IMG/VR virus record: IMGVR_UViG_3300046003_007892
Location: 176,364-240,363 of that record
Strand: one strand, 5' to 3'
Length of the DNA stretch: 64,000 bases
The notes under the pieces were generated by a model. That model was not told the DNA's origin. It ran no database searches and saw nothing but the letters and a program-made list of their open reading frames with translations. A program made the translations under genes and the position numbers. Positions 1 to 64,000 of the stretch are shown one piece after another; the first letter of the stretch is position 1; the number at the start of each line of letters is the position of its first letter.

Positions 1-1185
1 CGCGCGACTTACTGCGCCTTCATGCCCCTCTCGCAGGAGGGGCGTCTGCTCCAGACCGGAACCCGTCTATCGCAAAACCATCGCGGCTTGCTCCTCTACG
101 ATGACCGGTTCGGCTGCCAGACCGGCAACGTGGTCACGGATGGCAACGCCAAGCTTCAATGGAAGGTCGATTGGGCCATGCGTTGGGCTGCGCTCGGCAC
201 CGACTACGAAATGTCGGGAAAGGACTTGATCGAGTCGGTCAAGATCGGCAACCAGATCGTGCGCGTTCTGGGCAGCCAACCGCCCGTGCAGATGACCTAC
301 GAGATGTTCCTCGACGAGAATGGCGAGAAGATCAGCAAGTCGCGGGGCAACGGCCTCTCGGTTGAGCAATGGCTCCGCTATGGCTCGCGCGAGGGTCTGT
401 CCTACTTCATGTTCGGCAACCCCACGGCGGCGAAGAAGCTCCACGTTGGCGTCATCCCACGCGCCGAGGACGACTATCTCGAAGACCTGGAAGCAGTCAC
501 GCCGGATTCGCCGTCGTGGCATATCCACCGAGCCGCCCCGCCCGCGCCGCTCACCACCGAAACCTCCTACGCGATGTTGGTCAACATGGCGTCGGTTTCG
601 CGCGCCCCGGACCCCGGCATCCTCCTCCAGTATCTGAGCCAGAATCGTCCCATCGCCGAGGAAGAGATCGCCCGCGTCCATGCCCTGGCGCAGACGGTGG
701 TCAACTACTGTGCTGGTGAGGTCTATCCGCACATGAAGCCCCGCGTGGCGACCAAGATGGAGAAGGTTGCCCTCTACGAATTCGCCTATGAACTCGAACA
801 GATGGCCGATGGCCTCACGGCTGAGGAATACCAGACGGTCGTCTACGAGGTAGGCAAGACGCGGGGCTATGCGGACGACCTCCGTGCATGGTTCCGGGTC
901 ATCTATGAGACCGTCTTCGGTTCCGAAGAGGGCCCGCGCATCGGAGCGTTCATCTGTGCCATCGGCCGCCTGAACGCCATCTCGCTTTTCAACGGCGTGC
1001 CGATGGCTCGCGACCCCTTCATTGGTCGCAACCCCACCGAGGTGCGCGCGTGGGAGATCGCCCGCGAGGCGCACGGCCCAGATATCCCGAGCCCGCACGA
1101 AGGCATGCCGCCCTCGGTGTGGTGCGCATTCGTGGCTGCCGCCGAGAAGGAACTCGGGCTGAGCAAGGAAATCGGAAATGCTTGA
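1..1185 (+). CDS. lysS: Class I lysyl-tRNA synthetase, 5'-truncated by window edge
   Basis: Frame is open from base 1 (RATYCAFMPLS). Motifs KLQWKVDWAMRW, YEMSGKDL, KISKSRGNG (KMSKS equivalent) and GPRIGAFI match class I LysRS. Confidence 0.9.
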   Translation, partial: RATYCAFMPLSQEGRLLQTGTRLSQNHRGLLLYDDRFGCQTGNVVTDGNAKLQWKVDWAMRWAALGTDYEMSGKDLIESVKIGNQIVRVLGSQPPVQMTYEMFLDENGEKISKSRGNGLSVEQWLRYGSREGLSYFMFGNPTAAKKLHVGVIPRAEDDYLEDLEAVTPDSPSWHIHRAAPPAPLTTETSYAMLVNMASVSRAPDPGILLQYLSQNRPIAEEEIARVHALAQTVVNYCAGEVYPHMKPRVATKMEKVALYEFAYELEQMADGLTAEEYQTVVYEVGKTRGYADDLRAWFRVIYETVFGSEEGPRIGAFICAIGRLNAISLFNGVPMARDPFIGRNPTEVRAWEIAREAHGPDIPSPHEGMPPSVWCAFVAAAEKELGLSKEIGNA

Positions 1186-1492
1186 GTCGTCTGGAAGAAT
1201 CACCCGCGATGCCCTGCGGTCCATGTGCGAGAACTTCATCCATCGGGCAGAAGCCGAGGCCGACGAGACGCGTGAACGTCTCCTGGCCCGCGAGGGCGAG
1301 CGACGCCATGGCTGGTTCACGTCAACCGAAAAGCTCCTGACTGCGCGCAAGCACGAAATCGACGACGCGGTGGCGACGGTCCATGGTCCCCGGTTGGACC
1401 GCGCCCGCACGCTCCTCAATTTGGCCAACCACGACGAACTCACTGATCTCCGCATCAGTGCAAACGATCTCGCATTCCTCGAAGGTGCCTAG
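1178..1492 (+). CDS. Hypothetical protein
   Basis: Start overlaps lysS stop; tightly packed operon. Confidence 0.6.
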   Translation: MLESSGRITRDALRSMCENFIHRAEAEADETRERLLAREGERRHGWFTSTEKLLTARKHEIDDAVATVHGPRLDRARTLLNLANHDELTDLRISANDLAFLEGA

Positions 1493-1494
1493 GG

Positions 1495-1719
1495 ATGTTC
1501 GCGTTCACTGGTCGCATCGAAACCCATCTCGACGATGGTGGCCAAGCCCGCATCGCGGAAGACCTGTCCTGCGTGAGCATCGATCATCCAGAAATCTTTG
1601 TCCGATTGCAAAGCTGGCATGACGCGGACGACTGGGGCGACAAGGGCCCCCGCCACCCGGCCATGGACGAACTCGAAGGCCGTAAGGTGATGATCACCAT
1701 TGAGATTTTGCCCGAATGA
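1495..1719 (+). CDS. Hypothetical protein
   Basis: Abuts upstream stop; ATGA overlap with next ORF. Confidence 0.55.
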   Translation: MFAFTGRIETHLDDGGQARIAEDLSCVSIDHPEIFVRLQSWHDADDWGDKGPRHPAMDELEGRKVMITIEILPE

Positions 1720-1982
1720 AAAAGATCACGCTCGAACTCGACCTCGATATCCCGGACGAGCTTATGGCTCTGACGAGTGACGCCCTCCTTCTTGCTGCCG
1801 CCTCCAACGTAGTTGGCTTCGCCATAAAGGGTCACCTCCTCACGGTCATATCCAACCTCGGAATCAAAGGACTGCCCGCAGAATCCCAAGCCATTCTGGA
1901 TAGGAGCAACCTGTCCCACAATGGCTGGGCGGAAGTCCTCTCTGCCTGCACGGAAGACGCCATTCGAGTGAGGCCGAGATGA
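1716..1982 (+). CDS. Hypothetical protein
   Basis: ATGA overlaps on both sides. Confidence 0.55.
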   Translation: MKKITLELDLDIPDELMALTSDALLLAAASNVVGFAIKGHLLTVISNLGIKGLPAESQAILDRSNLSHNGWAEVLSACTEDAIRVRPR

Positions 1983-2194
1983 AAAAAGTTCGCCTGAAAT
2001 CTTTTCCGAAAAAGAACTCTCGCCGAGAGCAAAACCGGATTGCCCGGCTGATGGCGAGTGAGATTTTCGATGATGGTGGTTCGCCCGCTCGGCCGGTCGC
2101 TCCCGGTCAGACGCGCCAGGACTACGTGGAGAAGAACTGGCGCGTCCACGAAGATCGCGCCCGCTCCGCCGTGACGCTGAACAAGAGATACTGA
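1979..2194 (+). CDS. Hypothetical protein
   Basis: ATGA/TGATG overlaps. Confidence 0.5.
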   Translation: MKKVRLKSFPKKNSRREQNRIARLMASEIFDDGGSPARPVAPGQTRQDYVEKNWRVHEDRARSAVTLNKRY

Positions 2195-2670
2195 TGAAGA
2201 CGCTGGAATGCTCTTTCAATCAGGAAGGCATCGGCAAGACGCTGTCGAACTTGACCTTCCATCCATTCACCTTCCGAGACATCCGTTTCGGGAGCATTGA
2301 AGGTTTCCTGCAATCGTTGAAGGTCCGCGACGCCGACCGTGCCGCCGACGTTCGCGTGCTGGCCGGATACCGGGCGTGGAAGCTCGGTCAAGAGGGCAAC
2401 TCCTGGCAGGATAGCCAGACCCTGTGGTTCGATGGCGCCGCCTACCCCCGCGCCTCGCGCGAGTATCGCGAACTCATCACCGCAGCCTATGATGCCTGCT
2501 TCGAGCAGAACGACGGCTTCGTCATCGCCCTGATCGAGAGCGGCGACAGTTGCCTCGTCCACACCATCGGGAATCACGACCAGACCCGCACGACCCTCAC
2601 GGAGTGCGAATACATCTATCAACTCTATCGGCTCCGCGCCCGCGCTCAGCAAATCCTGCGGGAGGACTGA
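2194..2670 (+). CDS. NADAR-family ADP-ribosylhydrolase, T4 gp30.3-like
   Basis: LSNL..HPF...F.SIEGFLQSLK, TLW..G..Y.R.S..Y..L...AY, F..AL..S and T.LTE.EY match the gp30.3/YbiA pattern. Confidence 0.8.
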   Translation: MKTLECSFNQEGIGKTLSNLTFHPFTFRDIRFGSIEGFLQSLKVRDADRAADVRVLAGYRAWKLGQEGNSWQDSQTLWFDGAAYPRASREYRELITAAYDACFEQNDGFVIALIESGDSCLVHTIGNHDQTRTTLTECEYIYQLYRLRARAQQILRED

Positions 2671-3089
2671 TGTGGTATGATGAAGAGCGCATTTGCCAGT
2701 TCACGATGGTGGACCAGCCGCGCCCCGCCGACCTCAACTACTTCAACCTGGGCCGTTTCTGCGGCCCCTATGGTTCCCTGCGCACTCACCTCAAGCTTCG
2801 TGACGTCAGCGACGCGACCATAATCGGCCGCCCTGACCACAAGCTCCACATTCACGTCTACTATGAGGGCAGAGAGGTGTTGCAGGATTTGCGGCGGGTC
2901 GGCTCAGAGCTTGCGAAGATGGACGTAACTTTGCGCCCGTGGTCGGCAGTGCAGATCGCTCAGCATGGTCGGGGTGACGCTAACAAACACCTGATCGTTC
3001 TTATGTTCTCGTCCGAAATCGACGCCATTATTGTTTGCGGAATGGTACTCCCGTCTCCAACCAAGAAGGTCACCCATGCCGTTCGCTAA
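2670..3089 (+). CDS. Hypothetical protein (small F-x4-D motif family)
   Basis: TGATG overlap, start MWYDEER; C-terminal LMFSSEIDAII. Confidence 0.6.
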   Translation: MWYDEERICQFTMVDQPRPADLNYFNLGRFCGPYGSLRTHLKLRDVSDATIIGRPDHKLHIHVYYEGREVLQDLRRVGSELAKMDVTLRPWSAVQIAQHGRGDANKHLIVLMFSSEIDAIIVCGMVLPSPTKKVTHAVR

Positions 3090-3507
3090 TCTGCAAGACC
3101 TCTTCAAGGGTGACATCGAACCCTACGAGTGCACCCGCGTCGGCATGGTGCCGAGACACGAAGTCAACCGTCCCGCCGAAGTGACGTCGTGGGACTGGCC
3201 CTATGATTTGATTCTACCGCACATCGGTGGTTTCTCCGGCCCTGGTTTCTCTGGTTTCACCAGCTATCTCATCTATCGGGATACCATCGACAATCATTTC
3301 GCCATCGCCAGTGCTTGCGCTGATCTGATCAGTGCTGGAACGGTTCTATCGCCCTGGTTGGCCTTGTGCGCTGATATGGACCGTGTCCAAATTTTGTTAT
3401 TTTCCAATGACAAAGATCAGATTGTAATGCGCATGATGATCGATGCAGAAATCATAGTGGTCGAACCAAAAAAACCCTATGCAAGTAATACCCGCCATGC
3501 TAGATAG
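3076..3507 (+). CDS. Hypothetical protein (small F-x4-D motif family)
   Basis: AAGAAGG RBS, start MPFANLQ; C-terminal LLFSNDKDQIVM. Confidence 0.6.
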   Translation: MPFANLQDLFKGDIEPYECTRVGMVPRHEVNRPAEVTSWDWPYDLILPHIGGFSGPGFSGFTSYLIYRDTIDNHFAIASACADLISAGTVLSPWLALCADMDRVQILLFSNDKDQIVMRMMIDAEIIVVEPKKPYASNTRHAR

Positions 3508-3537
3508 CCCATCTGATCTAAGAAAGGTCCCTTGAAC

Positions 3538-4701
3538 ATGTCCGAACCCAAGCCCGTCAAAATCACTCCGACGCCGTCACGCAAGAAAGCCGAAACGCCC
3601 TCCGTGCAGCAGGCCACCATCCTGGCTGAAATCCCGGTCGCGGCCCCGCCCGCTCCGCCCATCCTGTCAGTGGCGCCGACCCGCTCAGCGGTCGCGGTCC
3701 AGCAGGCCCCGCTGTCCATCACGGAAATCTCCCAGATGGGCGGAACCACGCTGGTCAAGACGGCGGCCATCTCGGGCAAGATCACGTCCGTCGCCAAGGC
3801 TGGCGACATGGACGAACTCGGCAAGCTGGTCGGCCAACTCCTCATCAAGGCGAAGGAATACGACCCGAGCAAGCTCGGCAAGGGCGGCATTCTGGGCTGG
3901 TTCCGCAAGTCCAAGCAGCAACTGCTGAACCACTATCAGACCGTGGACCAACAGGTCGGCGGCCTCGTCATCGAAGTCGATAAGCGTGTCGGCTTCTTCC
4001 GTGGTCGCGTCGCCGATCTGGAAGAGATGTTCAACGCCAACGAAGAATATCACGAGGAACTCGGTCAGACCATCGCGGCCATGCAGGAGCGCGTCGAGTG
4101 GATGCGCAGCAACCAGCCGGTCGTGGACGAGGCCGACGCCTTCTCGGCGCAGAAGGCCGCCGACTGGCAGCAGGTGATCACCTTCGCCGAGAAGCGCATC
4201 GACGACCTGAGGCGCGGGCAGATGCTGTCCGAGCAAACCGGGCCGCAGATCAAGCTGATGGCGATGAACTCCATCGCGCTGTCGCAGACGTTCGACGACA
4301 TCAAGGTCACCACCATCCCGACCCTGCAACGGACGTTCGCCCTCTACATCATTAACAAGGAACAGCAGCAAGGCGCGGACATGGCGGAGGCGGTGCGCAA
4401 CACCACCAACGCGGCCATCATCCAGAACGCCGACCTGTTGAAGTCCAACACGTCCAAGGTCCACACTCAGCTTTCCAGGTCGAACATCGACATGAAGACG
4501 CTGGAGCACAACCAGCAGGCCGTGTTCGATTCCTTGAAGGAAGTCGAACGCATCCGCGCCGAAATGAAGTCCCGGCTGCAATCGGAGGCACCGAAGATCG
4601 AACGCCTGTCGGCCGATCTTCACACCCGCATGGCCGAGTATGGCCGCGCTCTGCCGGGCGGCAACTCCGCCAAGCAGATCGAACAAACCGCGACCTTCTA
4701 A
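3538..4701 (+). CDS. telA: Toxic anion resistance protein TelA/KlaB family
   Basis: Pro/Ala-rich N-terminus, then long coiled coil with GILGWF..K, YQTVDQQV, I..TTIP, AIIQNA.LLK; heads a ter cluster. Confidence 0.85.
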   Translation: MSEPKPVKITPTPSRKKAETPSVQQATILAEIPVAAPPAPPILSVAPTRSAVAVQQAPLSITEISQMGGTTLVKTAAISGKITSVAKAGDMDELGKLVGQLLIKAKEYDPSKLGKGGILGWFRKSKQQLLNHYQTVDQQVGGLVIEVDKRVGFFRGRVADLEEMFNANEEYHEELGQTIAAMQERVEWMRSNQPVVDEADAFSAQKAADWQQVITFAEKRIDDLRRGQMLSEQTGPQIKLMAMNSIALSQTFDDIKVTTIPTLQRTFALYIINKEQQQGADMAEAVRNTTNAAIIQNADLLKSNTSKVHTQLSRSNIDMKTLEHNQQAVFDSLKEVERIRAEMKSRLQSEAPKIERLSADLHTRMAEYGRALPGGNSAKQIEQTATF

Positions 4702-4713
4702 GGGAAACCCAGA

Positions 4714-5466
4714 ATGCCCATCGAACTCGACAAGAAAGCCGAAACCGTTCAGCGCGTGCTGCTCGACAAGGGCTTGGCCACGGCGCCGACCATGCGTGTC
4801 GCCGTCGCCATCGACATCTCCTACTCGATGAAGGATGAATTCGAGGACGGCAGCGTCCAGAAAGTTCTCGACCAGCTTCTCGGCGTCGCCAAGACGTTCG
4901 ATGATGACGGCGCCTTCGACATGTGGCAGTTCGACGACCGCACCGATTACATCGGTCAGGCGTCGGAAGCCGACTACGGCACCTACGTGCGGTCCAAGCG
5001 TCTGGGCGTCCGGGGCGGCACCCTCTACTCGCCGTGCCTGCGCGATATCACGTCGCGGATGTTCGGCGCGGCGCAGACCCAGACGACCACCCAGAAGAAG
5101 GGCGGCTTCCTCGGCTTCGGCGCCAAAACCGTGCAGCAGACGGCGAACATCGGCGGCTCCGACGAGCCCGTCATGGTCCTGTTCATCACGGACGGGGCCC
5201 CGCAGGAAACCATCTCGGCTGTCCGGGCCGTGCTGAAGGACGCGCAGAAGCACAACATCTACTTCCAGATGATCGGCATCAACAACCAGGGAGAAGAGTT
5301 CGAGTTGCTCTCGACCCTGGCCGACGAGCTTCCCAACGTCGGCTTCGTCAAGATGAACGGCTTCCGCAACACCGACGAGCAACTCTATCGCGCCATGATC
5401 ACCGACGAACTCGTCGCGTGGGTGTCGAAGTTCGCCACGTCGGCTGCGAAACCCGCCGTCGCCTGA
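4714..5466 (+). CDS. von Willebrand factor A (vWA) domain protein, ter-associated
   Basis: MIDAS motif DISYSM, GGTLYSP, VLFITDG, YFQMIGI, PNVGF. Confidence 0.85.
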   Translation: MPIELDKKAETVQRVLLDKGLATAPTMRVAVAIDISYSMKDEFEDGSVQKVLDQLLGVAKTFDDDGAFDMWQFDDRTDYIGQASEADYGTYVRSKRLGVRGGTLYSPCLRDITSRMFGAAQTQTTTQKKGGFLGFGAKTVQQTANIGGSDEPVMVLFITDGAPQETISAVRAVLKDAQKHNIYFQMIGINNQGEEFELLSTLADELPNVGFVKMNGFRNTDEQLYRAMITDELVAWVSKFATSAAKPAVA

Positions 5467-5543
5467 TTCACCCTGCCGGGGGCGGGCAGCCGCCCCCGGT
5501 TCCTTCTCTGCTCAAAGAGTGCATTTCTAGAAAAGGGGCCCAA

Positions 5544-6626
5544 GTGCCGCAACGATCTTTCATGAGCTACTTCCGTGGCTCGTTCATTTTCGCCGTCATC
5601 GCCATCATCGCGGGCGGCGTCTATGGATACTATACGGGCGGCACCATCGCCGCCACGCTCACCATGGCGTGGGTCGTCGCCGTGCTGGCCGTCCTTGAGA
5701 CGAGCCTGTCGTTCGACAACGCCGTCGTCAACGCCACCATTCTGGAGAACTGGGATGACAAGTGGCGCCGCATCTTCCTGACCTGGGGTATCTGGATTGC
5801 CGTGTTCGGTATGCGGATTGTCTTCCCCATCGCGGTCGTCGCCATCGCGGCGAACATGAACCCCGTGGACGTCATCAACATCGCCCTGTTCGACCCGGCC
5901 ACCTATGAGGCCAGGATGCACGAGGTCCATCACGAGGTCGCTTTCTTCGGCGGCGCCTTCCTCGCCATGGTCGGTCTGGCCTTTTTCTTTGAAGAGCGTC
6001 AGGTCTACTGGTGGGAAGCCCTTGAGAGCAAGCTCGGCAAGGCCGGTGAGATCGAAAGCCTGTCCGCCATTCTGGTCATTCTGGTCGCCGTCTTCGCGTC
6101 CGCTGGCCTCGGCGAAGAGCGCATCTCGGCCCTTCTGGCAGCCATCTTCGGCGTCGGCGCCTTCATCGCCGCCCACGCCATGGGGACCCTGCTCGGCGGT
6201 GGTGAGGACGACGGCACCGGCAAGAAGGTCATTCGTGCTGGCGTCGGTGGCTTCCTCTACATCGAACTGCTCGACGCATCCTTCTCCTTCGACGGCGTGA
6301 TCGGCGCGTTCGCCCTGACGAACCTGCTGGTCATCATCGCCCTCGGCTTGGGTGTCGGCGCCTTCTTCGTCCGCTCGATGACCATCTATCTGGTTGACAA
6401 GGGGACGCTGGCCGAGTTTCGTTACCTCGAACACGGGGCCTTCTACGCGATCATCGCACTGGCCGCGATCATGTTCCTGAGCGGCGTCGGCATCGAACTG
6501 CCCGAATGGATTACGGGTCTCATCGGCGCGGCGTTGATCGGCGCAGCCCTCGGACACTCCATCCTGGCCAATCGCAAGGACAAGAAACTCGAACAAGCCC
6601 ACGTGATCAATCAACCGGGCACCTGA
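5544..6626 (+). CDS. DUF475 / TerC-like integral membrane protein
   Basis: LETSLSFDNAVVNA, FLTWGIWIAVFGMR, YIELLDASFSFDGVIGAFA, GLGVGAFFVRSMT, YLEHGAFYAI; GTG start after AAGGGG RBS. Confidence 0.85.
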   Translation: MPQRSFMSYFRGSFIFAVIAIIAGGVYGYYTGGTIAATLTMAWVVAVLAVLETSLSFDNAVVNATILENWDDKWRRIFLTWGIWIAVFGMRIVFPIAVVAIAANMNPVDVINIALFDPATYEARMHEVHHEVAFFGGAFLAMVGLAFFFEERQVYWWEALESKLGKAGEIESLSAILVILVAVFASAGLGEERISALLAAIFGVGAFIAAHAMGTLLGGGEDDGTGKKVIRAGVGGFLYIELLDASFSFDGVIGAFALTNLLVIIALGLGVGAFFVRSMTIYLVDKGTLAEFRYLEHGAFYAIIALAAIMFLSGVGIELPEWITGLIGAALIGAALGHSILANRKDKKLEQAHVINQPGT

Positions 6627-6698
6627 CAACCTCCGGGAGCCCGCCCTTTCTTGGGCTCTCACTCATCCTCTGTTCAACTCTCGAAGGACCATAAGACC

Positions 6699-7298
6699 AT
6701 GGGTATCAATCTCGACAAAGGCGGTCGCGTCGCTCTCGGCAAGGACGACGGCCACACCAAGTTCATCGTCGGCCTCGGCTGGAACGCCAATCCCGGCACC
6801 GGCGCCACCTATGACCTCGACGCCTCGGCCTTCGGCTGTGCGCCGGACGCTGGCGGCGACCCCCATCTGATCGGTGACGACTACTTCATCTACTACCGCA
6901 ACCTCAACTCGCCGTGCGGCGGCATCACCCACTCGGGCGACAACCTGACCGGCGACGGCGATGGCGACGACGAGCAGATCGTTCTGGACCTGTCGAAGGT
7001 CCCGGCGCATCTCCAGGAAATCGCCTGCATGGTGACCATCTACGACGCCGCCTCCAAGGGTCAGAACTTCGGCCAAGTCCGCGCCGCCTACATCCGCATC
7101 GTGGACGCCGAGACGAATGTCGAGGTCGCCCGCTACGACCTGACCGAGGACTACCACGACTCGACCGCCATCCAGTTCGGCTCGGTCTACAAGAAGTCGG
7201 ACGGCTCGTGGGCCTTCAAGGCCATCGGCCAGGGCTTCAACACCGATCTGCGCGGCCTGCTGGGCGTTTACGCCCCCAACGCGCAGGTGGTCGGCTAA
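6699..7298 (+). CDS. terD: TerD/TerZ family stress protein
   Basis: VGLGWN, YDLDASAF, HSGDNLTGDGDGDDEQI, GQNFGQV..AYIRIVD, WAFKAIGQG. Confidence 0.9.
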   Translation: MGINLDKGGRVALGKDDGHTKFIVGLGWNANPGTGATYDLDASAFGCAPDAGGDPHLIGDDYFIYYRNLNSPCGGITHSGDNLTGDGDGDDEQIVLDLSKVPAHLQEIACMVTIYDAASKGQNFGQVRAAYIRIVDAETNVEVARYDLTEDYHDSTAIQFGSVYKKSDGSWAFKAIGQGFNTDLRGLLGVYAPNAQVVG

Positions 7299-7321
7299 CC
7301 CGCCCTCCCCGGCTGTTAGAC

Positions 7322-7359
7322 GACGGAAAGGCGGGTCCTCGGGCCCGCCTTTTTTCGTC
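7322..7359 (+). terminator. Rho-independent terminator after terD
   Basis: AAAGGCGGGT-CCTCG-GGCCCGCCTTTTTT. Confidence 0.8.
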
Positions 7360-7437
7360 CACCGAAATGTAAAATAAAGTCTGGACTTTTAACCTAGTTC
7401 CCCTTACGGTGGCAGAGGTGAGAATGGGAGTTCAAGA

Positions 7438-8460
7438 GTGGCGCGCGATAAGGGTTCAACGAAGAAGCTGAAAGCACAGGCGACGGATGTTGCCGGTGAA
7501 CCCAAGCCTATCGCGCCAGCCTCCCAAGTTGTTGTTCCGTTCGTTCGGAACGGCGTCAATACCGAGCCGAAAGCTCTGGACCCGACCCGTTTCGAGCCCC
7601 GCGCCATCCGCCTCCCGGAGACCCACTTGACCCCGAAGCCGCCGAAGCCAATCGCGCCAGCAGCAGCCCTGCCGGAACCGGCCGCTCCGCGCTCGCTGAT
7701 GGACCGGCTGCGCAACAACCCGCCGCCCGCTCCGAAGCCCCAGCCGGTGGCGCCGCCGCGCGCGTTGGCACCTCCCCGTCCTTCCCCTCCTCGTGTGGAG
7801 CCCGTCAAGCCCGTGCCAAATCCGTACAACGTCACGATTGACGACAAGATCGACCGCCTGATGGAGCGCGCCTTCGAGATCGACCCCCAGACGACGTCGA
7901 ACATTCGCTTCCGTCCCCGACTGGACAAAGCGGTCAGCCAGACCGCCCGCGAGTGGATGGACTGGGGCCAGCGCGGTCTTGAAACCCTCCGCACCGTGAC
8001 GGTCAAGAACGCCGAGTTCGTCAACAAATACACGACCCTGAACGCCGCGCAGTGGATTCAGGAGACCCAGAACGCCGCGAACAAGCCGCCGTCCTTCATG
8101 GACCGCTTCAACCGCAAGCCCGTCTCCTTCTATGAAGGCCAGATGGACCGCATTCGCGCCGACCTCGCCGACCTCCTGGTTCCGCTGGAAGCCGAGATCG
8201 CCGATCTCCGCCCCCGCTTCGACACCCTGCGCTTGGATGTCCTGACCTTCTCGGTCCTCTACGAGACCCTGTCGGACCCGCACGACATCCAGGTCGTGCA
8301 GACCCGTCAGCGCACGCTCGTGAATGGCCAGACGTCGGTCGCCCAACTCCTCCAGATGATGGAGAACACGCGGGCGTCGATCACCCAGAATATCCAAACC
8401 ATCGACGACCTTCTGCTGACCCTGATTCCGCAGTGGAAGATGGCTGAGAGCCAGCGGTGA
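7438..8460 (+). CDS. Pro-rich / coiled-coil protein, possible divergent TelA paralog
   Basis: Same layout as TelA: Pro-rich N-terminus, KPPSFMDRF segment, coiled coil ending IDDLLLTLIPQWK. Confidence 0.5.
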   Translation: MARDKGSTKKLKAQATDVAGEPKPIAPASQVVVPFVRNGVNTEPKALDPTRFEPRAIRLPETHLTPKPPKPIAPAAALPEPAAPRSLMDRLRNNPPPAPKPQPVAPPRALAPPRPSPPRVEPVKPVPNPYNVTIDDKIDRLMERAFEIDPQTTSNIRFRPRLDKAVSQTAREWMDWGQRGLETLRTVTVKNAEFVNKYTTLNAAQWIQETQNAANKPPSFMDRFNRKPVSFYEGQMDRIRADLADLLVPLEAEIADLRPRFDTLRLDVLTFSVLYETLSDPHDIQVVQTRQRTLVNGQTSVAQLLQMMENTRASITQNIQTIDDLLLTLIPQWKMAESQR

Positions 8461-8915
8461 AACGGCGGCAGTTCACGCCCCACGCGTCGATCAAGCCCCT
8501 TCCGACCGTGCACCTCTGGGAGAATCGCAACTCGCTCACGGGGCAGAACCCGCACGAGGTCAACTTCATCTACACGATCAAGGGTGCGCTTCGAAACGCC
8601 CGCACGCTGAAGCAATGGGGGAGCTACAAGCCCGCCAAGCCGCTCGCCCACAAAGTCGTGCTGGTGTTCAAAGAACCGCTGACTTCCCGCTGGCTGATGG
8701 ATTCCCCGTTGCTCTCGCTGGTGGCGTGGTTGACCGAACACAGCCGTTCGACATGGGAAATCTCGCCACCGTTTCGTGCGCCGATTGATTATACGGAGTT
8801 TCCGAGAAGAGAGAATCCGCCCCAGGTCACCGTGGGTCTGGCCGATCACACCGACTTCGTAGCTCTCATGTTGCTCGGTGAACAGGCCTTCTCCTATCTG
8901 GAGACCCGGCCATGA
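8457..8915 (+). CDS. Hypothetical protein
   Basis: GTGA overlap; C-terminal GLADHTDFVALML. Confidence 0.55.
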   Translation: MKRRQFTPHASIKPLPTVHLWENRNSLTGQNPHEVNFIYTIKGALRNARTLKQWGSYKPAKPLAHKVVLVFKEPLTSRWLMDSPLLSLVAWLTEHSRSTWEISPPFRAPIDYTEFPRRENPPQVTVGLADHTDFVALMLLGEQAFSYLETRP

Positions 8916-9340
8916 TTCCCTGCTGGGAGGCGTTGAATAATCGACCGGGCGTTGGGGTGTCTTCGAGAGACCATCTGGAACCCCGGACGGAAAATCAGAA
9001 ACGTTTTGTGGAAGAACTCCACCCGACGCAGAACCCCTGCATGGGTCGCGTCCGCAACGGAGTAGACTTCCGTGGTGGCTACGATGAGACCCAGTATATC
9101 GAGGTCCAAATCGTCCCGCCCCAATATCCAGACGAGCCCGACTTGTCTGTGACTCCTCGTTGGGTCATGCTCAACATTCTGGGATGGCTCCACTACGAAT
9201 CTCGGGGCCGGTGGCGTATTGAGGGCTGGGACAAGTTCAAGATCGGCATCTCCTTCTGGCACCCCAGTGATGCGGCCGAGTTCGCCATGAACCCGCAGGG
9301 TCTGGCGATGTATCTGGAGGACCGCATATGGAACTCCTGA
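8912..9340 (+). CDS. Hypothetical protein
   Basis: ATGA overlap; ISFWHPSDAAEFAM. Confidence 0.6.
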   Translation: MIPCWEALNNRPGVGVSSRDHLEPRTENQKRFVEELHPTQNPCMGRVRNGVDFRGGYDETQYIEVQIVPPQYPDEPDLSVTPRWVMLNILGWLHYESRGRWRIEGWDKFKIGISFWHPSDAAEFAMNPQGLAMYLEDRIWNS

Positions 9341-9645
9341 CCGAACACCTGACCGCCTATCTGGGTCAGCACCCCCTCCCTATCCCCGACTTTGGCGAGT
9401 TCTTCGAGTTCGCCATGCCGGGCGATTACGCCATGCTGGTTCTTCCGTGCGGACTCCACTGCCTTATGTGCGATAGCGGTGGCGGCCACGCCTTGCTCGT
9501 TCATGCCATGGAGCGCGACGGGCAAGCTTGGAAAGATGTCGATTTCGACGAGGCAGACCCCGAGGCCAACATGCGCTGGGCCGACGACGAAGATCGCGCG
9601 GCCTTCGTCCTGACCTTGCTCGCCGCCACAAGGGGAACCGCATGA
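9328..9645 (+). CDS. Hypothetical protein
   Basis: GGAGG RBS, overlapping junctions. Confidence 0.6.
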   Translation: MELLTEHLTAYLGQHPLPIPDFGEFFEFAMPGDYAMLVLPCGLHCLMCDSGGGHALLVHAMERDGQAWKDVDFDEADPEANMRWADDEDRAAFVLTLLAATRGTA

Positions 9646-10043
9646 CCGAGGCGTCAATCGAATGCCCGACGTGTGGGCGTCGGTCCTGGCACCCCAAGGA
9701 CGTAGAGCACCAGTGGTGCGCCGCGTGTGAACGGTTCCACTGCCTAATGTTTTACCGGACGATGTTCCACATCGTCACCGTCAAGCCCCTGACGTTCATT
9801 TGCCGAATGATCGGAGATGGCCTCATTGACGGCGATCTTGAGGAAGATCGCATCTATACGCCCGCCAGTCATGGAATCCTTCCCCCGGATTCCAGACCCG
9901 GCGACATCTGCACCGCCTATATGAACATCAATGCCGTGCACCGCCACAAACGGTATGATGGGCTCATCCTCCACACCATTGAGCGACAATTCCGCGAGGG
10001 TGAACTACCGACGTGGGAAGACCTCATGGAGTCTGAAACATAA
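9642..10043 (+). CDS. Hypothetical protein with N-terminal CxxC...CxxC zinc-ribbon
   Basis: MTEASIECPTCG...WCAACERFH; ATGA overlap. Confidence 0.6.
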   Translation: MTEASIECPTCGRRSWHPKDVEHQWCAACERFHCLMFYRTMFHIVTVKPLTFICRMIGDGLIDGDLEEDRIYTPASHGILPPDSRPGDICTAYMNINAVHRHKRYDGLILHTIERQFREGELPTWEDLMESET

Positions 10044-10047
10044 TTAC

Positions 10048-10075
10048 TTGACAAGTCATCGCGCTCGGCTATTGT
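10048..10075 (+). promoter_or_regulatory. Sigma70-type early promoter
   Basis: TTGACA-N16-TATTGT. Confidence 0.75.
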
Positions 10076-10095
10076 GCCGCTGAACGGAGGACACA

Positions 10096-10734
10096 ATGGT
10101 TCGCAAGATCACCTATCGGGGTTTCAACATTTCGTTCTGGGACGCGGCTTTTGACGTCTTGGACGAAAATGGCGTCAACGCCATTCCGGGGAATCTGTCC
10201 TTCGAAACCGTCAAGGCGGCCAAGCTCGCCATTGACATTCTTTCTGAGGTTTCCTGCCGCCATGGCGCCGGAACCCCCGAGGCCGTGAAAGAGTTCGACC
10301 GTCGTCACCGCCTGTCCCTGGCCCGCGCCGCGAACGCTGACCGGCTCGCCGAAGCGGCTGAGATCATGCTGCGTTCGGTCTCTGCTGACTTCCACAACGA
10401 CCAGGAGGGCCTCGCCCTGCGGATGGTCTTGCAGGATATCGCCAAGGCCGCCGACCCGCGAGCCACCAGCACGGTGCCGGGCCAGCCGGACAAGATCGCC
10501 TTCTACATCAACGACGATGGCAGCCGGGTTGCGGCCGACGTCGCCTATCCGGTGATCGAGAATGGCTACAAGGACCCCGTCGAGGTCGAGTTCGACGGTC
10601 GCGTCTACATCGTCCGCTTCCGCAACGGTTGCTCGGCCTATTCGATTTCGGCCAAGGATAAATGCGACGTGCCGGTAGATTCGGATGTCACCGGAGCCAT
10701 CGCCGACTTGGCCCGCCCGCTCGCGTGCTGCTGA
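10096..10734 (+). CDS. Hypothetical protein
   Basis: GGAGG RBS, downstream of promoter. Confidence 0.7.
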   Translation: MVRKITYRGFNISFWDAAFDVLDENGVNAIPGNLSFETVKAAKLAIDILSEVSCRHGAGTPEAVKEFDRRHRLSLARAANADRLAEAAEIMLRSVSADFHNDQEGLALRMVLQDIAKAADPRATSTVPGQPDKIAFYINDDGSRVAADVAYPVIENGYKDPVEVEFDGRVYIVRFRNGCSAYSISAKDKCDVPVDSDVTGAIADLARPLACC

Positions 10735-10743
10735 ACTATTTTC

Positions 10744-10771
10744 TTGACAAGTAATGCAGATCGACTAGATT
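10744..10771 (+). promoter_or_regulatory. Sigma70-type early promoter, leaderless transcript
   Basis: TTGACA-N16-TAGATT, ATG 6 nt after the -10 box. Confidence 0.75.
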
Positions 10772-10777
10772 GACGTC

Positions 10778-11356
10778 ATGGCCCTGATTGACCCCCGCCC
10801 CGCACACACTCTTACGGCTCGCGACCGCAGCTATGCTGAAAAGCATGCCGCCTCTGGCGCCAAGATGCCGGTGCCGTGGTTCACCGGGTCCACGATGGCC
10901 CGCCCCCTCACTTTCCTGATCGATCAGATCGAGGAGAACCGCCTGCGTCCCCTTCAGGAGGGCGAACGCTACTGTGGGCCCTTCATTCTGCCGCCCTTCC
11001 AGCGTCCGGCCACGTGGTCGCTCGAACAGAAGGTTGCCCTGATCGAATCCATCTGGGCCGGGCTCCCCATTGGCTCGCTGGTCGTCAACGTCGCTGAGAC
11101 CTATGCCTCGCGCTTCTCGTCCTGGCTGATCGACGGGCAGCAGCGTGCGACCGCCATCACCGAATACGCCGCCGACGCCTTCCCGGTGAACGGATGCCTG
11201 TGGTCCGAACTCGCCGAGGTGGACCGCCGCGTGTTCCGCATGGCGAAGATCATTTCCGTCTATGAGACCAAGTTCGAGGACGAGGACGTCCTCCGCGAGG
11301 TCTACAACCGCCTCGCCTACGGGGGCACCGCCCACACCGAAGAGCAACGGGCGTGA
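10778..11356 (+). CDS. Stand-alone DUF262 (ParB/Srx-fold, GmrS-like) protein
   Basis: LPPFQRPATWS.EQK..LIESI..GLPIGSLVV and WLIDGQQRATAI. Confidence 0.85.
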   Translation: MALIDPRPAHTLTARDRSYAEKHAASGAKMPVPWFTGSTMARPLTFLIDQIEENRLRPLQEGERYCGPFILPPFQRPATWSLEQKVALIESIWAGLPIGSLVVNVAETYASRFSSWLIDGQQRATAITEYAADAFPVNGCLWSELAEVDRRVFRMAKIISVYETKFEDEDVLREVYNRLAYGGTAHTEEQRA

Positions 11357-12147
11357 TGGATAGTCGAGATTATCTCAACGGACTGCTGGATGAGTTCCTG
11401 GCCACTCGTGTATACCCCGAAGCGTCACCGAACTCGGGCGCGTGGCCGGAAGTCAGCAATGCTGATCTGGCTGCCCTGCGAAACATCATCTCATGTATCG
11501 TGGCCCAAAAGTTCGTCTCGGACTCGGCTGGCGACCCCGTAATCCAGTTCGCATTGTGCGACCGCAACAAGGGTCGGCTATTCTCGATTTTGGACCCGAG
11601 GTTTGACGAGAACACCACCACGCCGGTAGAGGTTGCAACGGACCTGTTGCGCCGCGCTGACGATCTCGACCACACCGCCAACAAGATGCGCGAGCGGGCG
11701 CAGCTTGCCATGGAAAACGTCCGCGACCAGTTGGAAGCGCAAGCCGCCGCACGCGAGCCCATCGACACCGTCTACGCGATGATCGAGGCCAAGGCACCAC
11801 TGGACGAAGTTCGTCCCCGCATGGCCGCCATGATGAAGAATGGAGACGTTCGCCGCCAGCTTCCGGCCGACTACGCCATGCTGTCTCGCACGGTCGCCCA
11901 GCATTACGGCAGGGCCTTCGCCGACGACATCAAGGCCATCCAGCGGCTTCTTCTCGACCCCGACCCTGTGCGCCTCATGGCGGCACGGGAACGCATCCTC
12001 CAGCTTCAAATCGATGCCGGGACCGACGTCGCGAAAGAACTCGTCTTCGCCTACAACGACATCCTGCACCCGGCCCGGACAGCGGCCAGGAAAGCGGGGC
12101 TGCCCGTCACCGACGACATCGAATCCATCCACCCGTTTTTTGACTGA
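11353..12147 (+). CDS. Hypothetical protein
   Basis: Overlapping junction with DUF262 gene. Confidence 0.65.
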   Translation: MMDSRDYLNGLLDEFLATRVYPEASPNSGAWPEVSNADLAALRNIISCIVAQKFVSDSAGDPVIQFALCDRNKGRLFSILDPRFDENTTTPVEVATDLLRRADDLDHTANKMRERAQLAMENVRDQLEAQAAAREPIDTVYAMIEAKAPLDEVRPRMAAMMKNGDVRRQLPADYAMLSRTVAQHYGRAFADDIKAIQRLLLDPDPVRLMAARERILQLQIDAGTDVAKELVFAYNDILHPARTAARKAGLPVTDDIESIHPFFD

Positions 12148-12161
12148 AACAAGGAACCAAA

Positions 12162-12395
12162 ATGGCTGAGCCGAAACCGGAACAACTTCTCCATGTCGTC
12201 ATCGGCGGCGAACTCGAAACTCTGACGGCGCCGGTCTTCCGCGACCTGTCCAAGATCGAGTTCGTCGGGGCCTTCCCCAACTACGAGGAAGCCAAGAAGG
12301 CGTGGAAGGCCCGCGCGCAGGCCACGGTGGACAACGCCCACATGCGGTTCTTCATCCTGCACGCTCACCGCCTGATCGACCCGCGCGCGGAATAG
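12162..12395 (+). CDS. DUF4170 family protein (alphaproteobacterial)
   Basis: LLHVVIGGEL, EFVGAFPNY.EA.KAWKA.AQ.TVDNAHMRFFILHAHRL; AAGGA RBS. Confidence 0.8.
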   Translation: MAEPKPEQLLHVVIGGELETLTAPVFRDLSKIEFVGAFPNYEEAKKAWKARAQATVDNAHMRFFILHAHRLIDPRAE

Positions 12396-12427
12396 TCGTC
12401 ACGATACGATAACGGGGTTCCCTATGG

Positions 12428-12433
12428 TAAATA
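12428..12433 (+). promoter_or_regulatory. Putative late promoter TAAATA
   Basis: 4 nt before ATG 12438. Confidence 0.6.
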
Positions 12434-12437
12434 GGGT

Positions 12438-12938
12438 ATGCGGTATATCGATCTCATCTTGGAGAACCATCTCGACGAGTCTCCGCTCGACGATGACGTC
12501 ATCATCCACAATCCGTCTATCGCGGACATCAACAACCTCCGCACTCTAAGTGTGATGAGCCGGGAAGGCGTCCGCGCCATCCTGACGCCGACCGACATGT
12601 ATGTCTGGAACGGTCACTGGATGAGCACCCGTGAGGCCTGCCGGGTGCTCGGCCTCTCACCAGATTACGTTTGTGCTCTGCGGCTTCTCCGCAATGGCAT
12701 CGAATGGGACGTTGACCGCTTCAACAACGGGCGAACGCCCGACGCGAGGTTTGACCTTCGGGAAGAACACGGCATCATCTATCGGAACGTGACCCTGAAC
12801 CGCCTATACGGTCACGACTTCCCCATCCTGGGTGATGACGGTGGTCGGCTATTCGACATCTACGACGAAGAGGAGGGCGGCTTCGGAGTAGATTTCTTCT
12901 TCGATGACGATGACGTCCTGCGCACCGACGACGAGTAG
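12438..12938 (+). CDS. Putative virion-internal protein, NP..LR..YVW module
   Basis: Leader MRYIDLILE; HNPSIADI...VRAIL..TDMYVWNG; paralog of 13262. Confidence 0.7.
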   Translation: MRYIDLILENHLDESPLDDDVIIHNPSIADINNLRTLSVMSREGVRAILTPTDMYVWNGHWMSTREACRVLGLSPDYVCALRLLRNGIEWDVDRFNNGRTPDARFDLREEHGIIYRNVTLNRLYGHDFPILGDDGGRLFDIYDEEEGGFGVDFFFDDDDVLRTDDE

Positions 12939-12939
12939 G

Positions 12940-13236
12940 TCATTCCGATCTTAGCTTGAACTCCGCGAGGTCTCTCCGTACCCAGTCCGCTTCCCCGTGT
13001 TCGAGCCTGATGGTGACGTCATCTGCCGATACGTCCAACTTCAAATGCCATCCCCGCTTACTAGATAGCCACCACAGGCGTCCAATCACGCCCATGTCGT
13101 GAAGAAGACGAACTTGGTGGGCGTCGCAGCGATGATCTCGGTAACCATTTCCGGGATATTCGAATTCAAGTGCCCACATGACCAGCAAGGCTTGTTCGGC
13201 ATGAGTGAACTCGTTGTTCGTGAACGTCGTCGCCAT
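12940..13236 (-). CDS. Hypothetical protein
   Basis: Fills gap between the two paralogs; start MATTFTN. Confidence 0.5.
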   Translation of the reverse strand: MATTFTNNEFTHAEQALLVMWALEFEYPGNGYRDHRCDAHQVRLLHDMGVIGRLWWLSSKRGWHLKLDVSADDVTIRLEHGEADWVRRDLAEFKLRSE

Positions 13237-13252
13237 CCGAATCCTATAGGGT

Positions 13253-13258
13253 AAATAT
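13253..13258 (+). promoter_or_regulatory. Putative late promoter TAAATA
   Basis: 3 nt before ATG 13262. Confidence 0.6.
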
Positions 13259-13261
13259 GGG

Positions 13262-13777
13262 ATGCGCCGCAATATCGATCTCGCTGCAAGTCTCCTCGAA
13301 GGTATTGCCTACCAGGACCACAACTTCGTCATTCTGCAAAACCCGACCGTGGCCGAGATCAAAAGCCTGCGGGGCAAAACCATGGCACCAAACAGCAAGG
13401 ACGGCCTTCGTGCGATTTTGACTGCGACTGACCTGTTCGTCTGGAACGGATACTGGATGACCCACCACGATGCCGCCCAGGTTCTCGGCGTTGCCGAACA
13501 CGCCGACTTGCACCTCAGGGGTAAGCGGATTGACTGGGACGTGGACGCTTTCGAGGGCAACTGGGACACCGAGGGACCGATGGCGGATAGGATGCGGACC
13601 CAGCATGCCATGATCGTCACGCATCCGACGCTGCTCCGCCTATACGGCGGGTCCATCTCCGTAATGGGCACCGACTATACTGAGGGCCCGGACGCCCCGT
13701 TCGACATTTACGATTCGCATGGTGGCGGTCGCGGGTACGAGTTCTTCTACGACGAGAACGACAACCTCAAACGCTGA
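13262..13777 (+). CDS. Putative virion-internal protein, NP..LR..YVW module
   Basis: Leader MRRNIDLAASLLE; QNPTVAEI...LRAILTATDLFVWNG; paralog of 12438. Confidence 0.7.
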   Translation: MRRNIDLAASLLEGIAYQDHNFVILQNPTVAEIKSLRGKTMAPNSKDGLRAILTATDLFVWNGYWMTHHDAAQVLGVAEHADLHLRGKRIDWDVDAFEGNWDTEGPMADRMRTQHAMIVTHPTLLRLYGGSISVMGTDYTEGPDAPFDIYDSHGGGRGYEFFYDENDNLKR

Positions 13778-13778
13778 T

Positions 13779-13963
13779 TGCGACCCGGTGGGGCGCCGTC
13801 CATCTCTGCCCCGCACGCTCTGTGCCGAAGGCGAAACTTTCGGGATACGCATCCCCATCACGAGCATCACGGTTGGTTGAGCCGCCTACTGACTTGCTGG
13901 GCCGACGTCCGAGTATCCCCTCGACCGGGCGGCCACATCGCCAGCTTTCTCCACCGGGTCGCC
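13779..13963 (-). ncRNA. Candidate ~185-nt structured ncRNA of unknown class
   Basis: Perfect 12-bp terminal stem GCGACCCGGTGG/CCACCGGGTCGC (13780-13791 / 13951-13962), internal helices, cUUCGg loop on minus strand, upstream promoter placing +1 at the stem, no credible ORF. Confidence 0.6.
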
Positions 13964-13968
13964 ACTTC

Positions 13969-13997
13969 CGTATAGGGAAAAGATCGTTTTCGGTCAA
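13969..13997 (-). promoter_or_regulatory. Sigma70-type promoter for candidate ncRNA
   Basis: Minus strand TTGACC-N17-TATACG. Confidence 0.6.
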
Positions 13998-14063
13998 CGA
14001 GAAATTAGGCTCCCACTACCCCGTTGAGCTAAAATGAGGCTTCATTTTTGGAATCCTCATTGA

Positions 14064-14393
14064 ATGCTTATTGCGAAGAAACCCGCCGCGAACGACGTCG
14101 TGGCCTTCAAGCTCTCCACCAACCAGGAAGTCGTCGGCAAGATGGTCTCGCTGACCGCCGACGAGATCGTCATCGCTAAGCCGGTCGTGGTCGAACTCCA
14201 TGGTCTTCAGGGCGGTCAGGCCGGTATCGGTTTCGCTCCCTACAGCCTCGCGGCCGATGACGCCGGGCAGTTCACCTACAACCGCAACCACGTCATCTCG
14301 GAGCCGGTCCCGGCCCGTTCGGATATTGCTGCCGCATATCTGAAGGCCACTACCGGTCTTGAAATCGCCAGCGGGTCTTCCCTCCAGGTATGA
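14064..14393 (+). CDS. Conserved phage hypothetical protein, possibly Sm-like fold
   Basis: DVVAFKLSTNQEVVGK...IVIAKP...FAPY pattern; ATGA overlap with next gene. Confidence 0.6.
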   Translation: MLIAKKPAANDVVAFKLSTNQEVVGKMVSLTADEIVIAKPVVVELHGLQGGQAGIGFAPYSLAADDAGQFTYNRNHVISEPVPARSDIAAAYLKATTGLEIASGSSLQV

Positions 14394-15244
14394 CCGAACC
14401 CGTCTGGTATAATTTTGCCCGAGGAAAGTTGGGCGTAAAAGAAACACCGGGCGAAGCAAGCAACTCGCAGATTTTGGGATGGGCTAGGCACGTCGGGGTG
14501 TCGGGATATTACAGGAAAGACAGCATCCCATGGTGCGGTCTCTTCGTCGGCTATTGCATGAAGAGCAGTGGATTTGATGTCCACTCCACACTGCTGAGTG
14601 CAAGAAGCTGGGCCAACTTCGGCCGAGCCCTCGACCGCCCGACTGTCGGTGCCATCATGGTATTCACCCGAACGGGTGGTGGCCACGTCGCCTTCTACGT
14701 TTCCGAAACCGCCACGCACTATCACGTCCTCGGTGGTAACCAGCGAGATCAGGTATGTGTGACCTCGTATCCCAAGTCTCGTCTTCTGGCTATCCGCTGG
14801 CCTACGGGCACCGCCGCGCCGGTCAACTCCAATGTTGAACGCGAAGTAGAAGACGAGGACCAGGGCGACGATTTCGGGTCCGTGATCTCACGTCGAAACG
14901 GCACCATCGGCGGAACAGTCACGTCGGTGAACGCCACCGCCCCCGTAGTCGAAGGCGACGATGGTGGCGGGGGAGGCGGCGGCTCCGGCAATCCTGTCGC
15001 CCGTGTGGGCGATAGATGCACCCATAACGCCGTCATCATCCAGGGTTCTCCGACGATGATGGTAGACGGCAAAGCGGTCGCTCGCGTGGGCGACCAAGTC
15101 AACTGCCCCCAACACGGTATGACCACCATCGTGAGTCCGGCCAGCATCCACAAGGTCGATGGCCAGTCCATCGCCCACGTGGGATCGCTGACCGGATGCG
15201 GAGCCCAGGTCACCGAGGGCTCCCCAACTATGAAAGTACCCTGA
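14390..15244 (+). CDS. TIGR02594-type (NlpC/P60-like) cell-wall hydrolase fused to PAAR domain
   Basis: N-term PWCGLFVGYC, SARSW..FG, GGGHVAFYV, VLGGNQ; Gly linker; C-term VARVGD repeats with C/H Zn ligands and EGSPT. Confidence 0.85.
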   Translation: MTEPVWYNFARGKLGVKETPGEASNSQILGWARHVGVSGYYRKDSIPWCGLFVGYCMKSSGFDVHSTLLSARSWANFGRALDRPTVGAIMVFTRTGGGHVAFYVSETATHYHVLGGNQRDQVCVTSYPKSRLLAIRWPTGTAAPVNSNVEREVEDEDQGDDFGSVISRRNGTIGGTVTSVNATAPVVEGDDGGGGGGGSGNPVARVGDRCTHNAVIIQGSPTMMVDGKAVARVGDQVNCPQHGMTTIVSPASIHKVDGQSIAHVGSLTGCGAQVTEGSPTMKVP

Positions 15245-15540
15245 TGAGTTCATTGATCATAGATCGCGCCAACCCCGACAAGCTGATGATTCAGACGCAA
15301 GCCGAGATCATCAATCGCATGCACAAAGAGAATGCAGACATGCGTCGTGCATATCGAGAGGAGATCGCGGAACTACACGTCCGCATCGCCAATACGGCCG
15401 ATGCAGCGCGATACTACCAACAGATTCAAAACCTCGTGCATCAAGACGACAACGTCCGCTCGGAATGGGAACGCTTCGTCGCCTGCATCAAACTCTTCAT
15501 GGATGACCCCGAGAAGCAATGCCAGCAGGAGGCGTCATGA
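15244..15540 (+). CDS. Coiled-coil protein with W..F...KL motif
   Basis: TGATG overlap; QDDNVRSEWERFVACIKL. Confidence 0.65.
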   Translation: MSSLIIDRANPDKLMIQTQAEIINRMHKENADMRRAYREEIAELHVRIANTADAARYYQQIQNLVHQDDNVRSEWERFVACIKLFMDDPEKQCQQEAS

Positions 15541-15935
15541 GCTTTCTAAGTGGCTCGCCTCCATACAAATATAGCGAAAGACGAGAACGCCCGGAGACCA
15601 GCGAGGTTGAAGACCTTCAGCGCGTCGTCCGAGACATGCAGCGTTTGATCGACAGCCAGGAAATCTTGCTCGTCAAGTATCGAGAAACCGAAACCGAACG
15701 GGCTAGTTTGATTCTTCAGTATTCCGAAGCACACGAAAACTACATGCTCATCCAGCATGCCGTCGAGCAAGACGAGAACGTAAAGGATGCTTGGTTGAAG
15801 TTCATCTCGGCCGTGAAACTCGTCACCGACGACGGAGCAATAGGGGTCACTCATGGCGCCGCAAAACCGTTTTGGACTTTCGGTGCCCCAAAGAAAATCT
15901 ACGACCCCCAGACCGCGATTGGAAAACTGAAGTGA
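15537..15935 (+). CDS. Coiled-coil protein with W..F...KL motif
   Basis: GGAGG RBS, ATGA overlap; [18 protein letters not shown]. Confidence 0.65.
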
Positions 15936-15937
15936 GA

Positions 15938-16930
15938 ATGCGTCAACACGTCCTGAAGGGCGAAGAAGCTTACCTGAGCCTGATGGAAGACGTCATCCAT
16001 GATGGCGTTGACCGCGACGACCGCACCGGCACGGGCACCCGTGGTCTGTTCGGCCGCCAAATTCGCTTCGATCTCAACGAGGGATTCCCTCTCCTGACCA
16101 CCAAGAAGGTCTTCCTGCGCGGCATCATCGAAGAACTGCTGTGGTTCCTTCGAGGGTCAACGAACGCCAAGGAACTCGAAGACCTGAACGTCAACATCTG
16201 GAAGTCGTGGGGAGACCCCGAGACCCGAGACCTGGGCCCCGTTTACGGCAAGCAGTGGAGGAGTTGGCAGTCCCCCATATTTCGAGACAAGAAATGGTCT
16301 GGCTTCCCTGAGCCGGTAGCGGGTCAGCCACGAGAAGAAACCGGCGAATCCTATTCGGTGTTGGATACTTTCAAAGAGGTTGACCAGATCACCGATCTCG
16401 TCACTCGCCTGAAGGCAGACCCGAACTCGCGCCGTCACATGGTCGTTGCCTGGAACCCCGGCGAGATCGATCAGATGGCCCTGCCGCCATGTCATTGCCT
16501 GTTCCAGTTCTACGTCGTGCCCCTGACCGAGGCCGAGAAGGGCGCGTGGATGTGCGCCAACGAAGCCGCCATGATCGCCGGAACAGCCGGTCCCGTTCCG
16601 ACTGGTCGCCTGTCCTGCCAACTCTATCAGAGGAGCGCGGACATCTTCCTCGGCGTTCCCTTCAACATCGCCTCCTACGCGCTTCTGACCCAGATGCTCG
16701 CTCAGCAGTGCAACTTCCTCCTCGGAGAGTTCGTCCACACCTTCGGGGACGTCCACCTCTATCACAATCACTTCGATCAAGCTCGTGAGCAACTCGCCCG
16801 CGAGATCGTCTCGAAGAAACCCCAGATGACCATTCGGAAAGCTGACGACATCTTCTCCTACCACGTCGATGACTTCGTTCTCTCCGACTACGAACCCCAC
16901 CCCACGATCAAGGCACCCGTCGCAGTATGA
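15938..16930 (+). CDS. thyA: Thymidylate synthase ThyA
   Basis: [67 protein letters not shown]. Confidence 0.97.
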
Positions 16931-17448
16931 GAATGACCATCATTGCCGCCATGGACGACAATCGTCTCATCGGCACCAACAACGATCTCCCGTGGCGCAT
17001 CCCCGCCGACCTCAAGCACTTCAAGGCGACCACCACGGGCGGCGTCATGGTCATGGGTGCCAACACCTGGAGGAGCTTCGGAGGCCGGGCTCTACCGAAG
17101 CGCATCTCGATTGTGGTCACCCGCCATCCCGAAGCCATTGAGGTCCGGGAAGAAGATCGCTGCAACGTCCTGGTCCTGTCCTGCATGGAACTCGCCCTCA
17201 CGGTGGCGAAGGCGTATGCGGCCGATCAGGGACACGAGGAATATTTCGTAATCGGTGGCGCGAACATCTATGAACAACTCATAGACCGTGCTGACCGAAT
17301 GGTCCTGACGCGCGTCCATGGCACCCACGCGGGCGACAAATACTTCCCGGAGATCGGGGACAACTGGGTCGCCGAAATCTACAACGGCCTCGAACTCGTC
17401 GAGGACAACGGCTTCACCTTTACGGTGCTTGATTACCGGAGACCCTGA
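16927..17448 (+). CDS. folA: Dihydrofolate reductase
   Basis: [46 protein letters not shown]. Confidence 0.95.
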
Positions 17449-18026
17449 TGCCCATCTATGAACGACATGCTTTCGACCCAACGGCTTTCATGTCGGGCCA
17501 GATGCTCTCCAAGGTATGGCTCTGCGAGGAGCTAGAGGAAGTCGCGGCACCTGACGTTCCGTTTACTATATGGATTTTGGGCGGCTGGTACGCGACGACC
17601 AACTTCCTCTTGCGGTCGCGCGGTAAGCTGCCGATCAAGAACGTGCTGTCGTTCGACCTCGACCCAGAGGCAACGCAGGGAGCGAAAATCCTCAACGAGA
17701 CGTCGATCTTCCTCGGGGGCTTCAACGCCATCACGAAGGACGTCAACACGCTCCGCTATCCCAGCCATGGCGGCTCGCCCGATATTGTGATCAACACTTC
17801 TTGTGAGCACATGGAAGATCGGGCGTGGTTCGACAATATACCTGACGGGACGTTGGTGGCTTTGCAGTCCAACAACATGAATCACGGCGATCATACCTCG
17901 GACACCACCTCTCTTGAAGAGTTCGTGGCCGCCTATCCTCTGTCCGTTTACGACATGAGGGGTGCGAAGCATTTCGAATATGCGGATTGGTCGTTCGACC
18001 GCTACATGGTCATTGGTGAAAAATGA
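17448..18026 (+). CDS. Class I SAM-dependent methyltransferase-like protein
   Basis: WILGGWYA Gly loop, SFDLDPEA acidic strand 2, DIVINTSCEHM, LQSNN. Confidence 0.65.
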   Translation: MPIYERHAFDPTAFMSGQMLSKVWLCEELEEVAAPDVPFTIWILGGWYATTNFLLRSRGKLPIKNVLSFDLDPEATQGAKILNETSIFLGGFNAITKDVNTLRYPSHGGSPDIVINTSCEHMEDRAWFDNIPDGTLVALQSNNMNHGDHTSDTTSLEEFVAAYPLSVYDMRGAKHFEYADWSFDRYMVIGEK

Positions 18027-18376
18027 GCAATTTTGTTGATGCGCTCGACGATTTCGCCATGCACGCAAAGCTGCATGGGGTTGAATGGGTAGATGCTTTC
18101 GAAGGACTCAGATCGTCGGCCAAGATAGTTAAGTTGCAGCCGGGCACCATGGAGAAAGGTTTCGTTCACGGCCGAGCCGTTAAGGCCACCATGGAAATAT
18201 TCGGACATCGGGAATACAGTGAACAGTATACCAACGACTTGGGTAAAATATTGCTCGCTGGTCAACTTGGTTTTGACGCCAGTAAGGGTGCTGTTCACTC
18301 GGAAGAAATTGTCAGCCGATGGAAAAAAGTGATTGAGTTGGAACCGTCTCTGTCTAGCGTGTGGGACCCATCGTGA
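18023..18376 (+). CDS. Hypothetical protein
   Basis: ATGA overlap. Confidence 0.55.
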   Translation: MSNFVDALDDFAMHAKLHGVEWVDAFEGLRSSAKIVKLQPGTMEKGFVHGRAVKATMEIFGHREYSEQYTNDLGKILLAGQLGFDASKGAVHSEEIVSRWKKVIELEPSLSSVWDPS

Positions 18377-18783
18377 TCTCCGATAAGGACCGGACCTTCT
18401 ACCTCGACGTTGCTCACCGGGCGGCGCAGAGATCAGTCGCAGAGCGGCTCCAGGTCGGTGCCGTCATCGTCTCGGTCGATCACGTTAACGCTGTGGGGTA
18501 CAACGGTACGCCTGCCGGATGGGACAACGACTGCGAGGACGCAGACGGCCTGACCAAGCCTGAGGTCATCCACGCCGAGATGAACGCGCTGGCGAAGTTC
18601 CAGAACAGTGGCCTATCGCCGAAGGGGAGCACGATGTTCATCACCCACGCGCCCTGCATCGAATGCTCGAAGGCGATGTTCCTGGCGGGCGTCAGGGCTG
18701 TCTACTATGCTAAGGATTATCGGAGCATGACCGGCCCCGAGTTCCTCCGTAAGGCCAAGATCGACGTCATCAAGCAAGAATAA
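18373..18783 (+). CDS. dCMP deaminase (ComEB-like)
   Basis: QVGAVIV, GYNGTPAG.DNDCE, HAEMNAL, THAPCIECSK. Confidence 0.92.
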   Translation: MISDKDRTFYLDVAHRAAQRSVAERLQVGAVIVSVDHVNAVGYNGTPAGWDNDCEDADGLTKPEVIHAEMNALAKFQNSGLSPKGSTMFITHAPCIECSKAMFLAGVRAVYYAKDYRSMTGPEFLRKAKIDVIKQE

Positions 18784-18784
18784 C

Positions 18785-18812
18785 TGGACAACATTTAAGT
18801 CCGGGCTACCAT
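18785..18812 (+). promoter_or_regulatory. Sigma70-type promoter, leaderless transcript
   Basis: TGGACA-N16-TACCAT, ATG 6 nt after the -10 box. Confidence 0.6.
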
Positions 18813-18818
18813 GCTGGG

Positions 18819-19445
18819 ATGATTTTCTCCCGCATCCACATGAACAAACGGGTCCTGCGTCGTGCACTCGACGAGATCATTCCCGGAAAATGGTTTGTGC
18901 CCTCATATGCGCTCGTCCCGGCGCCGCGAGGAACGCGAGGTGGTGGTGCGTTCGCTGTCTTCCAGGATGCCGCGACGGCGATGAAGGCCTATTTGGTCGT
19001 GAACGTCACGAGCAGTGTCGAGATCGACGATGAACAACATCGCAAACGCGCCCTCTATGGCCGCATGAATGAGTTCTATCCGTGGGAAGATGCACCGAAT
19101 CGGGAGCTACCCCATGACGGATATCTGATCGTCAAGGTCGATGACACCATCGAAACAGCGACCTTCGTTCCATTGGGGCGCCAACTAACCTTCAAAGAGA
19201 TTTGTGAGATTCTGGGAAGCCGCGCTCGTGCGCTCGGAAACGTCCGACTACAGGGGCATCGCGGTGAACTCTACTCCGGGGACAAGTCGATCAGCACGGC
19301 GGTCGAAGATTCGCGCTGGCCCGAAAACCAACTCGGCTCCCGTTTGGGAAGGTTCGGGCGATTCGCTGACCGAAGAATCTATTCCTATCTCAACGTTCCT
19401 CGTCTTCACGGCACCATTTTGATTACCATCGGTCGGGCCCGCTAA
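18819..19445 (+). CDS. Hypothetical protein
   Basis: ORF directly after promoter. Confidence 0.6.
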   Translation: MIFSRIHMNKRVLRRALDEIIPGKWFVPSYALVPAPRGTRGGGAFAVFQDAATAMKAYLVVNVTSSVEIDDEQHRKRALYGRMNEFYPWEDAPNRELPHDGYLIVKVDDTIETATFVPLGRQLTFKEICEILGSRARALGNVRLQGHRGELYSGDKSISTAVEDSRWPENQLGSRLGRFGRFADRRIYSYLNVPRLHGTILITIGRAR

Positions 19446-19454
19446 ACTATTTAC

Positions 19455-19482
19455 TTGACAAGTTATCGGCATGCCTTAAGTT
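19455..19482 (+). promoter_or_regulatory. Sigma70-type early promoter
   Basis: TTGACA-N16-TAAGTT. Confidence 0.7.
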
Positions 19483-19507
19483 GGGGTCATCAACCGCGAG
19501 GAACGAC

Positions 19508-19675
19508 ATGCCTGACTTTGACGCCGCCGAACTCGAAATCATCGCCCGTCTGGTTCTGAAAGAGCACGCCCGCCTCGAAAGCATGCTGGACGGCCTGTCG
19601 CCGGACGCCAGCGACCGCGCCCGCCTTGAGCCCGAGATGGCCCGCCTGTCGGCCCTCTACAACAAAGCCTCGTAA
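19508..19675 (+). CDS. Small hypothetical protein
   Basis: GAGGA RBS. Confidence 0.6.
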   Translation: MPDFDAAELEIIARLVLKEHARLESMLDGLSPDASDRARLEPEMARLSALYNKAS

Positions 19676-19685
19676 GGAGATCGAG

Positions 19686-19826
19686 ATGCCCGATTGGCCC
19701 GAACAAGAACTCGCCGCCCATGCCGCTTGGCTCGACGCCGAGAAAGCTGAGGAGAACTTCCTCGCCACCGGCATTCCCTCGCAGGAAGAAATCGAAGCTC
19801 AACTGGAGCGTCTGGCTTTCGCCTAA
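19686..19826 (+). CDS. Small acidic hypothetical protein
   Basis: AAGGAG RBS. Confidence 0.6.
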   Translation: MPDWPEQELAAHAAWLDAEKAEENFLATGIPSQEEIEAQLERLAFA

Positions 19827-20137
19827 CCCCACGCGAGTTTGAACTTAAGGCAGTCCAGGTCGTCCTCGAAAGAGTAGGCGAACCTGGACTTTCCTTTTGT
19901 GAAAAATTGATAGGTCACTCGAAGCATACGACCGCCGTGCACGATAGCTTCGAGGCCACGGCACCAGATTACGCCACTTCGATAGTGTTGCACGATCTCT
20001 CCGGTGACGTTCTCCAACATCCAGTTCATCATCGCTTCGTGATCGTCCACGTAGATCGCACGGGACACGGCGATGAATGGCAAGCTGGTTTCGTGCAGGA
20101 TAGCGCGTTCGATTTCTTCGGGGGTATCGGCCATCAT
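19823..20137 (-). CDS. Hypothetical protein (F-x4-D...F.L.WG family)
   Basis: Ends YSFEDDLDCLKFKLAWG; ATGA overlap with GNAT gene. Confidence 0.65.
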   Translation of the reverse strand: MMADTPEEIERAILHETSLPFIAVSRAIYVDDHEAMMNWMLENVTGEIVQHYRSGVIWCRGLEAIVHGGRMLRVTYQFFTKGKSRFAYSFEDDLDCLKFKLAWG

Positions 20138-20790
20138 GGGAAGTTGAGGTCCACACCCAGCGGCTCGTAAGCGGTCTCTTCGGGCCCGGCGAAATCCTCC
20201 CAATCGTCATCGGTCCAGCTTCGATTGAGGTTGTTCGTCCCTCCGAAGCCAAACTCCTCGACGTTCCGAGCCAGGAAATCCTGGTTCATCATCACTTCAG
20301 CGGCGTTCGGCGCGCAGCGATGATCGCGGTAGAGCATCTTCATCCGCACGCCGGAGAAGGCCGACCATAGCCAGTTCCTCTCCGGGATAATCGTCATGCC
20401 GCTGTGCTGGATGAACCGCTCGTAGGAGGATTCTCGCCAGAACCCGACCGTTCGATGGAACGACCTCGGGAACAGCTTGGTAGCCTGCTGCCACATCTCG
20501 TGGCCATAGCCTCGACCCTGGTGCTCTGGCAGAACGTAGATGCCGCGAATGCGGGTCAGGCGGTCGCTGATGTTGTAGATCGACGTGTAGCCGATCACGT
20601 CCCCCGCCGCGTTGACGGCTTCGCAGGGGAAGAAGCAGATACGGTCGCGCCATTCCCCAAACGGATATTCGATGATCTGATAGGGGTTGTTGACGATGGG
20701 AATAGAGCGGGGGTCCGCTTCAGCTTTCCAGAGCGGCGCAATACCGTCTTGAAAGGCTTCCCAGGTGATGACGCGTATACGGCAATCCAA
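20134..20790 (-). CDS. GNAT-family acetyltransferase
   Basis: TRIRGIYVLPEHQGRGYGHEMW acetyl-CoA binding motif. Confidence 0.75.
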   Translation of the reverse strand: MDCRIRVITWEAFQDGIAPLWKAEADPRSIPIVNNPYQIIEYPFGEWRDRICFFPCEAVNAAGDVIGYTSIYNISDRLTRIRGIYVLPEHQGRGYGHEMWQQATKLFPRSFHRTVGFWRESSYERFIQHSGMTIIPERNWLWSAFSGVRMKMLYRDHRCAPNAAEVMMNQDFLARNVEEFGFGGTNNLNRSWTDDDWEDFAGPEETAYEPLGVDLNFP

Positions 20791-20924
20791 AATAAGACCT
20801 CGCTAGTATGGGGCCATCATAGCAAGGTGGATTTCGGGATACGAAAAAATAATAGACAGAATGTGAAATTTGGTTCATAGACATTTCAACGCGACATCTG
20901 GTCGCGTCAACCAGGAGGGAATCC

Positions 20925-21761
20925 ATGAGACTGTCTCGTCTCGCGGTGCTCGCAGGCCTCGCCCTGTTCGCATCCGCCACCACCGCCGTCGAATACGCCG
21001 AAGCCCAGTCGCGAAGCAGCGGCTCGCGATCATCTTCATATTCGTCCTCGTCGCGATCTTCGTCGTCGTCCTATCGTTCCACGCCGTCGCCGAGCCGCAG
21101 CTATTCGGCGCCGCCGCCTGCTCGCGCCGCCGAGCCGCGCCCCATTCGGGCCGTCGCGCCGCCGACCGCCCGGCCCGTGACCCGTGACGCCTCCGCCGCC
21201 GCTCCGCGCCCCATTCGGGCCGTCGCGCCGCCGTCCAAGGCCAGCCCCGATGTAGCCCTGCGCTCGCAGGCCTCCGTGGCTCCGAAGGCCATCAACCCGC
21301 GCCCGACCACCACGGCCCGGCCCGCCATCGTCCGCGCCAGCCGCCCGCCCGCATACGTGGGCTCGAACGGCCAGAGCCGGTCCTTCTCGCCCCCGCCGCG
21401 ACATTCCCGCTACGGCAACACCTATTACGGTTCGCGTCCCTACCGCAGCGGCGGCTCGGATTACTACCCCGTCTACGGCAGCGGCCCCGGTATGGGCGAC
21501 GTGCTGCTCTGGATGGTCGTCGCCGACGCCCTGTCCGATAACGGCGAACGTCGCATCAACTGCGAATATCCGGCCAACGCCAGCGATACCCGCATCTGCG
21601 CCGACGCCCGTCGCGACGCCGCCCGCCAAGTTGGCGCCGTCTCCGCTGCCGCCCCCACCCCCGCGCCGAAACCCTCGAACTCGTGGGGCTGGATTCTCGG
21701 CTCCCTGGCCCTGCTCGGCCTGCTCGGCGGCGGCATCATCTGGTTCAACCGCCGCCGCTAA
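20925..21761 (+). CDS. Secreted/membrane-anchored Ser/Pro/Arg-rich protein
   Basis: Signal peptide MRLSRLAVLAGLALFA, low-complexity body with duplicated PRPIRAVAPP, C-terminal TM helix; AGGAGG RBS. Confidence 0.7.
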   Translation: MRLSRLAVLAGLALFASATTAVEYAEAQSRSSGSRSSSYSSSSRSSSSSYRSTPSPSRSYSAPPPARAAEPRPIRAVAPPTARPVTRDASAAAPRPIRAVAPPSKASPDVALRSQASVAPKAINPRPTTTARPAIVRASRPPAYVGSNGQSRSFSPPPRHSRYGNTYYGSRPYRSGGSDYYPVYGSGPGMGDVLLWMVVADALSDNGERRINCEYPANASDTRICADARRDAARQVGAVSAAAPTPAPKPSNSWGWILGSLALLGLLGGGIIWFNRRR

Positions 21762-21784
21762 TATCTGAGCGGCACTTATCGGAG

Positions 21785-21816
21785 AGGCCCTCTCGGGAAA
21801 CCGAGGGGGCCTTTTT
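21785..21816 (+). terminator. Rho-independent terminator
   Basis: AGGCCCTCTCGG-GAAA-CCGAGGGGGCCT-TTTT. Confidence 0.8.
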
Positions 21817-21818
21817 GC

Positions 21819-21846
21819 TTGACAAGATAGAACCATGCCCTAATCT
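21819..21846 (+). promoter_or_regulatory. Sigma70-type early promoter
   Basis: TTGACA-N16-TAATCT. Confidence 0.75.
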
Positions 21847-21856
21847 GAGTTCTATT

Positions 21857-22444
21857 ATGTCGAACAACAAGCTGACCCCCATCGAGAAGCTGACCGCTCC
21901 GGTCGTCTACATCCCGAACTTCCTGGAACGCCCGGAAGCCGACGAGATGCTGGCCGATCTGTGGGCCAACCTGCCGTGGATGGACATTCGTCAGGCCAGA
22001 CGTGAGTCGTGGATGAACGACTTCGACGCCGAATACACCTACAGCGAAGGCAGAGGCGAGCAGACCTATCCGGCCCAACCCTGGTATCCGTCGCTGAAGG
22101 CCTTGCAGGGCCGCGTAGAGGCCGTTCAGGGTCGCTACTCGGCGTGCTTCGTCAACGGCTACGCCAACGAGAGGAATGCTTTGGGCTTCCACTCGGACGA
22201 TTCGCCGACGATCAATCAGGCCGAACCCATCGCGGTCATCAGCCTCGGCGCCGAGAGGAGGATTTCCTTCCGTCCCATCGCCGACCCTGACCCCGAACTG
22301 ATCGAGACCATCATCCTCGGTCACGGGTCCCTGGCCCTGTTCCAGCCGGGAATGCAGTCCACGCACAGGCACGGCATTCCCAAGCACGACAGGCCCTGCG
22401 GCCCGCGTGTCAGCCTGACCTACAGGGACTTGAAGCCCGTATGA
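21857..22444 (+). CDS. 2OG-Fe(II) dioxygenase, AlkB family (ALKBH2/3-like)
   Basis: CFVNGY, GFHSDD (HxD), IAVISLGAERRI.F, GSL..F, HRHGIPK, RVSLTYR. Confidence 0.88.
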   Translation: MSNNKLTPIEKLTAPVVYIPNFLERPEADEMLADLWANLPWMDIRQARRESWMNDFDAEYTYSEGRGEQTYPAQPWYPSLKALQGRVEAVQGRYSACFVNGYANERNALGFHSDDSPTINQAEPIAVISLGAERRISFRPIADPDPELIETIILGHGSLALFQPGMQSTHRHGIPKHDRPCGPRVSLTYRDLKPV

Positions 22445-22857
22445 AGTCGATGGAAGCCCGCATAGACTGGCGGGCCTCAGACATCGCTCTCGACGTGACG
22501 TGTACGTGCGGACAAGAGCATCGGGTGGCCGGGATGGCAATCTCGGCCATTCGGTGTTCCTGCGGCCTCGTCTTCGAGCTTCCCAAGGTTCTCGTGCTCG
22601 AAACCAAGACCGTCGTGAGCGGGGCGGCGATCTACGATGTTGAGTCTCCTGCTCGCGACGTCACCCAGTCCATCGGCTACAAGGAACGTCGTCTGCGTGA
22701 TCTCCTCACAGACATCTACGTCGCCGTCATGCCCTACGTTCGGGGCGTCTCGGACCAGGATTGGGATAATCTCGCCACAACCATCGACGACGCCGTCAAC
22801 CATGACGCCTACAAACGGCTCAAGAAGCCCTGGCCCCGGTTCCCGGACGAAGAATGA
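22441..22857 (+). CDS. Hypothetical protein (CxC...CxC)
   Basis: ATGA overlap. Confidence 0.6.
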   Translation: MKSMEARIDWRASDIALDVTCTCGQEHRVAGMAISAIRCSCGLVFELPKVLVLETKTVVSGAAIYDVESPARDVTQSIGYKERRLRDLLTDIYVAVMPYVRGVSDQDWDNLATTIDDAVNHDAYKRLKKPWPRFPDEE

Positions 22858-23123
22858 GCAAGATCGTCGCCAGAGTGACGACCGGAAGCGGAAACGTTTT
22901 CGATATCAAGGTCGAGCCCCTTTATGTGGTCGGCTGGCTGAGTCGCATCTTCGGTCACGACGAGCACCGCTATCTCTCTGTCGAGCTACGGAAGGGAGAT
23001 CGGGTTGCCATCGTGCGGCAAGACTACCACGAAAATCTCAGCTATATGTTCCCTCCGGGTGTATTCGTGCTCTTCAAGGGCCCTATCACCGAAGAGCTTG
23101 TCCGGGCCTACTGGGAAATCTAA
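22854..23123 (+). CDS. Hypothetical protein
   Basis: ATGA overlap. Confidence 0.6.
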   Translation: MSKIVARVTTGSGNVFDIKVEPLYVVGWLSRIFGHDEHRYLSVELRKGDRVAIVRQDYHENLSYMFPPGVFVLFKGPITEELVRAYWEI

Positions 23124-23133
23124 GGAGAACTGC

Positions 23134-23526
23134 ATGCCCCCCATCATCGTCTGGAAGCCCATCCTGCGCCTTGAGGACTTCACCCACGGACGACCGGCTG
23201 GCCCGCATGATGTTGTCTGGCAGGGCGACGATTCCCAACTGGACCCCGGTTGGTTGGCGGCCAACGTTCCTGAGACGTCGGCGTTTCACGCCTCCGCCAC
23301 AGCATGGGTGAACGATCTTGAAATCGGCCACATCGGCGTCAGGTGGACCCCGGCAGTGCGGGGAAAACCTTACCGATTTTCCATCAACGCCTACTCGGTG
23401 TTTGACCCAAAGAAACGCGGGGGCGGGTACGGGAGAGATTTCTCGACTCCGGCCGCCGCCAAGGGCTACGTGGGCCTTCTGTTTTTCAACATCGTGGATA
23501 AGGCCGGTCTTATCGCCAAACCGTAG
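23134..23526 (+). CDS. Hypothetical protein
   Basis: AAGGAG RBS, start MPPIIVW. Confidence 0.6.
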   Translation: MPPIIVWKPILRLEDFTHGRPAGPHDVVWQGDDSQLDPGWLAANVPETSAFHASATAWVNDLEIGHIGVRWTPAVRGKPYRFSINAYSVFDPKKRGGGYGRDFSTPAAAKGYVGLLFFNIVDKAGLIAKP

Positions 23527-23538
23527 GCCGACGCGAGA

Positions 23539-23544
23539 TAAATA
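23539..23544 (+). promoter_or_regulatory. Putative late promoter TAAATA
   Basis: Upstream of MRTFLHIME gene. Confidence 0.5.
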
Positions 23545-23563
23545 GGTGGTTATGAACCATCCT

Positions 23564-23845
23564 ATGAGAACGTTCCTCCACATCATGGAGGCCACTCGCC
23601 TTGAAGAGTGGGGACAGGTCGTACCGGGAGTGAATACCTCGGTTGACGTTGGCCCCGGCGAGATCGCAACACAGGCTGCAAAGTTCGGAAACGACGTCAG
23701 TGAGAAGGGTGTCCCCCCGCTACTGATGACCCAAGATGAAGACCAGCCTACCGAAGAAAAACTTGACGAAGATGGCGACGATGGTATCCCCGATCTGGAA
23801 GTCGCCTACCAGTCTATCTTGACCAAAGGAACATCAGGACTATGA
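23564..23845 (+). CDS. Small acidic protein with LxE leader (start could be 23552)
   Basis: MRTFLHIMEATRLEE. Confidence 0.6.
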   Translation: MRTFLHIMEATRLEEWGQVVPGVNTSVDVGPGEIATQAAKFGNDVSEKGVPPLLMTQDEDQPTEEKLDEDGDDGIPDLEVAYQSILTKGTSGL

Positions 23846-24447
23846 GCGGAATGCGCGGCATCATCGACGCGGCCACGGCTGTGAAACCAGGACTCTACCC
23901 GACTTTCGAACTGTGGAGCGTGGCCGCCAATGCCGCCCTGCTGCAAGGCTACGGCATCGACTATCCCGACGCTGGTGCCGACGAGGACGACCTTCATCGC
24001 TGGTATCAGGACCATCTCGAACGCGGCGAAAGCGTTCAGGACTGCGCCCGAGCCTTCGCTGAGGATTACGATCTCTACGAGCCCGACGCCATTACGGCCC
24101 AAGACCTCAAACGCACGCATCCCATCCCGCCCCCGCCCACGAGCGCGCTGGAAGAGGATGAGTCCGCTCCGGGACCCGGTCCCCATGCCAATCCCGATTT
24201 CCTCCTGAAGGCGGCGTATGATGCCTTGAACGCGGTTCCTCGCACGCGCCTCTACGGTCTGTACGCGGATTCTTACAAACTCGCGGCGGCGGTGGGTGCC
24301 TATCAGCAGGGAGACAAGACCGTTCCGCTGCCTGACCTCCTGAAGTCCTGCAAGGACTTCCTCAATGCGGCACGCAACACCCGCCTCAACGGGCCCTTTA
24401 CAGACACCTACGCGCTGGCGCACGCCTTCGATCTCGCGAAAATCTGA
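23842..24447 (+). CDS. Hypothetical protein with internal ~40-aa duplication
   Basis: ATGA overlap; LLKAAYDALN..RTRL.G...DSY.LA repeated. Confidence 0.65.
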   Translation: MSGMRGIIDAATAVKPGLYPTFELWSVAANAALLQGYGIDYPDAGADEDDLHRWYQDHLERGESVQDCARAFAEDYDLYEPDAITAQDLKRTHPIPPPPTSALEEDESAPGPGPHANPDFLLKAAYDALNAVPRTRLYGLYADSYKLAAAVGAYQQGDKTVPLPDLLKSCKDFLNAARNTRLNGPFTDTYALAHAFDLAKI

Positions 24448-24449
24448 CG

Positions 24450-24776
24450 ATGATCGGAGACGAAGACGTCGCCTTCATCGTCGCCCGTCGCAAAGACAGC
24501 ATCAATCCATTTTCGGTAACGGAAGGGGTGGTGCTCGACTGGCGGAAGAACCCCGATCTCAGATGGTCGTGCATCAAGCACAAGCGAAATACGTTTGGAA
24601 CTGACCTGGGGTGGGTCGTGGATGTTCACTACCGCCATATCAGCAACGTTCCCGGTTTCTCATACTGGGTCGAAATCGACGACTGGAATGTCTACGGGAA
24701 CAAGAAACAGTTCATCAAAGACATCGTCGAGGCCAAACTGCACGGCGAATTCTTCGATCTGAGACGTCCACAATAA
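24450..24776 (+). CDS. Hypothetical protein
   Basis: Abuts upstream stop; ends at terminator. Confidence 0.6.
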   Translation: MIGDEDVAFIVARRKDSINPFSVTEGVVLDWRKNPDLRWSCIKHKRNTFGTDLGWVVDVHYRHISNVPGFSYWVEIDDWNVYGNKKQFIKDIVEAKLHGEFFDLRRPQ

Positions 24777-24805
24777 AAAAGGCGGGGATTGCTCCCCGCC
24801 TTCTT
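24777..24805. terminator. Bidirectional terminator between convergent genes
   Basis: AAAAAGGCGGGGA-TTGC-TCCCCGCCTTCTT. Confidence 0.7.
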
Positions 24806-24824
24806 CGTTCTGAGCAGAGGATGC

Positions 24825-26504
<1,680 letters not shown>

Positions 26505-26957
26505 TCAAGTGGGCTGGTTCTGCTCCATTTCGAGCAGGAAGTCGAATATCTTCCTCGTGAGCCGCACGTCGCGCTCGCAGTATACGAGCATGGCCGGGGT
26601 CAGCTTCGAGAAATCGCTGTGGTCGCCCTTGGGGAAGTCGAAGATTTCGCCCCACTCCCGCAAGCCGTGCTTCTGCATCTCCTTGACGAGCTTCCGTGAC
26701 ATCTCGCAGGTGTCATAGATTTTGTCCAGTGGGATATCGACGAGCCCGTCAGTGAGACGCTTGATCTGCGGGGCATCGAACGTCTTGAAGGCGTGTCCGA
26801 CCACAAGGTCAGCCTCCATGAGGAGCATCAAGCCTTCGGCAACGTTCTCGCCAGTGTAGTTGACATATTCGTCAGTTTCCCAGTCGAGCACACCCAGAAC
26901 AAAGATTTCGGTTGGGGAGAAGCCGTCGCACTCCACATCAGCCACTAGAATAGTCAT
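26505..26957 (-). CDS. Stand-alone DEDD 3'-5' exonuclease (Pol A proofreading-domain-like)
   Basis: ExoI ADVECDG, ExoII VGH....FDAP, YDT..MSR, ExoIII YCERDV. Confidence 0.8.
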   Translation of the reverse strand: MTILVADVECDGFSPTEIFVLGVLDWETDEYVNYTGENVAEGLMLLMEADLVVGHAFKTFDAPQIKRLTDGLVDIPLDKIYDTCEMSRKLVKEMQKHGLREWGEIFDFPKGDHSDFSKLTPAMLVYCERDVRLTRKIFDFLLEMEQNQPT

Positions 26958-27430
26958 ACAAGCTTTCTGAGGTCTTCGAGAACAGCTTCCAGTTCCCATA
27001 CCTCTGCATTATTCTTGAGTAGATTAGCACGAGCGGATATCACTCGTATATTTTCTTTTACATATCCTTTTCTGTGGTCAATCCGATCTATTGATACACT
27101 ATCAGGGCAGTATCCTTTGGAAGTTCGTTTTCCTTGGTAGCTTACTAGCTTGATACCCAAAACGGGGCACCGATCTGGAATGACGATGTCTTCAGGAGTT
27201 AGGTCGTAATCTAGTCCTAGTTTTTTGGCGCGATATTTGAGGCGGTAGCATATTCTGCTAGGAGCATTGCTGTTCGCCGCCGCCCGAGCCGAGATAATTT
27301 TGTCTGGGTGCTTTGAAGCGAAGGTCTTGTTTCTATAGCGGTTGCCGCAGATGTCTTCGCAATAGCGGGCTTGTCGTCCGCGATGGGGTCCGATTACTTC
27401 ACTACAGTTTCTACACGTTCTAGTTTCCAT
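26954..27430 (-). CDS. HNH endonuclease, probable homing endonuclease
   Basis: CPVLG, SVSIDRIDHRKGYVKENIRVIS.RAN.LKN; visibly more AT-rich than flanks. Confidence 0.8.
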   Translation of the reverse strand: METRTCRNCSEVIGPHRGRQARYCEDICGNRYRNKTFASKHPDKIISARAAANSNAPSRICYRLKYRAKKLGLDYDLTPEDIVIPDRCPVLGIKLVSYQGKRTSKGYCPDSVSIDRIDHRKGYVKENIRVISARANLLKNNAEVWELEAVLEDLRKLV

Positions 27431-27434
27431 CATC

Positions 27435-27440
27435 TATTTA
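27435..27440 (-). promoter_or_regulatory. Putative late promoter TAAATA
   Basis: 4 nt before ATG 27430. Confidence 0.55.
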
Positions 27441-27537
27441 GCAAAAAAACTGATGGATACAGTAGAAGAACTCATACTGTGCAATATTCGTGCGCGCGAA
27501 TACAGAATCAAAGTTCCGCTATACAATAACACTCTCC

Positions 27538-27565
27538 TGGACACTTTCCGCAAGTGTGGTATTAT
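27538..27565 (+). promoter_or_regulatory. Sigma70-type promoter with ACACT-N7-AGTGT palindrome over the spacer
   Basis: TGGACA-N16-TATTAT. Confidence 0.55.
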
Positions 27566-27622
27566 TGTATATGGCTCGGGGGAACCCGCGCTGGTCTTTG
27601 AAACCGTCTATAGGAGACTACA

Positions 27623-28384
27623 ATGCTGCACGATATCGTGGGCTCGCCGTCGAACCGTAAACACTGGTGTGGTCCGTCCGCACTGGCAGCGATCACGGGC
27701 CTCAACTACATGGCGGCCCTAGGCGTGTTCCAGAACATCCGGGGCCCCAACCGGGTTGGCCGCACGGCGGCGATCATGGGGGTCCACAATCCCGAGATGA
27801 TGCGGGCCCTGACCAGAGCCGGATACCGCACCCAGGAGATCGGGTTCGCGCGCGGGGCGACTCTTGCTCGCTTCCTACGCGAAAGAACGGACGAGCAACG
27901 TTCTTCGACCATACTGGTTAACGCCGGTCATCACTACGTCGTGGTGAAGGGCAACAAGGGCATCGACAACAAGACGAAGACCCCGGTCTTCATCTCCAAG
28001 ATGCCGGGTCGCCGCATGCGGATGGCCCGTGCTTGGATTGTCACCAAGGTGGCTCCGGCCGCCAAGCCCATGGCGCCGGTCATCGTCGCTCAACAGGCCG
28101 AAGCCGCCAAGGCGGCCAAAGCCAAGCTGGCTGAACAGGGACGCATCTACCGCGAGGTTCGCGCCCTCTGCACCCAGCATGGTTTCAAGATCGTCAAGCA
28201 CTCGGCTGGCGATTACGAGATCATGGCCGAGCGGGACGACTACTGGATTTCCGACGAACTGTCCGGCCGTTTCTCGGATGGCTACCCGGACATCCTCGAA
28301 TACCTCCAGTGGGCGGTCAAGAACAACGTCCTGCCCCAACCCCAACCCGAAGAAGAAGACGAAAAAGAACTCGTCTACGCGTAA
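27623..28384 (+). CDS. Hypothetical basic protein
   Basis: AGGAG RBS; WCGPSALAAITG...NAGHHYVVV hints at a cysteine-peptidase-like fold (uncertain). Confidence 0.65.
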   Translation: MLHDIVGSPSNRKHWCGPSALAAITGLNYMAALGVFQNIRGPNRVGRTAAIMGVHNPEMMRALTRAGYRTQEIGFARGATLARFLRERTDEQRSSTILVNAGHHYVVVKGNKGIDNKTKTPVFISKMPGRRMRMARAWIVTKVAPAAKPMAPVIVAQQAEAAKAAKAKLAEQGRIYREVRALCTQHGFKIVKHSAGDYEIMAERDDYWISDELSGRFSDGYPDILEYLQWAVKNNVLPQPQPEEEDEKELVYA

Positions 28385-28390
28385 AGGAAG

Positions 28391-28418
28391 AACCCCGGTC
28401 GAAAGGCCGGGGTTTTTC
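28391..28418 (+). terminator. Rho-independent terminator
   Basis: AACCCCGGTC-GAAA-GGCCGGGGTT-TTT. Confidence 0.8.
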
Positions 28419-28431
28419 TGTGCCCGTCGCA

Positions 28432-28437
28432 TAAATA
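28432..28437 (+). promoter_or_regulatory. Putative late promoter TAAATA
   Basis: 20 nt before ATG 28458, AGGAG RBS between. Confidence 0.55.
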
Positions 28438-28457
28438 CTCCACACTAGGAGTTCAAC

Positions 28458-29228
28458 ATGCGCGACTTTCTCAAGATCATCATGGAAGCACAGGCCCCGA
28501 AGCCCGGCTTCGCGACTACCCACCGCTACCCGGACGGTGAAGTCTATCACACTGAATACGACGCCCCCGAAGAGGGAACTCGGGTTCGTGATCGCAACAC
28601 CGGTCGAGAAGGTGTCATGCAAGGCTGTGAGCCGAGCCACCACGGTGAAGAGTATTCGCCCGATTGCTTCGTCGCGTGGGACGATGATCAGGACCCCAAA
28701 ACTCCCGAGACCCCCTATGTCGCGCGCACGACCCTGGCTGAGATCGAGCCCCTCGAACCGGCCGCCACGTCTGCCGCCCCGATGGCCGAAGGCCGCGCAG
28801 GAGCGTTCGCCCGCCTCCTCATGCTGGAACGCCTGAACAAGCCCGCCGAGACTCCAGTCTTCAAGGGCAAATATCACGACGTCGTTCCCAACAGCGGTAA
28901 GTTCGACGTCATCGTCCGTAACACGGGCAAGGTTGTCGGCACTGGTTATGGCTCCACTGCGGAGGCCATTGGTAGCGCGAAGCTCAAGGACTCGCGTTCG
29001 GATGGTGAAGACGTCGGCGCGAATTTGAGAAACCTGGAAGTCGCAGAAAGCGAACACCATGAAGTCGTTCCCAAGGGGACGAAGTTCGACATCCGTGACC
29101 GGTCTTCTGGGCGCACGGTCGGTATGGGATATGACAGCGAGGAAGCGGCGGAAGAAAGCGCGGTCCTTAAAGATCGCCGCAAAAACGGCGAAGACGTCGG
29201 CAACGGGATGCGAAACTTCGACGACTAA
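28458..29228 (+). CDS. Putative virion-internal protein with tandem C-terminal domain duplication
   Basis: Leader MRDFLKIIME; two copies of H.VVP...KFD.....G..VG.GY.S...A...A.LKD.R..GEDVG...RN. Confidence 0.7.
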   Translation: MRDFLKIIMEAQAPKPGFATTHRYPDGEVYHTEYDAPEEGTRVRDRNTGREGVMQGCEPSHHGEEYSPDCFVAWDDDQDPKTPETPYVARTTLAEIEPLEPAATSAAPMAEGRAGAFARLLMLERLNKPAETPVFKGKYHDVVPNSGKFDVIVRNTGKVVGTGYGSTAEAIGSAKLKDSRSDGEDVGANLRNLEVAESEHHEVVPKGTKFDIRDRSSGRTVGMGYDSEEAAEESAVLKDRRKNGEDVGNGMRNFDD

Positions 29229-29560
29229 CTGATCGTCGCGGTTTCCAGGCCGGGCTTAATCTCCATCTCGATCACCGCTGCATCTCTGTACGATGCCGAT
29301 GCGCGAACGCGGATGTTGTCCGCAATATCGGCGAACGCCTGTATTTGCTGGAGGGATACCGCCTCATAGAAGGTGATCTCGGCTTCGCGGCTGCCGTGGT
29401 CGTAATGGACCGGGTGGGCTGTTTCGATGAGGTCGATCTGCATCTTGGCGCAAACTCCCTTCAGCATGGAGATGATCTTCATCTCAGCCTCCGCGCTGGC
29501 ATCCTCTGCCGAGAAGTCGAGTTCAGATTCAGCGAGCAGGAAAGAGATGTAATCGGTCAT
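29225..29560 (-). CDS. Hypothetical protein with LxE leader
   Basis: MTDYISFLLAE, directly after TAAATA. Confidence 0.65.
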   Translation of the reverse strand: MTDYISFLLAESELDFSAEDASAEAEMKIISMLKGVCAKMQIDLIETAHPVHYDHGSREAEITFYEAVSLQQIQAFADIADNIRVRASASYRDAAVIEMEIKPGLETATIS

Positions 29561-29564
29561 CCGG

Positions 29565-29570
29565 TATTTA
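29565..29570 (-). promoter_or_regulatory. Putative late promoter TAAATA
   Basis: 4 nt before ATG 29560. Confidence 0.6.
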
Positions 29571-29605
29571 TCGACACTGCCTCTGGGTCCAGATATCCTT
29601 TCCGG

Positions 29606-30265
29606 GTGTATGATGTCTTCTTCCTCTCCTACGATGAATCCTATGCGACCGCGCACTGGAACAACCTGAAGGGCAAGCACCTACTGGCCCGGCACGTCTC
29701 GGGCATCTGTGGCATCCATGCTGCTCACCGACATTGCGCTGACATTTCGCGCACGAGCCATTTCTTCGTCGTCGATTCCGACAACGAGGTCACTGACCCC
29801 TCAGTGTTCCGCATCAAGCTCCCGGTCTGGGACCGCGACTACGTTCATCTCTGGAACGCCCGCAACCCCGTCAACGGACTCGTCTATGGGTGGGGTGGCA
29901 TCAAGCTTTTCCCCAAGGCCGTATTCGACGACATGACCGACCGGCTGGACATGACAACTTCCTTCCCCCTCAAGCTCATGGACCACACCGCGTCCATCAC
30001 GCACTTCAACGCCACTCCCGAAGCGACGTGGCGGTCGGCCTTCAGGGAATGCGTCAAGCTCAGCCAGAGCCAAGAGTCCGACGCTCAGGTCCGCATGGAG
30101 GTCTGGTGCACCACCGCCAAGGGGGTCTTTGCTGAACACTGCCTGCGAGGCGCACAGGAGGGCCGTGACTACGGTCTAGCCAATATGGGGGACCAGGATG
30201 CCCTGATGCGAATAAACGACTACAGGTGGCTTACAGAGCGTTTTGTGGATAGCCGGTTCATATAG
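29606..30265 (+). CDS. Glycosyltransferase-like protein (GT-A, DxD)
   Basis: YDVFFLSYDE, V.GI.GIH.AH, FFVVDSDN, LVYGWGGIKLFP, AFRECVKL; GTG start inferred. Confidence 0.6.
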   Translation: MYDVFFLSYDESYATAHWNNLKGKHLLARHVSGICGIHAAHRHCADISRTSHFFVVDSDNEVTDPSVFRIKLPVWDRDYVHLWNARNPVNGLVYGWGGIKLFPKAVFDDMTDRLDMTTSFPLKLMDHTASITHFNATPEATWRSAFRECVKLSQSQESDAQVRMEVWCTTAKGVFAEHCLRGAQEGRDYGLANMGDQDALMRINDYRWLTERFVDSRFI

Positions 30266-30818
30266 CCATCCGGCGCCGCTCGACGAGTTCGCGCATGATC
30301 TGCTTCAGGATGGGTTCGTCGGGTGCCTCTTCCTCGTGCCGCATGACGTGGTCGAACATCTGCGACATCTGTTCATAGGAGGCCCGGTGCTGTTTCAACT
30401 CCGAATCTACCCACGCCCACTCTTCGGTCGAGACCGGCTCCGTGAGACAATGCAGGTAGATGAGAGCGTCCAGATAGGCGGCGATCAGGGCTCGGGCTGG
30501 TTGGTCCTTCGGTGCCGACCCGGTGGTCTTGCTGGCCCACGACGCCGGGTCCGTGATCGCATTCTTGGGCGGTTCCGAGGGGAGCATGATCGCTGCCGAA
30601 CATGACCCTTCGCCGGGGGTATGCGAGGTGCTGAAACCCCAGTCGGGATGGCGGGTGCCGATCATCGTCATGGCGGCGTTGAGGTCAGTGATGAGGTTCT
30701 TCCCGTCGAACCAGTCATCGACCAAGACTCCGGCTTCCTCGACCGTCAACGAGTCCGCTTTCCGCCGCCCACCCAAGACTTGTGCGACGACACCAATGCT
30801 CTGAATATCAGGAGCCAT
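30258..30818 (-). CDS. Hypothetical protein
   Basis: Start MAPDIQ; the ORF-track 5' extension is the shadow of neighbouring genes. Confidence 0.55.
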   Translation of the reverse strand: MAPDIQSIGVVAQVLGGRRKADSLTVEEAGVLVDDWFDGKNLITDLNAAMTMIGTRHPDWGFSTSHTPGEGSCSAAIMLPSEPPKNAITDPASWASKTTGSAPKDQPARALIAAYLDALIYLHCLTEPVSTEEWAWVDSELKQHRASYEQMSQMFDHVMRHEEEAPDEPILKQIMRELVERRRMAI

Positions 30819-31116
30819 GTTCGTACTCTGCGATTGCGGCCAGGGCCTGCTCCATGACATCGCGAAGGGCGGCAGCCAGACTGGAAGGTTGCGGGAGGTC
30901 TGCGTGGAAACCACTGTCGAATGGGTCTCGCGGATTCTCGATGTAGTGAATGTGTGGGCTCTCGACAGTGGGTGCGCACGAGGCGTCGCATGACACCTGA
31001 CATTCGCAAACTGAATACCACCAACCCGGAAGTTTGGACTTGAACTCCGCGATAGTGGCTTCGAGGTCAGTCGGCGGTGCCGTCTTCCACTGGAACGAGT
31101 TTTTCTGGGTGACCAT
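30808..31116 (-). CDS. Hypothetical protein
   Basis: Overlapping junctions. Confidence 0.55.
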   Translation of the reverse strand: MVTQKNSFQWKTAPPTDLEATIAEFKSKLPGWWYSVCECQVSCDASCAPTVESPHIHYIENPRDPFDSGFHADLPQPSSLAAALRDVMEQALAAIAEYEHGS

Positions 31117-31615
31117 GTGGAAGAAAATACCTGAGATTGAGTTTCTTGGAAAGGCCCTTCATGGCCTCGATGGCATCGCCCACATCTTCGTAGATTTCTG
31201 GCAGACAGGTCCCCCATGTGAACTCATCCTCGTGAGCATACCAGGGAACACGGCACAGGCTCAGAGTATCGAGGTCGGGAGCGTGAGTTTTCTTTTTCTT
31301 GTTCTTGCTAACGAACCGTTTAATCCGATTGATGCGATAGCCGGTTGGTGCACAGCGGGCTTGGTCGCGAAGGTGGAAACTACAGGTGAACCATGAGCGG
31401 TGTTTGTCGATATCGTTGGCGTTGTCGAAAACAGTGACGCGTCCTTCACTGAACTGCCAGACATGGTTGGCATAGTTGGACAGGAAGGAGTGCGAGGAAT
31501 ACAACTCCCGCAGGACGGTTTCGATGTAGTGCTCGCCCGGCATGATCTCGACCGGGCGCCAACCTGCGTGGTTGCGCCAGATCACGTGCGTGGGGTTCGG
31601 GTGGCTCATCCGCAT
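31067..31615 (-). CDS. Hypothetical protein
   Basis: Starts immediately after glycosyltransferase stop. Confidence 0.55.
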   Translation of the reverse strand: MRMSHPNPTHVIWRNHAGWRPVEIMPGEHYIETVLRELYSSHSFLSNYANHVWQFSEGRVTVFDNANDIDKHRSWFTCSFHLRDQARCAPTGYRINRIKRFVSKNKKKKTHAPDLDTLSLCRVPWYAHEDEFTWGTCLPEIYEDVGDAIEAMKGLSKKLNLRYFLPHGHPEKLVPVEDGTAD

Positions 31616-31616
31616 C

Positions 31617-32438
31617 TTATTGCGCAGAAGGGGTGCTGCTGTCTACCGCTCGGAGCTTATCGGACATCGCCAAGAGGCTACTCTTGAGGTCGCCTTCAAA
31701 TATATGAGACCCATGATGGGACAGCTTGGATTCGACATCGACGAACACCTTGCCACCTATGTTCTGCCAGCGACGGCAGAAAGCATAGTCCTCGCTGAGA
31801 TAGCGGCCACTCTCCTCGGTCATGACGTCAAAGAATCGATAATGGTAGTCGGCCGTTTCGCGGTCTTTCTCGGCCACGCCCAGCATGGCATCCGGGACGT
31901 ATCGGAGGCCGGGGTAGTTGCGCGCCATCCGCTCCAAGGCTTCTCGCTTGATGCACATCAGGCCCGTGGGGGCATCGTGAACTTCCATGAAGCCATACTC
32001 GGTGATTGTGCTGTCGCCACCCGCAACGGGGTTGAAAGGGTAGCGGGTCTGGTGGGCACGGAACTCATCTTCGGTCATTCCCTGCGGTAGACCTTCCTCG
32101 GGCCAGACGATTTTCTTGAGCGGGTAGACGCCCGCGACGACGTCGATATCGATCATGAGCAGACGATAGATGGACATCGGGGAGAAACCGATATCCGCGT
32201 CAATCCACAGCAAGTGCGTGAATTCTTTGCTGGCTAGAAACTCGGCCACAATGGAGTTTCGGGTCCTGGGGATAAGGCTGTCCCCACCCCTCACGATGAA
32301 CGAAATGTTGAGCCCGCGCTTGTTCGCGTCTCCCAGCAGGGTGATCACGCTCAAGAGATAGTTCTGGAACACCTGACCACCGTAACAAGGGGTGGCAATA
32401 CAAACGTGGATGTTCTTGAAGTCTTCAGTCGTAAGCAT
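31617..32438 (-). CDS. Glycosyltransferase family 2-like protein
   Basis: CIATPCYGG, DSLIPRTRN, THLLWIDADIGF, VAGVYPLK, TGLMCIKR, YLSEDYAFC.RW, LSHHG. Confidence 0.75.
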   Translation of the reverse strand: MLTTEDFKNIHVCIATPCYGGQVFQNYLLSVITLLGDANKRGLNISFIVRGGDSLIPRTRNSIVAEFLASKEFTHLLWIDADIGFSPMSIYRLLMIDIDVVAGVYPLKKIVWPEEGLPQGMTEDEFRAHQTRYPFNPVAGGDSTITEYGFMEVHDAPTGLMCIKREALERMARNYPGLRYVPDAMLGVAEKDRETADYHYRFFDVMTEESGRYLSEDYAFCRRWQNIGGKVFVDVESKLSHHGSHIFEGDLKSSLLAMSDKLRAVDSSTPSAQ

Positions 32439-32488
32439 GACTGATGATAGACCGACCGCCACTGAAATGCGAAAATAAAACTATTTGC

Positions 32489-32516
32489 TTGACAAACTCC
32501 ACGGACCCGTTATCTA
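32489..32516 (+). promoter_or_regulatory. Sigma70-type promoter for tRNA-like RNA
   Basis: TTGACA-N16-TATCTA; predicted +1 near G32524. Confidence 0.55.
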
Positions 32517-32523
32517 GGTCGAT

Positions 32524-32682
32524 GGGAGTGTAGCTCAACTCGTAGAGCACCTGTCCCCGACGTCTAGTGTGGGAGCCGTGAAAATCGGCGGCTAGCGACC
32601 CGACAATAACCAGCGAAGGCCAAGCTGGCGACGATAGGCGAGGAGGGCAGGAGGATTCTGGTTTAACGCCCAGACGCACCCA
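32524..32682 (+). ncRNA. tRNA-like RNA with ~88-nt insert replacing the anticodon loop
   Basis: Acceptor GGGAGTG/CGCACCC-A, D arm GCTC-N8-GAGC, stem CCTGTCC/GGGCAGG, variable loop AGGAT, T arm TCTGG-TTTAACGC-CCAGA; no encoded CCA; no readable anticodon. Confidence 0.65.
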
Positions 32683-32790
32683 GGAATTTCATCCGAAAGG
32701 ATTGTCCCCGAGCCGATCAAAGGGTGCACCTAATCGTGCTCGGGGGAAGCCGGTGAGAGCTTCGGCGGGCGAACCCGTACCCCTATATAG

Positions 32791-33843
32791 CTAGAGGACG
32801 ACGAACTGTCCAATAGTATGATCGACCATATACTTGAAGATCGAGTTGATGTTTTCCTCGGCGCGTTCAAGTTCGATTTCCATCTTGTGGGTCTGGTTCT
32901 CAGGGCCGGAATATTGAAGCTCTGCATTCCACGCCTTATACATCTTCATCGCCTTCTCTGAGGTCTTCGGAGCCCCCGGAAGACCGCGTGCAGCGCGGAC
33001 CATGTTCAGGGCCTCGTCTTTGAGCCAGTTGTCCGGTATGGGGTGGTGATAGCCCTGAATGGGTCTCCGCATAGCCTTGAAGAGGGCAAGTTCGTCGCCT
33101 TCAAGCTTTCGTCTCGTGACGGTGCCGTCGATCTCGAAGCGGTTGAACCACACCCGCCCGGCGACCAGATACTGGGCAAAGAGTTCGACGCAATACTCGC
33201 CCGTGTCGCGAATATTCCCCGTGCGGGCAGTGCGGAACGGGGAAATCAATTTGGCTACGGCATTTAGGCGTTCGGTTGCAGACGGGAACGAGCGGGGTTC
33301 GCGCTTGATGAGACCGGCCTGTTCGAAGACGCGCTCCATCGTGTTGATCAAGCTCTGCATGATCTGGGAGGCGGCGTTGCCCTGGCCGATCAGGATACGG
33401 TTCTCCGTTCGCTCGTTGGTTTCCAGAAAGCAGTGACCGATGCGGTGAGCAACAATCCAGGGCGTCAGGCCGACGCGGTCGGTTCCTTCATTCTGCATCA
33501 GGATGACGTTCAAGCGGCCCTGGTAGCCCTCTGGTAGACCTCCGAGAACCTTGTCCGCCCAACCCGGCGCATGCAAGCCCACGTAATCGCGAGCGCGGTC
33601 GAGCTTGATCTCGCTCTTGTGCCCGCCCGGCAGGTTGAAATCTACGCGGCGTTCGGCCGGGCCGTTGACAAAGTAGAGACCAATTTCGTGTTCGGTTTTG
33701 GAGAAAATTTTCTTCACCCGTTCATTCCAGACAGGGTGACGCATCTTCTTCAGGTCTTCGTCACGGAAGCTACCCGCCGTTTCGAGATCGCCCCGATAGC
33801 CCATATCGGCTATCGGAGCTTCCTTGAGGTCTCTGAATCGCAT
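32791..33843 (-). CDS. Putative virion-internal protein, zincin-like HRxGH motif
   Basis: Leader MRFRDLKE; LTPWIVAHRIGHCF...VELFAQY. Confidence 0.65.
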   Translation of the reverse strand: MRFRDLKEAPIADMGYRGDLETAGSFRDEDLKKMRHPVWNERVKKIFSKTEHEIGLYFVNGPAERRVDFNLPGGHKSEIKLDRARDYVGLHAPGWADKVLGGLPEGYQGRLNVILMQNEGTDRVGLTPWIVAHRIGHCFLETNERTENRILIGQGNAASQIMQSLINTMERVFEQAGLIKREPRSFPSATERLNAVAKLISPFRTARTGNIRDTGEYCVELFAQYLVAGRVWFNRFEIDGTVTRRKLEGDELALFKAMRRPIQGYHHPIPDNWLKDEALNMVRAARGLPGAPKTSEKAMKMYKAWNAELQYSGPENQTHKMEIELERAEENINSIFKYMVDHTIGQFVVL

Positions 33844-33844
33844 C

Positions 33845-36800
33845 TTAGCTCCTCTGGACCGAGATTTCGATCACGCCGGTTTCGCCGTCGAAGTTCTCCA
33901 GAGCCTTGCCGATGATCGTGCCCAGCATGGGGTGCAGGGACGTTTCGGCGTGACCCGCGAGGTCCGAGGTGGTGAGGAGGTCGCCCTTGCGGACGGGTCC
34001 CTTGACCTTGCAGGGAACTCGGCCGACGAGAGCCACGTAGGGGTGAGTTTCATCACTGCCCGCGTCCGAGTTCATCATGTAGGCCGGAGCCGTTGAGATG
34101 ACGCCAGCCGAGCGGGTATCGTCGAGACGAAGGCACTGCGTGATTTCTTTGTTGCCGCCGAAGACCATGACGGTGCCGGGCTCATAGATGGCGTCGGCCT
34201 CGTAGCGTTCCGCGACGTCGGCGTATCGTGCCGAGGTGGCCGTACCGGTGAAAACACCAGCGGTGAGGTTGCCAGAGGAATCCCGCTGAGCAATCGTCGA
34301 GGCCGTCGCCGCAGTCGAAGGCGCGGCACCACGGAGAACGTCAGCATCAAGACCAGAACCCGAGCCATCGTTGCCACTGTGCCACAGAATCGAGGTTGAA
34401 CCGTTGGCACAGGCCAGAAGATCAAGTTGGATTCCCTTATTGTTGGTGCCATCATTGTGGTAGATGATGAGCGAGTTCTGACTTGTGGCGAACTGGATGT
34501 TGTGCGTCAGCGAAGTTCCCGATGAGGGCTTCTGCATCTGGAACGAACCAGAACTGAATAGGCCATTGTTGTTACTGACGGGAGTATATCCGAGACGGCT
34601 GGTGATGTCGGTGTAGTAGGTGGAATTGAAACCGTCGAGAAGGTCAGCGTCCAGACCAGACCCGGCGCCATCGGAAACTCCGAAGTTGAGGACGCCCGCG
34701 CCGACGCCACCATCCGTGTAGGTGGCGGTCATCTTCGTCTTGGTTCCGTTGGTCACCATGGTGCCGACGATGTCCTGGATGATTTCCTGGAGGCCTGTGT
34801 TGGTCGAGTCTAGACCGATGGTGATGGCTGCGGATTCCGTGCCGGAACCCGAGACCGTGACGCCGTTGGTGCCGGTTGCCGTGGCGAGGTAGTTGCCCGT
34901 GGTGTGGGTGCCGAGCGTGACCGCGTCTGCGGCCAGTGTGGTCGCGATGGAGCCGTTAGCCAGATTGGTGATCGTGGTCGTGCCGGTGACGGCACCCGTG
35001 AGGGTGACCGAGAAATCATTGACGTCCAGCGTGATCTTGGCCAGAGCGTCGTCATAGACGGCGGTGATGCCAGAATGGGTCGCTCGCGAGAACAAACCAG
35101 CCACGAGGTCTTCCACGCCTTCAACGAAAGTCGAAGCCGTCATGTCGAGACGAACAGTTGCCGCAGCACTTTCACCGGCACCGGTAACCACGATGCCGTT
35201 GGGGGTTGCGCCCGCAACGATGGTTGCCACGTAGTCACCTGCGGTATGGGTGCCGAGCGTGAGGGCGTTTGCGGCAGGAACCGTCGTGATCGTGATCGCC
35301 CCACCGTTGACGATGGTGGCAGTACCGGTGACCGCGCCAGCGAGAGTGACGGCTGTGTCGGGCGTTTGGAAGTTGAGCTTGCCGACGCCGACCGTGGCGT
35401 CATCAAAATACGTGACCGTGACGCCATTGGCAGTGTTGCCGGTGACCATGGTTCCGACGATGTCTTGAATGATCTCGCGGAACGCCGTGTTGGTGCTGTC
35501 GATGGTAATCGACGCGTCTGCGGATTCTACGCCCGCTCCGGTTACAACGAGACCGTTCGAACCCGTAAGGTTCATCAGATAGTTGCCCGTGGTGTGCGTG
35601 CCCAGAGTGACGCCGTTAGCTGCTAGGTTCGTGGCTATCACCGCGCTCGTGAGATTATTAACCCACGCAGTTCCGGTAACGGCTCCAATAAGAGTGATTT
35701 CGAACTCGTTAGCGTCCAGCGTGATCTTGGCCAGAGTGTCATCATAGACGGCGGTGATGCCGGAGTGGGTAGCGCGCGAGAACAGACCGGCGACGATGTC
35801 TTCGACGCCTTCGACAAAAGTAGCTGCGGCGAGGTCGAGGGCGACGGTCGGTGTCGAACCTTCGGCGGCCGACCCGACGACGACAATACCGTTCGCAACG
35901 GTCGCCGCCGTGACGGATGCGACGTAGTTGCCGATGGTGTTCGCGCCGAGCGTGATTGAGTTCGCCACGGTGGTGATCGAAATCGACGCACCGTTTGCGA
36001 TAGTGGCCGAGCCCGATACCGCACCAACGAGAGTGACGGTGGTGTTCGGAGTCTGGAAGTTGAGCTTACCGCCACCCAAACCGACATCATCGAAATAAGA
36101 AACCGTGATGCCGTTCTGCGTGTTACCGGTCACCATCGTGCCGACGATATCCTGGATGGCTTCCCTAAACGCCGTGTTGGTGTCGTCGAGGGAGACGGTG
36201 ATGGCCGCACTCTCGGAGCCCGAGCCAGTGACCGAGATAGCTCCCGACCCAGCGATAGTGGCGACGTAGTTACCCGCCGTGTGTGTGCCGAGAGTAACCG
36301 CGTTGGCGGCCAGCGTGGTCGCAATGGAAGTGTTTCCAAGATTGGTTACTGTGGCAGTACCGGTGATGGGACCGGTCAGGGTCATCGAGAAATCATTGAC
36401 GTCGAGCGTCATCTTTCCGAGCGTGTCGTCGTAGACCGCCGTGAGGCCGGAGTGGGTCGTCGTGAACAACGTCGCGGCGATATCCTGAATACCTTCGACG
36501 AAGGTTGCTGCACCCAAGTTGAGGCTGACGATGGCGTCGGCTCCAGTCGCGGTGCCTCCGGTGACCACGATACCGTTGGCGGTCGAGTCTGTGGCGACCG
36601 TGCGGACGTAGTTGCCGGTGACGGTTGAGTTGCCGAAGTCGATATTCGAGGTCGTGGTGATAGTCAGAGTCGAGCCCAGCGTCAGCACGCCATTACCGGA
36701 GACGGCTCCGTTCAATACGAGGTTCGTGGTCGGCACTGCGAAGTTTAGCTTACCCAGCCCACCCGCGACATCATCGAAATAAGAAACCGTGATGCCGGTC

Positions 36801-38017
36801 TCGGTGTTGCCGGTGACCATTCCGCCGACGATGTCCTGAATGGCTTCGACGAACGAGGTGTCAGTGGTGTTGAGGCCGACCGTGATGTCCGCGCTCTCCG
36901 AGGTGCCACCCGACACCGTGATGCCGTTCGAGCTTCCCGCGACCGTGCGCACGTATGCACCCGATGTATCTGTGCCGAGCACGATTGCGTTGGGAGTCAC
37001 GGTCGTGTTGATCGTGACGTTGCTTAGGCCGACTACGCTAGCCGTGCCCTGGACCGCGCCCGCCAAAGTGACGGAGAAATCGTTGGTAGTGAAGTTGAGC
37101 TTACCGGTGCCCTCGGTGGCGTCGTTATAGACGACAGAAATACCAGTCTCGGTGTTGCCGGTGACCATTCCGCCGACGATGTCCTGGATTTCTTCAGCCG
37201 TGTAGGCTTTCTCGACGGTGACCTTCAGATTTGAGGTAGAGCCATCGGTTTCGACAAGAACACCAGAACCAACGAAGTTGATCTGCGTAATTGAGTTGGC
37301 GAGGCCGACCGTGATGCCTTCGTCCTTGACTGTCATGCGACCGAACGCGCTCGACGGGAAGTTTTCGAACTGCGACGTGGCCGAGTTGTAGATGAGAACG
37401 TCGCCATTCAGAAGTGTGCTGGTGGTGACGTCTGTCAGGTCTGCTAGGCCCGCGCTCAGCGTAAGGGTGACGTTGCTAGACAGTGCACCACCGCCGCTGA
37501 GACCAGCACCAGCAATTACGGTACGCGAGGTCGGCACGGCTCCGATTGCAGTTGTGGTCGGAAGAGCGTGGACGTGATCAGCGCGCGAAACCGAGTTAGA
37601 AACACCGATTGCGGCTGCGCCGAGATTTGCAGGAGCGGAGCCGCCGTATACGACGCCCACCGTTAGCGCGCCACCCGCTCCACCATCGCTGAGGACGACG
37701 CCTGCGGCGGCCTGTAGACGACGTTCGTTCGGGAGGGCGGCTTCTGCCGAGACGACCAAGTAGGTGGCGTTGGGGTCCGCACCAGAAACAGTGCCGCCGC
37801 CTCCGCCGCTGATGCCTGCCGACGTTGCTTTTGCAGCGAAGGTTTCGTTGGTGATGTTGCCTAGGTCAACACGGGCTGCCTCGAATCCGTTCGCAGTGAT
37901 ACCGTCGTGGATATGAAGAGACTTGTTGGTCGTATTGACAGTAATTTCAGCCTGCGCACCGACGAAGGTCGAGTGTTGTGACGCTGTGCCTTTACGAAGT
38001 TTTAGCTCTTTAGCCAT
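33845..38017 (-). CDS. Long tail fibre/appendage with ~115-aa repeats and C-terminal intramolecular chaperone (peptidase G2-like)
   Basis: N-term LKLRKGT...EITVNT..KSLHIHDG, Thr/Gly/Val-rich repeats, GSGLDAD.L.G motifs, C-term YADVAERY...GTV..FGG...VALVGRVPCKV.G...KGDLL...GTIIGKALE. Confidence 0.85.
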   Translation of the reverse strand: MAKELKLRKGTASQHSTFVGAQAEITVNTTNKSLHIHDGITANGFEAARVDLGNITNETFAAKATSAGISGGGGGTVSGADPNATYLVVSAEAALPNERRLQAAAGVVLSDGGAGGALTVGVVYGGSAPANLGAAAIGVSNSVSRADHVHALPTTTAIGAVPTSRTVIAGAGLSGGGALSSNVTLTLSAGLADLTDVTTSTLLNGDVLIYNSATSQFENFPSSAFGRMTVKDEGITVGLANSITQINFVGSGVLVETDGSTSNLKVTVEKAYTAEEIQDIVGGMVTGNTETGISVVYNDATEGTGKLNFTTNDFSVTLAGAVQGTASVVGLSNVTINTTVTPNAIVLGTDTSGAYVRTVAGSSNGITVSGGTSESADITVGLNTTDTSFVEAIQDIVGGMVTGNTETGITVSYFDDVAGGLGKLNFAVPTTNLVLNGAVSGNGVLTLGSTLTITTTSNIDFGNSTVTGNYVRTVATDSTANGIVVTGGTATGADAIVSLNLGAATFVEGIQDIAATLFTTTHSGLTAVYDDTLGKMTLDVNDFSMTLTGPITGTATVTNLGNTSIATTLAANAVTLGTHTAGNYVATIAGSGAISVTGSGSESAAITVSLDDTNTAFREAIQDIVGTMVTGNTQNGITVSYFDDVGLGGGKLNFQTPNTTVTLVGAVSGSATIANGASISITTVANSITLGANTIGNYVASVTAATVANGIVVVGSAAEGSTPTVALDLAAATFVEGVEDIVAGLFSRATHSGITAVYDDTLAKITLDANEFEITLIGAVTGTAWVNNLTSAVIATNLAANGVTLGTHTTGNYLMNLTGSNGLVVTGAGVESADASITIDSTNTAFREIIQDIVGTMVTGNTANGVTVTYFDDATVGVGKLNFQTPDTAVTLAGAVTGTATIVNGGAITITTVPAANALTLGTHTAGDYVATIVAGATPNGIVVTGAGESAAATVRLDMTASTFVEGVEDLVAGLFSRATHSGITAVYDDALAKITLDVNDFSVTLTGAVTGTTTITNLANGSIATTLAADAVTLGTHTTGNYLATATGTNGVTVSGSGTESAAITIGLDSTNTGLQEIIQDIVGTMVTNGTKTKMTATYTDGGVGAGVLNFGVSDGAGSGLDADLLDGFNSTYYTDITSRLGYTPVSNNNGLFSSGSFQMQKPSSGTSLTHNIQFATSQNSLIIYHNDGTNNKGIQLDLLACANGSTSILWHSGNDGSGSGLDADVLRGAAPSTAATASTIAQRDSSGNLTAGVFTGTATSARYADVAERYEADAIYEPGTVMVFGGNKEITQCLRLDDTRSAGVISTAPAYMMNSDAGSDETHPYVALVGRVPCKVKGPVRKGDLLTTSDLAGHAETSLHPMLGTIIGKALENFDGETGVIEISVQRS

Positions 38018-38031
38018 TTACAAAAGTATCC

Positions 38032-41000
38032 TTAAATAATGGAGCCGAGGTTGATATCAGCCTCGATAATCCCGCCCTCCATGGTGCCCATGTCGAGACT
38101 TGCTCCGTATTTATCCGTGATAGAACCGAAGTCGATTTTGTCTTGACGATGCCAACCATCGTTGAGGCTGTAGAATTTCAGGACAACTTTTCCGTTCGCC
38201 GCGTCATCCACGAATTCGGGGAAGATTTCGTCAGTGGCCTGGACGTCGATGGAGGGTCGCTCACCAATCAGGACTCCGTTGAGGAGGAACTGGGTGTTGC
38301 CAAGGATTTCGTCGCTCTGCGCAGAGATCGTGACGTTGCCGCCAGGGCCGCCGTCGTTGATCGTGATGCCGACGCCAGCCGTGAGCTTGCGGGCGTTGGG
38401 AACGTTCGCAGAGCCGTTGTCAATGAGGAGGAATTTCTCGTTCGCGGGCGAGTTGGGGATGTAGACGGTTGCGATTTCTCCATCCACGGATACCGCTGAC
38501 GTAACGCCGCCGCCGACGAAGTTAATCGAGGTAACCGCCGTGCCTGCTGTGGTGCCTTCGTCGCGAACCTCAACTCCTCGGTCAGCGAATGATTCAGTGA
38601 CGATGGTGACCTTGCCGGTGTCCGCGCTGCCATCGAACAGCATGGTGCCGTTGCCGGTAACCGCGCCCGCCAGAGTGATCTGGAGAGGCTTGATCGCCAT
38701 CTTGATGAACTCGTTGGACGAATCGTAGGTGACCTGAATACCACCACGGTCTCCGATCATGAGATCGCGAACCAGGGTCTTGACCTGGGCAGGGGATGAG
38801 CCGCTCGCCACACTGATGGTCGCCACGCCGTTCGCCACGGTAGCCGTGCCGCCGACGACGTTGAGTTCTTTGACCTTCGTGCCTTGCAAGACGCCGCCTT
38901 GCTTAACCGTCATGCCTTCGATGAAGTTCGATGAGGTAGCTATCTGGACACTGTTCAGGCGAACCACGCGCGCCGTGCCGGTGACTGCGCCCGTCAAGGT
39001 GATGTCGAACTCTCGCGCACCGAGTTCCAGTACGTTGTTCTCGTCGTCGTAGTTGACCGTGATGCCCGTCTCGGTAGGCAAATTGGTATTTGGGTCACGA
39101 GACGTGCCACGGATGAAACCACCAACCTCATCACGAACGTCGGTGTTGGTGAGCAAGATGGGCGCGTCAACGGTCAGGATATCACCAGACTGCGTGGCAG
39201 TGATCGCGCCACCCGTGAACACTACCTGCTTAACCGAATGCGCGAGACCGAGTTGGTTCGAACCATCAAACGCGGTCAGGCCTGTGATATAGTTGGACGA
39301 AGTAGTAATCGTGATGTCGTTGAGGCTGGTGACAGTCGCGTTGCCGGTTACCGCCCCAGCAAGGGTGACCTTGAACGCGCGCGGAGCGAGCGAGATCGTG
39401 TTGTTGGATTGGTCGTAGTAGACGAAGATACCGGTCTCGCTTTCCTGAAGGGTCTGCGGGTCACGGATGGTTCCTCTGATCAGGCTGCCGACTTGGTCTT
39501 GAACGTCCTGTTGGCTTAGTGCGGAGACCGACACCGTGGTGGTATTTCCGACCTGGGTCGTAGTGACGTTCGGCCCGGTGAAATTGATGTTGCGAACGGA
39601 TTCGGCCGCACCCGTTGCGGTTCCCGACGAGCGAGTCGTCAAACCTTCGATGAAGTTCGTCGAAGTGTTGATCGTCGTGTTGCCCAGATAGTGGACCGTC
39701 GCGGTTCCGGTAACGTCTCCAGTCAGGGTGATGGTGAAATCGCGCGGCGCCAGCGACAGGGTGTTGTTGGATTGGTCGTAGAAGACCAGGATGCCGGTTT
39801 CGCTTTCCTGAAGGGTCTGCGGGTCACGGATGCTGCCGCGAACGAACGTGCCAACTTCATCTCGAATGTCAGAAGCCGCTAGAGGAGTTGGGATATTGAC
39901 TCGTAGGGTGGAGCCGGACTGGATAGCATCCACGCCGCCCCCCACGAAGTTGATCGCTTGAATGGTCTGAGTTCCACCCGTCAGAAGGTCTTCGTTGTAG
40001 CCGGTCAGACCAGTGATGTAGTTAGATGACGTAGCTATGGAGACGTTGTTGAGGCGCGAAACAGTTCCGGTGCCGGTGACAGCACCCGTGAGTGTGATTG
40101 AGAACGTCCGGGGCGCAACAGAAATCGTGTTGTTTGCCGCATCGTAGAAGACAGCGATGCCGGATTCGGTTTCGGCCAGTGTCTGGGGGTCACGGATGGT
40201 GCCCCTGATCAGGTTGCCGACTTGGTTCTGGATATCCAGCGTGCTCAGAGAGTTGATCGAGATGCTGGCGGTATTGCCGACCTGAACGGCGGTTACGCCG
40301 GTTCCGATGAAGTTGAGCGTGCTGATCTGGTTCGCCGCACCAGTTGGAGTACCCTCGTTCTGGACGTTGAGACCCAGGAGATAGTCGGCCTCGGTCGTGA
40401 TAGTTGTGTTGCCCAGATAATGGACGACCGCATTGCCTCGAACGGCACCGGCCAACGTGATTTTGAAATCACGTGGAGCAATGGACAGCGTGTTGTTTGA
40501 CGCATCATAGTAGGTGAGGATGCCGGTTTCGGTATCGATGAGAGTTTGGGGGTCGCGGATGCTGCCCCGGATGAAACCACCGACCTCGTCGCGAACATCG
40601 CCCAGTGTCAAAGCTTGCGGAATAGTGACGTTGAGGCGAGAACCAACTTGCGTGGTCGAGACGCCGTTACCGATGAAGTTGATCTCTTGAACGGTCTGCG
40701 GTGTTCCGACGAGGGGATTTCCTTCATCGAAAGCAGTCAGGCCTTTGAGGAAATCAGCCGAGGTCACCATCGTGACGCTGTTGAGGCGCGTGATCGTGGC
40801 CGTGCCGGTTACGGCTCCGCTGAGAGTGATTGAGAAGGTGCGCGGCGACAGTGACAGGGTATTGTTGACCGCATCATAGTAGACCGAGATGCCAGATTCG
40901 GTTTCTTGTTCGGTGTTGGGGTCGCGGACGGTTCCTCGAATGAAGGAGCCGACTTCGTCGCGAACATCGCCCAAGCTCAGCCCGGTAACCGTCACGGTCG

Positions 41001-42144
41001 CGGTGTCTCCGGTCTGTGTTGCCGTTACCCCGTTGCCACGGAAGTCCAAGACTTTCGCGGTATTTGGCGTGCCAACCGGCGTGCCTTCGTCGCGTATAGA
41101 CAAACCCTTGAGGAAGTTTGCGGTCGTCGTGATGGTCGTGTTGCCCAAGTAGTGGACCAGACCAGAGCCGGTGACGTCCCCAGCCAGCGTGATGGTGAAG
41201 TCGCGCGGGACAAGCGAAAGAGTGGCGTTGTTCTGGTCGTAGTAGACCTGAATACCGGTCTCGGATTCTTCGAGCGTATCAGGGTCGCGAATGCTGCCCT
41301 GGACCACGGCGCCGATCTCGTCGCGGACGTCCTGGATACTGACGCCGAGATCGGGGTTGAGGACAGTTTCGATCTCAATGTCCTGGAGGTTGCTGACCAT
41401 CATAGAGCCAGTGACTGCACCATGAAGGTTGACATTAAAGGTGCGGGGTACGAACGCCGCGTGGATGTCTCCGGGACCATAGATGACCGAAATACCGTTA
41501 GCGTGCGGGCCACCCAGAAGGGCCGTCGCATAGGTGCGAAGACCAAAAAGGTTGACCGCGTCCGTATCGTCAGTCGGTGCCTGATCGACCGTCAGCGTCC
41601 CCGTCACCCGCAGGGTAGCGAATGTGCCATCTCCGGTTTGACCGGCCGAGTTGACGAGCTTCCAACCACCAACGGTGTAAACTTCGACCCCACCCAGCGT
41701 GGTGTTGAAACGCAGCATGCCTTCTTCGCCGGACAAGGGCCGGGTCTCGGACGCGCCGGTTGGGAGCTTCAAGTAAGCCGTGGACGGAATTTCTACCCCG
41801 CCCTCGGAATCAGTGGTGACGACCGTTCGCCACCCAGTTCCATCGTGGAACTGCGGAACACCCGCGTAGCGGAGCATGCCCGCCGAAGGAGTTACTGATG
41901 GGCTGCCACTCGGAACGATGAAGGCGTTGTTGAGGAAAGACAGAGTGGTGAAGACTTGGCCTTCTGCGCTCAAGCTATGGTTGACCGCAAGAACGCTCGA
42001 AGTCGTGTTGGTGGCTGTCTGAAGATTTTCGATGGCGCGTTTGATCACCGTGAAGTTATCACGGAAACCTTGCGATGGCTGATCTACGCCTCTTACAGGG
42101 AAGTTCTCATTGTAAGTGGCGCCCACGCCTGTATCAATCGCCAT
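38032..42144 (-). CDS. Long repeat-rich virion structural/fibre protein
   Basis: N-term FPVRGVDQPSQGFRDNF..IK; about 8 repeats of DVRDEVG..IRG..RDP.T..E.ETGI.VYYD..NNTLS..PR.F.ITL.G.VTG. Confidence 0.8.
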   Translation of the reverse strand: MAIDTGVGATYNENFPVRGVDQPSQGFRDNFTVIKRAIENLQTATNTTSSVLAVNHSLSAEGQVFTTLSFLNNAFIVPSGSPSVTPSAGMLRYAGVPQFHDGTGWRTVVTTDSEGGVEIPSTAYLKLPTGASETRPLSGEEGMLRFNTTLGGVEVYTVGGWKLVNSAGQTGDGTFATLRVTGTLTVDQAPTDDTDAVNLFGLRTYATALLGGPHANGISVIYGPGDIHAAFVPRTFNVNLHGAVTGSMMVSNLQDIEIETVLNPDLGVSIQDVRDEIGAVVQGSIRDPDTLEESETGIQVYYDQNNATLSLVPRDFTITLAGDVTGSGLVHYLGNTTITTTANFLKGLSIRDEGTPVGTPNTAKVLDFRGNGVTATQTGDTATVTVTGLSLGDVRDEVGSFIRGTVRDPNTEQETESGISVYYDAVNNTLSLSPRTFSITLSGAVTGTATITRLNSVTMVTSADFLKGLTAFDEGNPLVGTPQTVQEINFIGNGVSTTQVGSRLNVTIPQALTLGDVRDEVGGFIRGSIRDPQTLIDTETGILTYYDASNNTLSIAPRDFKITLAGAVRGNAVVHYLGNTTITTEADYLLGLNVQNEGTPTGAANQISTLNFIGTGVTAVQVGNTASISINSLSTLDIQNQVGNLIRGTIRDPQTLAETESGIAVFYDAANNTISVAPRTFSITLTGAVTGTGTVSRLNNVSIATSSNYITGLTGYNEDLLTGGTQTIQAINFVGGGVDAIQSGSTLRVNIPTPLAASDIRDEVGTFVRGSIRDPQTLQESETGILVFYDQSNNTLSLAPRDFTITLTGDVTGTATVHYLGNTTINTSTNFIEGLTTRSSGTATGAAESVRNINFTGPNVTTTQVGNTTTVSVSALSQQDVQDQVGSLIRGTIRDPQTLQESETGIFVYYDQSNNTISLAPRAFKVTLAGAVTGNATVTSLNDITITTSSNYITGLTAFDGSNQLGLAHSVKQVVFTGGAITATQSGDILTVDAPILLTNTDVRDEVGGFIRGTSRDPNTNLPTETGITVNYDDENNVLELGAREFDITLTGAVTGTARVVRLNSVQIATSSNFIEGMTVKQGGVLQGTKVKELNVVGGTATVANGVATISVASGSSPAQVKTLVRDLMIGDRGGIQVTYDSSNEFIKMAIKPLQITLAGAVTGNGTMLFDGSADTGKVTIVTESFADRGVEVRDEGTTAGTAVTSINFVGGGVTSAVSVDGEIATVYIPNSPANEKFLLIDNGSANVPNARKLTAGVGITINDGGPGGNVTISAQSDEILGNTQFLLNGVLIGERPSIDVQATDEIFPEFVDDAANGKVVLKFYSLNDGWHRQDKIDFGSITDKYGASLDMGTMEGGIIEADINLGSII

Positions 42145-42174
42145 TTTTCCCCAACCCAATCAAGTAGTGTGGGG

Positions 42175-42180
42175 TATTTA
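42175..42180 (-). promoter_or_regulatory. Putative late promoter TAAATA for fibre operon
   Basis: 30 nt upstream of ATG 42144. Confidence 0.55.
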
Positions 42181-42283
42181 GCGGGATTTGCCTTGTGGCT
42201 AGGTCGGCCTAAATCTCCATTTTGGTGTTGCGAAAAACTCGACCGTAGTCTATTCTGCAACCACACGTTTGAAAGGGACCGCG

Positions 42284-42532
42284 ATGCCGAAGGAAGTATG
42301 GTTTGCGCTAGGCGCACTGCTGCTGCTCTGCCTCGCCGCTACAAGCGTGCGCGAACGCGGCCTCTGGGAGGGTCGCATGATGGAGCGGGAGGTTGACCTC
42401 CAGGTTCTCGTCAAGGGCTTCGAAGACTGCCGCACGGCCAAGCCCGGCTATGTGCCGGGTGATTGCTCGGGTTGGCAGGACGCCTACTTCGCCCTCCGCA
42501 AGGACCAGCAACTCCGTGACTTCCGCCGATGA
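42284..42532 (+). CDS. Small membrane protein
   Basis: AAAGGGA RBS; N-terminal hydrophobic helix. Confidence 0.55.
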   Translation: MPKEVWFALGALLLLCLAATSVRERGLWEGRMMEREVDLQVLVKGFEDCRTAKPGYVPGDCSGWQDAYFALRKDQQLRDFRR

Positions 42533-43011
42533 TTAAACTCATCGCCTATTGGCAGATGATCGGTGGTCTGTGGTGGCTGTCTGCGCCGATGTTTGGCGCA
42601 GCATCCCTGATCGCGCATGACAAAGGGTTCGATGTGGCCCCGGCGTTGGCTGTCGCATCCATCATGTCGTTCATCTCCCTATTTGTGAGCTACATCACCC
42701 ACAGCGAGGCCCGAGACGAGTTCGAGGATGAGAAGCGTTTCTATAAGCGCGCCATTGAAGAAAAAATCGAAAAGGTCAAGCGGGCGCATGAGCACATGAT
42801 TCGCCAGCAACAGGACATCATCAACGCTGATGAAAAGAAGAAGAAGAAAAACAAGAACAAGAACTTGATCGCCGAAGCGGCGAAAGGCGAAATGATCTAC
42901 GACCCCGATACTGGGGAGGAACTCGGCCGTCTCGACATCGCCGCTCTCGAACGGGATTTCTTCGCGGAGCCGGGCTCCCATTTCTATGGACCGTGGCGTC
43001 TGGACAAGTAA
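42529..43011 (+). CDS. Membrane protein with two TM helices and coiled coil
   Basis: ATGA overlap; hydrophobic N-half. Confidence 0.6.
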   Translation: MIKLIAYWQMIGGLWWLSAPMFGAASLIAHDKGFDVAPALAVASIMSFISLFVSYITHSEARDEFEDEKRFYKRAIEEKIEKVKRAHEHMIRQQQDIINADEKKKKKNKNKNLIAEAAKGEMIYDPDTGEELGRLDIAALERDFFAEPGSHFYGPWRLDK

Positions 43012-43014
43012 ATA
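43009..43014 (+). promoter_or_regulatory. Putative late promoter TAAATA
   Basis: 4 nt before ATG 43019. Confidence 0.6.
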
Positions 43015-43018
43015 CGTG

Positions 43019-43678
43019 ATGGAATACGCACACGTTCTCGAACTCGACCCCCAGACCCAGAAGGTAGCACTCGACCAGTTCGCCAAGCTGGCCGATGCCC
43101 AGCGCGGCGTTCCCGAAAACATGGGCGGAGGTGGGCCGTCTTCGATCAACCCCGCCAAGACGCATGCCTCCGGCCTTTGGCATCACGCTACTGAGCATAT
43201 CGGCGATCTCACCCACCGTATGGCCCAGCGCAACTGTGAACGGTGGGCCTTCGGCTATGAGTGGGTGGACCAGAAGGTGGTGGTTCAACTCCGGTCTCTG
43301 CGCTCCCGCTACGGCTACGAGAAAGAGGTCATGGAGAACCTCCGCAACAATCACCGATACTACAAGTCCCCCATGCCCTTCGAGCAGTGGGTCAAAGAAT
43401 GGGAAGAGGCTGGGGATAATTTCGCGCGCGCCCACAGGGCCCTCACGGTCTGGAACATCGCGCAGTACCATGCCCGCGAGGCCGCCATCGCCATCGGTGA
43501 GCGCAAATACGAGAAGACCATCAAGCACCTGTCGGAGCTTGAACAGCGTCTCGACACCGAGGAGAACTGGATTCGATACGCGGGTGGGTGCTGTCTGACC
43601 CCGGACGGTCTCGTCACCATGTACTCTCGCGGCATCCAGGAGTCCGCCTACGTGGACCGTCTGCTCAAGTCTCTCTAG
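43019..43678 (+). CDS. Putative virion-internal helical protein (EHxGDLxHR domain)
   Basis: Leader MEYAHVLE; homologous to middle domain of the 60026 protein. Confidence 0.7.
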   Translation: MEYAHVLELDPQTQKVALDQFAKLADAQRGVPENMGGGGPSSINPAKTHASGLWHHATEHIGDLTHRMAQRNCERWAFGYEWVDQKVVVQLRSLRSRYGYEKEVMENLRNNHRYYKSPMPFEQWVKEWEEAGDNFARAHRALTVWNIAQYHAREAAIAIGERKYEKTIKHLSELEQRLDTEENWIRYAGGCCLTPDGLVTMYSRGIQESAYVDRLLKSL

Positions 43679-43679
43679 A

Positions 43680-44063
43680 TCAAGTCGCCTTGGCCAGCCC
43701 GCCGCGCTCGTCGAGTAAATCGACGGCCAGAAAGTTGGTCGAGTTCGTCATATAGAAAGCCAGGGCGTCGTGGTGGTTCTCGAACGTCAGACAGGCGGCG
43801 ACGACGCTCGGCCAGTGAAGGCTTTCGTCGTATGCGGGGTTCATGATCGTTCTTCCGTCCGGGTTGCGACTGTAACGGTCGAAGCGGTTGTCCTTGATCT
43901 GACGGTAGACCCTTCCCGCCATTCCGTCCCATTCCGGGATGCCGGTGTATCGAGGGTTGAACCAGACCACGACCGCGCTCAGGTGACGGGCCTGCTGGGC
44001 TCGTCCCTTGGTGAGGCGGCCGAGTTGGGACCGAGTCACGCTCGCATCGCAGTAGTCGATCAT
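43680..44063 (-). CDS. Hypothetical protein (F-x4-D-A..F family)
   Basis: ATGA overlap, start MIDYCD; LTFENHHDALAFYM. Confidence 0.55.
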   Translation of the reverse strand: MIDYCDASVTRSQLGRLTKGRAQQARHLSAVVVWFNPRYTGIPEWDGMAGRVYRQIKDNRFDRYSRNPDGRTIMNPAYDESLHWPSVVAACLTFENHHDALAFYMTNSTNFLAVDLLDERGGLAKAT

Positions 44064-44512
44064 TCCCATCCCTCTGTGTGGTAAAAGAGATAGCTGAAGC
44101 CAATATAGTAGGCCAGCGCGGCGTTCCGGTCTGCGAAAGTCAGTCGCCAGGACCCAGTGATCTGCGGTCTCGCGGACGGTGGTGGATTGAATCCGTACTC
44201 GGCATAGAGTTCGGGATGGTTGACCTGACGATAGAAGGTCGCCCCCACGAGACCGGAGTGGTCCAAATAGGGAGTGCGGTTCAGCCCGCCATCCGGTGCC
44301 CGTACCCGGAAGTCCATCCATACGTCCCGTTGGAGCGGGGCTCGGCATTCATGAAACCGGGTGTAGATTTCGTAGAGATTGGTGTGCGGGGGCCGCTTGG
44401 CGATTTCACAACGGGACGGAAGGGGATACCCACCGAACCGGGTCTCGTCTGAGTTTTTGACCACACAATCCATCACACGTCTATACTGGACAGGTGGCGA
44501 TCTGGCAAGCAA
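44060..44512 (-). CDS. Hypothetical protein (same family)
   Basis: LTFADRNAALAYYIGF. Confidence 0.55.
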   Translation of the reverse strand: MLARSPPVQYRRVMDCVVKNSDETRFGGYPLPSRCEIAKRPPHTNLYEIYTRFHECRAPLQRDVWMDFRVRAPDGGLNRTPYLDHSGLVGATFYRQVNHPELYAEYGFNPPPSARPQITGSWRLTFADRNAALAYYIGFSYLFYHTEGWE

Positions 44513-44803
44513 TCAAGTACAGGAGCCCAACGCCCAATGGCACCTAGCTAGTTGTCGCTCGAAGTATGGAATGAATACTTCCTCATTTTCGCGAGGATTT
44601 TCCAGACGGTCGGAGTAGAACTCAATACACCACTCCACATATCCACGTTGACCGTTGTAGATTTCGCAGGCAGTGAAAGCTTCTCCGTGTTCGAGGTTCT
44701 CCTCTACGAGAACGCAATCTTCCCGTAGAGGAGACGTCATGGCCGCTTTGAAGTGGCGACCACTTGATTGACGATGAATTCTCATCCACCTCAGGTCTTC
44801 CAC
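44513..44803 (-). CDS. Hypothetical protein
   Basis: Operonic packing. Confidence 0.5.
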   Translation of the reverse strand: MEDLRWMRIHRQSSGRHFKAAMTSPLREDCVLVEENLEHGEAFTACEIYNGQRGYVEWCIEFYSDRLENPRENEEVFIPYFERQLARCHWALGSCT

Positions 44804-44806
44804 TGC

Positions 44807-45214
44807 TTAGAAGGCCTTGCCGTTTTCGCCCAGCCGGTTCTCGACCTTGTGGTCGGGGCGAACCTTGTTGAACTCCAGCTTCTCCAGGACGGCGCCGGAA
44901 AGGTCCAGCTTGTGGGCCCCAGCGATGTCGAAGATGCGGATGAAGACGTCGGCGAGTTCGACCTCAAACATGCTCCGGTGCGGGAGCTTGTCATCCGGGA
45001 GGTTTTTGCGGACGCCTTCCATGGCCTCGGAGACCTCACTCACGACGAGCATGAGGAGTTCTGGGACGTTGCGGCGCGGGCGGCCATGTTCGTCATTGCC
45101 GAGCAGGGTCTGGCCGGTCTTGATATCAGTCCACCATCCGGCTTCGACGTTGCGGTTGTGAATGATGGAAGAGAGTTCGTTCAGTGCAGGCGTGAGAGTA
45201 TTGAGTTCAGTCAT
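44807..45214 (-). CDS. MazG-like / dimeric NTP pyrophosphohydrolase
   Basis: LMLVVSEVSEAMEG.RK...EVELADVFIRIFD, EKLEFN..R.DH. Confidence 0.8.
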   Translation of the reverse strand: MTELNTLTPALNELSSIIHNRNVEAGWWTDIKTGQTLLGNDEHGRPRRNVPELLMLVVSEVSEAMEGVRKNLPDDKLPHRSMFEVELADVFIRIFDIAGAHKLDLSGAVLEKLEFNKVRPDHKVENRLGENGKAF

Positions 45215-45273
45215 AATATCCGTAGCTAAAAGGGTATGATGTAAAATAGATCACCCACTACGAATAGTCAAAA

Positions 45274-46002
45274 TCAGTCTTCGGGTTCTTCCCACCAATA
45301 GTATTTGACAGTCACAGAATCATTGAACCACGTCTGGCACTGAAGCTCGTTCAATGGGCCATCTTCGTGAACGCGGTCGAGGATGAAGTGACGGTGGATG
45401 CGGTCGCTGTCGTCGAGCGGAAGGAAAAGCCGATGGGGCTTGACGTCTATTTCGGTCTTGTCCCTGCTGGCCATATGGGCGTCGTCGAGCAGCGACCGCA
45501 CCTTGCCGATCACCATCTGGACGTTGTCGTCCCGATATTCTTCTCGGTATTGCTTGATCGCCAGCGTGAGGGCTCCGGCTGCGGTCTGGCGCATCATCAG
45601 GCCAATGACGAACAGCCAGAACTCCTGGCGGGGTGCCGAAAGGATTACGGCCGAGGAGACCCCTTGCGCGGTCTGGCCGATCTGGATGCCTCCTTGCGGC
45701 AACAGGACGTCGAGAGGACTTAGGGCCTGCACGTCCATGTCGAGCGAGCAGCCACCATACAGATAGAGGAAGAGATAGCGGGTTGCGAGGAGGCGTTCGT
45801 CATCGGTTTCGAGACCGTCGAAGGTCTCGACGAACCATGGAAATTCCGCCGCGACGAACGCGCGATTGTTGTGTGGCGCCCATAGACGGTAGGTGTATTT
45901 GGGGTGCAGGGCCTGCACGGTCTGGGACCAATAAGCGAGGCTTGCGGGTAGCTCGGTTTTGGTCTTCCAGGTCTGAAAGATGATTGAAGGAATGTTGCTC
46001 AC
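45274..46002 (-). CDS. Glycosyltransferase, GT32/OCH1-like DxD family
   Basis: IPSIIFQTWKT, HP.Y.YRLW, RYLFLYLYGG.SLDMD. Confidence 0.75.
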   Translation of the reverse strand: MSNIPSIIFQTWKTKTELPASLAYWSQTVQALHPKYTYRLWAPHNNRAFVAAEFPWFVETFDGLETDDERLLATRYLFLYLYGGCSLDMDVQALSPLDVLLPQGGIQIGQTAQGVSSAVILSAPRQEFWLFVIGLMMRQTAAGALTLAIKQYREEYRDDNVQMVIGKVRSLLDDAHMASRDKTEIDVKPHRLFLPLDDSDRIHRHFILDRVHEDGPLNELQCQTWFNDSVTVKYYWWEEPED

Positions 46003-46045
46003 TCCATCATACTATCTTAGACCGCAGCACGAATCCAAATAAATG

Positions 46046-46363
46046 CTACGCTTCGTCGTTGCCCTCAGAGAGCTTGAGCATCATGCAGAACCGTTCCCAG
46101 TCGGACTGCAAGGCGTGGTCGCGTTTGATCGCATCCATGAGGGTGTCGAAATCTTTCCCCATCTTGATGTATTTGCCCACCAGAGCCACGGCACCCGGAC
46201 CTCCATCGCTCGGCAGTTGAAGGCCTTTCGCCCGCAGAGCAATAATTGCGGCGCGGCCGATGTCAGCCAGCCCATCTAGGGCTTCGGCGCGGGCCCGATA
46301 GCCCTGTGCCTGAATGAGTTGAGCTTTGAGATCGGCGATGATTTGGTCGGCGGTATCAGCCAT
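46046..46363 (-). CDS. Coiled-coil protein with W..F...KL motif
   Basis: KRDHALQSDWERFCMMLKL. Confidence 0.65.
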   Translation of the reverse strand: MADTADQIIADLKAQLIQAQGYRARAEALDGLADIGRAAIIALRAKGLQLPSDGGPGAVALVGKYIKMGKDFDTLMDAIKRDHALQSDWERFCMMLKLSEGNDEA

Positions 46364-46868
46364 TTGGTCCTTGGTTGGCTAGCATTCCGGCGAGGCTCTT
46401 CTCTGCATCCTGCTGTCGCTGGCGCATGAGGTCTTCGTGGGAATGGTAGCTCTGTTGGTTTTGAAGTTTCAGAGCCCGGCAGACGGGCTTGTAGCGGGTG
46501 ATCATGTCCATTTTGACGCCCGTATCGGTATTGAACAGGACGTCCATCCCCTGCCCGTGCAGGACCGTCTCGTCGCTTTTCTCCCAGTAGTCGAACGAAG
46601 AGAAATCAGAGCCGGTGTCGGCAATCAGGCATTTCGCGGCAGTCTCGGCGAACGCCGGACCAACCTCACCCATCTCAATCAAGTCGTCGAGGACGAAATC
46701 ATGCTGCTGGCTCGCATTGCCGGACCAGACGATGAGCTTCGACGGTCCAGCCCAGCCGCGAAGGTCGTGCTTCTTGACCAACTCGGTGAGTTCCCAATGC
46801 GAGGGGTTGACCCACAGCTTGGCGTCGGGGAGTTGGATGACCTGAACTTCGCGGATGATTTCTTTCAT
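46356..46868 (-). CDS. Putative virion-internal protein, NP..LR..VW module
   Basis: Leader MKEIIRE; WVNPSHWEL...DLRGW...LIVWSG. Confidence 0.65.
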   Translation of the reverse strand: MKEIIREVQVIQLPDAKLWVNPSHWELTELVKKHDLRGWAGPSKLIVWSGNASQQHDFVLDDLIEMGEVGPAFAETAAKCLIADTGSDFSSFDYWEKSDETVLHGQGMDVLFNTDTGVKMDMITRYKPVCRALKLQNQQSYHSHEDLMRQRQQDAEKSLAGMLANQGPNG

Positions 46869-46872
46869 GGAA

Positions 46873-47343
46873 TTATTTAGCCACCGTGGTGATGATGGTC
46901 TCGGCCAGGGCTTCGATGCTGGACACCAGCGGGATGTCGAAACGGCGGCAAATGATCTGCACGTTCCCCCGACGATAGAAGCCCCTCGGGCAACAGACCA
47001 CGACCTTGCCCGAACGGGCGGTCAAACCCAGTTCAGCCATGGTGACCGGGGCCTGACTGCCGGGAGCGAAATAGAAGACGATGTAGGTCGCCGCATCCAA
47101 GGCGTCGAGTTCCCACTCGACCTGAGCCCGGAACACCGAGTCCGAGATGTCGTTGTCGAGGTCCGCGTTCCAGTTGTCGCGGCGCGGATTCAGGACCGTG
47201 ATGTCGTGCCCGGCGAACCGGCCCGTGATGTCGGCTTGCCAGTCCACGGCCCGCCCGTTGTCGATGCTGCCCGCGAGGAACACGCTCGCCTGTCCCTCGG
47301 GAAGGACGAGGGCGTGGGGTGGTTTGATGACGGTGAAGGGCAT
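46873..47343 (-). CDS. Nucleoside 2-deoxyribosyltransferase-like protein
   Basis: VFLAGSI, DWQ, VLNPRR..W, QVEWE..AL..A, AP.T..ELG. Confidence 0.8.
   Translation of the reverse strand: MPFTVIKPPHALVLPEGQASVFLAGSIDNGRAVDWQADITGRFAGHDITVLNPRRDNWNADLDNDISDSVFRAQVEWELDALDAATYIVFYFAPGSQAPVTMAELGLTARSGKVVVCCPRGFYRRGNVQIICRRFDIPLVSSIEALAETIITTVAK
46874..46879 (-). promoter_or_regulatory. Putative late promoter TAAATA
   Basis: 5 nt before ATG 46868. Confidence 0.55.
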
Positions 47344-47882
47344 TAGTCGTCCTTGAGGGTCAGGCGGGCGGCAGTGAAAATGGAGCGGAACGCAGCCGGG
47401 TTTTCGAGGACGGGGCTGTGGAAATCATTGATATATTCTTTTTCGACAGTTCCCGTCTCGATTCCGTAGAGGGCCATCCAATAATGGAGGATTCGGGGGT
47501 CATGTTGGGTCAGTCGGATACCGGAGTGTTTCTCCAGTTCGGCCATGGCTTCGAAATAGAGCGGCAGTGTTGTGGGACCGAATGCAGCATGCTCGACCAC
47601 GTCCACGCCGCCATCAAAACGAGTCAACTGCGTGAATGGTTTCGGCACCGCCCCTTCGGGCGCACGAGCGTTTAGCCACGCCTCGAAACCCGCCTCGGCG
47701 CAACCGACATAGAACCGGACGAACATGGTGGTGTCGGGGTCCAGGGTGTCGGGTGTGCACCTGACTATCTTGCCGCCGATTTCGAGCTTGTGGTGACCAA
47801 AGCGGCGTTTGCCATGACGGAGCAAAGCAACGATCAGCCAGCGGAGATCGCGCACATCCTGGGGGTCTGCGGGGCTCATCAT
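47343..47882 (-). CDS. Hypothetical protein, paralog of 47879
   Basis: ATGA overlap; DLRWL...G.RR, RFDG, W..LYG. Confidence 0.6.
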   Translation of the reverse strand: MMSPADPQDVRDLRWLIVALLRHGKRRFGHHKLEIGGKIVRCTPDTLDPDTTMFVRFYVGCAEAGFEAWLNARAPEGAVPKPFTQLTRFDGGVDVVEHAAFGPTTLPLYFEAMAELEKHSGIRLTQHDPRILHYWMALYGIETGTVEKEYINDFHSPVLENPAAFRSIFTAARLTLKDD

Positions 47883-48376
47883 TTGTCTCCGAAGAGGAGT
47901 TTGGCCATCACGAGCGTCCTGATCAGTTCGTCCTCGCCCCACCGGACAGGCGGCCCGGCGACACCATAGAGGAGCAGCCAGTGCCCGAGGTAGCGGTCAT
48001 CATAATCGGTGATTTTCTGCTTTCGATATTCGGCGAAATCCTTCGCGGCCTCGCGAAACTGTGGAAGTTCGCTGTATTGCATGATGCGCGAGGGAATGCG
48101 GGGCGCGACCCTTACACCGTCGAAACGAACCAGGATTTGATCGCGATCTACGCGGCAATGTGCGGGGACCTCGTAGGCGACGCTGACCGACCAGATCGTT
48201 AGGCGATCTTTTTCACCAGAGAGCACCATCGTGGTTTCGCCCTTTCGGCCCGAAGGAGCCACGAGGATTTGCAGGCGAACCACGACGCCGGATATCCGTA
48301 GATGAAAGGTGTCGAGGCGGCGCCTCCCATTAAGGATGACGGCCAACATAAGGCTGCGGAGGTCGGCTCGCATCAC
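47879..48376 (-). CDS. Hypothetical protein, paralog of 47343
   Basis: DLRSL...G.RR, RFDG, W..LYG. Confidence 0.6.
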   Translation of the reverse strand: MMRADLRSLMLAVILNGRRRLDTFHLRISGVVVRLQILVAPSGRKGETTMVLSGEKDRLTIWSVSVAYEVPAHCRVDRDQILVRFDGVRVAPRIPSRIMQYSELPQFREAAKDFAEYRKQKITDYDDRYLGHWLLLYGVAGPPVRWGEDELIRTLVMAKLLFGDK

Positions 48377-48771
48377 GCGGCCTCGTAGAGGTCGTCGGCC
48401 ACGATGGGGTGGCCAGACAGTTCGAGCAGACGGAGGAACCAGTCCATGAACACCGGCCCATGGTCGAGACTGTGTCCATCACGGCCAGATAGGTAGTGGG
48501 CGAGTTCGTGCAGGACCACGGCCTTGTTCGACCACTCGCGGATGTAAATCCGCAGCGTGTCGTGGGTGACCAGCCCGAGGACGTTGGCCGCCTCCGGGGA
48601 GGTCCGCAGGCAGCGAACCTTCGGCTGCTCATAGCCGAGGCGGTCGCACAGTTCGCGAATGACCACGCGCGCCGCGCCGATGTGGAGCGGCGACGGGAAG
48701 CGTCTGAACAAGACCGCTTCCTGCCATGCATACACGCGCTGGGACTCGGGGCACTCGACCGCGTAAGTCAC
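48373..48771 (-). CDS. Zincin (SprT-like) metallopeptidase domain protein
   Basis: VVLHELAHY...HG.VF. Confidence 0.7.
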   Translation of the reverse strand: MTYAVECPESQRVYAWQEAVLFRRFPSPLHIGAARVVIRELCDRLGYEQPKVRCLRTSPEAANVLGLVTHDTLRIYIREWSNKAVVLHELAHYLSGRDGHSLDHGPVFMDWFLRLLELSGHPIVADDLYEAA

Positions 48772-50393
48772 ATCGCCTCCGGGACCTGGATGGTCAGGAG
48801 CCGCAGCGCGTAGTCGAGTTGGTGCTTAACCACCATGGTGAGATAGACCCGCGACGGGTCACCCAGCACGGTGGTGTGCGCGTAATAGGACGAGAACATC
48901 TGCGCGAGGTTGTAGGCATGATCGGCGATCATGTTCGGAGCCATCTTGTCACCGGCCGCCGCGATGATCTCGCGGAACCGATACAGGACCAGGGCGATGG
49001 CCTTTTCCTCCACCGTCGTGAGCTTCACGTCGAAGAACCGGAACCCATCGGGCATAGGGTCGGCCTTGCGCAGGATGGCGGCCATCCGAACGCTTTGATA
49101 GCAGAGATAGGGACCGGTCTTTCCCTCGAACGACAGGAAGCGGTCGAGGTCGAAGACATAGTTGGTCGAACGATGCGTCGAGAGATCGGCGAACTTGATG
49201 GCCGCCATCGCGATCAGTTCTGCCGTGATCGGGTCGGGGTTGCGCTCCAGGGCTTTCTCATAGGCGGCGTTGAGGAGATCGCCCAACTTAGGCGTTCCGC
49301 CGTCACGGGTCTTGAGAGGTTTGCCGTCCGGGCCGTTCACGGTGCCGAAGCCGACGTGGGTGAGTTTGACCTTGTCGGGCACGGTCTGGGCCACCTGCGC
49401 GACCTCGAAGAGTTGCTTGAAGTGCAGGGCCTGCCGTTGATCGACCACGTAGACGATCTCATCGGGGTCCCGAACCTTCCGGTCCTTGATGGTGGCGAGG
49501 TCGGTCGCAGCATAGAGGGCGGCGCCTTCGGAGTTGCGAAGGATGAGGGGCGTGTCGCCCGTGACCTTGACGATGATCGCACCATCGGACTCGACGGCGA
49601 TGCCCTGGTCGAGGAGTTCGTCGATCATGGGCTCCACCATGCCACCGACGCTGCTCTCGCCGTGCAGGGCGTCGAACGACACATCCAGCCGATTGATCTC
49701 CGGCAGGATGGCGGACTTGGTGAGTTCGACCAGCCGTTCCCAGATCGCGGTCGCGGCGGGTTGTTTGGTCTGAAGGCACATGACGGCTTTCTGCGCCGCC
49801 TTGCGGAAAGTCTCGTCGGCCTTCGCCCGTGCGCTGCACGCCGGATAAAGGGTTTCGAGATCGGCGAACGTCAGAGCGTCGAGGTCGATGCCGTCGATCT
49901 CGATGGCGGTGATCAGCAGGCCCATCTGGAGACCCCAGTCACCCCAGTGGATGTCGGAGATGACGTAGTTGTTCCGGGCCCGAAGGATGCGCTTGAGGCT
50001 CTCACCGATCAGCAGGGAGCGGAGGTGACCGACGTGCATCGGCTTGGCGATGTTGGGGCCGCCGTAGTCGAGAATGTAGGTCTTTCCGAACGTGGTCAGG
50101 CTCGGATTGGCCATCGCACGAATGACGTCCTCGACTGGAACCATGATGTTGATGTAGCCCGGCGCCACGGCCGAGAAGACGTAGTCGGACGGTGGAATCC
50201 CGGCGATGATTTTCTCCGCCAGTTCCAGCGGTTTCATCTTCATCTGTTTGGCGGCCCGAAGAGCCGCGACCGAAGTCAGGTCGGCGATCTCGGCCCGCTC
50301 GCTCCACTGGACATTCGCGGGGACGTCAACGCCAGCGGCTTGAAGGCCGCTGGCGAGCAGTTCGTTTACTTTGCTGAACAAATCCGACATCAC
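48768..50393 (-). CDS. argS: Arginyl-tRNA synthetase
   Basis: DYGGPNIAKPMHVGHLRS (HIGH), HWGDWGLQMG, YAATDLA, YVVD.RQ..HF, KPLKTR.G, SFEG.TGPYL.Y. Confidence 0.95.
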   Translation of the reverse strand: MMSDLFSKVNELLASGLQAAGVDVPANVQWSERAEIADLTSVAALRAAKQMKMKPLELAEKIIAGIPPSDYVFSAVAPGYINIMVPVEDVIRAMANPSLTTFGKTYILDYGGPNIAKPMHVGHLRSLLIGESLKRILRARNNYVISDIHWGDWGLQMGLLITAIEIDGIDLDALTFADLETLYPACSARAKADETFRKAAQKAVMCLQTKQPAATAIWERLVELTKSAILPEINRLDVSFDALHGESSVGGMVEPMIDELLDQGIAVESDGAIIVKVTGDTPLILRNSEGAALYAATDLATIKDRKVRDPDEIVYVVDQRQALHFKQLFEVAQVAQTVPDKVKLTHVGFGTVNGPDGKPLKTRDGGTPKLGDLLNAAYEKALERNPDPITAELIAMAAIKFADLSTHRSTNYVFDLDRFLSFEGKTGPYLCYQSVRMAAILRKADPMPDGFRFFDVKLTTVEEKAIALVLYRFREIIAAAGDKMAPNMIADHAYNLAQMFSSYYAHTTVLGDPSRVYLTMVVKHQLDYALRLLTIQVPEAM

Positions 50394-50437
50394 ATCCCTA
50401 TACCACGGTCAGTGGTGTTGTCGATGATTTTTTGGGT

Positions 50438-50893
50438 TTACGAAACCTTGTTGGTCTTCGCCAGACCGTAGAGGTAGCAGCCCCGCATCTGGTCGGCCAG
50501 TTCGGCGTAGGCGGCGAGGCGTTCCTGTTCGAGCAGGTTCGAGGTGACCGACGTCGAACGCTTCGGCGACTTGGCCATCTGGACGATGCGGTCCTGCATG
50601 TTCTTGCGGACGTATTCGAAATAGGCCGTCGAGTCGGCGATGCCGGACTCGACCGTCCCGCCAGCGGCGACCGCAGCGATATTGTCGCGGGTCATGATGG
50701 CCGACTTCAGGAAATCGTTGACGATGTCGAGCTTAGCGGCAGCTTCGAAGAGCTTGCCGCTCCATTCCAGCGTGCGCATCGGGGATTCGACGAGTTCCAT
50801 CGCGCCCAGCTTGATGGCCTGCTTGGAGGCGTCACGCATGGTTTCCAGGTGAGCGATGAAAAGGTCGAGATCGATTTGATCGGCTTCAAACAT
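50438..50893 (-). CDS. Hypothetical protein
   Basis: GAGGAG RBS; own promoter. Confidence 0.7.
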   Translation of the reverse strand: MFEADQIDLDLFIAHLETMRDASKQAIKLGAMELVESPMRTLEWSGKLFEAAAKLDIVNDFLKSAIMTRDNIAAVAAGGTVESGIADSTAYFEYVRKNMQDRIVQMAKSPKRSTSVTSNLLEQERLAAYAELADQMRGCYLYGLAKTNKVS

Positions 50894-50920
50894 GGTGTTT
50901 CTCCTCAGTTCCTAGAGCCG

Positions 50921-50948
50921 AAGATACACCACGTCAGTTTCTTGTCAA
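50921..50948 (-). promoter_or_regulatory. Sigma70-type early promoter
   Basis: Minus strand TTGACA-N16-TATCTT. Confidence 0.7.
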
Positions 50949-53236
50949 GTAAATGATTGCTCTTTTTCGCGCTTCTTCGATTTCGCACGAGCGGAGGACT
51001 TGGCGAACGTCATTCCGTCCACGAACTTGATGCGGTATTTGGAATGCAGATCGTTTTCCTCAATGAGGCGGTCCACAATCGCCATGGCCTCGAAGCTATA
51101 CCGGTAGCGGCTCACCAGCATGGAATTCAAGGTTCCGTCTTTCCACGCCCCGTAGTGGGCTTCAACGTCTTTGTCCCGAAGGAGCAAGAGACTGGAGCCA
51201 CGCGGAATTTTCAGGGACGGGGAGTTGACCAGCCATTCGGATTCATCGTTGAAAACTTTCGAGAGTCTCGCGAGCGCGTCCACCAGAGCGACCTGAATGT
51301 CTTCGACGCGCAGTTCGGTCTCGAAGTCCTGCGTGGACCAGTTGTTCCACTCTTTTGCCGCCGCCAGGAGGCTCTGGTAGAGGGCCTGGGAGAACTCCTG
51401 CGGGCTGTTCGGGCGGAAGCCCAAACGGTCGAACTCGTCTCCGGCCTTCCAGCCCAGATTGTTGTATTCGATGGCGTGGGCGACGTTGGGGTTGATCGAT
51501 TTCATGGTCGGCGTCATGTAACCGACGATGTTGTTGATCATGCCCGTGCGACCAAGCTTGGTCTCGGGGTCCTTCGCCCAGATGCGATAGATGGCGCGGA
51601 GGTTGTCGGCGCAGAGATAGTTGGGGTCATCGTAGGCGACCTTCTCGATCTTGTTAGCAGCGAACACAGCCTTGGGGTCCATGACGAGGCAGCAGTTGCC
51701 CGACGTATGGAAGAAGTTGAGCATGATCTGACGGCTGTCCGAGATGCCCTTGACGCCGTGGAGTTCCATGTTGGCGATGTCTTGAAGAGCCCGCATGCTT
51801 TGCTCGTGTTCGCGGTCGCTGGTCGGCAGGCGAGTGACGAGCCAGAACTTGGTCGGGTCGGTATTTTCGACCAAAGTCTTCTGACTTTCTTCGACCTCTT
51901 CTCGTCCGCGAATCATGCGCAGGAAAGAGGTGGTCTTCATCATTCTCTCAAGGCCCTGGCCCGAGGCCGTGAGGGCGTATCCTTCGAAGTTGATCAGCGA
52001 GCCGCCGCGCCAGTCGGTCCCTGCAATGTGGGGCTCGTGTGAGACGGGGAGGAAGATGTGGAAGCGGGTCGGGTAGTGATCATACGAAATCCCCAGTGCC
52101 TTCATGACGTTGAGGTGGATGTCCGCAGACGCTTGCCACACATAGGTGTTCTCGCCATCCGATACGCCTCGGAGATCGTCGCCTCGGTCCATCATGGCCA
52201 GCACTTCCGCCTTGCGGGGGTTCACGGTCACCTTGACGCCTTCGGCCCATTCGATGCGGCCTTCTGAGAGGTAGCCAGGACGCTTGCCTCCCAGCATGCA
52301 GATTTGCTCGCTCGCGCCTTCCTGGCGGGCTAGAGCGGTATAGAAGGCCGGGTTGGCGATGAAGGTGCCTTCGCCGCCGTAGATGGCCTCGGGGAGCATT
52401 GAGAGGGTCTCGTCGAGGAGGGTCGGACCCAGGAGTTCGGGAACCACCATACCGGAGCATCGGGCGAGATCGGCCGTCTCCGGGGTGACGTAGCCCCAGA
52501 GGGGGAGTTGCTGACTGGCGGTCTCGAACCCACGGAGGACCATCTCGGGCTTACCAACGGCGGCCATAACCTTGAACATCCCGCTGCCCTGCATGCGGGT
52601 CGCGAGGTATCCGGTCTTGTCGCCGTAGAAAGTCCAGTTGCGGGCTCGGCTCTCGAACTTGGCAGCCGTCCAGTCACCGAACACCCGATGGGCTTCCTTG
52701 ACCCCGATGGCGTTCGGGCCCGACGACGCACCTTCGAGGATGGCGTTCGTGCGCAGCTTTTTCTCTTTGGTCTTGTGCTTGCCCGTGGAGGGTTCGGCGA
52801 AAATCTCTGGCCCGAGCAGGATTTTGCCCCGGTAGGGTTCGATGCTTTCGATGTCGAGCTTGGAGCCGTTGTAGGTGATCGTGACGTGCGAGTTGTAGTC
52901 ATCAAACTTCCACGCGGCGCCGTGATCGAGAAAATCCTGCCAACGGGAGTTGAGGTGATCGTTCTGGATGGTGAGCACAATCGCGCCGCCATCGAACTCA
53001 ACGATCTCGCGCTTGTCTGCGTTCTTGACGCTAACTTCTTCTTTGCCCTTGCCGCATTCAGACCAGACTACTGGGTCCGCCGAATGGCAAACAGTGACGT
53101 GGAGGTTGGACATGACAGTCCTCATACCCTGCTCTTCTGCCCACTCTTCAATATCGGCAATGTTCAACACTTTCCTCTTTACATAAAGGGGTCGTGCTTT
53201 TGCTAGTTTCGAGGAGGCAAGTTCATCTAGTCGCAT
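50945..53236 (-). CDS. Multidomain protein: N-terminal Acb1/T4 gp57B-like 2H phosphoesterase, GNAT-like module, NP..LR..YVW module, possible ART-like C-terminal module
   Basis: Start MRLDEL (763 aa); PLYV.RKV, HVTVCHS, GA.WKFDDYNSHVTITYN, LGPEIFAE = two HxT motifs. Confidence 0.8.
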   Translation of the reverse strand: MRLDELASSKLAKARPLYVKRKVLNIADIEEWAEEQGMRTVMSNLHVTVCHSADPVVWSECGKGKEEVSVKNADKREIVEFDGGAIVLTIQNDHLNSRWQDFLDHGAAWKFDDYNSHVTITYNGSKLDIESIEPYRGKILLGPEIFAEPSTGKHKTKEKKLRTNAILEGASSGPNAIGVKEAHRVFGDWTAAKFESRARNWTFYGDKTGYLATRMQGSGMFKVMAAVGKPEMVLRGFETASQQLPLWGYVTPETADLARCSGMVVPELLGPTLLDETLSMLPEAIYGGEGTFIANPAFYTALARQEGASEQICMLGGKRPGYLSEGRIEWAEGVKVTVNPRKAEVLAMMDRGDDLRGVSDGENTYVWQASADIHLNVMKALGISYDHYPTRFHIFLPVSHEPHIAGTDWRGGSLINFEGYALTASGQGLERMMKTTSFLRMIRGREEVEESQKTLVENTDPTKFWLVTRLPTSDREHEQSMRALQDIANMELHGVKGISDSRQIMLNFFHTSGNCCLVMDPKAVFAANKIEKVAYDDPNYLCADNLRAIYRIWAKDPETKLGRTGMINNIVGYMTPTMKSINPNVAHAIEYNNLGWKAGDEFDRLGFRPNSPQEFSQALYQSLLAAAKEWNNWSTQDFETELRVEDIQVALVDALARLSKVFNDESEWLVNSPSLKIPRGSSLLLLRDKDVEAHYGAWKDGTLNSMLVSRYRYSFEAMAIVDRLIEENDLHSKYRIKFVDGMTFAKSSARAKSKKREKEQSFT

Positions 53237-53261
53237 TGGTTCCACTATACAGGGGTCGGGG

Positions 53262-53267
53262 TATTTA
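53262..53267 (-). promoter_or_regulatory. Putative late promoter TAAATA
   Basis: 25 nt upstream of ATG 53236. Confidence 0.55.
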
Positions 53268-53330
53268 TGACCAATTACCTGTGGGATATTTTGGTTGACC
53301 AAAGCCCGCCATTGCTGCATATGCGGGCCA

Positions 53331-53648
53331 ATGCGCCCCATATTTCTCGACGACATCCGCGTGCCGCGATCATCTCCGCCATCGGGCTGGTGGGTGGTCC
53401 TCCGCGATGCTCAGATGACGAAGGACTACATCCTCGAACACGGATGCCCGGACCACATCTCGTTCGACCATGACCTCGGAGACCCTAAGGCCGAGACCGG
53501 CTATGACGTGGCGAAATGGCTCGTCGAGATGGACCTCGATAAGCCCGGCTTCCTCCCAGAGAATTTCACGTTCGCCGTCCACAGCGCGAACCCCGTGGGC
53601 GCCAAGAACATCCGCGAATATCTGACCGCCTACCTGGGTGTCCGATGA
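53331..53648 (+). CDS. Cyclic-phosphate-processing receiver (cREC) domain protein
   Basis: IFLDDIR.P, ISFDHDLG, TGYDVAKWL, VHSANPVG..NI. Confidence 0.8.
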   Translation: MRPIFLDDIRVPRSSPPSGWWVVLRDAQMTKDYILEHGCPDHISFDHDLGDPKAETGYDVAKWLVEMDLDKPGFLPENFTFAVHSANPVGAKNIREYLTAYLGVR

Positions 53649-53959
53649 GCGATCAAATCCGAGATTTCAGAACCAACTCGGAAATGCCGTGGTATCTCTT
53701 CTCCGAGCATGAGCCGGAGATCGGGCAAATGATCTGGATACTCGTCGAGGAGGATACCTGCGACGACGAGTCCTATCCCGACATCCGCAAAGTGGTCGCG
53801 AAGATCATCTCCGACGAGAACGGCGATCACTGGGTCTTCGAACTCCTGGACTGGGACGTAGACATCGACGGTCCCGGCCACCGGGGCGCGGGCTATCTCA
53901 ATGGCAACTGGCACACCGTCAAGGCATGGCGGGCAATGACCATCACGGGTGACGTATGA
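53645..53959 (+). CDS. Hypothetical protein
   Basis: ATGA overlap. Confidence 0.6.
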   Translation: MSDQIRDFRTNSEMPWYLFSEHEPEIGQMIWILVEEDTCDDESYPDIRKVVAKIISDENGDHWVFELLDWDVDIDGPGHRGAGYLNGNWHTVKAWRAMTITGDV

Positions 53960-54339
53960 CGCAATATTCGGGACGAACCACCGCCTCTGTGCACAAGTTC
54001 GATGACTGGGCCGAAAAGGACGTCAGCGGCGTCGCACCGGCAATTCGCCAAATCTATCTGTTCGAAGTTCAGTGGAGCGATTGCCCGGTGGAAGTCGAAA
54101 CAGAAGTCAAGAAGCTCTGGCGATGGCAAGAACTCGGCAACGATTTCTATTATTTCTCGTGGGACCGCGACGCCGACGCCTACATTGGCGAAGACGAACT
54201 CCGCGACGGCGGGAGGACGGCGAACCCTATCGGGGGCGTGATCGGCGAAGACTCAAAACTTCACCTCGTCTTCCCGATGATCGACGAGTACCTGATGAGC
54301 AAGGGCGTCGAGAAATGCCTCATTCACTGGTGGTGGTAA
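53956..54339 (+). CDS. Hypothetical protein
   Basis: ATGA overlap; ends CLIHWWW. Confidence 0.65.
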   Translation: MTQYSGRTTASVHKFDDWAEKDVSGVAPAIRQIYLFEVQWSDCPVEVETEVKKLWRWQELGNDFYYFSWDRDADAYIGEDELRDGGRTANPIGGVIGEDSKLHLVFPMIDEYLMSKGVEKCLIHWWW

Positions 54340-54340
54340 G

Positions 54341-54679
54341 ATGTTCTGGAAAAAGAAAAAGGTCACCGAGATCACTGCACCGGTTCCCGATGAACCCCGC
54401 GTCCGCACCGTCGTGTTCGATGCCGACACGTTGGAGCGCGCCTATCGCGATGTGAAGCATGTCGGGTTCTCGCGCTCAGTGATGAACTCCGACAACGTCC
54501 TGGCTCTCCTCATGCTGGCCAGAATGGGGCTCGAAACAGTGCCGGGGAAAGTCTTCACGCTGTCGATCACGACCGGCGCGGCCAGTCTGGATTCTCTGGC
54601 CGACGTGGCTGGGGTGCCCCAGATGCGTCCGGCAACTCCTTCAGAGGTGTTCGAAGAATTGCACCCGCCGCTCAGTTAG
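54341..54679 (+). CDS. Hypothetical protein
   Basis: Abuts upstream stop. Confidence 0.55.
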   Translation: MFWKKKKVTEITAPVPDEPRVRTVVFDADTLERAYRDVKHVGFSRSVMNSDNVLALLMLARMGLETVPGKVFTLSITTGAASLDSLADVAGVPQMRPATPSEVFEELHPPLS

Positions 54680-55257
54680 GGGAACCGCTGCACCCAGCGT
54701 TCACCAGCCGCGATCACCGCCATCGTTTCGGCGTCGTTTGGAAGGGCTTCACGAACGCATTCGCAGTAGCGGGCGAAACCTGCTCGGTCGATCATCAGGC
54801 CCGTGATGTAGCGGTCCAGGTTGTTCACGTCGCCGAAGACGCATTCTTCGAGTTCGTCATCCCCGTCGCCAAAATCCACCATTTCGAGACCATCGCTGTG
54901 GAAGCATACGGAAAAGAACTCGTAGTCTCGGTGTAGGGCTTGTCGGTTGAACTCCATGACTACGCCTTGGCCACCAGCAATCATTTCTGCTTTGTGGGAT
55001 ACGAGTTCGTGATCTTCCTCGAACTTGGTGTAATCGAAATCGCTATACTGGGATAGCTGGCCCCGCCGAGCGAGATCAATTGCGCTCCCGCAGAAACGCT
55101 TCGCGACCTCGGGGTCGAGGGTGAAGCTAGCTTGGTCTTCGCCGCCGTAGGCGCCAATCATGTTGTGATGTGCAATGAAGCAGAACCCCGTCATGGACGT
55201 CCCGTGATAGAGATGCGCCGGACGCTGTGATTCCGTCAGATTCATCCACTCGCGCAT
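54676..55257 (-). CDS. ADP-ribosyltransferase-fold protein
   Basis: Leader MREWMNLTE; LYHGTS, SFTLDPEVAKRF, GVVMEF, DELEECV. Confidence 0.65.
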   Translation of the reverse strand: MREWMNLTESQRPAHLYHGTSMTGFCFIAHHNMIGAYGGEDQASFTLDPEVAKRFCGSAIDLARRGQLSQYSDFDYTKFEEDHELVSHKAEMIAGGQGVVMEFNRQALHRDYEFFSVCFHSDGLEMVDFGDGDDELEECVFGDVNNLDRYITGLMIDRAGFARYCECVREALPNDAETMAVIAAGERWVQRFP

Positions 55258-55258
55258 G

Positions 55259-55582
55259 TTAGCCCACAGTCTTCCTGATCGCGCGGTTCTCAGCCATGGC
55301 GATGGCCTCGGCCTTGCGGAGCAACAGGAGATCGAGGCCAAGCGACTTGAACTCTTCCTTGATGTCGCCCTGGAGGGTCAACCAGTCGTCGCCAACGCGC
55401 TTCATGATGGCGGTTCCGGCCGGGCGCCGGTTGTAGAAGACCGTGTAGGCGATGTTGTCTCCAACGCGCTCTTCTTCGATATTCACGAGCTTCATATCCG
55501 CAGAGACGTCTTCGTCAATCTGCTGGACGGGGAGTTTGAGCGTGGGGTCGATGCGCTTGTAGTGTTCGAGGAAGCTGGGCAT
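55259..55582 (-). CDS. Hypothetical protein, GNAT-like fragment
   Basis: Leader MPSFLE; IKEEFKSLGL..LL...AE. Confidence 0.6.
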   Translation of the reverse strand: MPSFLEHYKRIDPTLKLPVQQIDEDVSADMKLVNIEEERVGDNIAYTVFYNRRPAGTAIMKRVGDDWLTLQGDIKEEFKSLGLDLLLLRKAEAIAMAENRAIRKTVG

Positions 55583-55586
55583 GGCT

Positions 55587-55592
55587 TATTTA
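55587..55592 (-). promoter_or_regulatory. Putative late promoter TAAATA
   Basis: 4 nt before ATG 55582. Confidence 0.6.
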
Positions 55593-55868
55593 TGCCAGAC
55601 GAAGCTTCCATTCGAAAAAACACGCCTGTGCACGGACGAGATCGCTTGCTTGGGTGAAGTGCCAGGGTCGCCCTATTCCTCGCATGACTGACCAGCCGGG
55701 ACCGAATACGGCGTCGGACGTGGTGCCGTGGTGAACCCAAACTCCGATCTCGTCCATTACCGCTCGTCCATCAATGATATAGCGATGGATGGCACGGCTA
55801 GGCCGCGTGATCTTCACCCACTCACGCAGGATTTCGAGGTTCTCCGGCGTGAGTGGGTGTTCGGTCAC
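55590..55868 (-). CDS. Hypothetical protein
   Basis: GTGA overlap with cca stop; start VTEHPL. Confidence 0.5.
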   Translation of the reverse strand: MTEHPLTPENLEILREWVKITRPSRAIHRYIIDGRAVMDEIGVWVHHGTTSDAVFGPGWSVMRGIGRPWHFTQASDLVRAQACFFEWKLRLA

Positions 55869-57100
55869 AGGCCCTGTTTGGCCAGCAGGCCGTTCAGGAA
55901 GTCGTTGGTGCGGTTCATGTCGAACCAGACCTTGACCCATTCTTCTTCGGTCGCGCGCAGGATGTCGCCCATGGCCTTGCCGGGCTTCATGCCACGGTCG
56001 ATCAGCATCGCCCCCGAGATCGGGAACACGCGGGGAGCCAGACGGCCCACCTTGTTGATCTGATCGGCCAGCGTATCGAAATCGAACGGCAGGCCACAGG
56101 CCCAGGTCAGGGCCATGCGGTCACGAACGGCCACGACGCCATCGCGGTAGATGTGCTGCTCGATGCTGTCGAACCACGCGTCTCCGCCCATCTCGGTGAA
56201 CGGTCCCTGCTTGATCGCGTTGGTGACCCGCTGACGCGAGGCGTTCGAGAACCGCAGGCGAGCCATGACGTCCCCGCAGGCCTGCATATCCCAGTTGAAC
56301 AGGGAGGCGAAGCGGGGGGCCCAGTCGGTCGTGGCTTGACAGACGCGGGTGAACACACGGGCGTCAAACGCGACCGGGAAGATGGTCGAGTAGACCTCGG
56401 TGCGCTGCATGGCCTCCAGAGCGGGGACGGGGTTGCCCGCGCCCAGCAGCTTGGAGATTTCCTTCTCGATGCGTTCGCCGGACAGGCTCGCGATTCCGTC
56501 CCGTTGCGCCTTGCAGGCGGCCAGGGCTTCGGCGGAGATGTCCGCACCCAGAACCGCCATGAAGCGGAACAGGCGCAGGCTGCGCAGGTGATCTTCGCGC
56601 AGACGCTGCTCGGCGTCGCCGACGAACTGGATACGACGGGCCTTGGCGTCTTCAATGCCGCCGCGCGTCGGGTCATAGACGGTTCCGTCCGGGCCCAGAT
56701 ACAGGGCGTTGAAGCGGAAGTCGCGACGTTGCGCGTCTTCGGCCCAGTCCTTCGTAAAGGCGATCACGGCGCGGCGGCCATCGGTCTCGACGTCGCGGCG
56801 CAGCGTCGTGAACTCGTAGGCGGTCTTGTTGATGATGACCGAGACCGTGCCGTGCTCGATGCCCGTGGGGATGACATCGAAACCTTCCAAGCGGAAGATG
56901 TCCGAGATCAGCGTGGGTTCCAGAGTGGTGGCGATGTCGATGTCGCCGCACTGGCGGCCCATGATGGAGTCACGCACGCACCCGCCGACGAAGCGGTAGG
57001 AATCCGCAGGCGCATGCACATCCATGATCGCGATGATCGATTGGATGGCCGGGGTCGAGAACCAATCCGGGCGCAGGGTCAGGGTCTTCGGCGTGCTCAT
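55865..57100 (-). CDS. cca: CCA tRNA nucleotidyltransferase (class II)
   Basis: FVGGCVRD, DIDIATT, GIEHGTV, EFTTLRRDVETDGRRA, DAQRRDFRFNALY, EDHLR.LR.FRF, SGERI..E..KLL. Confidence 0.92.
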   Translation of the reverse strand: MSTPKTLTLRPDWFSTPAIQSIIAIMDVHAPADSYRFVGGCVRDSIMGRQCGDIDIATTLEPTLISDIFRLEGFDVIPTGIEHGTVSVIINKTAYEFTTLRRDVETDGRRAVIAFTKDWAEDAQRRDFRFNALYLGPDGTVYDPTRGGIEDAKARRIQFVGDAEQRLREDHLRSLRLFRFMAVLGADISAEALAACKAQRDGIASLSGERIEKEISKLLGAGNPVPALEAMQRTEVYSTIFPVAFDARVFTRVCQATTDWAPRFASLFNWDMQACGDVMARLRFSNASRQRVTNAIKQGPFTEMGGDAWFDSIEQHIYRDGVVAVRDRMALTWACGLPFDFDTLADQINKVGRLAPRVFPISGAMLIDRGMKPGKAMGDILRATEEEWVKVWFDMNRTNDFLNGLLAKQGL

Positions 57101-57166
57101 CCCGTGTGTCTATTTGCCAGCACTGTTTTTGTCAAGGAAATTGATCTCGATGAACTGCTGTGGTAG

Positions 57167-57577
57167 ATGTATCTAATGGCCAAATCAGAATACGTTCTCC
57201 GCATCGAAGAGCAATACGGCGCGACCCACATCGCCTATATGGAGGTGAACGGGCGCGACATGGACGTCTTCTATCAGCCCAACCCCAAGACCGAACTCGG
57301 TCACTCGAACTATTTCGGCATTCTCATGCAGGGTTCGAGCTTGATGATCACTCAAGCGCGTCGTGTCCAGGATGAAACATACCCGGCCATCATCATCGAC
57401 AACACGCTGATGACCACCCTTCGGAATCATGACTTTCAGATGCACGCCAGTGGTGCCATGCTTGATGGCGGCCCCGGCTATGGACGCATCAATCCCGATT
57501 TCGCCCCCGATGGCGTTCTCCGGGTCGTGGGCGACAAACTCGCCTTCGTCGGCCGGGTCAAGCCAGACCCTAAATGA
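57167..57577 (+). CDS. Hypothetical phage protein
   Basis: DVFYQPNP...GHSNYFGI, LDGG.GY. Confidence 0.65.
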   Translation: MYLMAKSEYVLRIEEQYGATHIAYMEVNGRDMDVFYQPNPKTELGHSNYFGILMQGSSLMITQARRVQDETYPAIIIDNTLMTTLRNHDFQMHASGAMLDGGPGYGRINPDFAPDGVLRVVGDKLAFVGRVKPDPK

Positions 57578-57632
57578 CTCGTGGGCAACAAGCTCGTCTT
57601 CGTTGGACGCATCAAACCAGACCCCAAATGAC
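57525..57632 (+). repeat. 54-bp tandem duplication spanning a stop/start junction
   Basis: 57525-57578 vs 57579-57632, 9 mismatches. Confidence 0.85.
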
Positions 57633-58008
57633 CGCAGCAGCAAATGACCCTCGTATCTGTGAAGGCCGCAGTCGGTACTGGTGGTCGGGCTATGATGATC
57701 GCATGCGGGCGAAGCCTTACTCCATCCAGACTACTGGCTCGGATTGGCGGGCTGGGTGGGCGACTGCCGACCACTCACACAACGACATCGGCATCATGGA
57801 AGGGGTTGACTGCTTCCTGGTCAACATCCCCGATCTCAAAGACGTGCATGTCCTAAACGAGGTCGTAGAATGGATGAAAGCGAGGGGCGTTGAAACGCCA
57901 CCTCGCTCGTATGAACTTTGCTTGACTCGTGGGCGGGCGGGTCAACTGACGGTTTTTGCTCTTCCGACCTACGAACTCGCCTTCGAGTTTTTCGCCACGT
58001 TCGGCTAA
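57628..58008 (+). CDS. Hypothetical protein (start 57628 or 57574)
   Basis: ATGA overlaps; ends FALPTYELAFEFFATFG. Confidence 0.6.
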   Translation: MTAAANDPRICEGRSRYWWSGYDDRMRAKPYSIQTTGSDWRAGWATADHSHNDIGIMEGVDCFLVNIPDLKDVHVLNEVVEWMKARGVETPPRSYELCLTRGRAGQLTVFALPTYELAFEFFATFG

Positions 58009-58392
58009 TTAGTTGTCGTAGGGGTCGATGCCGTTCCACAGGTGATTGCCATAGGAATCGCCTGCGTTGTCCTGACCGTCTTCGCGATGAGTGATCGGGA
58101 TGCCCATACGGTCGGTTCCAGAATAACCGGAATGCCCATCGTCGCTATAGGCGGAGCCGACTGCACCCAGGCCGGGGTTCGAGATACCGGCGTTTTCCAG
58201 AGCCGCAACGGCGACGTTGTAAAGACCCAGAGCGGCGGCGGCATAGAGGAACAGCTTGGCGAGTTTGTTTTTCCCGCCGCTTTCTGCGAGAATTTTGTCC
58301 ATCGCCTCTGCGAGGAGGTCTTTCGACTTCGACTTGGATTTTGACTCCACGAGAGGCGTTTTGGCCTCGATGATGTCGATCAAATTTCTCAT
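58009..58392 (-). CDS. Small protein with LxE leader and hydrophobic helix
   Basis: MRNLIDIIE..PLVE..LLAE; AAAGGA RBS. Confidence 0.65.
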   Translation of the reverse strand: MRNLIDIIEAKTPLVESKSKSKSKDLLAEAMDKILAESGGKNKLAKLFLYAAAALGLYNVAVAALENAGISNPGLGAVGSAYSDDGHSGYSGTDRMGIPITHREDGQDNAGDSYGNHLWNGIDPYDN

Positions 58393-58417
58393 AACAGTGA
58401 TCCTTTAGGTTTTGATT

Positions 58418-58423
58418 TATTTA
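58418..58423 (-). promoter_or_regulatory. Putative late promoter TAAATA
   Basis: 25 nt upstream of ATG 58392. Confidence 0.5.
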
Positions 58424-58495
58424 TCTTTTCGCCAACGAAACGACGACGACAATCTCGTCAACCAAAAGAAAAATCGAAATGACGCATTTTTCGTA

Positions 58496-58524
58496 TTGCG
58501 TTCGTTGGGGCCGATGCGTAGAAA
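58496..58524 (+). promoter_or_regulatory. Putative promoter of large ncRNA copy 1
   Basis: TTGCGT-N17-TAGAAA, mirrored at 59559. Confidence 0.5.
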
Positions 58525-58530
58525 GAGATT

Positions 58531-58923
58531 GTTCCGGCGGCGGACGGCTTCGGCCCCCTCCCCAACGAGGTCATCGAAAGGCTTCCTCGTTGCACGCGAA
58601 CCTCGCTACTGACCGGCTTCGGCCGCCATCAGATCACGGTGAGGCCAGCACGGAGCGCGACCTACTGTGCTTCGGCATTACTGGTCGTATTCAGAACGGT
58701 CGCTCCGTTCTGGGTTCCGGTATACTCGCGCCGTAAGTGGTGAGTGGGCCAAGACAGGGCTCGACTGGTTTGAGACCAGCTTCTGGGGTTGAGAACACCC
58801 TGACCTGATGCGATAACCTCGCGAAGGTGAACAGACTCCGGCCTCTTTCTAGGGCCGCTGACATCGCCCAGCAAGGCATGCCCAGTTAAGGGCCGGAAGA
58901 CCTGAACCATCTTCCGGCCCTTA
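58531..58923 (+). ncRNA. Candidate large structured ncRNA, copy 1 (~390 nt)
   Basis: Three cUUCGg hairpins, multiple 5-8 bp stems, 14-bp terminal hairpin, homology to 59594-60002, no credible ORF. Confidence 0.65.
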
Positions 58924-58966
58924 GATTTATTTGGGGTCTGGTTTTGCTGTCTGGTATAACGGCGGC

Positions 58967-59176
58967 ATGATCACCAAGACCCTAGACGGCACACCGCTCA
59001 GCGAAGAAGCCGCACAGAAACTCGCGATGTTCAAGGCCATGGCGCAGGCCCGTCAGGACGCCATGGAGGAAGCCGAGCAGAATCGCTCGCGGCTCGACCG
59101 GAAAGGCGTGCGGGTCTTCACTGAAGCCGAGAAAGCAGCCTTCCTGGCGTCGCGCCCGGACCTCAAAGCCTCATAG
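58967..59176 (+). CDS. Small hypothetical protein, probably leaderless
   Basis: TATAAC 6 nt before ATG (MITKTLDG). Confidence 0.6.
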   Translation: MITKTLDGTPLSEEAAQKLAMFKAMAQARQDAMEEAEQNRSRLDRKGVRVFTEAEKAAFLASRPDLKAS

Positions 59177-59486
59177 TAAAATATTCCAAACAGCATTCCG
59201 TCCAACCATCGGCGTCCGGGATGTCTACCTGCATCACGCCGACGAGGTCGTAGATCGATATCGTGATATCAAACTTTGACTGGTCAGCGGGGAACGCCAC
59301 GCCTCGTAGAAATACGTTTGGATATGTTCGCCCACCAACGTGGTAAACGATTCGTGTCGGCTCGACTTTCCGATCTAGGGCGTAATCCATGGCAACCGCC
59401 CACAGGGGTCGGTCATCGACAGGGACTCGCAACGCCTCGACGCGGCAACTGGGGGCGTGGCGGAGTTCAGGCGTCATCGTTTTCAT
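59163..59486 (-). CDS. Hypothetical protein
   Basis: Start MKTMTPEL; TATAAAT upstream. Confidence 0.5.
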   Translation of the reverse strand: MKTMTPELRHAPSCRVEALRVPVDDRPLWAVAMDYALDRKVEPTRIVYHVGGRTYPNVFLRGVAFPADQSKFDITISIYDLVGVMQVDIPDADGWTECCLEYFTMRL

Positions 59487-59558
59487 CTCTAGGCTGGGCT
59501 GACATTTATACCCCAAATCGTCAACCCAAACAAAAATCGAAATCGCTGCATTTTCTTG

Positions 59559-59587
59559 TTGCGGCCCTCGGAGGAGATGGGTAGAAA
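59559..59587 (+). promoter_or_regulatory. Putative promoter of large ncRNA copy 2
   Basis: TTGCGG-N17-TAGAAA. Confidence 0.5.
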
Positions 59588-59593
59588 GAGATT

Positions 59594-60002
59594 GTTCCGG
59601 CAGCGGACGGCTTCGGCCCCCGCCGCCACGGAGAAACCCGAAAGGGCCAACACGAAGAAGGAAGGGGTTCGCCCCAACCCGAAGGAACTAAAGGACAGCG
59701 GATAACACCCGATGGCCTCAAGGACTGGAATACCGAAGTGACGAGAACGGCCCTCGAAACCGTTCGCAAGACCCTGGTCTCAAGTCACGTAGGATACGGT
59801 CTAATCCGAGGGCTCACATCGTAAAGTGGGCAGGCTCAGCTAGGGCCGATATACCGGTTTGAACCCCGGCTAGCTAGGGCCAGAAGCCCCTACCGTCTCA
59901 CGACGGAAATCACCTTCTAGGCCTCTTGCTTAGGCCTTATGTGACGCGAACGCGTCGCCCACATATTAAGGGCCCGTGGACATGATTAGCCACGGGCCCT
60001 TA
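59594..60002 (+). ncRNA. Candidate large structured ncRNA, copy 2 (~410 nt)
   Basis: UUCG and GAAA tetraloop hairpins, 13-bp terminal hairpin, homology to 58531-58923, no credible ORF. Confidence 0.65.
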
Positions 60003-60015
60003 GCTTGTCTGGGCC

Positions 60016-60021
60016 TAAATA
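60016..60021 (+). promoter_or_regulatory. Putative late promoter TAAATA
   Basis: 4 nt before ATG 60026. Confidence 0.6.
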
Positions 60022-60025
60022 TGAG

Positions 60026-61531
60026 ATGCGTCGGTTCATCGATCTCTCTGAGAAATTCCACCACGGCTTCGTCCCGACCTACAATCGCGGTAAGCCCTGC
60101 GAGGTGTTCAAGAACCCCGACCGGTCTGAGGTCCGCAAGCTGAAGGCCGATATGGATGAGGTTCGCGCCTATCTGGTTGGCGACGACATCTTTATGTGGA
60201 ACACCTATCAGTCCCTGCACCGCACGGTGCACGACGAACTCAAGCTTCCTGCTGACGCTCTCCCGATCATCATCTACGGCGACGTGGACGACGAGGCCTC
60301 GGTTGTGGTCACCGACGCGAGTAGGTCCACGGTCTGGCACCATAATGCCGAGACGCGTGGAGCCATCATGGCCCATCCCTACTTTGCCCGCTGCGAAGAC
60401 GTCGAAGTCTCTTACTATGACGAAGCCATCGTCGGACAATGGCATGACCCCAAAGGCGAGAACGAGGATTTCGTTGCTCATTTCATGGGTGATGAATACG
60501 GCGACGACAGTATCGACCATGGTGCCGAAGACCCCGACGACGATGGCTTCACCGACGAAGAGCGGGCCCTGCACGAGGGCATGGCCCTGAACCTCTTTGA
60601 ACTCTCGGGCCCGTCTCAAGAAGCAGCTAATCAGAAATTCGCCGCCTATGCGAAGAGCCAACGAAACGGCAAGCCCGAACTCTTCGGCACGTCACAGCGG
60701 GCCAACCCAGGCCTCTTTCACGGCACCGGCTATTTCACCTGGATGTGTGAGCACGTCGGTGATCTCTCCCACCGCATCGCCGACAACGCCGTCAACTCCA
60801 CCTGCGGGTTCGAGACCATGAACGAGAAAGTCGGGAAGGCTCTCGACAAGCTCCGCTCAGGCTCCTTCGGCCGCACGTTCGCGAGGACGGTAGTGGAAAA
60901 TGTTCGAAACAATTATCATTACGGAGTTGAGGTCGGTCGCACGACCGGCTCCTTCGAGGAGTTCGAGACCGAGTGGCGCGACGCCTCCAAGCTCTATGGC
61001 GCCGCACACGCTGCCCTCCAGCCCTTCAACGATGCCCAGATGCATTGTCGGGATGCGGCGGTCGCGCTCGGGAACCATGACTGGCTGAAATGCCTGAAGC
61101 ATCTCGAAGTCCTCGCGGCCCACCTCGTAGATCGCGAATCCTGGCAGGCCTACGCTGGGGCCTTGGCCTTCACTCAAAATGAGAGCTTTCGCGGACGTCT
61201 GCCATTCGACCCCGAAGACGCAGTGACGAACCCGAGCGCGAAACGTCTGATGGCCATGGTGAAGAATGCCACCCATCAGGATTTGCGCGGCCTCTACGAC
61301 GGAACCAACCTGTATTTCTGGGACGCCAGCCTTGGCGTTCACTCCCACGTCGCCCCGGCGATTGGTCTCGAATACGATTATCTCAAGAGGCTCAACGTCG
61401 ATATCGTTTACGGCGGCGTGGAGATCACATGGGACGAGGGTGTGCCCAAGGAGGCCATCGCGAAACGATACGGTGACCTGGGTCGATTCAAGACCGCCCA
61501 GACCTTCGAGTTCGAGGGTGCCCTGTCATGA
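60026..61531 (+). CDS. Modular putative virion-internal protein (A-B-A architecture)
   Basis: Leader MRRFIDLSE; two NP..LR..YFW modules flanking an EHVGDLSHR module. Confidence 0.75.
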   Translation: MRRFIDLSEKFHHGFVPTYNRGKPCEVFKNPDRSEVRKLKADMDEVRAYLVGDDIFMWNTYQSLHRTVHDELKLPADALPIIIYGDVDDEASVVVTDASRSTVWHHNAETRGAIMAHPYFARCEDVEVSYYDEAIVGQWHDPKGENEDFVAHFMGDEYGDDSIDHGAEDPDDDGFTDEERALHEGMALNLFELSGPSQEAANQKFAAYAKSQRNGKPELFGTSQRANPGLFHGTGYFTWMCEHVGDLSHRIADNAVNSTCGFETMNEKVGKALDKLRSGSFGRTFARTVVENVRNNYHYGVEVGRTTGSFEEFETEWRDASKLYGAAHAALQPFNDAQMHCRDAAVALGNHDWLKCLKHLEVLAAHLVDRESWQAYAGALAFTQNESFRGRLPFDPEDAVTNPSAKRLMAMVKNATHQDLRGLYDGTNLYFWDASLGVHSHVAPAIGLEYDYLKRLNVDIVYGGVEITWDEGVPKEAIAKRYGDLGRFKTAQTFEFEGALS

Positions 61532-61944
61532 GGCTTGCAGAGATCATGGAGCGGGCTGGCCCTCAGACCTACATTCGTTTCGGGGATATCCCGGCTAGCG
61601 GCCGATCTGGCATCGGTGCCTCGACGAACCAGTTCACGCATGCCCGGAGACGCGGTGACGAAGAACTAGGGGTGTCCGTCTACCCGGCTCGCTTCGACCG
61701 AGAGCTTCAGAAATGGATTCTGGACTGCAACAACTACGCGACGCTGGGCGAACTCGTCTCCCGTGAGCGACCCGCCTTCGTCGTGACTGGCGATCACGTC
61801 ATCGACCCCGATTATGAAGCCCCCGCTTACGGACAGGACAGCGAGCCCCTGTTGACCAATGTCCGGGTTCTCCGACCGGTCACCTACCAGGAAATCATCG
61901 CACCCGGCTGGGGCGAGACCTCAACCATAGACGAAATGGTCTAG
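61528..61944 (+). CDS. YIRFG/GVS/EPLL domain protein
   Basis: Leader MRLAEIME; ATGA overlap; homologous to C-half of 62654. Confidence 0.7.
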   Translation: MRLAEIMERAGPQTYIRFGDIPASGRSGIGASTNQFTHARRRGDEELGVSVYPARFDRELQKWILDCNNYATLGELVSRERPAFVVTGDHVIDPDYEAPAYGQDSEPLLTNVRVLRPVTYQEIIAPGWGETSTIDEMV

Positions 61945-62378
61945 AGGTAAGCCGCTTGATCTTCGCGGTGGATGGCGAAGCGTTCTCCCCACGACAGCCG
62001 GAACAGCATCCGGTCGGCGGCAGTGCCGAACACCATGAAACCGATGCGGGACCGGAAGTTAAGCTCCCACGTGCCCGAGATATTCTCGCTCAACCATATT
62101 CTCAGTTCCTGCCGGGGGACCAGTTTCTTTTCCCAGTTGACCGCCCAATAGCGCGCAGGAACCCAGACCTCGTGTTCGGCCAGTTGGTCGATCTCGTCGG
62201 TATAGGGTCCGGCTGGCATGGGGGCTCCGAGGAAAATGTCGCTGCGACCGGGTCTGGAGTTTTCAAGGGCAAGGCCCTCCCTGTTGTGAACGGCCTCCTG
62301 GCAGAGGCGATCACCGAGACGCTTACGGCGTTCCAAACCAGGGCTTTGCCAGTCCCTCGTTCTTCCCGCCACGTCCAC
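61941..62378 (-). CDS. Hypothetical protein (F...D..LF.L.WG family; start uncertain)
   Basis: Ends MVFGTAADRMLFRLSWG; upstream TTGACA-N16-TACAAG (62394-62421). Confidence 0.55.
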   Translation of the reverse strand: MDVAGRTRDWQSPGLERRKRLGDRLCQEAVHNREGLALENSRPGRSDIFLGAPMPAGPYTDEIDQLAEHEVWVPARYWAVNWEKKLVPRQELRIWLSENISGTWELNFRSRIGFMVFGTAADRMLFRLSWGERFAIHREDQAAYL

Positions 62379-62425
62379 CGCAGCAATGTCTTTCTTGTAA
62401 AGGAAATCGCGTGGCTGTCAAGCCT

Positions 62426-62587
62426 TTAGTGGATAGTCGCCGAGCAGGGCAGCATGATGAACTCGACGACGGACAGAGGACGACCAGGAACCACGGCGGG
62501 CGTCATGCCTGCGATGGAGGTCTCGATGTGAGCAGTGAGGACATCTCGCCAGTTGGCACCGAGGGGTTGGGGGCGTTCGTCTTTCAT
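62426..62587 (-). CDS. Small 53-aa hypothetical protein (below ORF-track cutoff)
   Basis: MKDERPQPLGANW..., AGGAG RBS, upstream TTGACG-N16-TACAAG (62612-62639). Confidence 0.5.
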   Translation of the reverse strand: MKDERPQPLGANWRDVLTAHIETSIAGMTPAVVPGRPLSVVEFIMLPCSATIH

Positions 62588-62643
62588 CGCAGTCTCCTGA
62601 ATTTCTCAATACTTGTAAAGCAAATGCAATAGCCGTCAAGGGA

Positions 62644-62649
62644 TAAATA
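62644..62649 (+). promoter_or_regulatory. Putative late promoter TAAATA
   Basis: 4 nt before ATG 62654. Confidence 0.6.
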
Positions 62650-62653
62650 TGCC

Positions 62654-63478
62654 ATGCGCGCCCACATCGATCTTGCAGCCAACATCCTGTTTGAAGACGC
62701 CGAAGACGATAAGCGTTCCTTCTGGCTCGAAATGCAGCCGCACTATCGCGGAACCGGAGATGCCCAATGGTCACCTTCGTTCACGTCCTGGCCACCTTCT
62801 CGCCAAGAACTCCTCTCCGCCGAGCGGCAGATCAACCAGCACCCAGAATGGATTGCCTACTGGGCTAAGTTCGGCTGGCGGTCATGGCAGGAAGCCGACA
62901 ACTACTACTACGACAAGCGAACACGCCGCGTCCGTTTCTACGATGTCCCCCACATCGCGAACATTCACGGAAAGTTTTCTCCAGATCGGGCATCCCTGGA
63001 GATCGACCTCGACGGAAACGTCCACGAGCGCGAATCCAAATACGCGCAGTTCTATATTCCGATGCCGTCCGCCATCCATGCCTGCATGGCAGTGGTGAAC
63101 AAGGTTCGGGCGAACCTCAAATATCTCGACGGGGAGTTCTACATTCGATTCGGCCGCTGGCGAGAGGGCGAGCAGTCTCGTAACGGCATCACGGGCGAAC
63201 TCGAAGCCGGAGTTTCGGCCTACCATGCCAACTACAATTTCGACGATGGTATGTGGGAGATCGACCCCACGGTCTCGGAAGAGTCGATCAACGGCACGAT
63301 GAACTCGTTCTTCTCCCGGCAGGACCAGAAAGTCTTCCTGGTTCAGGGACGGGAACTGGAGGAGTTGGGTTCGGATGATGAACCCCTCCTGAAGGACGTC
63401 CGTCTGATCAAGAAACTGACCATGCGCGACGTCTGCGTGCCGGGTATGTTCGACCCCGCTGATTTGTTTGACGTCTAA
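62654..63478 (+). CDS. Two-domain protein with C-terminal YIRFG/GVS/EPLL domain
   Basis: Leader MRAHIDLAANILFE. Confidence 0.7.
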   Translation: MRAHIDLAANILFEDAEDDKRSFWLEMQPHYRGTGDAQWSPSFTSWPPSRQELLSAERQINQHPEWIAYWAKFGWRSWQEADNYYYDKRTRRVRFYDVPHIANIHGKFSPDRASLEIDLDGNVHERESKYAQFYIPMPSAIHACMAVVNKVRANLKYLDGEFYIRFGRWREGEQSRNGITGELEAGVSAYHANYNFDDGMWEIDPTVSEESINGTMNSFFSRQDQKVFLVQGRELEELGSDDEPLLKDVRLIKKLTMRDVCVPGMFDPADLFDV

Positions 63479-63481
63479 ATA
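63476..63481 (+). promoter_or_regulatory. Putative late promoter TAAATA
   Basis: 4 nt before ATG 63486. Confidence 0.6.
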
Positions 63482-63485
63482 AGAG

Positions 63486-64000
63486 ATGCGAACTATCGAA
63501 CTTTTCGAAGCTCCCCTTGGACGGGTCCGTATCACCCGGACTCTCTCCGAAGACACGGCAGCGGCGCCGCCGCAGAAATGGCCCGCGCGTCTGGACGATT
63601 CGCGCATGATCGCCCGCTACATGGACAGCATCAGCAGCGACTACGTCGATGTCGATATGGTGGAGGAATACCTCCAAGGCGCACACGCCGATCTCAAGCT
63701 CGTCCCCATCGACGAACTCTCCGAGGGAAACCAGGACGCCAACATCCGAGACCCTCGCAAGGAAGCAAAATATTCGAAGCTCGATATGGCTACCATGCCG
63801 CCCCTGGTCGTACAGGACGGCGTCATCCTCGACGGTAATCACCGCTACCGTATAGCCAAAGCGAAGGGCGTCACCGCGCTGTGGTGCTATGTCTGCGACG
63901 ACTCCCTCACTGAGGTCGAGATTGGCGGCTACATCGAGAAGGGTGACTTTCCCGACAACCTCGACGACGACGATCTCTCCAGCGATCAGCTAGACCTGTC
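63486..64000 (+). CDS. ParB/sulfiredoxin-like domain protein, 3'-truncated (absent from ORF track)
   Basis: My translation: MRTIELFEAP...MPPLVVQDGVILDGNHRYRIAKAKG...LWCYV; open to window end. Confidence 0.75.
   Translation, partial: MRTIELFEAPLGRVRITRTLSEDTAAAPPQKWPARLDDSRMIARYMDSISSDYVDVDMVEEYLQGAHADLKLVPIDELSEGNQDANIRDPRKEAKYSKLDMATMPPLVVQDGVILDGNHRYRIAKAKGVTALWCYVCDDSLTEVEIGGYIEKGDFPDNLDDDDLSSDQLDL

Follow-up and report, generated by a model that had tools for sequence, protein, structure and literature searches.

The stretch of DNA analysed (the window, 64,000 nucleotides) forms the final 64 kb of a metagenomic phage, 240 kb long, that belongs to the T4-related Rak2/PA5oct/Atu_ph07 jumbo clade. 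T4-gp15_tss and Phage_30_3 domains were present on the phage contig, and the nearest relatives of its gp15 homologue were from phages Phosso, Atu_ph07, PA5oct and the Rak2-likes. In PA5oct, the major capsid protein is a gp23 homologue and 0152 is a homologue of T4 gp21 (38% identity, E 2e-23); repeated searches for the head module and a gp21-type protease on the contig of the present phage did not find them. The genes and operons led by a TAAATA box in the window are listed in Table 1.

Table 1. TAAATA-led genes and operons of the window, with the N-terminal leaders of their products.
Positions	Strand	Gene start	TAAATA to ATG	Content
12428..12938	+	12438	N4	166-aa gene; leader MRYIDLILE, then 'NPS..E / GLRA / VW.GY..TH.E' module
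13252..13777	+	13262	N4	171-aa gene; 13-residue leader MRRNIDLAASLLE; paralogue, 42% identical to 12438
23539..24447	+	23564	19 nt	93-aa gene (MRTFLHIME), then 198-aa gene starting MRGIIDAATAV
26954..27440	-	27430	N1/N4 (two ATGs)	159-aa Cys-rich gene; no leader, M(M)ETRTCRNC
28432..29228	+	28458	20 nt (with AGGA)	256-aa gene; leader MRDFLKIIME, 10 residues
29225..29570	-	29560	N4	111-aa gene; leader MTDYISFLLAE
32791..42180	-	42144	30 nt	Predicted late operon; box before 1370-aa tail-fibre gene (38032-42144)
33845-38017	-			1390-aa paralogue of the tail-fibre gene, Mtd_N domain; in the same operon
32791-33843	-	33843		350-aa gene, leader MRFRDLKE; last listed of the operon
43009..43678	+	43019	N4	219-aa gene; leader MEYAHVLE; TAA is the upstream gene's stop codon
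46356..46879	-	46868	N5	170-aa gene; leader MKEIIRE, then NPS module
50945..53267	-	53236	25 nt	763-aa gene; starts MRLDE; Acb1 domain, NPS module
54676..55592	-	55582	N4	107-aa gene (MPSFLE), then 193-aa gene (55257; MREWMNLTE, LYHGT motif)
58009..58423	-	58392	25 nt (with AAGG)	127-aa gene; leader MRNLIDIIE; hydrophobic segment in cargo
60016..61944	+	60026	N4	501-aa multi-module gene; leader MRRFIDLSE; NPS module twice; EHVGDLSHR module
within 60016..61944	+	61528		138-aa gene overlapping the 501-aa gene; leader MRLAEIME; 'YIRFGD' module
62644..63478	+	62654	N4	274-aa gene; 14-residue leader MRAHIDLAANILFE
63476..64000	+	63486	N4	Gene cut by contig end; leader MRTIELFE; TAA is the upstream stop codon

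TAAATA occurred 18 times on both strands of the window, against 3.6 ± 1.9 in dinucleotide shuffles (18 copies reached in 0 of 100 shuffles). An ATG followed at N4 or N5 behind 10 of the 18 copies, against 0.59 expected by chance (binomial 5e-11), with N4 at nine genes and N5 at a single one; five more genes had longer spacings. All 15 of these sites had been listed, with the same positions, in a preliminary description of this DNA, and the enrichment that it had proposed to check was present in the window for the box, for its spacing and for the leaders. At 43009, 63476 and 46874-, the upstream gene's stop codon was the TAA of TAAATA or a TAA overlapping its 3' end.

The reading of TAAATA as a late promoter, already put forward in the preliminary description, was supported by comparison with the T4-related clade: ATAAATA has been predicted as the late promoter of CBB and GAP32 (PMC5259590), and in Phosso and PA5oct TAAATA lay 20-32 nt upstream of tail tube, fibre, neck and baseplate genes. 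(A)TAAATA is the predicted late promoter of the Rak2/PA5oct/Atu_ph07 clade, in common with the TATAAATA-type late promoter of T4. It would be read by a gp55/gp33-type late-transcription apparatus; group 2 jumbo phages encode a minimal sigma factor and a gp33 orthologue (PMC7824862). TAAATA was not confined to genes with a leader, and also preceded ordinary structural genes (the tail fibre, and the gp15 homologue that immediately precedes the window).

The T4 TATA box lies about one helical turn upstream of the start site (PMC2988020). If transcription began as in T4, 6-7 nt past the box, it would at N4 spacing hit the T or G of the ATG; the start must therefore lie 1-2 nt nearer to the box than it does in T4, most likely at or beside the A. 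Across dozens of head modules of relatives in IMG/VR, TAAATA-N4-6-ATG also preceded the head gene at the gp67 position, and portal genes too. Since core head genes have kept this abutment on the ATG, it is most simply read, as first suggested, as a sign of leaderless late mRNAs. Many genes here would then have no 5' UTR (TAAATA-N4/5-ATG), whereas T4 ipII and ipIII have Shine-Dalgarno leaders.

An [ILMFV]-x-E end within about 15 N-terminal residues was found in 13/15 TAAATA-led genes and in 15/75 others (Fisher 1.6e-6), three of the latter being downstream neighbours (33843-, 55257- and 61528+). Every leader peptide quoted previously was found, including those of co-transcribed neighbours, and the claim that most TAAATA-led genes carry one held, except that 27430- and the tail-fibre gene 42144- had none and the product of 53236- starts merely with MRLDE. 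Leader and leaderless promoter were separable, each occurring without the other. 27430- was a counter-example with a leaderless-type promoter and no leader peptide.

The general form of the leader was M-R/K-x-aromatic-..-L/I-x-E followed by a small residue, mostly over 9 or 13 residues. Among 51 collected leaders, P3 was L/I in 46 and residue 2 was R/K in 39, with length modes of 9 and 13; P1' was S/A/G/T in 33/49. One further leader of the same phage, assigned through the identity of an overlap, was MKTYFEIVAE, behind TAAATA-N5-ATG. At least 15 tagged genes lay in the window and 8 more in the adjoining 20 kb upstream of it, dispersed over 84 kb, and the total is probably 23 or more. A sigma70-like promoter look-alike lay beside the last gene of a three-gene leader set upstream of the window. 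A leader-bearing start was found in 22/31 worldwide homologues of one cargo family (P 1e-7). Two of these homologues were multidomain proteins of 2-2.7 kaa (GNAT; one also ART-PolyVal), and the giant homologues P0129 and P0136 had the same leader at the N-terminus. In the AF2 model of the 171-aa product (13262; pLDDT 87.5), the leader was a low-confidence N-terminal helix (residues 2-14) outside the cargo fold, for which there was no fold match in PDB.

The leaders headed unrelated, shuffled modules, in agreement with the preliminary description, and some cargo was paralogous. The 43019 product and residues 189-383 of the 60026 product were 36% identical over 198 aa, with an 'EH[IV]GDL[ST]HR' module in common, and the C-terminal 'YIRFG' module of the 274-aa product (62654) recurred in 61528. 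The 256-aa product (28458) had internally duplicated cargo and a weak phrog_6742 match; the 166-aa product (12438) had no match in Pfam or PHROG, and the 274-aa product no informative Atlas match.

The expected Acb1-like enzyme was borne out in the 763-aa product, which had an Acb1 2H-phosphoesterase domain at residues 16-148 with two HVT motifs (Pfam 8.8e-30; 103.8 bits against a cut-off of 27) and an NPS module at 326-387; its C-terminal half received no assignment. As in Acb1 of T4 and relatives, an anti-CBASS 2H phosphodiesterase, both HxT motifs were present and the Pfam score was well above cut-off; unlike in T4, the domain is N-terminal, and further modules accompany it in a predicted late protein. 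Among solved structures, its best relative was the domain at the C-terminus of the Pam3 portal, a virion component (2e-19; Acb1 7t26, 4e-5), and this fusion of an Acb1-like domain to a portal C-terminus is a precedent for such cargo in heads. The other proposed activities fared less well. An ART-like assignment of the 193-aa product (55257-) had no Pfam match and an AF2 model too poor in quality for use, and was retained as weakly ART-PolyVal-like on its LYHGT motif and an hhalign probability of 60% (E 8e-5, residues 1-59). The ParB-like assignment of the 63486 product came down to an LDGNHR motif, with no match in Pfam or PDB, and the zincin-like assignment of the 350-aa product was not supported, with HRIGH instead of HExxH and a weak structural resemblance. 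That product (33843-) matched viral clusters at Atlas 0.93, some with LPD23/LPD1. An LPD29 domain was encoded upstream of the window.

ART-PolyVal-like modules, LPD29, the LPD-like 350-aa protein and the NPS module in 2-2.7-kaa proteins are shared with polyvalent proteins. In the view reportedly taken by Iyer et al. in 2017, such proteins are delivered together with the DNA. A polyvalent protein is one giant polypeptide, whereas the domains here were mostly split into small, individually tagged genes.

Comparison with T4 supports the leaders being this clade's version of the capsid-targeting sequence (CTS), a resemblance that the preliminary description had proposed and that held for the length, for the residue pattern by position and for the (L/I)-x-E end. 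In common with the CTS of IPI, IPII, IPIII and Alt, the leader is a tag at the N-terminus, about 10 residues long, that ends in (L/I)-x-E before a small residue, with residue 2 basic, residue 4 hydrophobic or aromatic and residues 7 and 8 hydrophobic. By T4 genetics, CTS residues 4 and 7 serve targeting and residues 8 and 10 processing (PMC9026906). IPII and IPIII of T4 start with MKTYQEFIAE, against MKTYFEIVAE in this phage, and T4 gp67, gp68, gp21, gp22 and gp24 have (L/I)-x-E within the first 6-10 residues. As in T4, the tag is portable between unrelated cargo, the clade has a gp21 homologue, and an ADP-ribosyltransferase is among the cargo candidates (Alt in T4). Unlike the T4 CTS, the leaders fall into two length classes (9 and 13 residues) with Arg instead of Lys at position 2, and the cargo includes Acb1 and polyvalent-protein domains. 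Against a handful of tagged proteins in T4, at least 15-23 genes carry the putative tag here.

A similar arrangement exists at Tevenvirinae loci, where rapidly exchanged cargo lies behind a conserved promoter-plus-CTS cassette and the exchange has been taken to reflect an arms race with restriction by the host (PMC9026906). The Tevenvirinae loci form small clusters, whereas the present set is genome-dispersed, far larger and in a jumbo clade. In the phiKZ-like/SPN3US giants, many head-internal proteins are delivered after cutting behind Glu by a T4-related prohead protease (PMC5694885), at an A/S/G-x-E motif and with propeptides usually of >100 residues; here L/I-x-E follows after 8-14 residues, as in T4. 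An inner body was reported by bubblegram imaging in the Rak2-like phage 121Q (PMC7247149). A literature search found no account of CTS-tagged cargo for the Rak2/PA5oct/Atu_ph07 clade.

The favoured reading, with a probability of about 0.6, is a much enlarged, partly leaderless version of the T4 internal-protein system, in which tagged cargo would be packaged, cleaved and injected. The amphipathic leader helix would dock each protein on the scaffolding core during prohead assembly, a gp21-family prohead protease would cut after the Glu, and the freed cargo would stay in the head and exit with the DNA at the next infection.

An unlikely but more serious competitor than those below is that the leader is an amphipathic helix with another role: it could serve to oligomerise, to dock on a host or phage partner in the cytoplasm, to signal degradation or timing, or to associate with membranes, for instance, and the proteins would act late in the producing cell, unpackaged. 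Late Acb1 expression could be useful alone, and several leaders (among them MRLDE and MPSFLE) are too short for a 10-residue CTS. The loose [ILMFV]-x-E motif, unspecific by itself (it matches about 25% of PA5oct proteins, virion or not), was not enriched in PA5oct virion proteins (13/49, against 13/52 non-virion proteins); the nearest look-alikes there, 0150 (MKINDIITE), 0238 (MKIKDILVE) and 0230 (MRLDE), were nevertheless virion proteins by mass spectrometry. Further against this role, MKTYFEIVAE is nearly identical to the experimentally defined T4 CTS, L/I at P3, E at P1 and then a small residue form a protease-site pattern, and the gp67-position prohead-core gene has the same N-terminal type across the clade.

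It is considerably less probable that common descent alone explains the leaders, a promoter-plus-5'-end cassette having been copied along with each duplicated or recombined gene, in the manner of hyperplastic loci, and the peptide having no selected function. Several leaders share ATCGATCT, some cargo is paralogous as noted, and conservation of T4-type internal-protein genes is poor, with variation from one related phage to another (PMC9026906); yet nucleotide similarity among leader genes was confined to about 8-10 nt, the leaders keep their position-specific chemistry even where length and sequence vary, and they are retained in distant homologues of differing GC background. Least probable, by a little, is a by-product of leaderless translation, in which selection on the RNA, so that ribosomes can bind a 5'-terminal AUG, constrains the first codons: the strong association with TAAATA-N4-ATG and the frequent ATGCG at gene starts fit it, but leaders are also present behind 5' regions of 19-25 nt that have SD-like sequences (23564, 28458, 58392) and on promoter-less internal operon genes (33843, 55257, 61528), Arg-2 is encoded by CGN as well as AGA, the peptide pattern is stable from 37% to 59% GC, and the leaderless core genes (portal, 27430) have no leader peptide.

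Under the internal-protein reading, the tag would work on any cargo, and the phage would therefore have collected many tagged genes, with Acb1, ART-PolyVal-like and other modules otherwise found inside giant polyvalent proteins. A large set of ready-made enzymes, including an anti-CBASS nuclease, is probably shipped into the host with the DNA; if so, it would amount to a pre-made counter-defence and takeover kit.

The window contained 18 copies of the hexamer TAAATA, against 3.6 expected, and ten of these stood four or five nucleotides ahead of an ATG (TAAATA-N4/N5-ATG; 0.59 expected; binomial p = 5e-11), with five further copies at 19-30 nt from a start codon, as the preliminary description had proposed. 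Among 90 genes called independently in the window, a leader, that is, a short N-terminal peptide with an [ILMFV]-x-E ending within about 15 residues, occurred in 13 of the 15 TAAATA-led genes and in 15 of the 75 others (Fisher p = 1.6e-6). Three of these 15 others were operon genes lying downstream, with textbook leaders and no promoter of their own (33843-, MRFRDLKE; 55257-, MREWMNLTE; 61528+, MRLAEIME), and the TAAATA-led exceptions were 27430- and the 1370-aa fibre gene, both without a leader, and 53236-, with merely MRLDE. The feature is real and statistically strong. The T4 gp55-type 8-bp box TATAAATA, to which the hexamer had been likened, was not recovered; the 6-mer TAAATA alone was conserved and the two preceding bases varied. 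Read as a stop-restart junction, TAAATA-N4-ATG would overlap the stop of the upstream gene, which it did in three window cases and in the gp15 homologue of this phage only; most copies were intergenic, and with stop overlap in only three window copies the set is not explained by such a signal.

By its 501-aa gene at 60026, the window was placed as the final 64 kb of a contig of 240,363 bp (JGI Ga0485178_000005). Window positions equal contig positions minus 176,363, and the G+C content was about 59%. The nearest relatives of the gp15 homologue were from Sinorhizobium phage Phosso (41%), Agrobacterium phage Atu_ph07 (39.5%), Pseudomonas phage PA5oct (32%) and Rak2-like phages. Since, in addition, the capsid protein of PA5oct is a gp23 homologue and its protein 0152 a homologue of T4 gp21 (38% identity, E = 2e-23), the phage was assigned to the T4-related jumbo clade as a high-GC member; a minimal sigma factor and a gp33 orthologue have been reported for this clade (PMC7824862). 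Megablast found no close relative of the fibre genes among GenBank phages, and none was found there for the 501-aa protein, for the relative's sequence P0003 or for the ART-like protein of another relative, L009. The two fibre paralogues stood in tandem (1,390 and 1,370 aa; 25-30% identity; Mtd_N domain in the downstream, 1,390-aa one), with an additional TAAATA at 38108 (-), about 90 nt ahead of the downstream fibre gene. The phage genome also carried a cluster of tellurite-resistance type (TelA, vWA-TerF-like, TerC, TerD), a GmrSD_N-domain gene (type IV restriction-like) preceded by a sigma70-like promoter, and a single ORF that joins a PAAR motif to a CHAP peptidase domain, possibly encoding a spike tip equipped with a cell-wall hydrolase.

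Positions of genes and modules in the window and just upstream of it
Feature	Location	Coordinates (strand)
T4 gp15 homologue (PF16724)	just upstream of window	
Seryl- and lysyl-tRNA synthetase genes	just upstream of window	
Eight leader genes	Logan contig L219, about contig 148-168 kb	752-2446 (-), 5870-6679 (-), 7414-7998 (+), 15107-16170 (+), 16167-18401 (-)
T4 30.3-family protein (PF08010; Phage_30_3 domain)	inside window	
Thymidylate synthase (Pfam), dCMP deaminase, GNAT and 2OG oxygenase genes	inside window	
Likely DHFR gene, judged by N-terminus only	inside window	
GroEL, ArgRS, CCA-adding enzyme	inside window	
Two paralogous tail-fibre genes, about 1,380 aa each	inside window	33845-42144 (-)
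NPS module copies	inside window	12438-12938, 13262-13777, 46356-46868, 60026-61531 (two), 50945-53236 (residues 326-387)
Tellurite-resistance-type cluster	inside window	3538-7298 (+)
GmrSD_N-domain gene	inside window	10778-11356 (+)
ORF with CHAP domain and PAAR motif	inside window	14390-15244 (+)
350-aa protein, labelled zincin-like	inside window	32791-33843
763-aa protein, Acb1-like	inside window	50945-53236 (-)
ART-like protein	inside window	54676-55257
Protein labelled ParB-like	inside window	63486-64000

According to the T4 record, the N-terminus reads MKTYQEFIAE in both IPII and IPIII, while gp67 starts with MEGLIE, gp68 with MLLIPE, gp21 with MNEPQLLIE, gp22 with MLKEQLIAE and gp24 with MAKINELLRE. 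T4 genetics assigned targeting by the capsid-targeting sequence (CTS) to its residues 4 and 7, and processing to residues 8 and 10 (PMC9026906); propeptides of the T4 CTS type are 10-20 residues long (PMC5694885). Short N-termini with an (L/I)-x-E end were found in 15 window genes and in eight genes just upstream, the upstream DNA being taken from Logan contig L219, which was 100% identical to the phage contig across a 10.7-kb overlap. The leaders resembled the T4 CTS, and MKTYFEIVAE, in an upstream gene behind TAAATA-N5-ATG, was near-identical to T4 MKTYQEFIAE. Other upstream leaders were MRFHEILLE, MRLTE, MRYAELSE and MKFDDILLHE (followed by LYHGT). The remaining three (MRQFISLAE, MRHLITLAE, MREIIDIVE) belonged to one operon, which stood behind genes for a lipoprotein and a Peptidase_C93 protein. 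In a set of 51 leaders from the window, the upstream stretch, relatives and remote homologues, residue 2 was R or K in 39, the third residue before the presumed cut (P3) was L or I in 46, and the residue after it (P1') was S, A, G or T in 33 of 49; length peaked at 9 and 13 residues.

N-termini of the same type were present in proteins at the gp67 position, namely PA5oct MKINDIITE (virion-detected), phage UB MLKDIFE and IMG/VR copies. Other virion proteins of PA5oct with leader-like N-termini were 0238 (MKIKDILVE), 0230 (MRLDE) and 0203 (MFNINDIL), and the look-alikes 0150, 0230 and 0238 were flagged ESI-MS/MS. A loose LxE regular expression gave no enrichment among virion proteins when compared with PA5oct virion mass spectrometry, and is therefore unfit as a predictor. 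As secretion signals the leaders were unsuitable: they were charged, and no signal-peptide-like stretch was seen bar a hydrophobic segment in the 58009-58392 cargo.

The tag is separable from promoter type and from cargo. Leaders also headed genes whose 5' regions measured 19-25 nt and included SD-like sequences, as well as genes that lacked their own promoter, and core genes of the leaderless type (the mRNA lacking a 5' UTR) had no leader peptide. The shuffling of cargo modules previously noted was confirmed by similarity between the products of 12438 and 13262, between the 43019 product and residues 189-383 of 60026, between residues 326-387 of 50945 and 390-452 of 60026, and between the 61528 product and the C-terminus of 62654. 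In homologues of the 60026 product (501 aa), the modules stood in different orders behind the leaders MRSFMQIIKE and MRYKELFE. TAAATA-N4/5-ATG with a leader was also found in contigs of 37%, 41%, 50% and 56-57% GC, so it is the peptide that is under selection. Another contig (L011; GCA_043956695.1, contig JBINOA010003469.1, 1.136 Mb) held a jumbo-phage-like stretch with a tRNA synthetase, ART-PolyVal and TAAATA-N4-ATG leader genes; the sequence recurred on a Logan contig of 113 kb, and the 1.1-Mb contig could therefore reflect a mis-join or else an element of very large size.

TAAATA was common to leader genes and structural genes, both in this phage and in relatives. It lay 25-32 nt ahead of tail-tube, tail-fibre and endolysin genes in Phosso and 20-30 nt ahead of the genes of many virion-detected proteins in PA5oct, and for CBB and GAP32 an earlier study had predicted ATAAATA as late promoter (PMC5259590). 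TAAATA is the predicted late promoter of the clade. Across about 195 IMG/VR loci with the clade head module, TAAATA-N5-ATG (range N4-6) almost always marked the start of the small gene at the gp67 position, and the same abutting arrangement was seen at portal genes and at one further gene, of about 220 aa; the gp15 homologue of this phage had TAAATA-N4-ATG. Abutment of TAAATA on ATG is a conserved habit of the clade. In T4 the start site follows the TATA box by about one helical turn (PMC2988020), a spacing that would place the start here at or beside the A of ATG. Leaderless mRNA is the simplest reading for the N4/N5 genes, and under it the start in N4 genes would have to be 1-2 nt nearer the box than in T4. 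Sigma70-like promoters (TTGACA-N17-TAxxxT) ended just 6-10 nt before ATG at 10778 (+), at 21857 (+) and at the start of 55865-57100 (-); from this proximity, early genes may also be leaderless, which hints that the host translates leaderless mRNAs well.

A recurring cargo element, the NPS module, was about 120 aa long (consensus NPs..E ... GLRA ... L.VWDGY..TH.E) and rare, with 32 representatives in 1.84 billion proteins (full HMMER scan, 13262 query). A leader stood at the start of 22 of 31 homologues (p = 1e-7; background 25%). Two matches were multidomain proteins carrying GNAT: one of 1,967 aa, which had ART-PolyVal as well, and one of 2,722 aa. The AF2 model of the 13262 product (pLDDT 87.5) had the leader as a low-confidence N-terminal helix ahead of a globular module; the module model had no fold match in the PDB, and in BFVD it had weak matches to Rhizobium phage proteins and a PolyVal ART. 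Leader proteins had almost no matches in Pfam and PHROGs, and Atlas searches with the 12438 and 62654 products returned nothing informative.

The Acb1-like label given to one cargo protein held: the 763-aa product had an N-terminal Acb1 domain (PF23474; 8.8e-30; 103.8 bits against a gathering threshold of 27) with two HVT motifs, of HxT/S form, at about residues 45 and 116, and matched Acb1 PDB 7t26 (E = 4e-5). Its best solved relative was the portal of cyanophage Pam3 (8hds_A residues 467-617 against residues 12-157; E = 2e-19), with the HxT/S motifs aligned between the portal C-terminus and the 763-aa protein. The Pam3 portal is a natural example of an Acb1-like 2H-phosphoesterase domain built into a virion; the passages searched of the Pam3 structure paper had no mention of this domain. 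For the ART-like label, the LYHGT motif of ART-PolyVal proteins, common to this protein and the upstream MKFDDILLHE gene, and an hhalign probability of 60% over 59 columns stood beside the lack of a Pfam match and an AF2 pLDDT of 48, and the label is weak; relatives scored 23.7 bits (L009) and 16.2 bits (P0003) for ART-PolyVal (PF18760), both below the 31.2 cut-off. The other two enzymatic labels were not confirmed. The ParB-like protein, its gene cut by the contig end, had an LDGNHR motif only, with no Pfam or PDB match, and the zincin-like one had HRIGH in place of HExxH, so that the catalytic Glu is absent. The latter, a 350-aa protein with leader MRFRDLKE, was similar to viral clusters bearing LPD domains, and from a low-confidence structure had TM 0.3-0.4 to M48/MA models.

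Neither a gp21-family (S77) prohead protease nor a scaffolding core was located in this contig by the following searches. The contig was absent from the best 80 of more than 600 matches in an IMG/VR search with an MCP alignment and from the best 120 in a protein search with a high-GC MCP; its head module was not located by two degenerate DNA patterns, the first with no matches, and four look-ups in about 30 kb upstream of the window gave no head genes.

The best explanation for the leaders and their promoters is that the Rak2/PA5oct/Atu_ph07 jumbo clade has a T4-type system of capsid targeting and internal proteins in greatly expanded and often leaderless form. By analogy with T4, the tag would load cargo into the head and a gp21-type protease would cut after the Glu; a probability of about 0.6 was given to this packaging mechanism. 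Late timing, the start sites, cleavage, packaging and ejection of the tagged proteins are all inferred. No description of CTS-tagged cargo or of leaderless late genes in this clade was found in the open-access literature searched. A wider and tentative proposal, at rather less than even odds, is that the clade uses an address label (late TAAATA, often no 5' UTR, plus an L/I-x-E CTS) by which dozens of independent enzymes, among them an active anti-CBASS Acb1 nuclease and ADP-ribosyltransferases, are loaded into the head, in effect as an unbundled polyvalent protein. If so, counter-defence would be pre-made and would enter with the genome ahead of phage gene expression, and DNA would suffice to read off which proteins hundreds of uncultured phages inject.

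Should the tag function as it does in T4, sequence would be enough to predict injected effectors across a large jumbo clade whose members are mostly uncultured and of which more than 600 head modules were matched in IMG/VR. Anti-CBASS and ADP-ribosylating activities would be deliverable in protein form from time zero. The giant polyvalent proteins and the small tagged ones would then be two packagings of one arsenal, and the leaders a second, naturally diversified CTS family for putting foreign proteins in phage heads. With its conserved TAAATA-N4/5-ATG, the clade would also be a natural system in which to study leaderless late mRNAs.

Follow-up and report, generated by a model that had tools for sequence, protein, structure and literature searches.

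A 64,000-nt window of IMG/VR record IMGVR_UViG_3300046003_007892, itself a 240-kb fragment of a genome (~45% complete), contains five genes that carry copies of one unnamed protein module, which raises the question of what this module is and what its proteins do. The source phage is a jumbo myovirus from lake water; Agrobacterium phage Atu_ph07 is a distant relative, and Atu_ph07, Phosso, and PA5oct are its closest cultured relatives. It encodes its own GroEL-like chaperonin. A first-pass annotation had described six copies of a ~60-aa unit, each host gene with a TAAATA promoter, and had suggested a nucleotide-signal sponge. All six copies were confirmed, one each in P0001, P0002, P0003, and P0004 and two in P0005, and an HMM built from them behaved as one profile, recovering each copy (domain E-values ~1e-24 to 1e-31) when the 240-kb record was translated in six frames. 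Beyond the six, the same HMM retrieved four extra copies outside the window, two in the gene G000 (165299-166534, reverse strand) and one each at 90598-91011 and 163201-163737 (both forward strand), the rest being noise. Family-wide profiles found exactly 10 copies in 8 genes of the record (E 1e-12 to 1e-36), and the homology of these 10 copies is far above chance level; identity among copies within the genome is 13-45%. The actual unit proved to be larger than first described: it is a whole domain of ~120-140 aa, of which the ~60-aa stretch is the best-conserved core, and a second conserved block, N-P-x-F-x-R-x-F, lies near its C-terminus.

The five genes of the window differ in what accompanies the module. 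P0001 (12438..12938, forward strand; 166 aa; pI 4.4) starts with the leader MRYIDLILE and contains the module at aa 1-134 (nt 12438-12839), followed by a very acidic C-terminal tail. P0002 (13262..13777, forward strand; 171 aa), with the leader MRRNIDL..LLE and the module at aa 1-140 (nt 13262-13681), is 45% identical to P0001. The P0001/P0002 region recurs in near-identical form on contigs of at least four other lake-water samples, and 5 of the 7 differences inside P0001 fall at third codon positions, in line with a real coding gene; among the RNA runs in which the locus was sought, none contains it. The most divergent copy is that of P0003 (46356..46868, reverse strand; 170 aa), at aa 13-134 (nt 46467-46832). 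P0004 (50945..53356, reverse strand; 803 aa when taken as the longest ORF) consists of an Acb1 domain, a central module copy (aa 373-494, 51875..52240), and ~310 aa without an assigned domain; its true start is likely Met41 at 53236 (MRLDELASS...), the start used in public gene calls, which gives a protein of 763 aa. The Acb1 domain, an anti-CBASS 2H phosphoesterase (aa 56-188, 52793..53191), matches Pfam PF23474 at E 9.7e-30 with 103.6 bits (cut-off 27) and retains both H-x-T motifs (HVT at aa 86 and 157), so that it belongs to the Acb1 family. P0005 (60026..61531, forward strand, in an ORF from 60005; 501 aa from the ATG at 60026) has the order module, domain X, module, with the first module, led by MRRFIDLSE, at 60026..60415 (aa 8-137 of the ORF from 60005), domain X at 60590..61174, and the second module at 61178..61522 (aa 392-506 of the same ORF). 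Domain X has no family match; a solo homologue with TAAATA upstream is encoded elsewhere in the window (43019..43678, forward strand; 36% identity over 198 aa, E 3e-31 by BLASTP).

The statement that the module cannot be assigned to a known family was borne out, as it is blank in Pfam, NCBIfam, and PHROGs (no Pfam match over the module in P0001-P0005 at E<=1). No match was found by a PDB profile search with the module either, and a structure model of P0002 (pLDDT 85) yielded no Foldseek match at E<=0.001 (best E 0.27) and no fold match above Z 3.8 when VIA-align was run over all PDB representatives. The module is thus one homologous unit without a match to any solved structure. It was also not found in cultured phages by tblastn (two queries against 50,697 phage records), and its profile has no match in Atu_ph07, Phosso, or PA5oct. 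In metagenomes, an exhaustive HMM search retrieved 1,276 cluster representatives at E<=1e-3, of which 213 passed E<=1e-10; many of the representatives are giant proteins in which 5-10 module copies stand in tandem. Over 426 module copies the His is kept in 99%, the Pro in 97%, the Trp in 94%, the Arg in 91%, the Asn in 87%, and Ser/Thr in 83%, so the His and Arg singled out as near-conserved in the first-pass annotation are among the best-kept residues of a large family. This pattern, as far as residue conservation can indicate, fits a binding or catalytic site.

The TAAATA element was found 4-5 nt before the ATG in four of the five module genes, namely P0001 (12428..12433), P0002 (13252..13257), and P0005 (60016..60021), all on the forward strand with 4 nt, and P0003 (46874..46879, reverse strand) with 5 nt. 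The claim that every host gene has the TAAATA promoter holds for these four; in P0004, the box (53262..53267, reverse strand) lies 25 nt before the internal Met41. The record contains 34 cases of TAAATA-N4-ATG where 0.5 would be expected; spacings of 4 nt (34 cases) and 5 nt (10 cases) form the peak, and the second codon is mostly CGN. The same layout precedes virion structural genes and ~20 genes with a leader peptide; the TAAATA genes without a leader encode virion proteins, including a tail-sheath family protein. The element is therefore better read as a putative late-gene signal common to structural genes than as one specific to module genes. In T4, the late promoter TATAAATA lies at -13 to -6 (PMC1524935). 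When the T4 rule (last A at -6) is applied to the N4 spacing, +1 falls on the T of the ATG, so that a leaderless start requires a shift of 1 nt.

The leader itself, M-R/K-x-Y/F/W-I-D/E-L/I-x-E, is found on ~35 proteins with differing domains in the 240-kb record, which is how the shared propeptide of T4 is distributed. It is strongly associated with TAAATA (20/37 vs 26/1756, odds ratio 78, p 1.6e-24) and homologues from many other phages keep it at their N-termini; among module homologues, Y/F/W occupies column 4 in 92%, L/I column 7 in 94%, and E column 9 in 91%. In this genome, a cell-wall hydrolase and ART-PolyVal proteins start with the leader as well, so that as a signal it does not depend on the module. 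The end of the window holds three further leader genes without a module, all on the forward strand and without a Pfam match: 61528-61944 (MRLAEIMERAG), 62654-63478 (MRAHIDLAANIL, TAAATA at 62644), and one that starts at 63486 and exceeds the window (MRTIELFEAPLG, followed here to 63998; TAAATA at 63476).

This arrangement is similar to that of the T4 internal proteins IPI, IPII, IPIII, and Alt, in which ~10 N-terminal residues are common to otherwise unrelated proteins (PMC3012670, PMC9026906, PMC8442874), and which as varied anti-defence proteins have only the capsid-targeting sequence in common (PMC3012670). That sequence is MKTYQEFIAE (PMC8442874), in which residues 4 and 7 serve targeting and residues 8 and 10 processing, gp21 cleaving after L/I-x-E (PMC9026906). 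The leaders described here, such as MKTYFEIVAES and MKTYADILVES, share the aromatic residue at 4, the hydrophobic residue at 7, and the L/I-x-E end; a TAAATA-type, putatively late element likewise stands directly upstream, and the cargo likewise includes ADP-ribosyltransferases (cf. T4 Alt). We would like to note several differences from T4: most leaders here begin MR rather than MKT, there are ~35 leader genes per 240 kb as opposed to a handful, the promoter box abuts the ATG in a way that suggests leaderless mRNA, and no sequence similarity to T4 internal proteins was seen. The module proteins are acidic (median pI 5.3) whereas T4 IPII and IPIII are basic, which counts against packaging, and packaging and cleavage are here predictions from the genes.

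The partners of the module point in the same direction as the leader. Pfam searches of 90 non-module segments of relatives retrieved ART-PolyVal (7), Imm5_like (3), AAA_33/Zeta_toxin (3), Acb1 (2), ADPrib_exo_Tox (2), GNAT (2), NUDIX (1), and ddrB-ParB (1); the relative P0011, for example, combines GNAT with nine module copies at the stricter cut-off, and P0146 combines Imm5_like with ddrB-ParB. Polyvalent proteins packaged in the head carry these same domains (PMC5512222, PMC9503650). The relatives resemble the polyvalent proteins of Iyer et al. 2017 (PMC5512222) in being giant multi-domain proteins with ART-PolyVal, ddrB-ParB, 2H/Acb1, GNAT, kinase, NUDIX, and immunity-like domains, in their predicted delivery with DNA and early action, and in repeating a domain, for which a protein with 12 ART copies is the precedent. 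The relatives have the 2-15 conflict-related domains per polypeptide, hallmarks included, that define polyvalent proteins, whereas the window proteins have only 1-3, the repertoire of this phage being divided among numerous small proteins with leaders rather than gathered in one giant. No MuF, portal, N4 RNAP, or metallopeptidase fusion was found among the 22 Pfam families in the 90 segments, so the head/portal anchor or embedded peptidase of polyvalent proteins is absent there; processing is here proposed to occur through a prohead protease. Of the LPD domains, those with a Pfam model were compared, and none matched over the module in P0001-P0005 or in the relatives P0011, P0033, P0034, and P0054.

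As the best explanation we tentatively favor a large family of phage proteins with the module as their core domain, whose members would be produced late, packaged in the capsid as internal or ejection proteins, and injected together with the DNA into the next host as early counter-defence or host-takeover effectors. The module is probably injected cargo because its expression is virion-like, its leader is of the T4 style, and it is joined elsewhere to anti-defence enzymes. In such a scheme, TAAATA, without a -35 box and 4-5 nt before the ATG, would direct late expression alongside structural genes, probably from leaderless mRNAs; the N-terminal peptide M-R/K-x-Y/F-I-D/E-L-x-E would work like the T4 capsid-targeting sequence, directing its protein to the prohead core, and would be cut off after L/I-x-E by a prohead protease of the T4 gp21 type. 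In other phages, the giant proteins of 5-10 modules have an [LIVM]-x-E shortly ahead of nearly all copies, at which the same protease could split them within the head into individual modules and enzyme domains. After injection, the module may act through its conserved polar site, predicted to comprise an Asn-Pro-Ser/Thr helix cap, an Arg and a Trp paired across a beta-hairpin, the invariant His at the start of a helix, and a later Asp and Arg, and would most likely bind or hydrolyse a small phosphorylated or nucleotide-type molecule or hold a host defence protein.

In a different reading, the module is a non-enzymatic inhibitor or immunity-like decoy and each diverged copy blocks a different host nuclease or toxin, as T4 IPI* does with GmrSD, with conserved residues keeping the fold and variable surfaces setting specificity. 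The strong divergence of copies within one genome agrees with this, as do the arrays of up to 10 copies, the acidity of the modules, the co-occurring Imm5-like immunity domains, and the T4 precedent of diverse anti-restriction internal proteins (PMC3012670). Nevertheless, we regard it as rather unlikely, as one would not usually expect a scaffold that only binds to keep a His in 99% of copies along with several other polar residues.

The module could also be structural cargo of the capsid interior with no host target, a packing, spacer, or inner-body block comparable to the phiKZ-type paralogues that organise or eject DNA. Such a role would suit a paralogous jumbo-phage family that is co-expressed with virion genes and forms tandem arrays with a protease-type site before each unit, and it has a parallel in phiKZ and SPN3US, whose head proteins are cut after Glu (PMC9026906). 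The inner-body and ejection paralogues of phiKZ, 201phi2-1, and SPN3US are likewise jumbo-phage families, located inside the head and cut by a gp21-related protease (PMC9026906, PMC5694885). The source phage, however, belongs to an Atu_ph07/PA5oct-like lineage, and the motif here is L-x-E, not S/A-x-E. Acidic proteins bind DNA poorly, enzymes directed at the host (Acb1, ART, GNAT, NUDIX) are among the fusion partners of the module, and the closest cultured relatives build similar virions without it, which together make a purely structural role unlikely.

A further reading dispenses with packaging altogether: the N-terminus would be a by-product of a leaderless translation start or a localisation or chaperone tag, and the proteins would act late in the producing cell. 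The fixed TAAATA-N4/5-ATG spacing indeed leaves no space for a Shine-Dalgarno sequence, CGN predominates as the second codon, and the phage has its own chaperonin. In addition, no gp21-type prohead protease (Peptidase_S77) was matched in the 240-kb fragment, which represents ~45% of the genome, a result that also counts against the packaged reading; Atu_ph07, Phosso, and PA5oct do encode one. In contrast, the leader is kept at the amino-acid level across phages of differing base composition and upstream sequence, and structural genes with the same TAAATA-ATG layout have no leader. Internal copies, for which no start codon exists, are also preceded by an [LIVM]-x-E motif: it was found 14-30 aa ahead of the NP motif in 220/283 of them, compared with 44/280 for a control window. 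A point against the packaged reading is that the L-x-E sits at the start of strand 1 in the P0002 model and may be no more than the first structural element of the module domain. Taken with the leader, the internal copies make this reading quite unlikely.

The sponge proposed initially, in which each module would sequester an immune signal derived from ADPR or a cyclic nucleotide and leave it intact, was not supported and is very improbable. In its favor, the set of Arg, Trp, and His is invariant, an Acb1 fusion exists for one copy, relatives have NUDIX, ART, and kinase domains, and multiple copies per protein would multiply binding sites. Against it, the module resembles no solved chain in sequence or fold (hence no sponge structure in that library), occurs as up to 10 tandem copies in giant multi-enzyme proteins, and has a virion-type expression pattern that with predicted packaging would restrict the dose of what must work stoichiometrically. 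Immune-signal sponges are usually abundant early proteins. Tad1, Tad2, Acb2, and Acb4 do resemble the module proteins in being small (~100-170 aa) phage proteins with conserved aromatic and basic residues, and the Acb1 fusion supplies an anti-CBASS/Thoeris-type context; however, no homology to Tad1, Tad2/DUF2829, Acb2, or Acb4 was detected by Pfam, PDB profile, Foldseek, or VIA-align, and the module is set apart by its tandem arrays and by what appears to be a late, packaged-type expression pattern. Because virion-type expression and the leader limit copy number, an enzyme or a specific inhibitor is favored over a stoichiometric sponge.

Returning to the injected effectors, a bolder form of the proposal, which we hold to be possible but somewhat doubtful, is that the module represents a new fold with a new enzymatic or ligand-binding activity and is the commonest cargo of a leader-peptide injection system in huge aquatic phages, delivered in many of them as polyproteins of up to 10 units that are cut at L-x-E in the capsid. 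If true, these phages would use a virus-style polyprotein strategy for anti-defence cargo.

All six motif strings that the first-pass annotation had reported in five host ORFs were recovered on translation, in the proteins P0001 (12438-12938, +), P0002 (13262-13777, +) and P0003 (46356-46868, -), in P0004 behind an Acb1 domain (50945-53356, -), and twice in P0005 (60026-61531, +). A regular expression for the motif matches exactly those six places across the whole 240-kb record, and the copies align as one profile without strain, with a six-copy HMM recovering each at E 1e-24 to 1e-31. The same HMM added four copies outside the window (coordinates on the whole record): two in the 409-aa protein P0006 (165299-166534, -), one in a 137-aa protein (90601, +) and one in a 169-aa protein (163231, +). 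With family-wide profiles the total stays at 10 copies in 8 genes, plus one borderline eleventh (E 0.15-0.35). The region between the two modules of P0006 looks GNAT-like by eye, with the strings RHDGKGRQIM and WYERLGFEF, and is flagged by neither NCBIfam nor PHROGs. The module had first been described as about 60 aa long, a size that the alignment does not bear out: conservation extends over about 120-140 aa, in which the core first noticed leads into a hairpin region that varies, and then come an Asp that is conserved and, at the C-terminus, the helix N-P-x-F-x-R-x-F. The P0001 and P0002 region is nearly identical among contigs from independent samples, and 5 of the 7 differences in P0001 fall at third codon positions; P0001 and P0002 are therefore real genes under purifying selection. 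The 323-nt gap between these tandem paralogues (12939-13261) holds 5 of the 13 differences found among lake samples over 1.6 kb, and a 110-aa minus-strand ORF (12940-13272) lies in it.

The earlier statement that the module could not be assigned to a known family held, as no match over it was found in Pfam (E<=1), PHROGs (E<=0.1) or NCBIfam (E<=0.1). Sequence matches in the PDB were likewise absent with a profile of 82 copies, and when proteins were searched by word index, neither P0002 nor the 10-copy alignment led to any relative beyond the window's own proteins. An exhaustive profile search of 1.84 billion representatives, run after the word-index search and family scans had given nothing, retrieved 1,276 proteins with E<=1e-3, of which 213 reach E<=1e-10 and 25 reach E<=1e-30. 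Many of these are giant and multi-copy (2,722 aa with 10 copies, 1,729 aa with 8, and 1,060 and 1,045 aa with 7 each); the contig of one 7-copy relative also carries UvsX, DnaB, Thy1 and SegE-like genes, and one solo-copy relative sits on a 561-kb phage contig. When 50,697 phage records were searched by tblastn, P0006 had no match, and of a second query, P0013, only the N-terminal part outside the module had matches, which were in Atu_ph07 and Phosso.

Across 426 aligned copies, the residues retained are, in order, N (87%), P (97%) and S/T (83%), then x-x-E (60%), next R (91%) followed by G (57%), then Y (68%), x and W (94%) followed by D/N and A, then H (99%), and later D (68%), N/H-P and R/K (81%). 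The conserved His and Arg singled out at first reading are present in 99% and 91% of these copies, respectively. NP-S/T-x-x-E is a classical helix N-cap, and this part of the motif is therefore probably structural. AlphaFold models of P0002 residues 1-140, built from the 10-copy alignment (pLDDT 79, pTM 0.77) and from 82 copies (pLDDT 85, pTM 0.81), have the same topology, namely three beta-hairpins with a helix after each, then a final helix pair and a strand. By the DSSP strand register of the model, Arg50 and Trp61 are opposed across the hairpin of strands 3 and 4, and His68 lies at the start of helix 2. The Foldseek comparison that had been proposed for such models yielded no PDB match (best E 0.27), and exhaustive VIA-align of 48,161 representatives gave no convincing fold relative, the best Z of 3.8 being below the typical best score quoted for models with no clear Foldseek match. 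A resemblance to ADF/gelsolin scored Z ~3, below the useful level. In BFVD there were borderline matches to uncharacterised phage proteins only (best E 5e-3), and in the ESM Atlas a single all-viral cluster (TM 0.57). Short portal-protein fragments, raised by an ESM Atlas feature search (score 0.92, few shared features), were rejected, portal structures being absent from the PDB fold searches. As modelled, the module fold is one with no detectable solved relative; this does not suffice to call it new, as a weak match is no proof that two folds differ.

The window is the final 64 kb of a 240,363-bp IMG/VR virus record (CheckV completeness ~45%), with a GC of ~0.59. Contigs from at least four further lake-water metagenomes contain the same DNA, and no RNA run was found to contain the locus. 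A virion protein of the tail-sheath PHROG family has 39-41% identity to proteins of the Agrobacterium phage Atu_ph07 (490 kb) and the Sinorhizobium phage Phosso (469 kb) and 32% to a protein of the Pseudomonas phage PA5oct, and these identities place the record broadly among the jumbo myoviruses of that lineage. In none of the three phages did the family profile detect the module; its positive control, the module's own record, returned 10/10. Under translation table 11, used throughout, the window also encodes a GroEL-type chaperonin (24825-26453, -; Cpn60, E 5e-76), a protein resembling class-I lysyl-tRNA synthetase whose match covers the Pfam model only in part (22-1185, +) and a CCA-adding/poly(A) polymerase family enzyme (55865-57100, -), and ARAGORN found no tRNA genes within it. 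Two neighbouring giant ORFs of 1,390 and 1,375 aa (33845-38017 and 38032-42159, both -) are probably tail-fibre or receptor-binding proteins, since Mtd_N, the N-terminal domain of the major tropism determinant, stands at the start of the first (E 4e-13).

The sequence TAAATA occurs 45 times per strand, and its gap to an ATG is exactly 4 nt in 34 cases and 5 nt in 10, with other spacings seen 0-3 times each; composition predicts 0.5 occurrences of the 4-nt form versus the 34 observed. Examples in the window lie at 12428, 13252, 23539, 29570 (-), 46879 (-), 60016, 62644 and 63476. No further base is conserved upstream, there is no -35 box, and the gap is too short for a Shine-Dalgarno sequence. 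The genes so marked form two groups: the first encodes virion structural proteins (phrog_10938, tail sheath phrog_11196, phrog_12928 and phrog_18596), and in the second the proteins start M-R/K-x-Y/F-I-D/E-L/I-x-E. Late promoters of T4 are a bare TATAAATA at -13 to -6 (PMC1524935), and the TAAATA of this phage stands before structural genes as well as leader genes. By the T4 spacing rule, +1 would fall at the A of ATG after a 5-nt gap and one base further on after a 4-nt gap, so that leaderless late mRNAs are plausible within 1 nt, and the box looks like a T4-type late promoter placed for such transcripts. The pattern TAAATA-N4-ATGMG is absent from Atu_ph07, Phosso and PA5oct. Other TAAATA boxes occur in different settings. 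An extended form, cTTGTCAAG-TAAATA, in many cases preceded by ATAGAC at a distance of about 15 nt, is found at 23527, 64074, 69401, 70146, 84435, 95786, 135307 and 136264 (all +) of the whole record and at 19453 (-) and 43009 (+) of the window, and may be a separate, possibly middle, promoter class. A third form, TTGAC-N17-18-TAAATA, is sigma-70-promoter-like. Boxes away from an ATG (window 28432, 42180 (-) and 53267 (-)) are alike in the C-rich sequence that follows them (TAAATAcyccacacta), after which comes an ordinary leader; AGGAG precedes the gene at 28458, and one such non-adjoining box precedes the 1,375-aa giant ORF.

The N-terminal leader peptide of the second group (for example MRYIDLILE, MRAYIDLMETA, MRDLIDLVEAA, MKTYFEIVAES and MKTYADILVES), is strongly associated with TAAATA (20/37 versus 26/1,756 candidate starts, odds ratio 78, p 1.6e-24), and about 35 genes in the 240 kb carry it, operon-internal ones counted. 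It is independent of the module, since two clear ART-PolyVal proteins also carry it, as do a cell-wall hydrolase and many proteins without assignment; the second module copy of P0006 does not have it, and most of 83 homologues from other phages in which the module starts near the N-terminus do. Eight module-less genes of the window (23552-23845 (+), 28458-29228 (+), 29225-29560 (-), 54676-55257 (-), 58009-58392 (-), 61528-61944 (+), 62654-63478 (+) and 63486-63998 (+)) bear a leader of the M-R-x-x-I/L-D/E-L-x-E type, and none of them has a Pfam match; Pfam was also blank on a set of ten leader proteins. The last of the eight, which runs off the window end, contains LDGNHRYRIAKAKG; its ParB/ddrB-ParB nuclease look ('DGNHRY') is a visual lead only, because Pfam gave no match at E<=0.01.

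The internal proteins of T4, a diverse anti-defence set (PMC3012670), have in common only a 10-residue capsid-targeting sequence, MKTYQEFIAE (PMC8442874), in which targeting depends on residues 4 and 7 and processing requires residues 8 and 10; the gp21 protease cleaves after L/I-x-E (PMC9026906). The leader described here is similar in having an aromatic residue at 4, a hydrophobic one at 7 and L-x-E, and a further likeness is the presence of ADP-ribosyltransferases among its predicted cargo, as Alt, packaged likewise in T4, is such an enzyme (PMC9503650). Peptidase_S77 is encoded by all three nearest cultured relatives (Atu_ph07, Phosso and PA5oct), and was not found in the 240-kb fragment, from which about half of the genome is missing.

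P0004 consists of Acb1 (PF23474, E 1e-29, both HxT motifs), the module and about 310 aa with no assigned family, and P0005 of a module, a domain X that is also a solo TAAATA gene (43019-43678), and a second module. Pfam searches of 90 non-module segments of relatives found ART-PolyVal in 7, Imm5_like, AAA_33/Zeta_toxin and DUF6934 in 3 each, Acb1, ADPrib_exo_Tox, GNAT (also in the multi-copy relative P0011) and 2',5'-RNA-ligase-type 2H in two each, and NUDIX, ddrB-ParB, DUF192 and DUF5661 in one each. ART-PolyVal, ddrB-ParB and 2H are hallmark domains of polyvalent proteins (PMC5512222; also PMC9503650), which are predicted to be virion-carried and injected (Iyer et al., PMC5512222). The module relatives are like these proteins in being joined to those three domains; MuF, portal and metallopeptidase domains were not seen by Pfam among the 90 segments.

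In relatives, [LIVM]-x-E lies 14-30 residues before the NP motif in 220 of 283 internal copies versus 44 of 280 in a control window, typically as IDE-A, LTE-A, LSE-S or VTE-G. This placement is suggestive, and no more, of a Glu-specific prohead protease that would split the giant proteins into their single units; a structural role of the domain's first strand fits equally.

As to what the module does, its seven conserved polar positions, with His the most constant, resemble a ligand-binding or reaction pocket, and an enzymatic domain in tandem repeats has precedent in a polyvalent protein with 12 ART copies (PMC5512222). The modules are acidic (median pI 5.3), which speaks against histone-like DNA packing. 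Proteins carried in a capsid would be few, so that a catalyst, or an inhibitor of host proteins that are themselves scarce, is a likelier role than a stoichiometric sponge. On these grounds we rank first an injected effector with a predicted binding or catalytic pocket, second an immunity-like inhibitor, third structural cargo and last the sponge suggested at first reading.

Leader-targeted internal proteins and polyvalent injected effectors are an already known kind of system. The domain family itself appears undescribed, on comparison with those of the LPD domains (Iyer et al.) for which Pfam has a model. Its scale, its tandem arrays bounded by L-x-E, and the order TAAATA, ATG and leader in a giant phage of the Atu_ph07 kind likewise appear undescribed. 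Clear targets for mutagenesis are offered by the invariant set of Asn-Pro, Arg, Trp and His. If the preferred reading of an injected effector is correct, the module would be a widespread anti-host domain of at least 1,276 sequence clusters, nameless, unmodelled in Pfam, PHROGs and NCBIfam, with neither a solved structure of its own nor a similar one, and tied directly to the counter-defence enzymes Acb1, ART and NUDIX. The capsid-targeting principle of T4 would then extend to giant phages of another lineage, and their injected arsenal could be listed from the genome alone by the rule of TAAATA, then ATG, then an MRxYIDLxE leader.

What the first reader, a model, noticed from the sequence alone, without database searches (positions are those of the whole stretch)
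13779..13997. Promoter-equipped ~185-nt structured RNA antisense in an intergenic gap
Seen: on the minus strand, TTGACC-N17-TATACG puts +1 at the start of GGCGACCCGGUGG, which pairs perfectly over 12 bp with CCACCGGGUCGC about 160 nt later. Inside are GGCCGCC/GGCGGCU, a GGGAU-GCGU-AUCCC hairpin, a GCC-UUCG-GC hairpin, and a GGGAUAC/GUAUCCC complementarity that could form a pseudoknot or switch. No credible ORF. The length is 6S-RNA-like, but the internal helices look multibranched rather than rod-shaped, so the class is unassigned. An RNAP-sequestering role is speculation.
Basis: partly seen in the sequence, partly recalled or inferred. Interest (0 to 1): 0.7.

Follow-up and report, generated by a model that had tools for sequence, protein, structure and literature searches.

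The report
Candidate small RNA in lake jumbo phage
A 286-base gap between two genes of an uncultured lake-water jumbo phage holds a good promoter with no protein gene to drive and a roughly 185-base non-coding stretch kept almost unchanged in related phages, so it is a plausible new phage small RNA, but the evidence for an elaborate fold is weak and it is not a 6S RNA.

Summary
The window is the last 64 kb of a 240-kb IMG/VR jumbo-phage contig from lake water.

**What is confirmed.** The promoter matches the type this phage uses throughout, GTTGAC-N17-CTATAC on the minus strand. It has no co-oriented gene downstream. The 12-bp stem (13951-13962 with 13780-13791) is perfect. No frame looks coding, and relatives carry a 1-nt indel.

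**What is not supported.**
- A 12-bp inverted repeat at this spacing is near chance in 59% GC DNA.
- The 159-nt interior folds no better than shuffled sequence.
- Only one 62-nt hairpin (13947 to 13886) stands out, and only on the minus strand (z -2.3, against -0.4 on plus).
- Rfam, ARAGORN, and searches for reverse transcriptase, Ro60 and recombinases give no known class. A 6S identity is not supported.

**Conservation.** Four diverged metagenomic relatives keep the element at the same locus. In one, 126 nt differ at 2 positions while the adjacent gene is about 15% diverged. Full sequences of these relatives could not be retrieved, so covariation is untested. No RNA-seq run was listed.

**Verdict.** This is a candidate independently transcribed minus-strand small RNA of unassigned class (confidence about 0.4). 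Rivals are an antisense leader, a regulatory region of the downstream Sm-like/PAAR operon, a relic of a gene duplication, and chance.

The parts
13993..13998 (-). -35 element GTTGAC of the orphan promoter
   Evidence: Read. Perfect core match in the genome-wide scan. Matrix rank 129 of 480,632 positions.
13970..13975 (-). -10 element CTATAC, 17 nt after the -35. Together they fit the alphaproteobacterial sigma-70 consensus CTTGAC-N17-CTATAT at 5/6 + 5/6.
   Evidence: consensus from PMC2873474. In relatives X12 and X20 it reads GTAGAC or GTAGA-. CTAGA variants occur in other promoters of this phage.
13963..13965 (-). Inferred transcription start, 5-7 nt after the -10, at the foot of the closing stem
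   Evidence: Inference from promoter geometry. No transcript data were available.
13951..13962 (-). 5' arm of the 12-bp closing stem (GCGACCCGGUGG)
   Evidence: I4. No differences shared by X12 and X20 fall inside the arm, while changes flank it at 13949/50 and 13964.
13886..13947 (-). 62-nt irregular hairpin, the only significantly folded part. It contains G-U pairs 13941-13892 and 13945-13888, which would be A-C mismatches on the plus strand.
   Evidence: minus -28.2 kcal/mol, z -2.32, 29% of the ensemble; plus z -0.44. Pair map. In X12, X19 and X20, 13892 A>G on plus turns the G-U pair into G-C.
13792..13887 (-). 96-nt stretch that is poorly folded but the best conserved part. It includes the small GGGAU-GCGU-AUCCC and GCCUUCGGC hairpins.
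   Evidence: z +1.28 on minus and +0.55 on plus. X19 shows 2 differences and 1 gap over 13782-13907. No differences shared by X12 and X20 lie here.
13780..13791 (-). 3' arm of the closing stem (CCACCGGGUCGC). It starts 2 nt after the stop codon of the convergent 171-aa gene, and no terminator follows.
   Evidence: In X19, similarity starts here; the spacer to the stop codon differs and 13781 is T.
13262..13777 (+). Gene A2, 171 aa, unknown function, convergent with the candidate RNA. It is a paralogue of A1 (12438-12938).
   Evidence: Coding GC pattern. 43% identity to A1, E 3e-35. No Pfam or PHROG match.
14064..14393 (+). 109-aa gene with a predicted Sm/LSm-like fold, divergent from the candidate RNA. 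Its stop overlaps the start of the PAAR-CHAP tail-spike gene (14390-15244).
   Evidence: phrog_527. Atlas look-alikes include clusters carrying PF16243 Sm_like. AF2 model pLDDT 71. Foldseek top hit 3BY7, E 1e-4, then Sm/LSm/SmAP chains.
14006..14034 (+). Weak candidate promoter of the 109-aa gene (TAGGCT-N17-CTAAAA), back to back with the minus-strand promoter
   Evidence: Matrix score 4.3 bits. The -10-like TAAAAT/TATAAT aligns between the window and the relative L004, whose protein is 76% identical.

Best explanation
The gap holds a small non-coding RNA gene of the phage on the minus strand.

**Proposed mechanism.**
- Host sigma-70 RNA polymerase starts at about 13963-13965 from GTTGAC-N17-CTATAC (inferred).
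- The first 12 nt can pair with 13791-13780, about 160 nt downstream, closing the molecule (shown as sequence, inferred as RNA).
- A stable 62-nt hairpin follows the 5' arm.
- The remaining 96 nt or so are loosely folded and are the most conserved part. I take this to be the working surface for a partner RNA or protein (inferred).
- The 3' end is not set by a canonical terminator. Either it is made by processing at the base of the closing stem, or transcription runs on antisense into gene A2 (unknown).

Its class is unassigned. It is not 6S RNA, tRNA, tmRNA or any Rfam family.
For: 1. Orphan promoter. It is one of 6 perfect core matches in 240 kb. This promoter type is strongly concentrated in intergenic DNA and otherwise points at genes or tRNA clusters. 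It ranks 129 of 480,632 positions with a matrix trained on 32 other promoters. It fits the CTTGAC-N17-CTATAT consensus (PMC2873474). The predicted start falls at the first base of the 12-bp stem.
2. No coding capacity. The frames have non-coding GC patterns. A 1-nt insertion after 13949 in X12 and X20 lies inside conserved sequence. There is no ORF with TAG read through either.
3. Strand asymmetry. The 62-nt hairpin gives z -2.32 on minus against -0.44 on plus. Its two G-U pairs are A-C on plus. The 13892 change in three relatives makes one of them G-C.
4. Conservation at a fixed locus. In X19, 13782-13907 has 2 differences and 1 gap, against 14-16% divergence in its A2 pieces. The switch occurs at the stop codon. 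In X12, alignment resumes at 13772 after 175 unalignable bases. X16 and X20 also carry the element.
5. The variants shared by X12 and X20 slightly stabilise the minus-strand fold. Only 8% of random variant sets do as well, against 26% on plus.
Against: - There is no transcript evidence; no RNA run was listed.
- No covariation could be tested, because only difference lists of the relatives were obtainable.
- The interior is not more structured than shuffles.
- The 12-bp stem is individually within chance.
- No terminator follows.
- In X12 and X20 two of six -10 bases differ, and X12 has a deletion there.
- In X19, C13781>T keeps the second stem pair only on the plus strand unless 13961 also changed, which was not seen.
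- No specific target emerged in phage translation-start regions or in 401 alphaproteobacterial genomes.
- In a more distant relative, the A2 homologue is followed by another gene and not by the element.
Confidence: 0.4

Rival explanations
1. The promoter drives a long cis-antisense transcript. The element is only its 5' leader, and the function is to interfere with the convergent gene A2, or to read on to the minus-strand gene B1 at 12940-13236.
For: No terminator follows the element on the minus strand. A2 ends 2 nt from the 3' arm. B1 lies further down on the same strand.
Against: An antisense promoter does not need 185 nt of conserved sequence. The A2 C-terminus opposite such a transcript is the least conserved part of the locus. 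B1 has its own promoter-like site directly at its start codon.
Confidence: 0.15
2. It is a plus-strand or DNA-level regulatory region of the downstream operon (Sm-like gene, PAAR-CHAP spike, and onward). On this view it is conserved together with that operon, and the minus-strand promoter is incidental.
For: In X12 the well-conserved block runs from 13772 through the end of the 109-aa gene at 14393. Almost all genes in this part of the genome are on plus, 31 against 3 in genome 180-200 kb.
Against: The plus strand shows no significant fold anywhere. No Rfam cis-regulatory family matches. The best plus promoter lies downstream of the element at 14006-14034, so the element would not be in that 5' UTR. 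The last 100 nt before the gene are not conserved in L004.
Confidence: 0.17
3. It is a relic of a tandem duplication. The cassette A(+)/B(-) was duplicated, and the second B copy decayed, leaving its promoter and start region.
For: A1 and A2 are paralogues. B1 sits after A1 exactly where the element sits after A2. Both are preceded on the minus strand by TTT(A/T)CCCTATA and begin (A/G)TGGCGAC.
Against: Beyond that 30-nt motif there is no significant nucleotide or protein similarity between B1 and the element: score 20 against a shuffle mean of 17.9, with 53 of 300 shuffles as good. A decaying pseudogene should not be 98% identical where the neighbouring gene is about 85%.
Confidence: 0.1
4. 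It is a DNA element bounded by inverted repeats: a MITE-like mobile element, an invertible segment, or a protein-binding site.
For: Perfect 12-bp terminal inverted repeats enclose a conserved 159 bp. Identity is high between otherwise diverged genomes.
Against: There is a single copy in 240 kb. No other copies were found with three 20-mers and the stem pattern in IMG/VR, JGI metagenomes or GTDB genomes, only chance hits. There is no target-site duplication. All relatives have the same orientation and locus, and no joints were seen. No serine or tyrosine recombinase is present in the record.
Confidence: 0.05
5. It has no function: a chance promoter-like site and a chance inverted repeat in spacer DNA.
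For: The stem and the internal helices are within chance.
Against: Nucleotide conservation is far above that of the flanking gene. The promoter match is good. The hairpin is strand-specific.
Confidence: 0.08
6. It is a 6S-like RNA that sequesters RNA polymerase.
For: Only the length, and the pairing of the 5' and 3' ends.
Against: No match to any Rfam 6S model at E up to 10. The predicted fold is a closing stem plus a hairpin plus a loose region, not a rod with a central bubble.
Confidence: 0.03

Closest known systems
Phage-encoded small RNAs with their own host-type promoters, for example the stable 'species 1 and 2' RNAs of T4 and the cyanophage S-PM2 antisense RNA CfrI (from my own knowledge, not checked here)
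   Same: A short non-coding transcript unit inside a large phage genome, probably read by host polymerase, with no ORF and not a tRNA.
   Different: There is no sequence or model similarity to any described family. Expression is not shown. No terminator is present.
Alphaproteobacterial trans-acting sRNAs preceded by CTTGAC-N17-CTATAT (PMC2873474)
   Same: The same promoter architecture, with 5/6 + 5/6 matches and a 17-nt spacer. The size is within the reported sRNA range. A poorly structured conserved stretch could act as a seed.
   Different: Those sRNAs normally end in an intrinsic terminator, which is absent here. There is no Rfam alpha-sRNA family match. No homologue or consistent complementary site was found in 401 alphaproteobacterial genomes.
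6S RNA (Rfam RF00013 and related models)
   Same: The length is about 185 nt and the 5' and 3' ends pair.
   Different: There is no model match, no rod shape and no central bubble.
Sm/LSm-Hfq proteins with partner RNAs. The resemblance concerns the neighbouring gene only.
   Same: The divergently oriented neighbour has a predicted Sm/LSm-like barrel.
   Different: The Pfam Sm_like model itself does not match. The gene is coupled to a PAAR tail-spike gene here, and is again followed by a PAAR-like start in X12. It may therefore be a virion or assembly protein. RNA binding is untested.

Membership tests
6S RNA | Match to the Rfam covariance models for 6S RNA | tested here: not met
   No hit at gathering score on the window, and none at E up to 10 on 13600-14200.
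6S RNA | Largely double-stranded rod with a central single-stranded bubble that mimics an open promoter | tested here: not met
   The MFE and centroid show a closing stem, one hairpin and a loosely folded 96 nt. The interior gives z +0.64.
6S RNA | Binds sigma-70 holoenzyme and templates product RNAs | not testable with these tools
   This needs biochemistry.
tRNA / tmRNA | Cloverleaf or tRNA-like domain detectable by ARAGORN or Rfam | tested here: not met
   No gene in the window. Only sub-threshold hits with 160-nt 'introns' appear at relaxed settings. The phage's 24 tRNAs lie elsewhere.
Retron ncRNA (msr-msd) | Terminal inverted repeats next to a reverse transcriptase gene | tested here: not met
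   The inverted repeats are present, but there is no RVT_1 match in the 240-kb record. The record is about 45% complete.
Bacterial Y RNA | Ro60/Rsr (TROVE) partner gene and a Y-RNA model match | tested here: not met
   No TROVE match and no Rfam match.
MITE or invertible DNA segment | Several copies or empty sites, a target-site duplication, or both orientations with a recombinase | tested here: not met
   Single copy. Only chance hits elsewhere. No joints were seen. No resolvase or integrase is present.
Independently transcribed bacterial or phage sRNA gene (generic) | Own promoter not serving a protein gene | tested here: met
Independently transcribed bacterial or phage sRNA gene (generic) | Intrinsic terminator or another defined 3' end | tested here: not met
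   No terminator-like site on the minus strand downstream of 13780.
Independently transcribed bacterial or phage sRNA gene (generic) | Sequence conserved above neutral expectation, with base-pair covariation | tested here: inconclusive
   Conservation is seen in X19, X12, X20 and X16. Only a few substitutions are known: one changes G-U to G-C, one breaks a terminal A-U pair, and two lie in loops. No alignment could be built.
Independently transcribed bacterial or phage sRNA gene (generic) | Detectable discrete transcript | not testable with these tools
   No RNA run was listed for the stretch.

The most novel reading that the evidence does not exclude
The element and the divergently transcribed 109-aa Sm/LSm-like gene form a phage-encoded ribonucleoprotein module. 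The Sm-like ring would bind the conserved, loosely folded 96-nt part of the RNA. This would be a new RNA class with a dedicated viral Sm-like partner in jumbo phages. In X12, the block conserved at about 90% is the element plus this gene.
Probability: 0.07. Interest if true: 0.75.

Novelty: new member of a known kind. Interest (0 to 1): 0.38.

Why it matters
Small RNAs of jumbo phages are almost unexplored. If this one is transcribed, it would be a conserved, promoter-equipped non-coding gene with no relative in Rfam, in a clade of freshwater and soil phages that probably infect alphaproteobacteria. It also sits next to a viral Sm-like protein, which gives a concrete pairing to test.

As the evidence stands, it is a reasonable candidate and not a demonstrated structured RNA. 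The claim of a rich multibranched fold and the 6S analogy should be dropped.

Tried and rejected
**Known RNA classes**
- Rfam at gathering score and at E up to 10: nothing relevant.
- Rfam on the rest of the genome: only tRNAs and one group I intron.
- ARAGORN, including intron and low-score modes: noise only.

**Search for diverged homologues**
- blastn and tblastn against GenBank phages: none.
- Neighbour proteins in IMG/VR: only L002, which lacks the element.
- Protein searches of 5.8 billion clusters: only self, near-identical strains, and one 76% relative whose contig starts 106 nt upstream of the gene.
- JGI metagenome scans by protein pattern and by 20-mer: chance hits only.
- IMG/VR scans with the stem pattern and two 20-mers: chance hits only.
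- GTDB scan with the stem pattern: more than 120 chance hits and no similarity.
- Profile search for the A1/A2 family: the nearest relative, L148, has no element after the gene.
- Read laying on same-species strains: no variation in the element.

**Other hypotheses tested**
- Relation of the element to the 98-aa gene B1: not significant.
- TAG read-through ORFs: none credible, and TAG is a normal stop in 81 of 383 genes.
- Target prediction by duplex energy against 383 start regions: no better than shuffles.
- Similarity or complementarity in 401 alphaproteobacterial genomes: scattered chance matches only.
- Reverse transcriptase, TROVE, RtcB, resolvase and integrase in the record: none.

**Not run**
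- No protein-RNA complex prediction was run, because it gives no verdict for RNA.

Full report
**Context.** The window is G000:C1:176364-240363, the last 64 kb of a 240,363-bp IMG/VR virus record that CheckV rates at about 45% complete.
- It is about 59% GC.
- It carries 24 tRNA genes outside the window, GroEL, thymidylate synthase and tail genes.
- A 1390-aa tail protein has distant tblastn matches in PA5oct-like Pseudomonas jumbo phages and in Agrobacterium and Sinorhizobium phages.
- Public runs that hold the stretch are mostly lake-water metagenomes.
- The finding lies in a 286-nt gap (13778-14063) between two plus-strand genes, A2 (13262-13777, 171 aa) and a 109-aa gene (14064-14393).

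**Observation.**
- The promoter reads best as GTTGAC (13998-13993), N17, CTATAC (13975-13970).
- GGCGACCCGGUGG begins at 13963, 7 nt after the -10.
- The arms 13951-13962 and 13780-13791 are perfectly complementary, with 159 nt between them.
- None of the frames in the gap has the coding signature of this genome. GC at codon positions 1/2/3 is about 0.60/0.41/0.75 in real genes, against 0.64/0.62/0.58, 0.60/0.57/0.56 and 0.67/0.59/0.68 in the gap.
- Relatives carry a 1-nt insertion inside the conserved part.

**Is it more than chance?**

Promoter: yes.
- A scan for TTGAC, a spacer and CTATA with at most one mismatch finds 46 sites in the genome.
- Of these, 38 lie in the 13% that is intergenic. 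Nearly all point at the next gene or at a tRNA cluster.
- Many share TACTTGACAAGT.
- The site in the gap is one of six perfect matches, and the next gene in its direction is on the other strand.
- A matrix built from 32 other promoters ranks it 129th of 480,632 positions.
- The architecture is that of the alphaproteobacterial sigma-70 consensus CTTGAC-N17-CTATAT (PMC2873474). This fits the DUF4170 gene nearby and the phage relatives.

Fold: mostly no.
- The whole 185 nt gives z -1.96 on minus and -1.86 on plus.
- Without the closing stem the 159-nt interior gives z +0.64 and +0.20.
- The stem itself is not rare. The genome has 18 perfect inverted repeats of 12 nt or more with loops up to 250 nt, against 2-9 in simulations.
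- The 10+10 core of the stem turned up by chance once in IMG/VR, inside a 683-aa ORF, and more than 120 times in high-GC bacteria with no other similarity.
- One part does stand out. The 62-nt hairpin 13947 to 13886 on the minus strand has -28.2 kcal/mol, z -2.32, MFE equal to the centroid and 29% of the ensemble. The same bases on plus give z -0.44.
- The asymmetry comes from G-U pairs (13941-13892 and 13945-13888) that are A-C on plus.
- The remaining 96 nt (13887 to 13792) fold worse than shuffles, z +1.28.

**Known classes.**
- There is no Rfam match at gathering score or at E up to 10.
- There is no tRNA or tmRNA.
- The record has no reverse transcriptase, Ro60, RtcB, resolvase or integrase.
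- The element is single-copy in the record.

**Relatives.**
- Near-identical copies exist in several lake metagenomes (L003, L006, L007, L015-L017). They show no change in the element. One strain has a patch of 13 substitutions in the 109-aa gene.
- Four runs hold diverged relatives.
- X19 has a 154-nt contig whose first 27 nt are a diverged A2 C-terminus (NDNLRR, stop TAG). From 13782 to 13907 it shows 2 differences and 1 gap. X19 pieces of A2 are 14-16% diverged.
- X12 has a 3376-nt contig. A2 is about 20-25% diverged over 13242-13596, and 13597-13771 cannot be aligned. Over 13772-14393 there are 61 differences and 6 gaps. After 14393 a PAAR-like start follows.
- X20 has a 218-nt contig covering 13792-14009, with 16 differences.
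- X16 has a 383-nt contig covering 13558-13936, with 59 differences.
- Differences shared by X12 and X20 inside the element are 13892 A>G (also in X19), 13924 A>T, 13937 A>C and a T inserted after 13949.
- Outside the element they are 13964 A>C, 13972 A>C and 13975 G>C, plus a deletion of 13970 in X12.

Mapped on the minus-strand fold, these changes behave as follows.
- 13892 turns a G-U pair into G-C.
- 13924 lies in an interior loop.
- The insertion lies in the junction next to the stem.
- 13937 breaks a terminal A-U pair.
- Together they slightly stabilise the minus fold. Only 8% of random variant sets do as well, against 26% on plus.
- No listed change falls in either arm of the stem, except C13781>T in X19. 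That change keeps a wobble pair only on plus unless its partner also changed, which was not seen.
- The -10 in X12 and X20 reads GTAGAC or GTAGA-. CTAGA variants occur in other promoters of the phage, so this weakens the promoter but does not abolish it.

I could not obtain the sequences of these contigs. Protein look-ups, cluster look-ups and pattern scans all failed to reach them. A covariation test was therefore not possible. No RNA run was listed.

**Surroundings.**
- A1 (12438-12938) and A2 are paralogues, 43% identical.
- After A1 comes a minus-strand 98-aa ORF, B1 (12940-13236). Its promoter-like TTTACCCTATAGG ends 7 nt before its ATG, so it looks leaderless.
- The element occupies the equivalent place after A2, behind TTTTCCCTATACGG, and begins GTGGCGAC where B1 begins ATGGCGAC.
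- Beyond this there is no significant similarity between the two.
- In a more distant relative (sample of L004 and L148), the A2 homologue is followed by a different plus-strand gene.
- The 109-aa neighbour is predicted to fold as an Sm/LSm-like barrel (pLDDT 71). The Foldseek top hit is 3BY7 at E 1e-4, followed by many Sm, LSm and SmAP chains. Atlas look-alikes partly carry PF16243 Sm_like. The Pfam model itself does not match.
- Its stop overlaps the start of a PAAR-CHAP tail-spike gene. This argues for a virion or assembly role as much as for RNA binding.

**Interpretation.** The best reading is an independently transcribed minus-strand small RNA. It would have an orphan promoter, a start at the foot of a 12-bp end-to-end stem, one solid 5' hairpin, and a conserved, loosely folded 96-nt body that would be the interaction surface.
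- Shown: the sequence features, the quality and orphan status of the promoter, the strand-specific hairpin, the absence of coding capacity, and conservation at a fixed locus.
- Inferred: transcription, the ends, and any function.
- I give this 0.40.

The rivals are:
- a long antisense transcript into A2 (0.15);
- a plus-strand or DNA regulatory region of the Sm-like/PAAR operon (0.17);
- a relic of the duplicated A-B cassette (0.10);
- a DNA element bounded by inverted repeats (0.05);
- chance (0.08);
- 6S-like RNA (0.03).

**Novelty and score.** Phage-encoded small RNAs are a known kind. This would be a new, unclassified member. The claim of a rich multibranched structure is not supported and the 6S analogy fails its tests. 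Interest is 0.38. The most novel reading still open is an RNA paired with the viral Sm-like protein. I give it 0.07, and it would be of high interest if true.

Noticed in passing
window 12438-13777: Tandem paralogues A1 (166 aa) and A2 (171 aa) are 43% identical and have no known family. They are separated by a minus-strand 98-aa ORF, B1 (12940-13236), whose promoter-like CTATAG ends 7 nt before its ATG, so B1 looks leaderless. The A2 C-terminus is hypervariable between relatives.
   Followed up: partly
window 14064-14393: The 109-aa protein (phrog_527) is predicted to have an Sm/LSm-like fold (Foldseek top hit 3BY7). It is translationally coupled to a PAAR-CHAP tail-spike and lysozyme gene (14390-15244). 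In relative X12 it is again followed by a PAAR-like start.
   Followed up: partly
window 14177-14360: One co-occurring strain (contig L015, run X3) differs from the window by 13 substitutions, all inside this 184-nt patch of the 109-aa gene and none in the 1 kb upstream. This looks like a recombination tract.
   Followed up: no
window 10048 and 10744, and about a dozen sites elsewhere in the genome: A recurrent promoter motif, TACTTGACAAGT followed by CTA 15 nt after the hexamer, sits directly upstream of many genes. It is probably one temporal class of promoters.
   Followed up: partly
L146:1055-1127 (genome 139655-139730): A tRNA with anticodon CTA (amber suppressor; ARAGORN labels it Pyl). 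TAG nevertheless ends 81 of 383 predicted genes, so there is no sign of general TAG recoding.
   Followed up: partly
L141:1306-1555 minus (genome 40906-41155): A group I intron match just at the Rfam gathering score (50.1 bits), next to the tRNA cluster.
   Followed up: no
L146:14619-15393 (genome 153219-153993): A second perfect-core promoter (TTGACG-N17-CTATAG, minus strand) is followed by about 775 nt with no convincing ORF and no Rfam match. A divergent promoter-like site lies on the plus strand. This is another candidate non-coding transcript.
   Followed up: partly
window 24825-26453: A phage-encoded GroEL (phrog_5725, E 2.5e-176). A thymidylate synthase gene and a DHFR gene lie at 15938-17448.
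   Followed up: no
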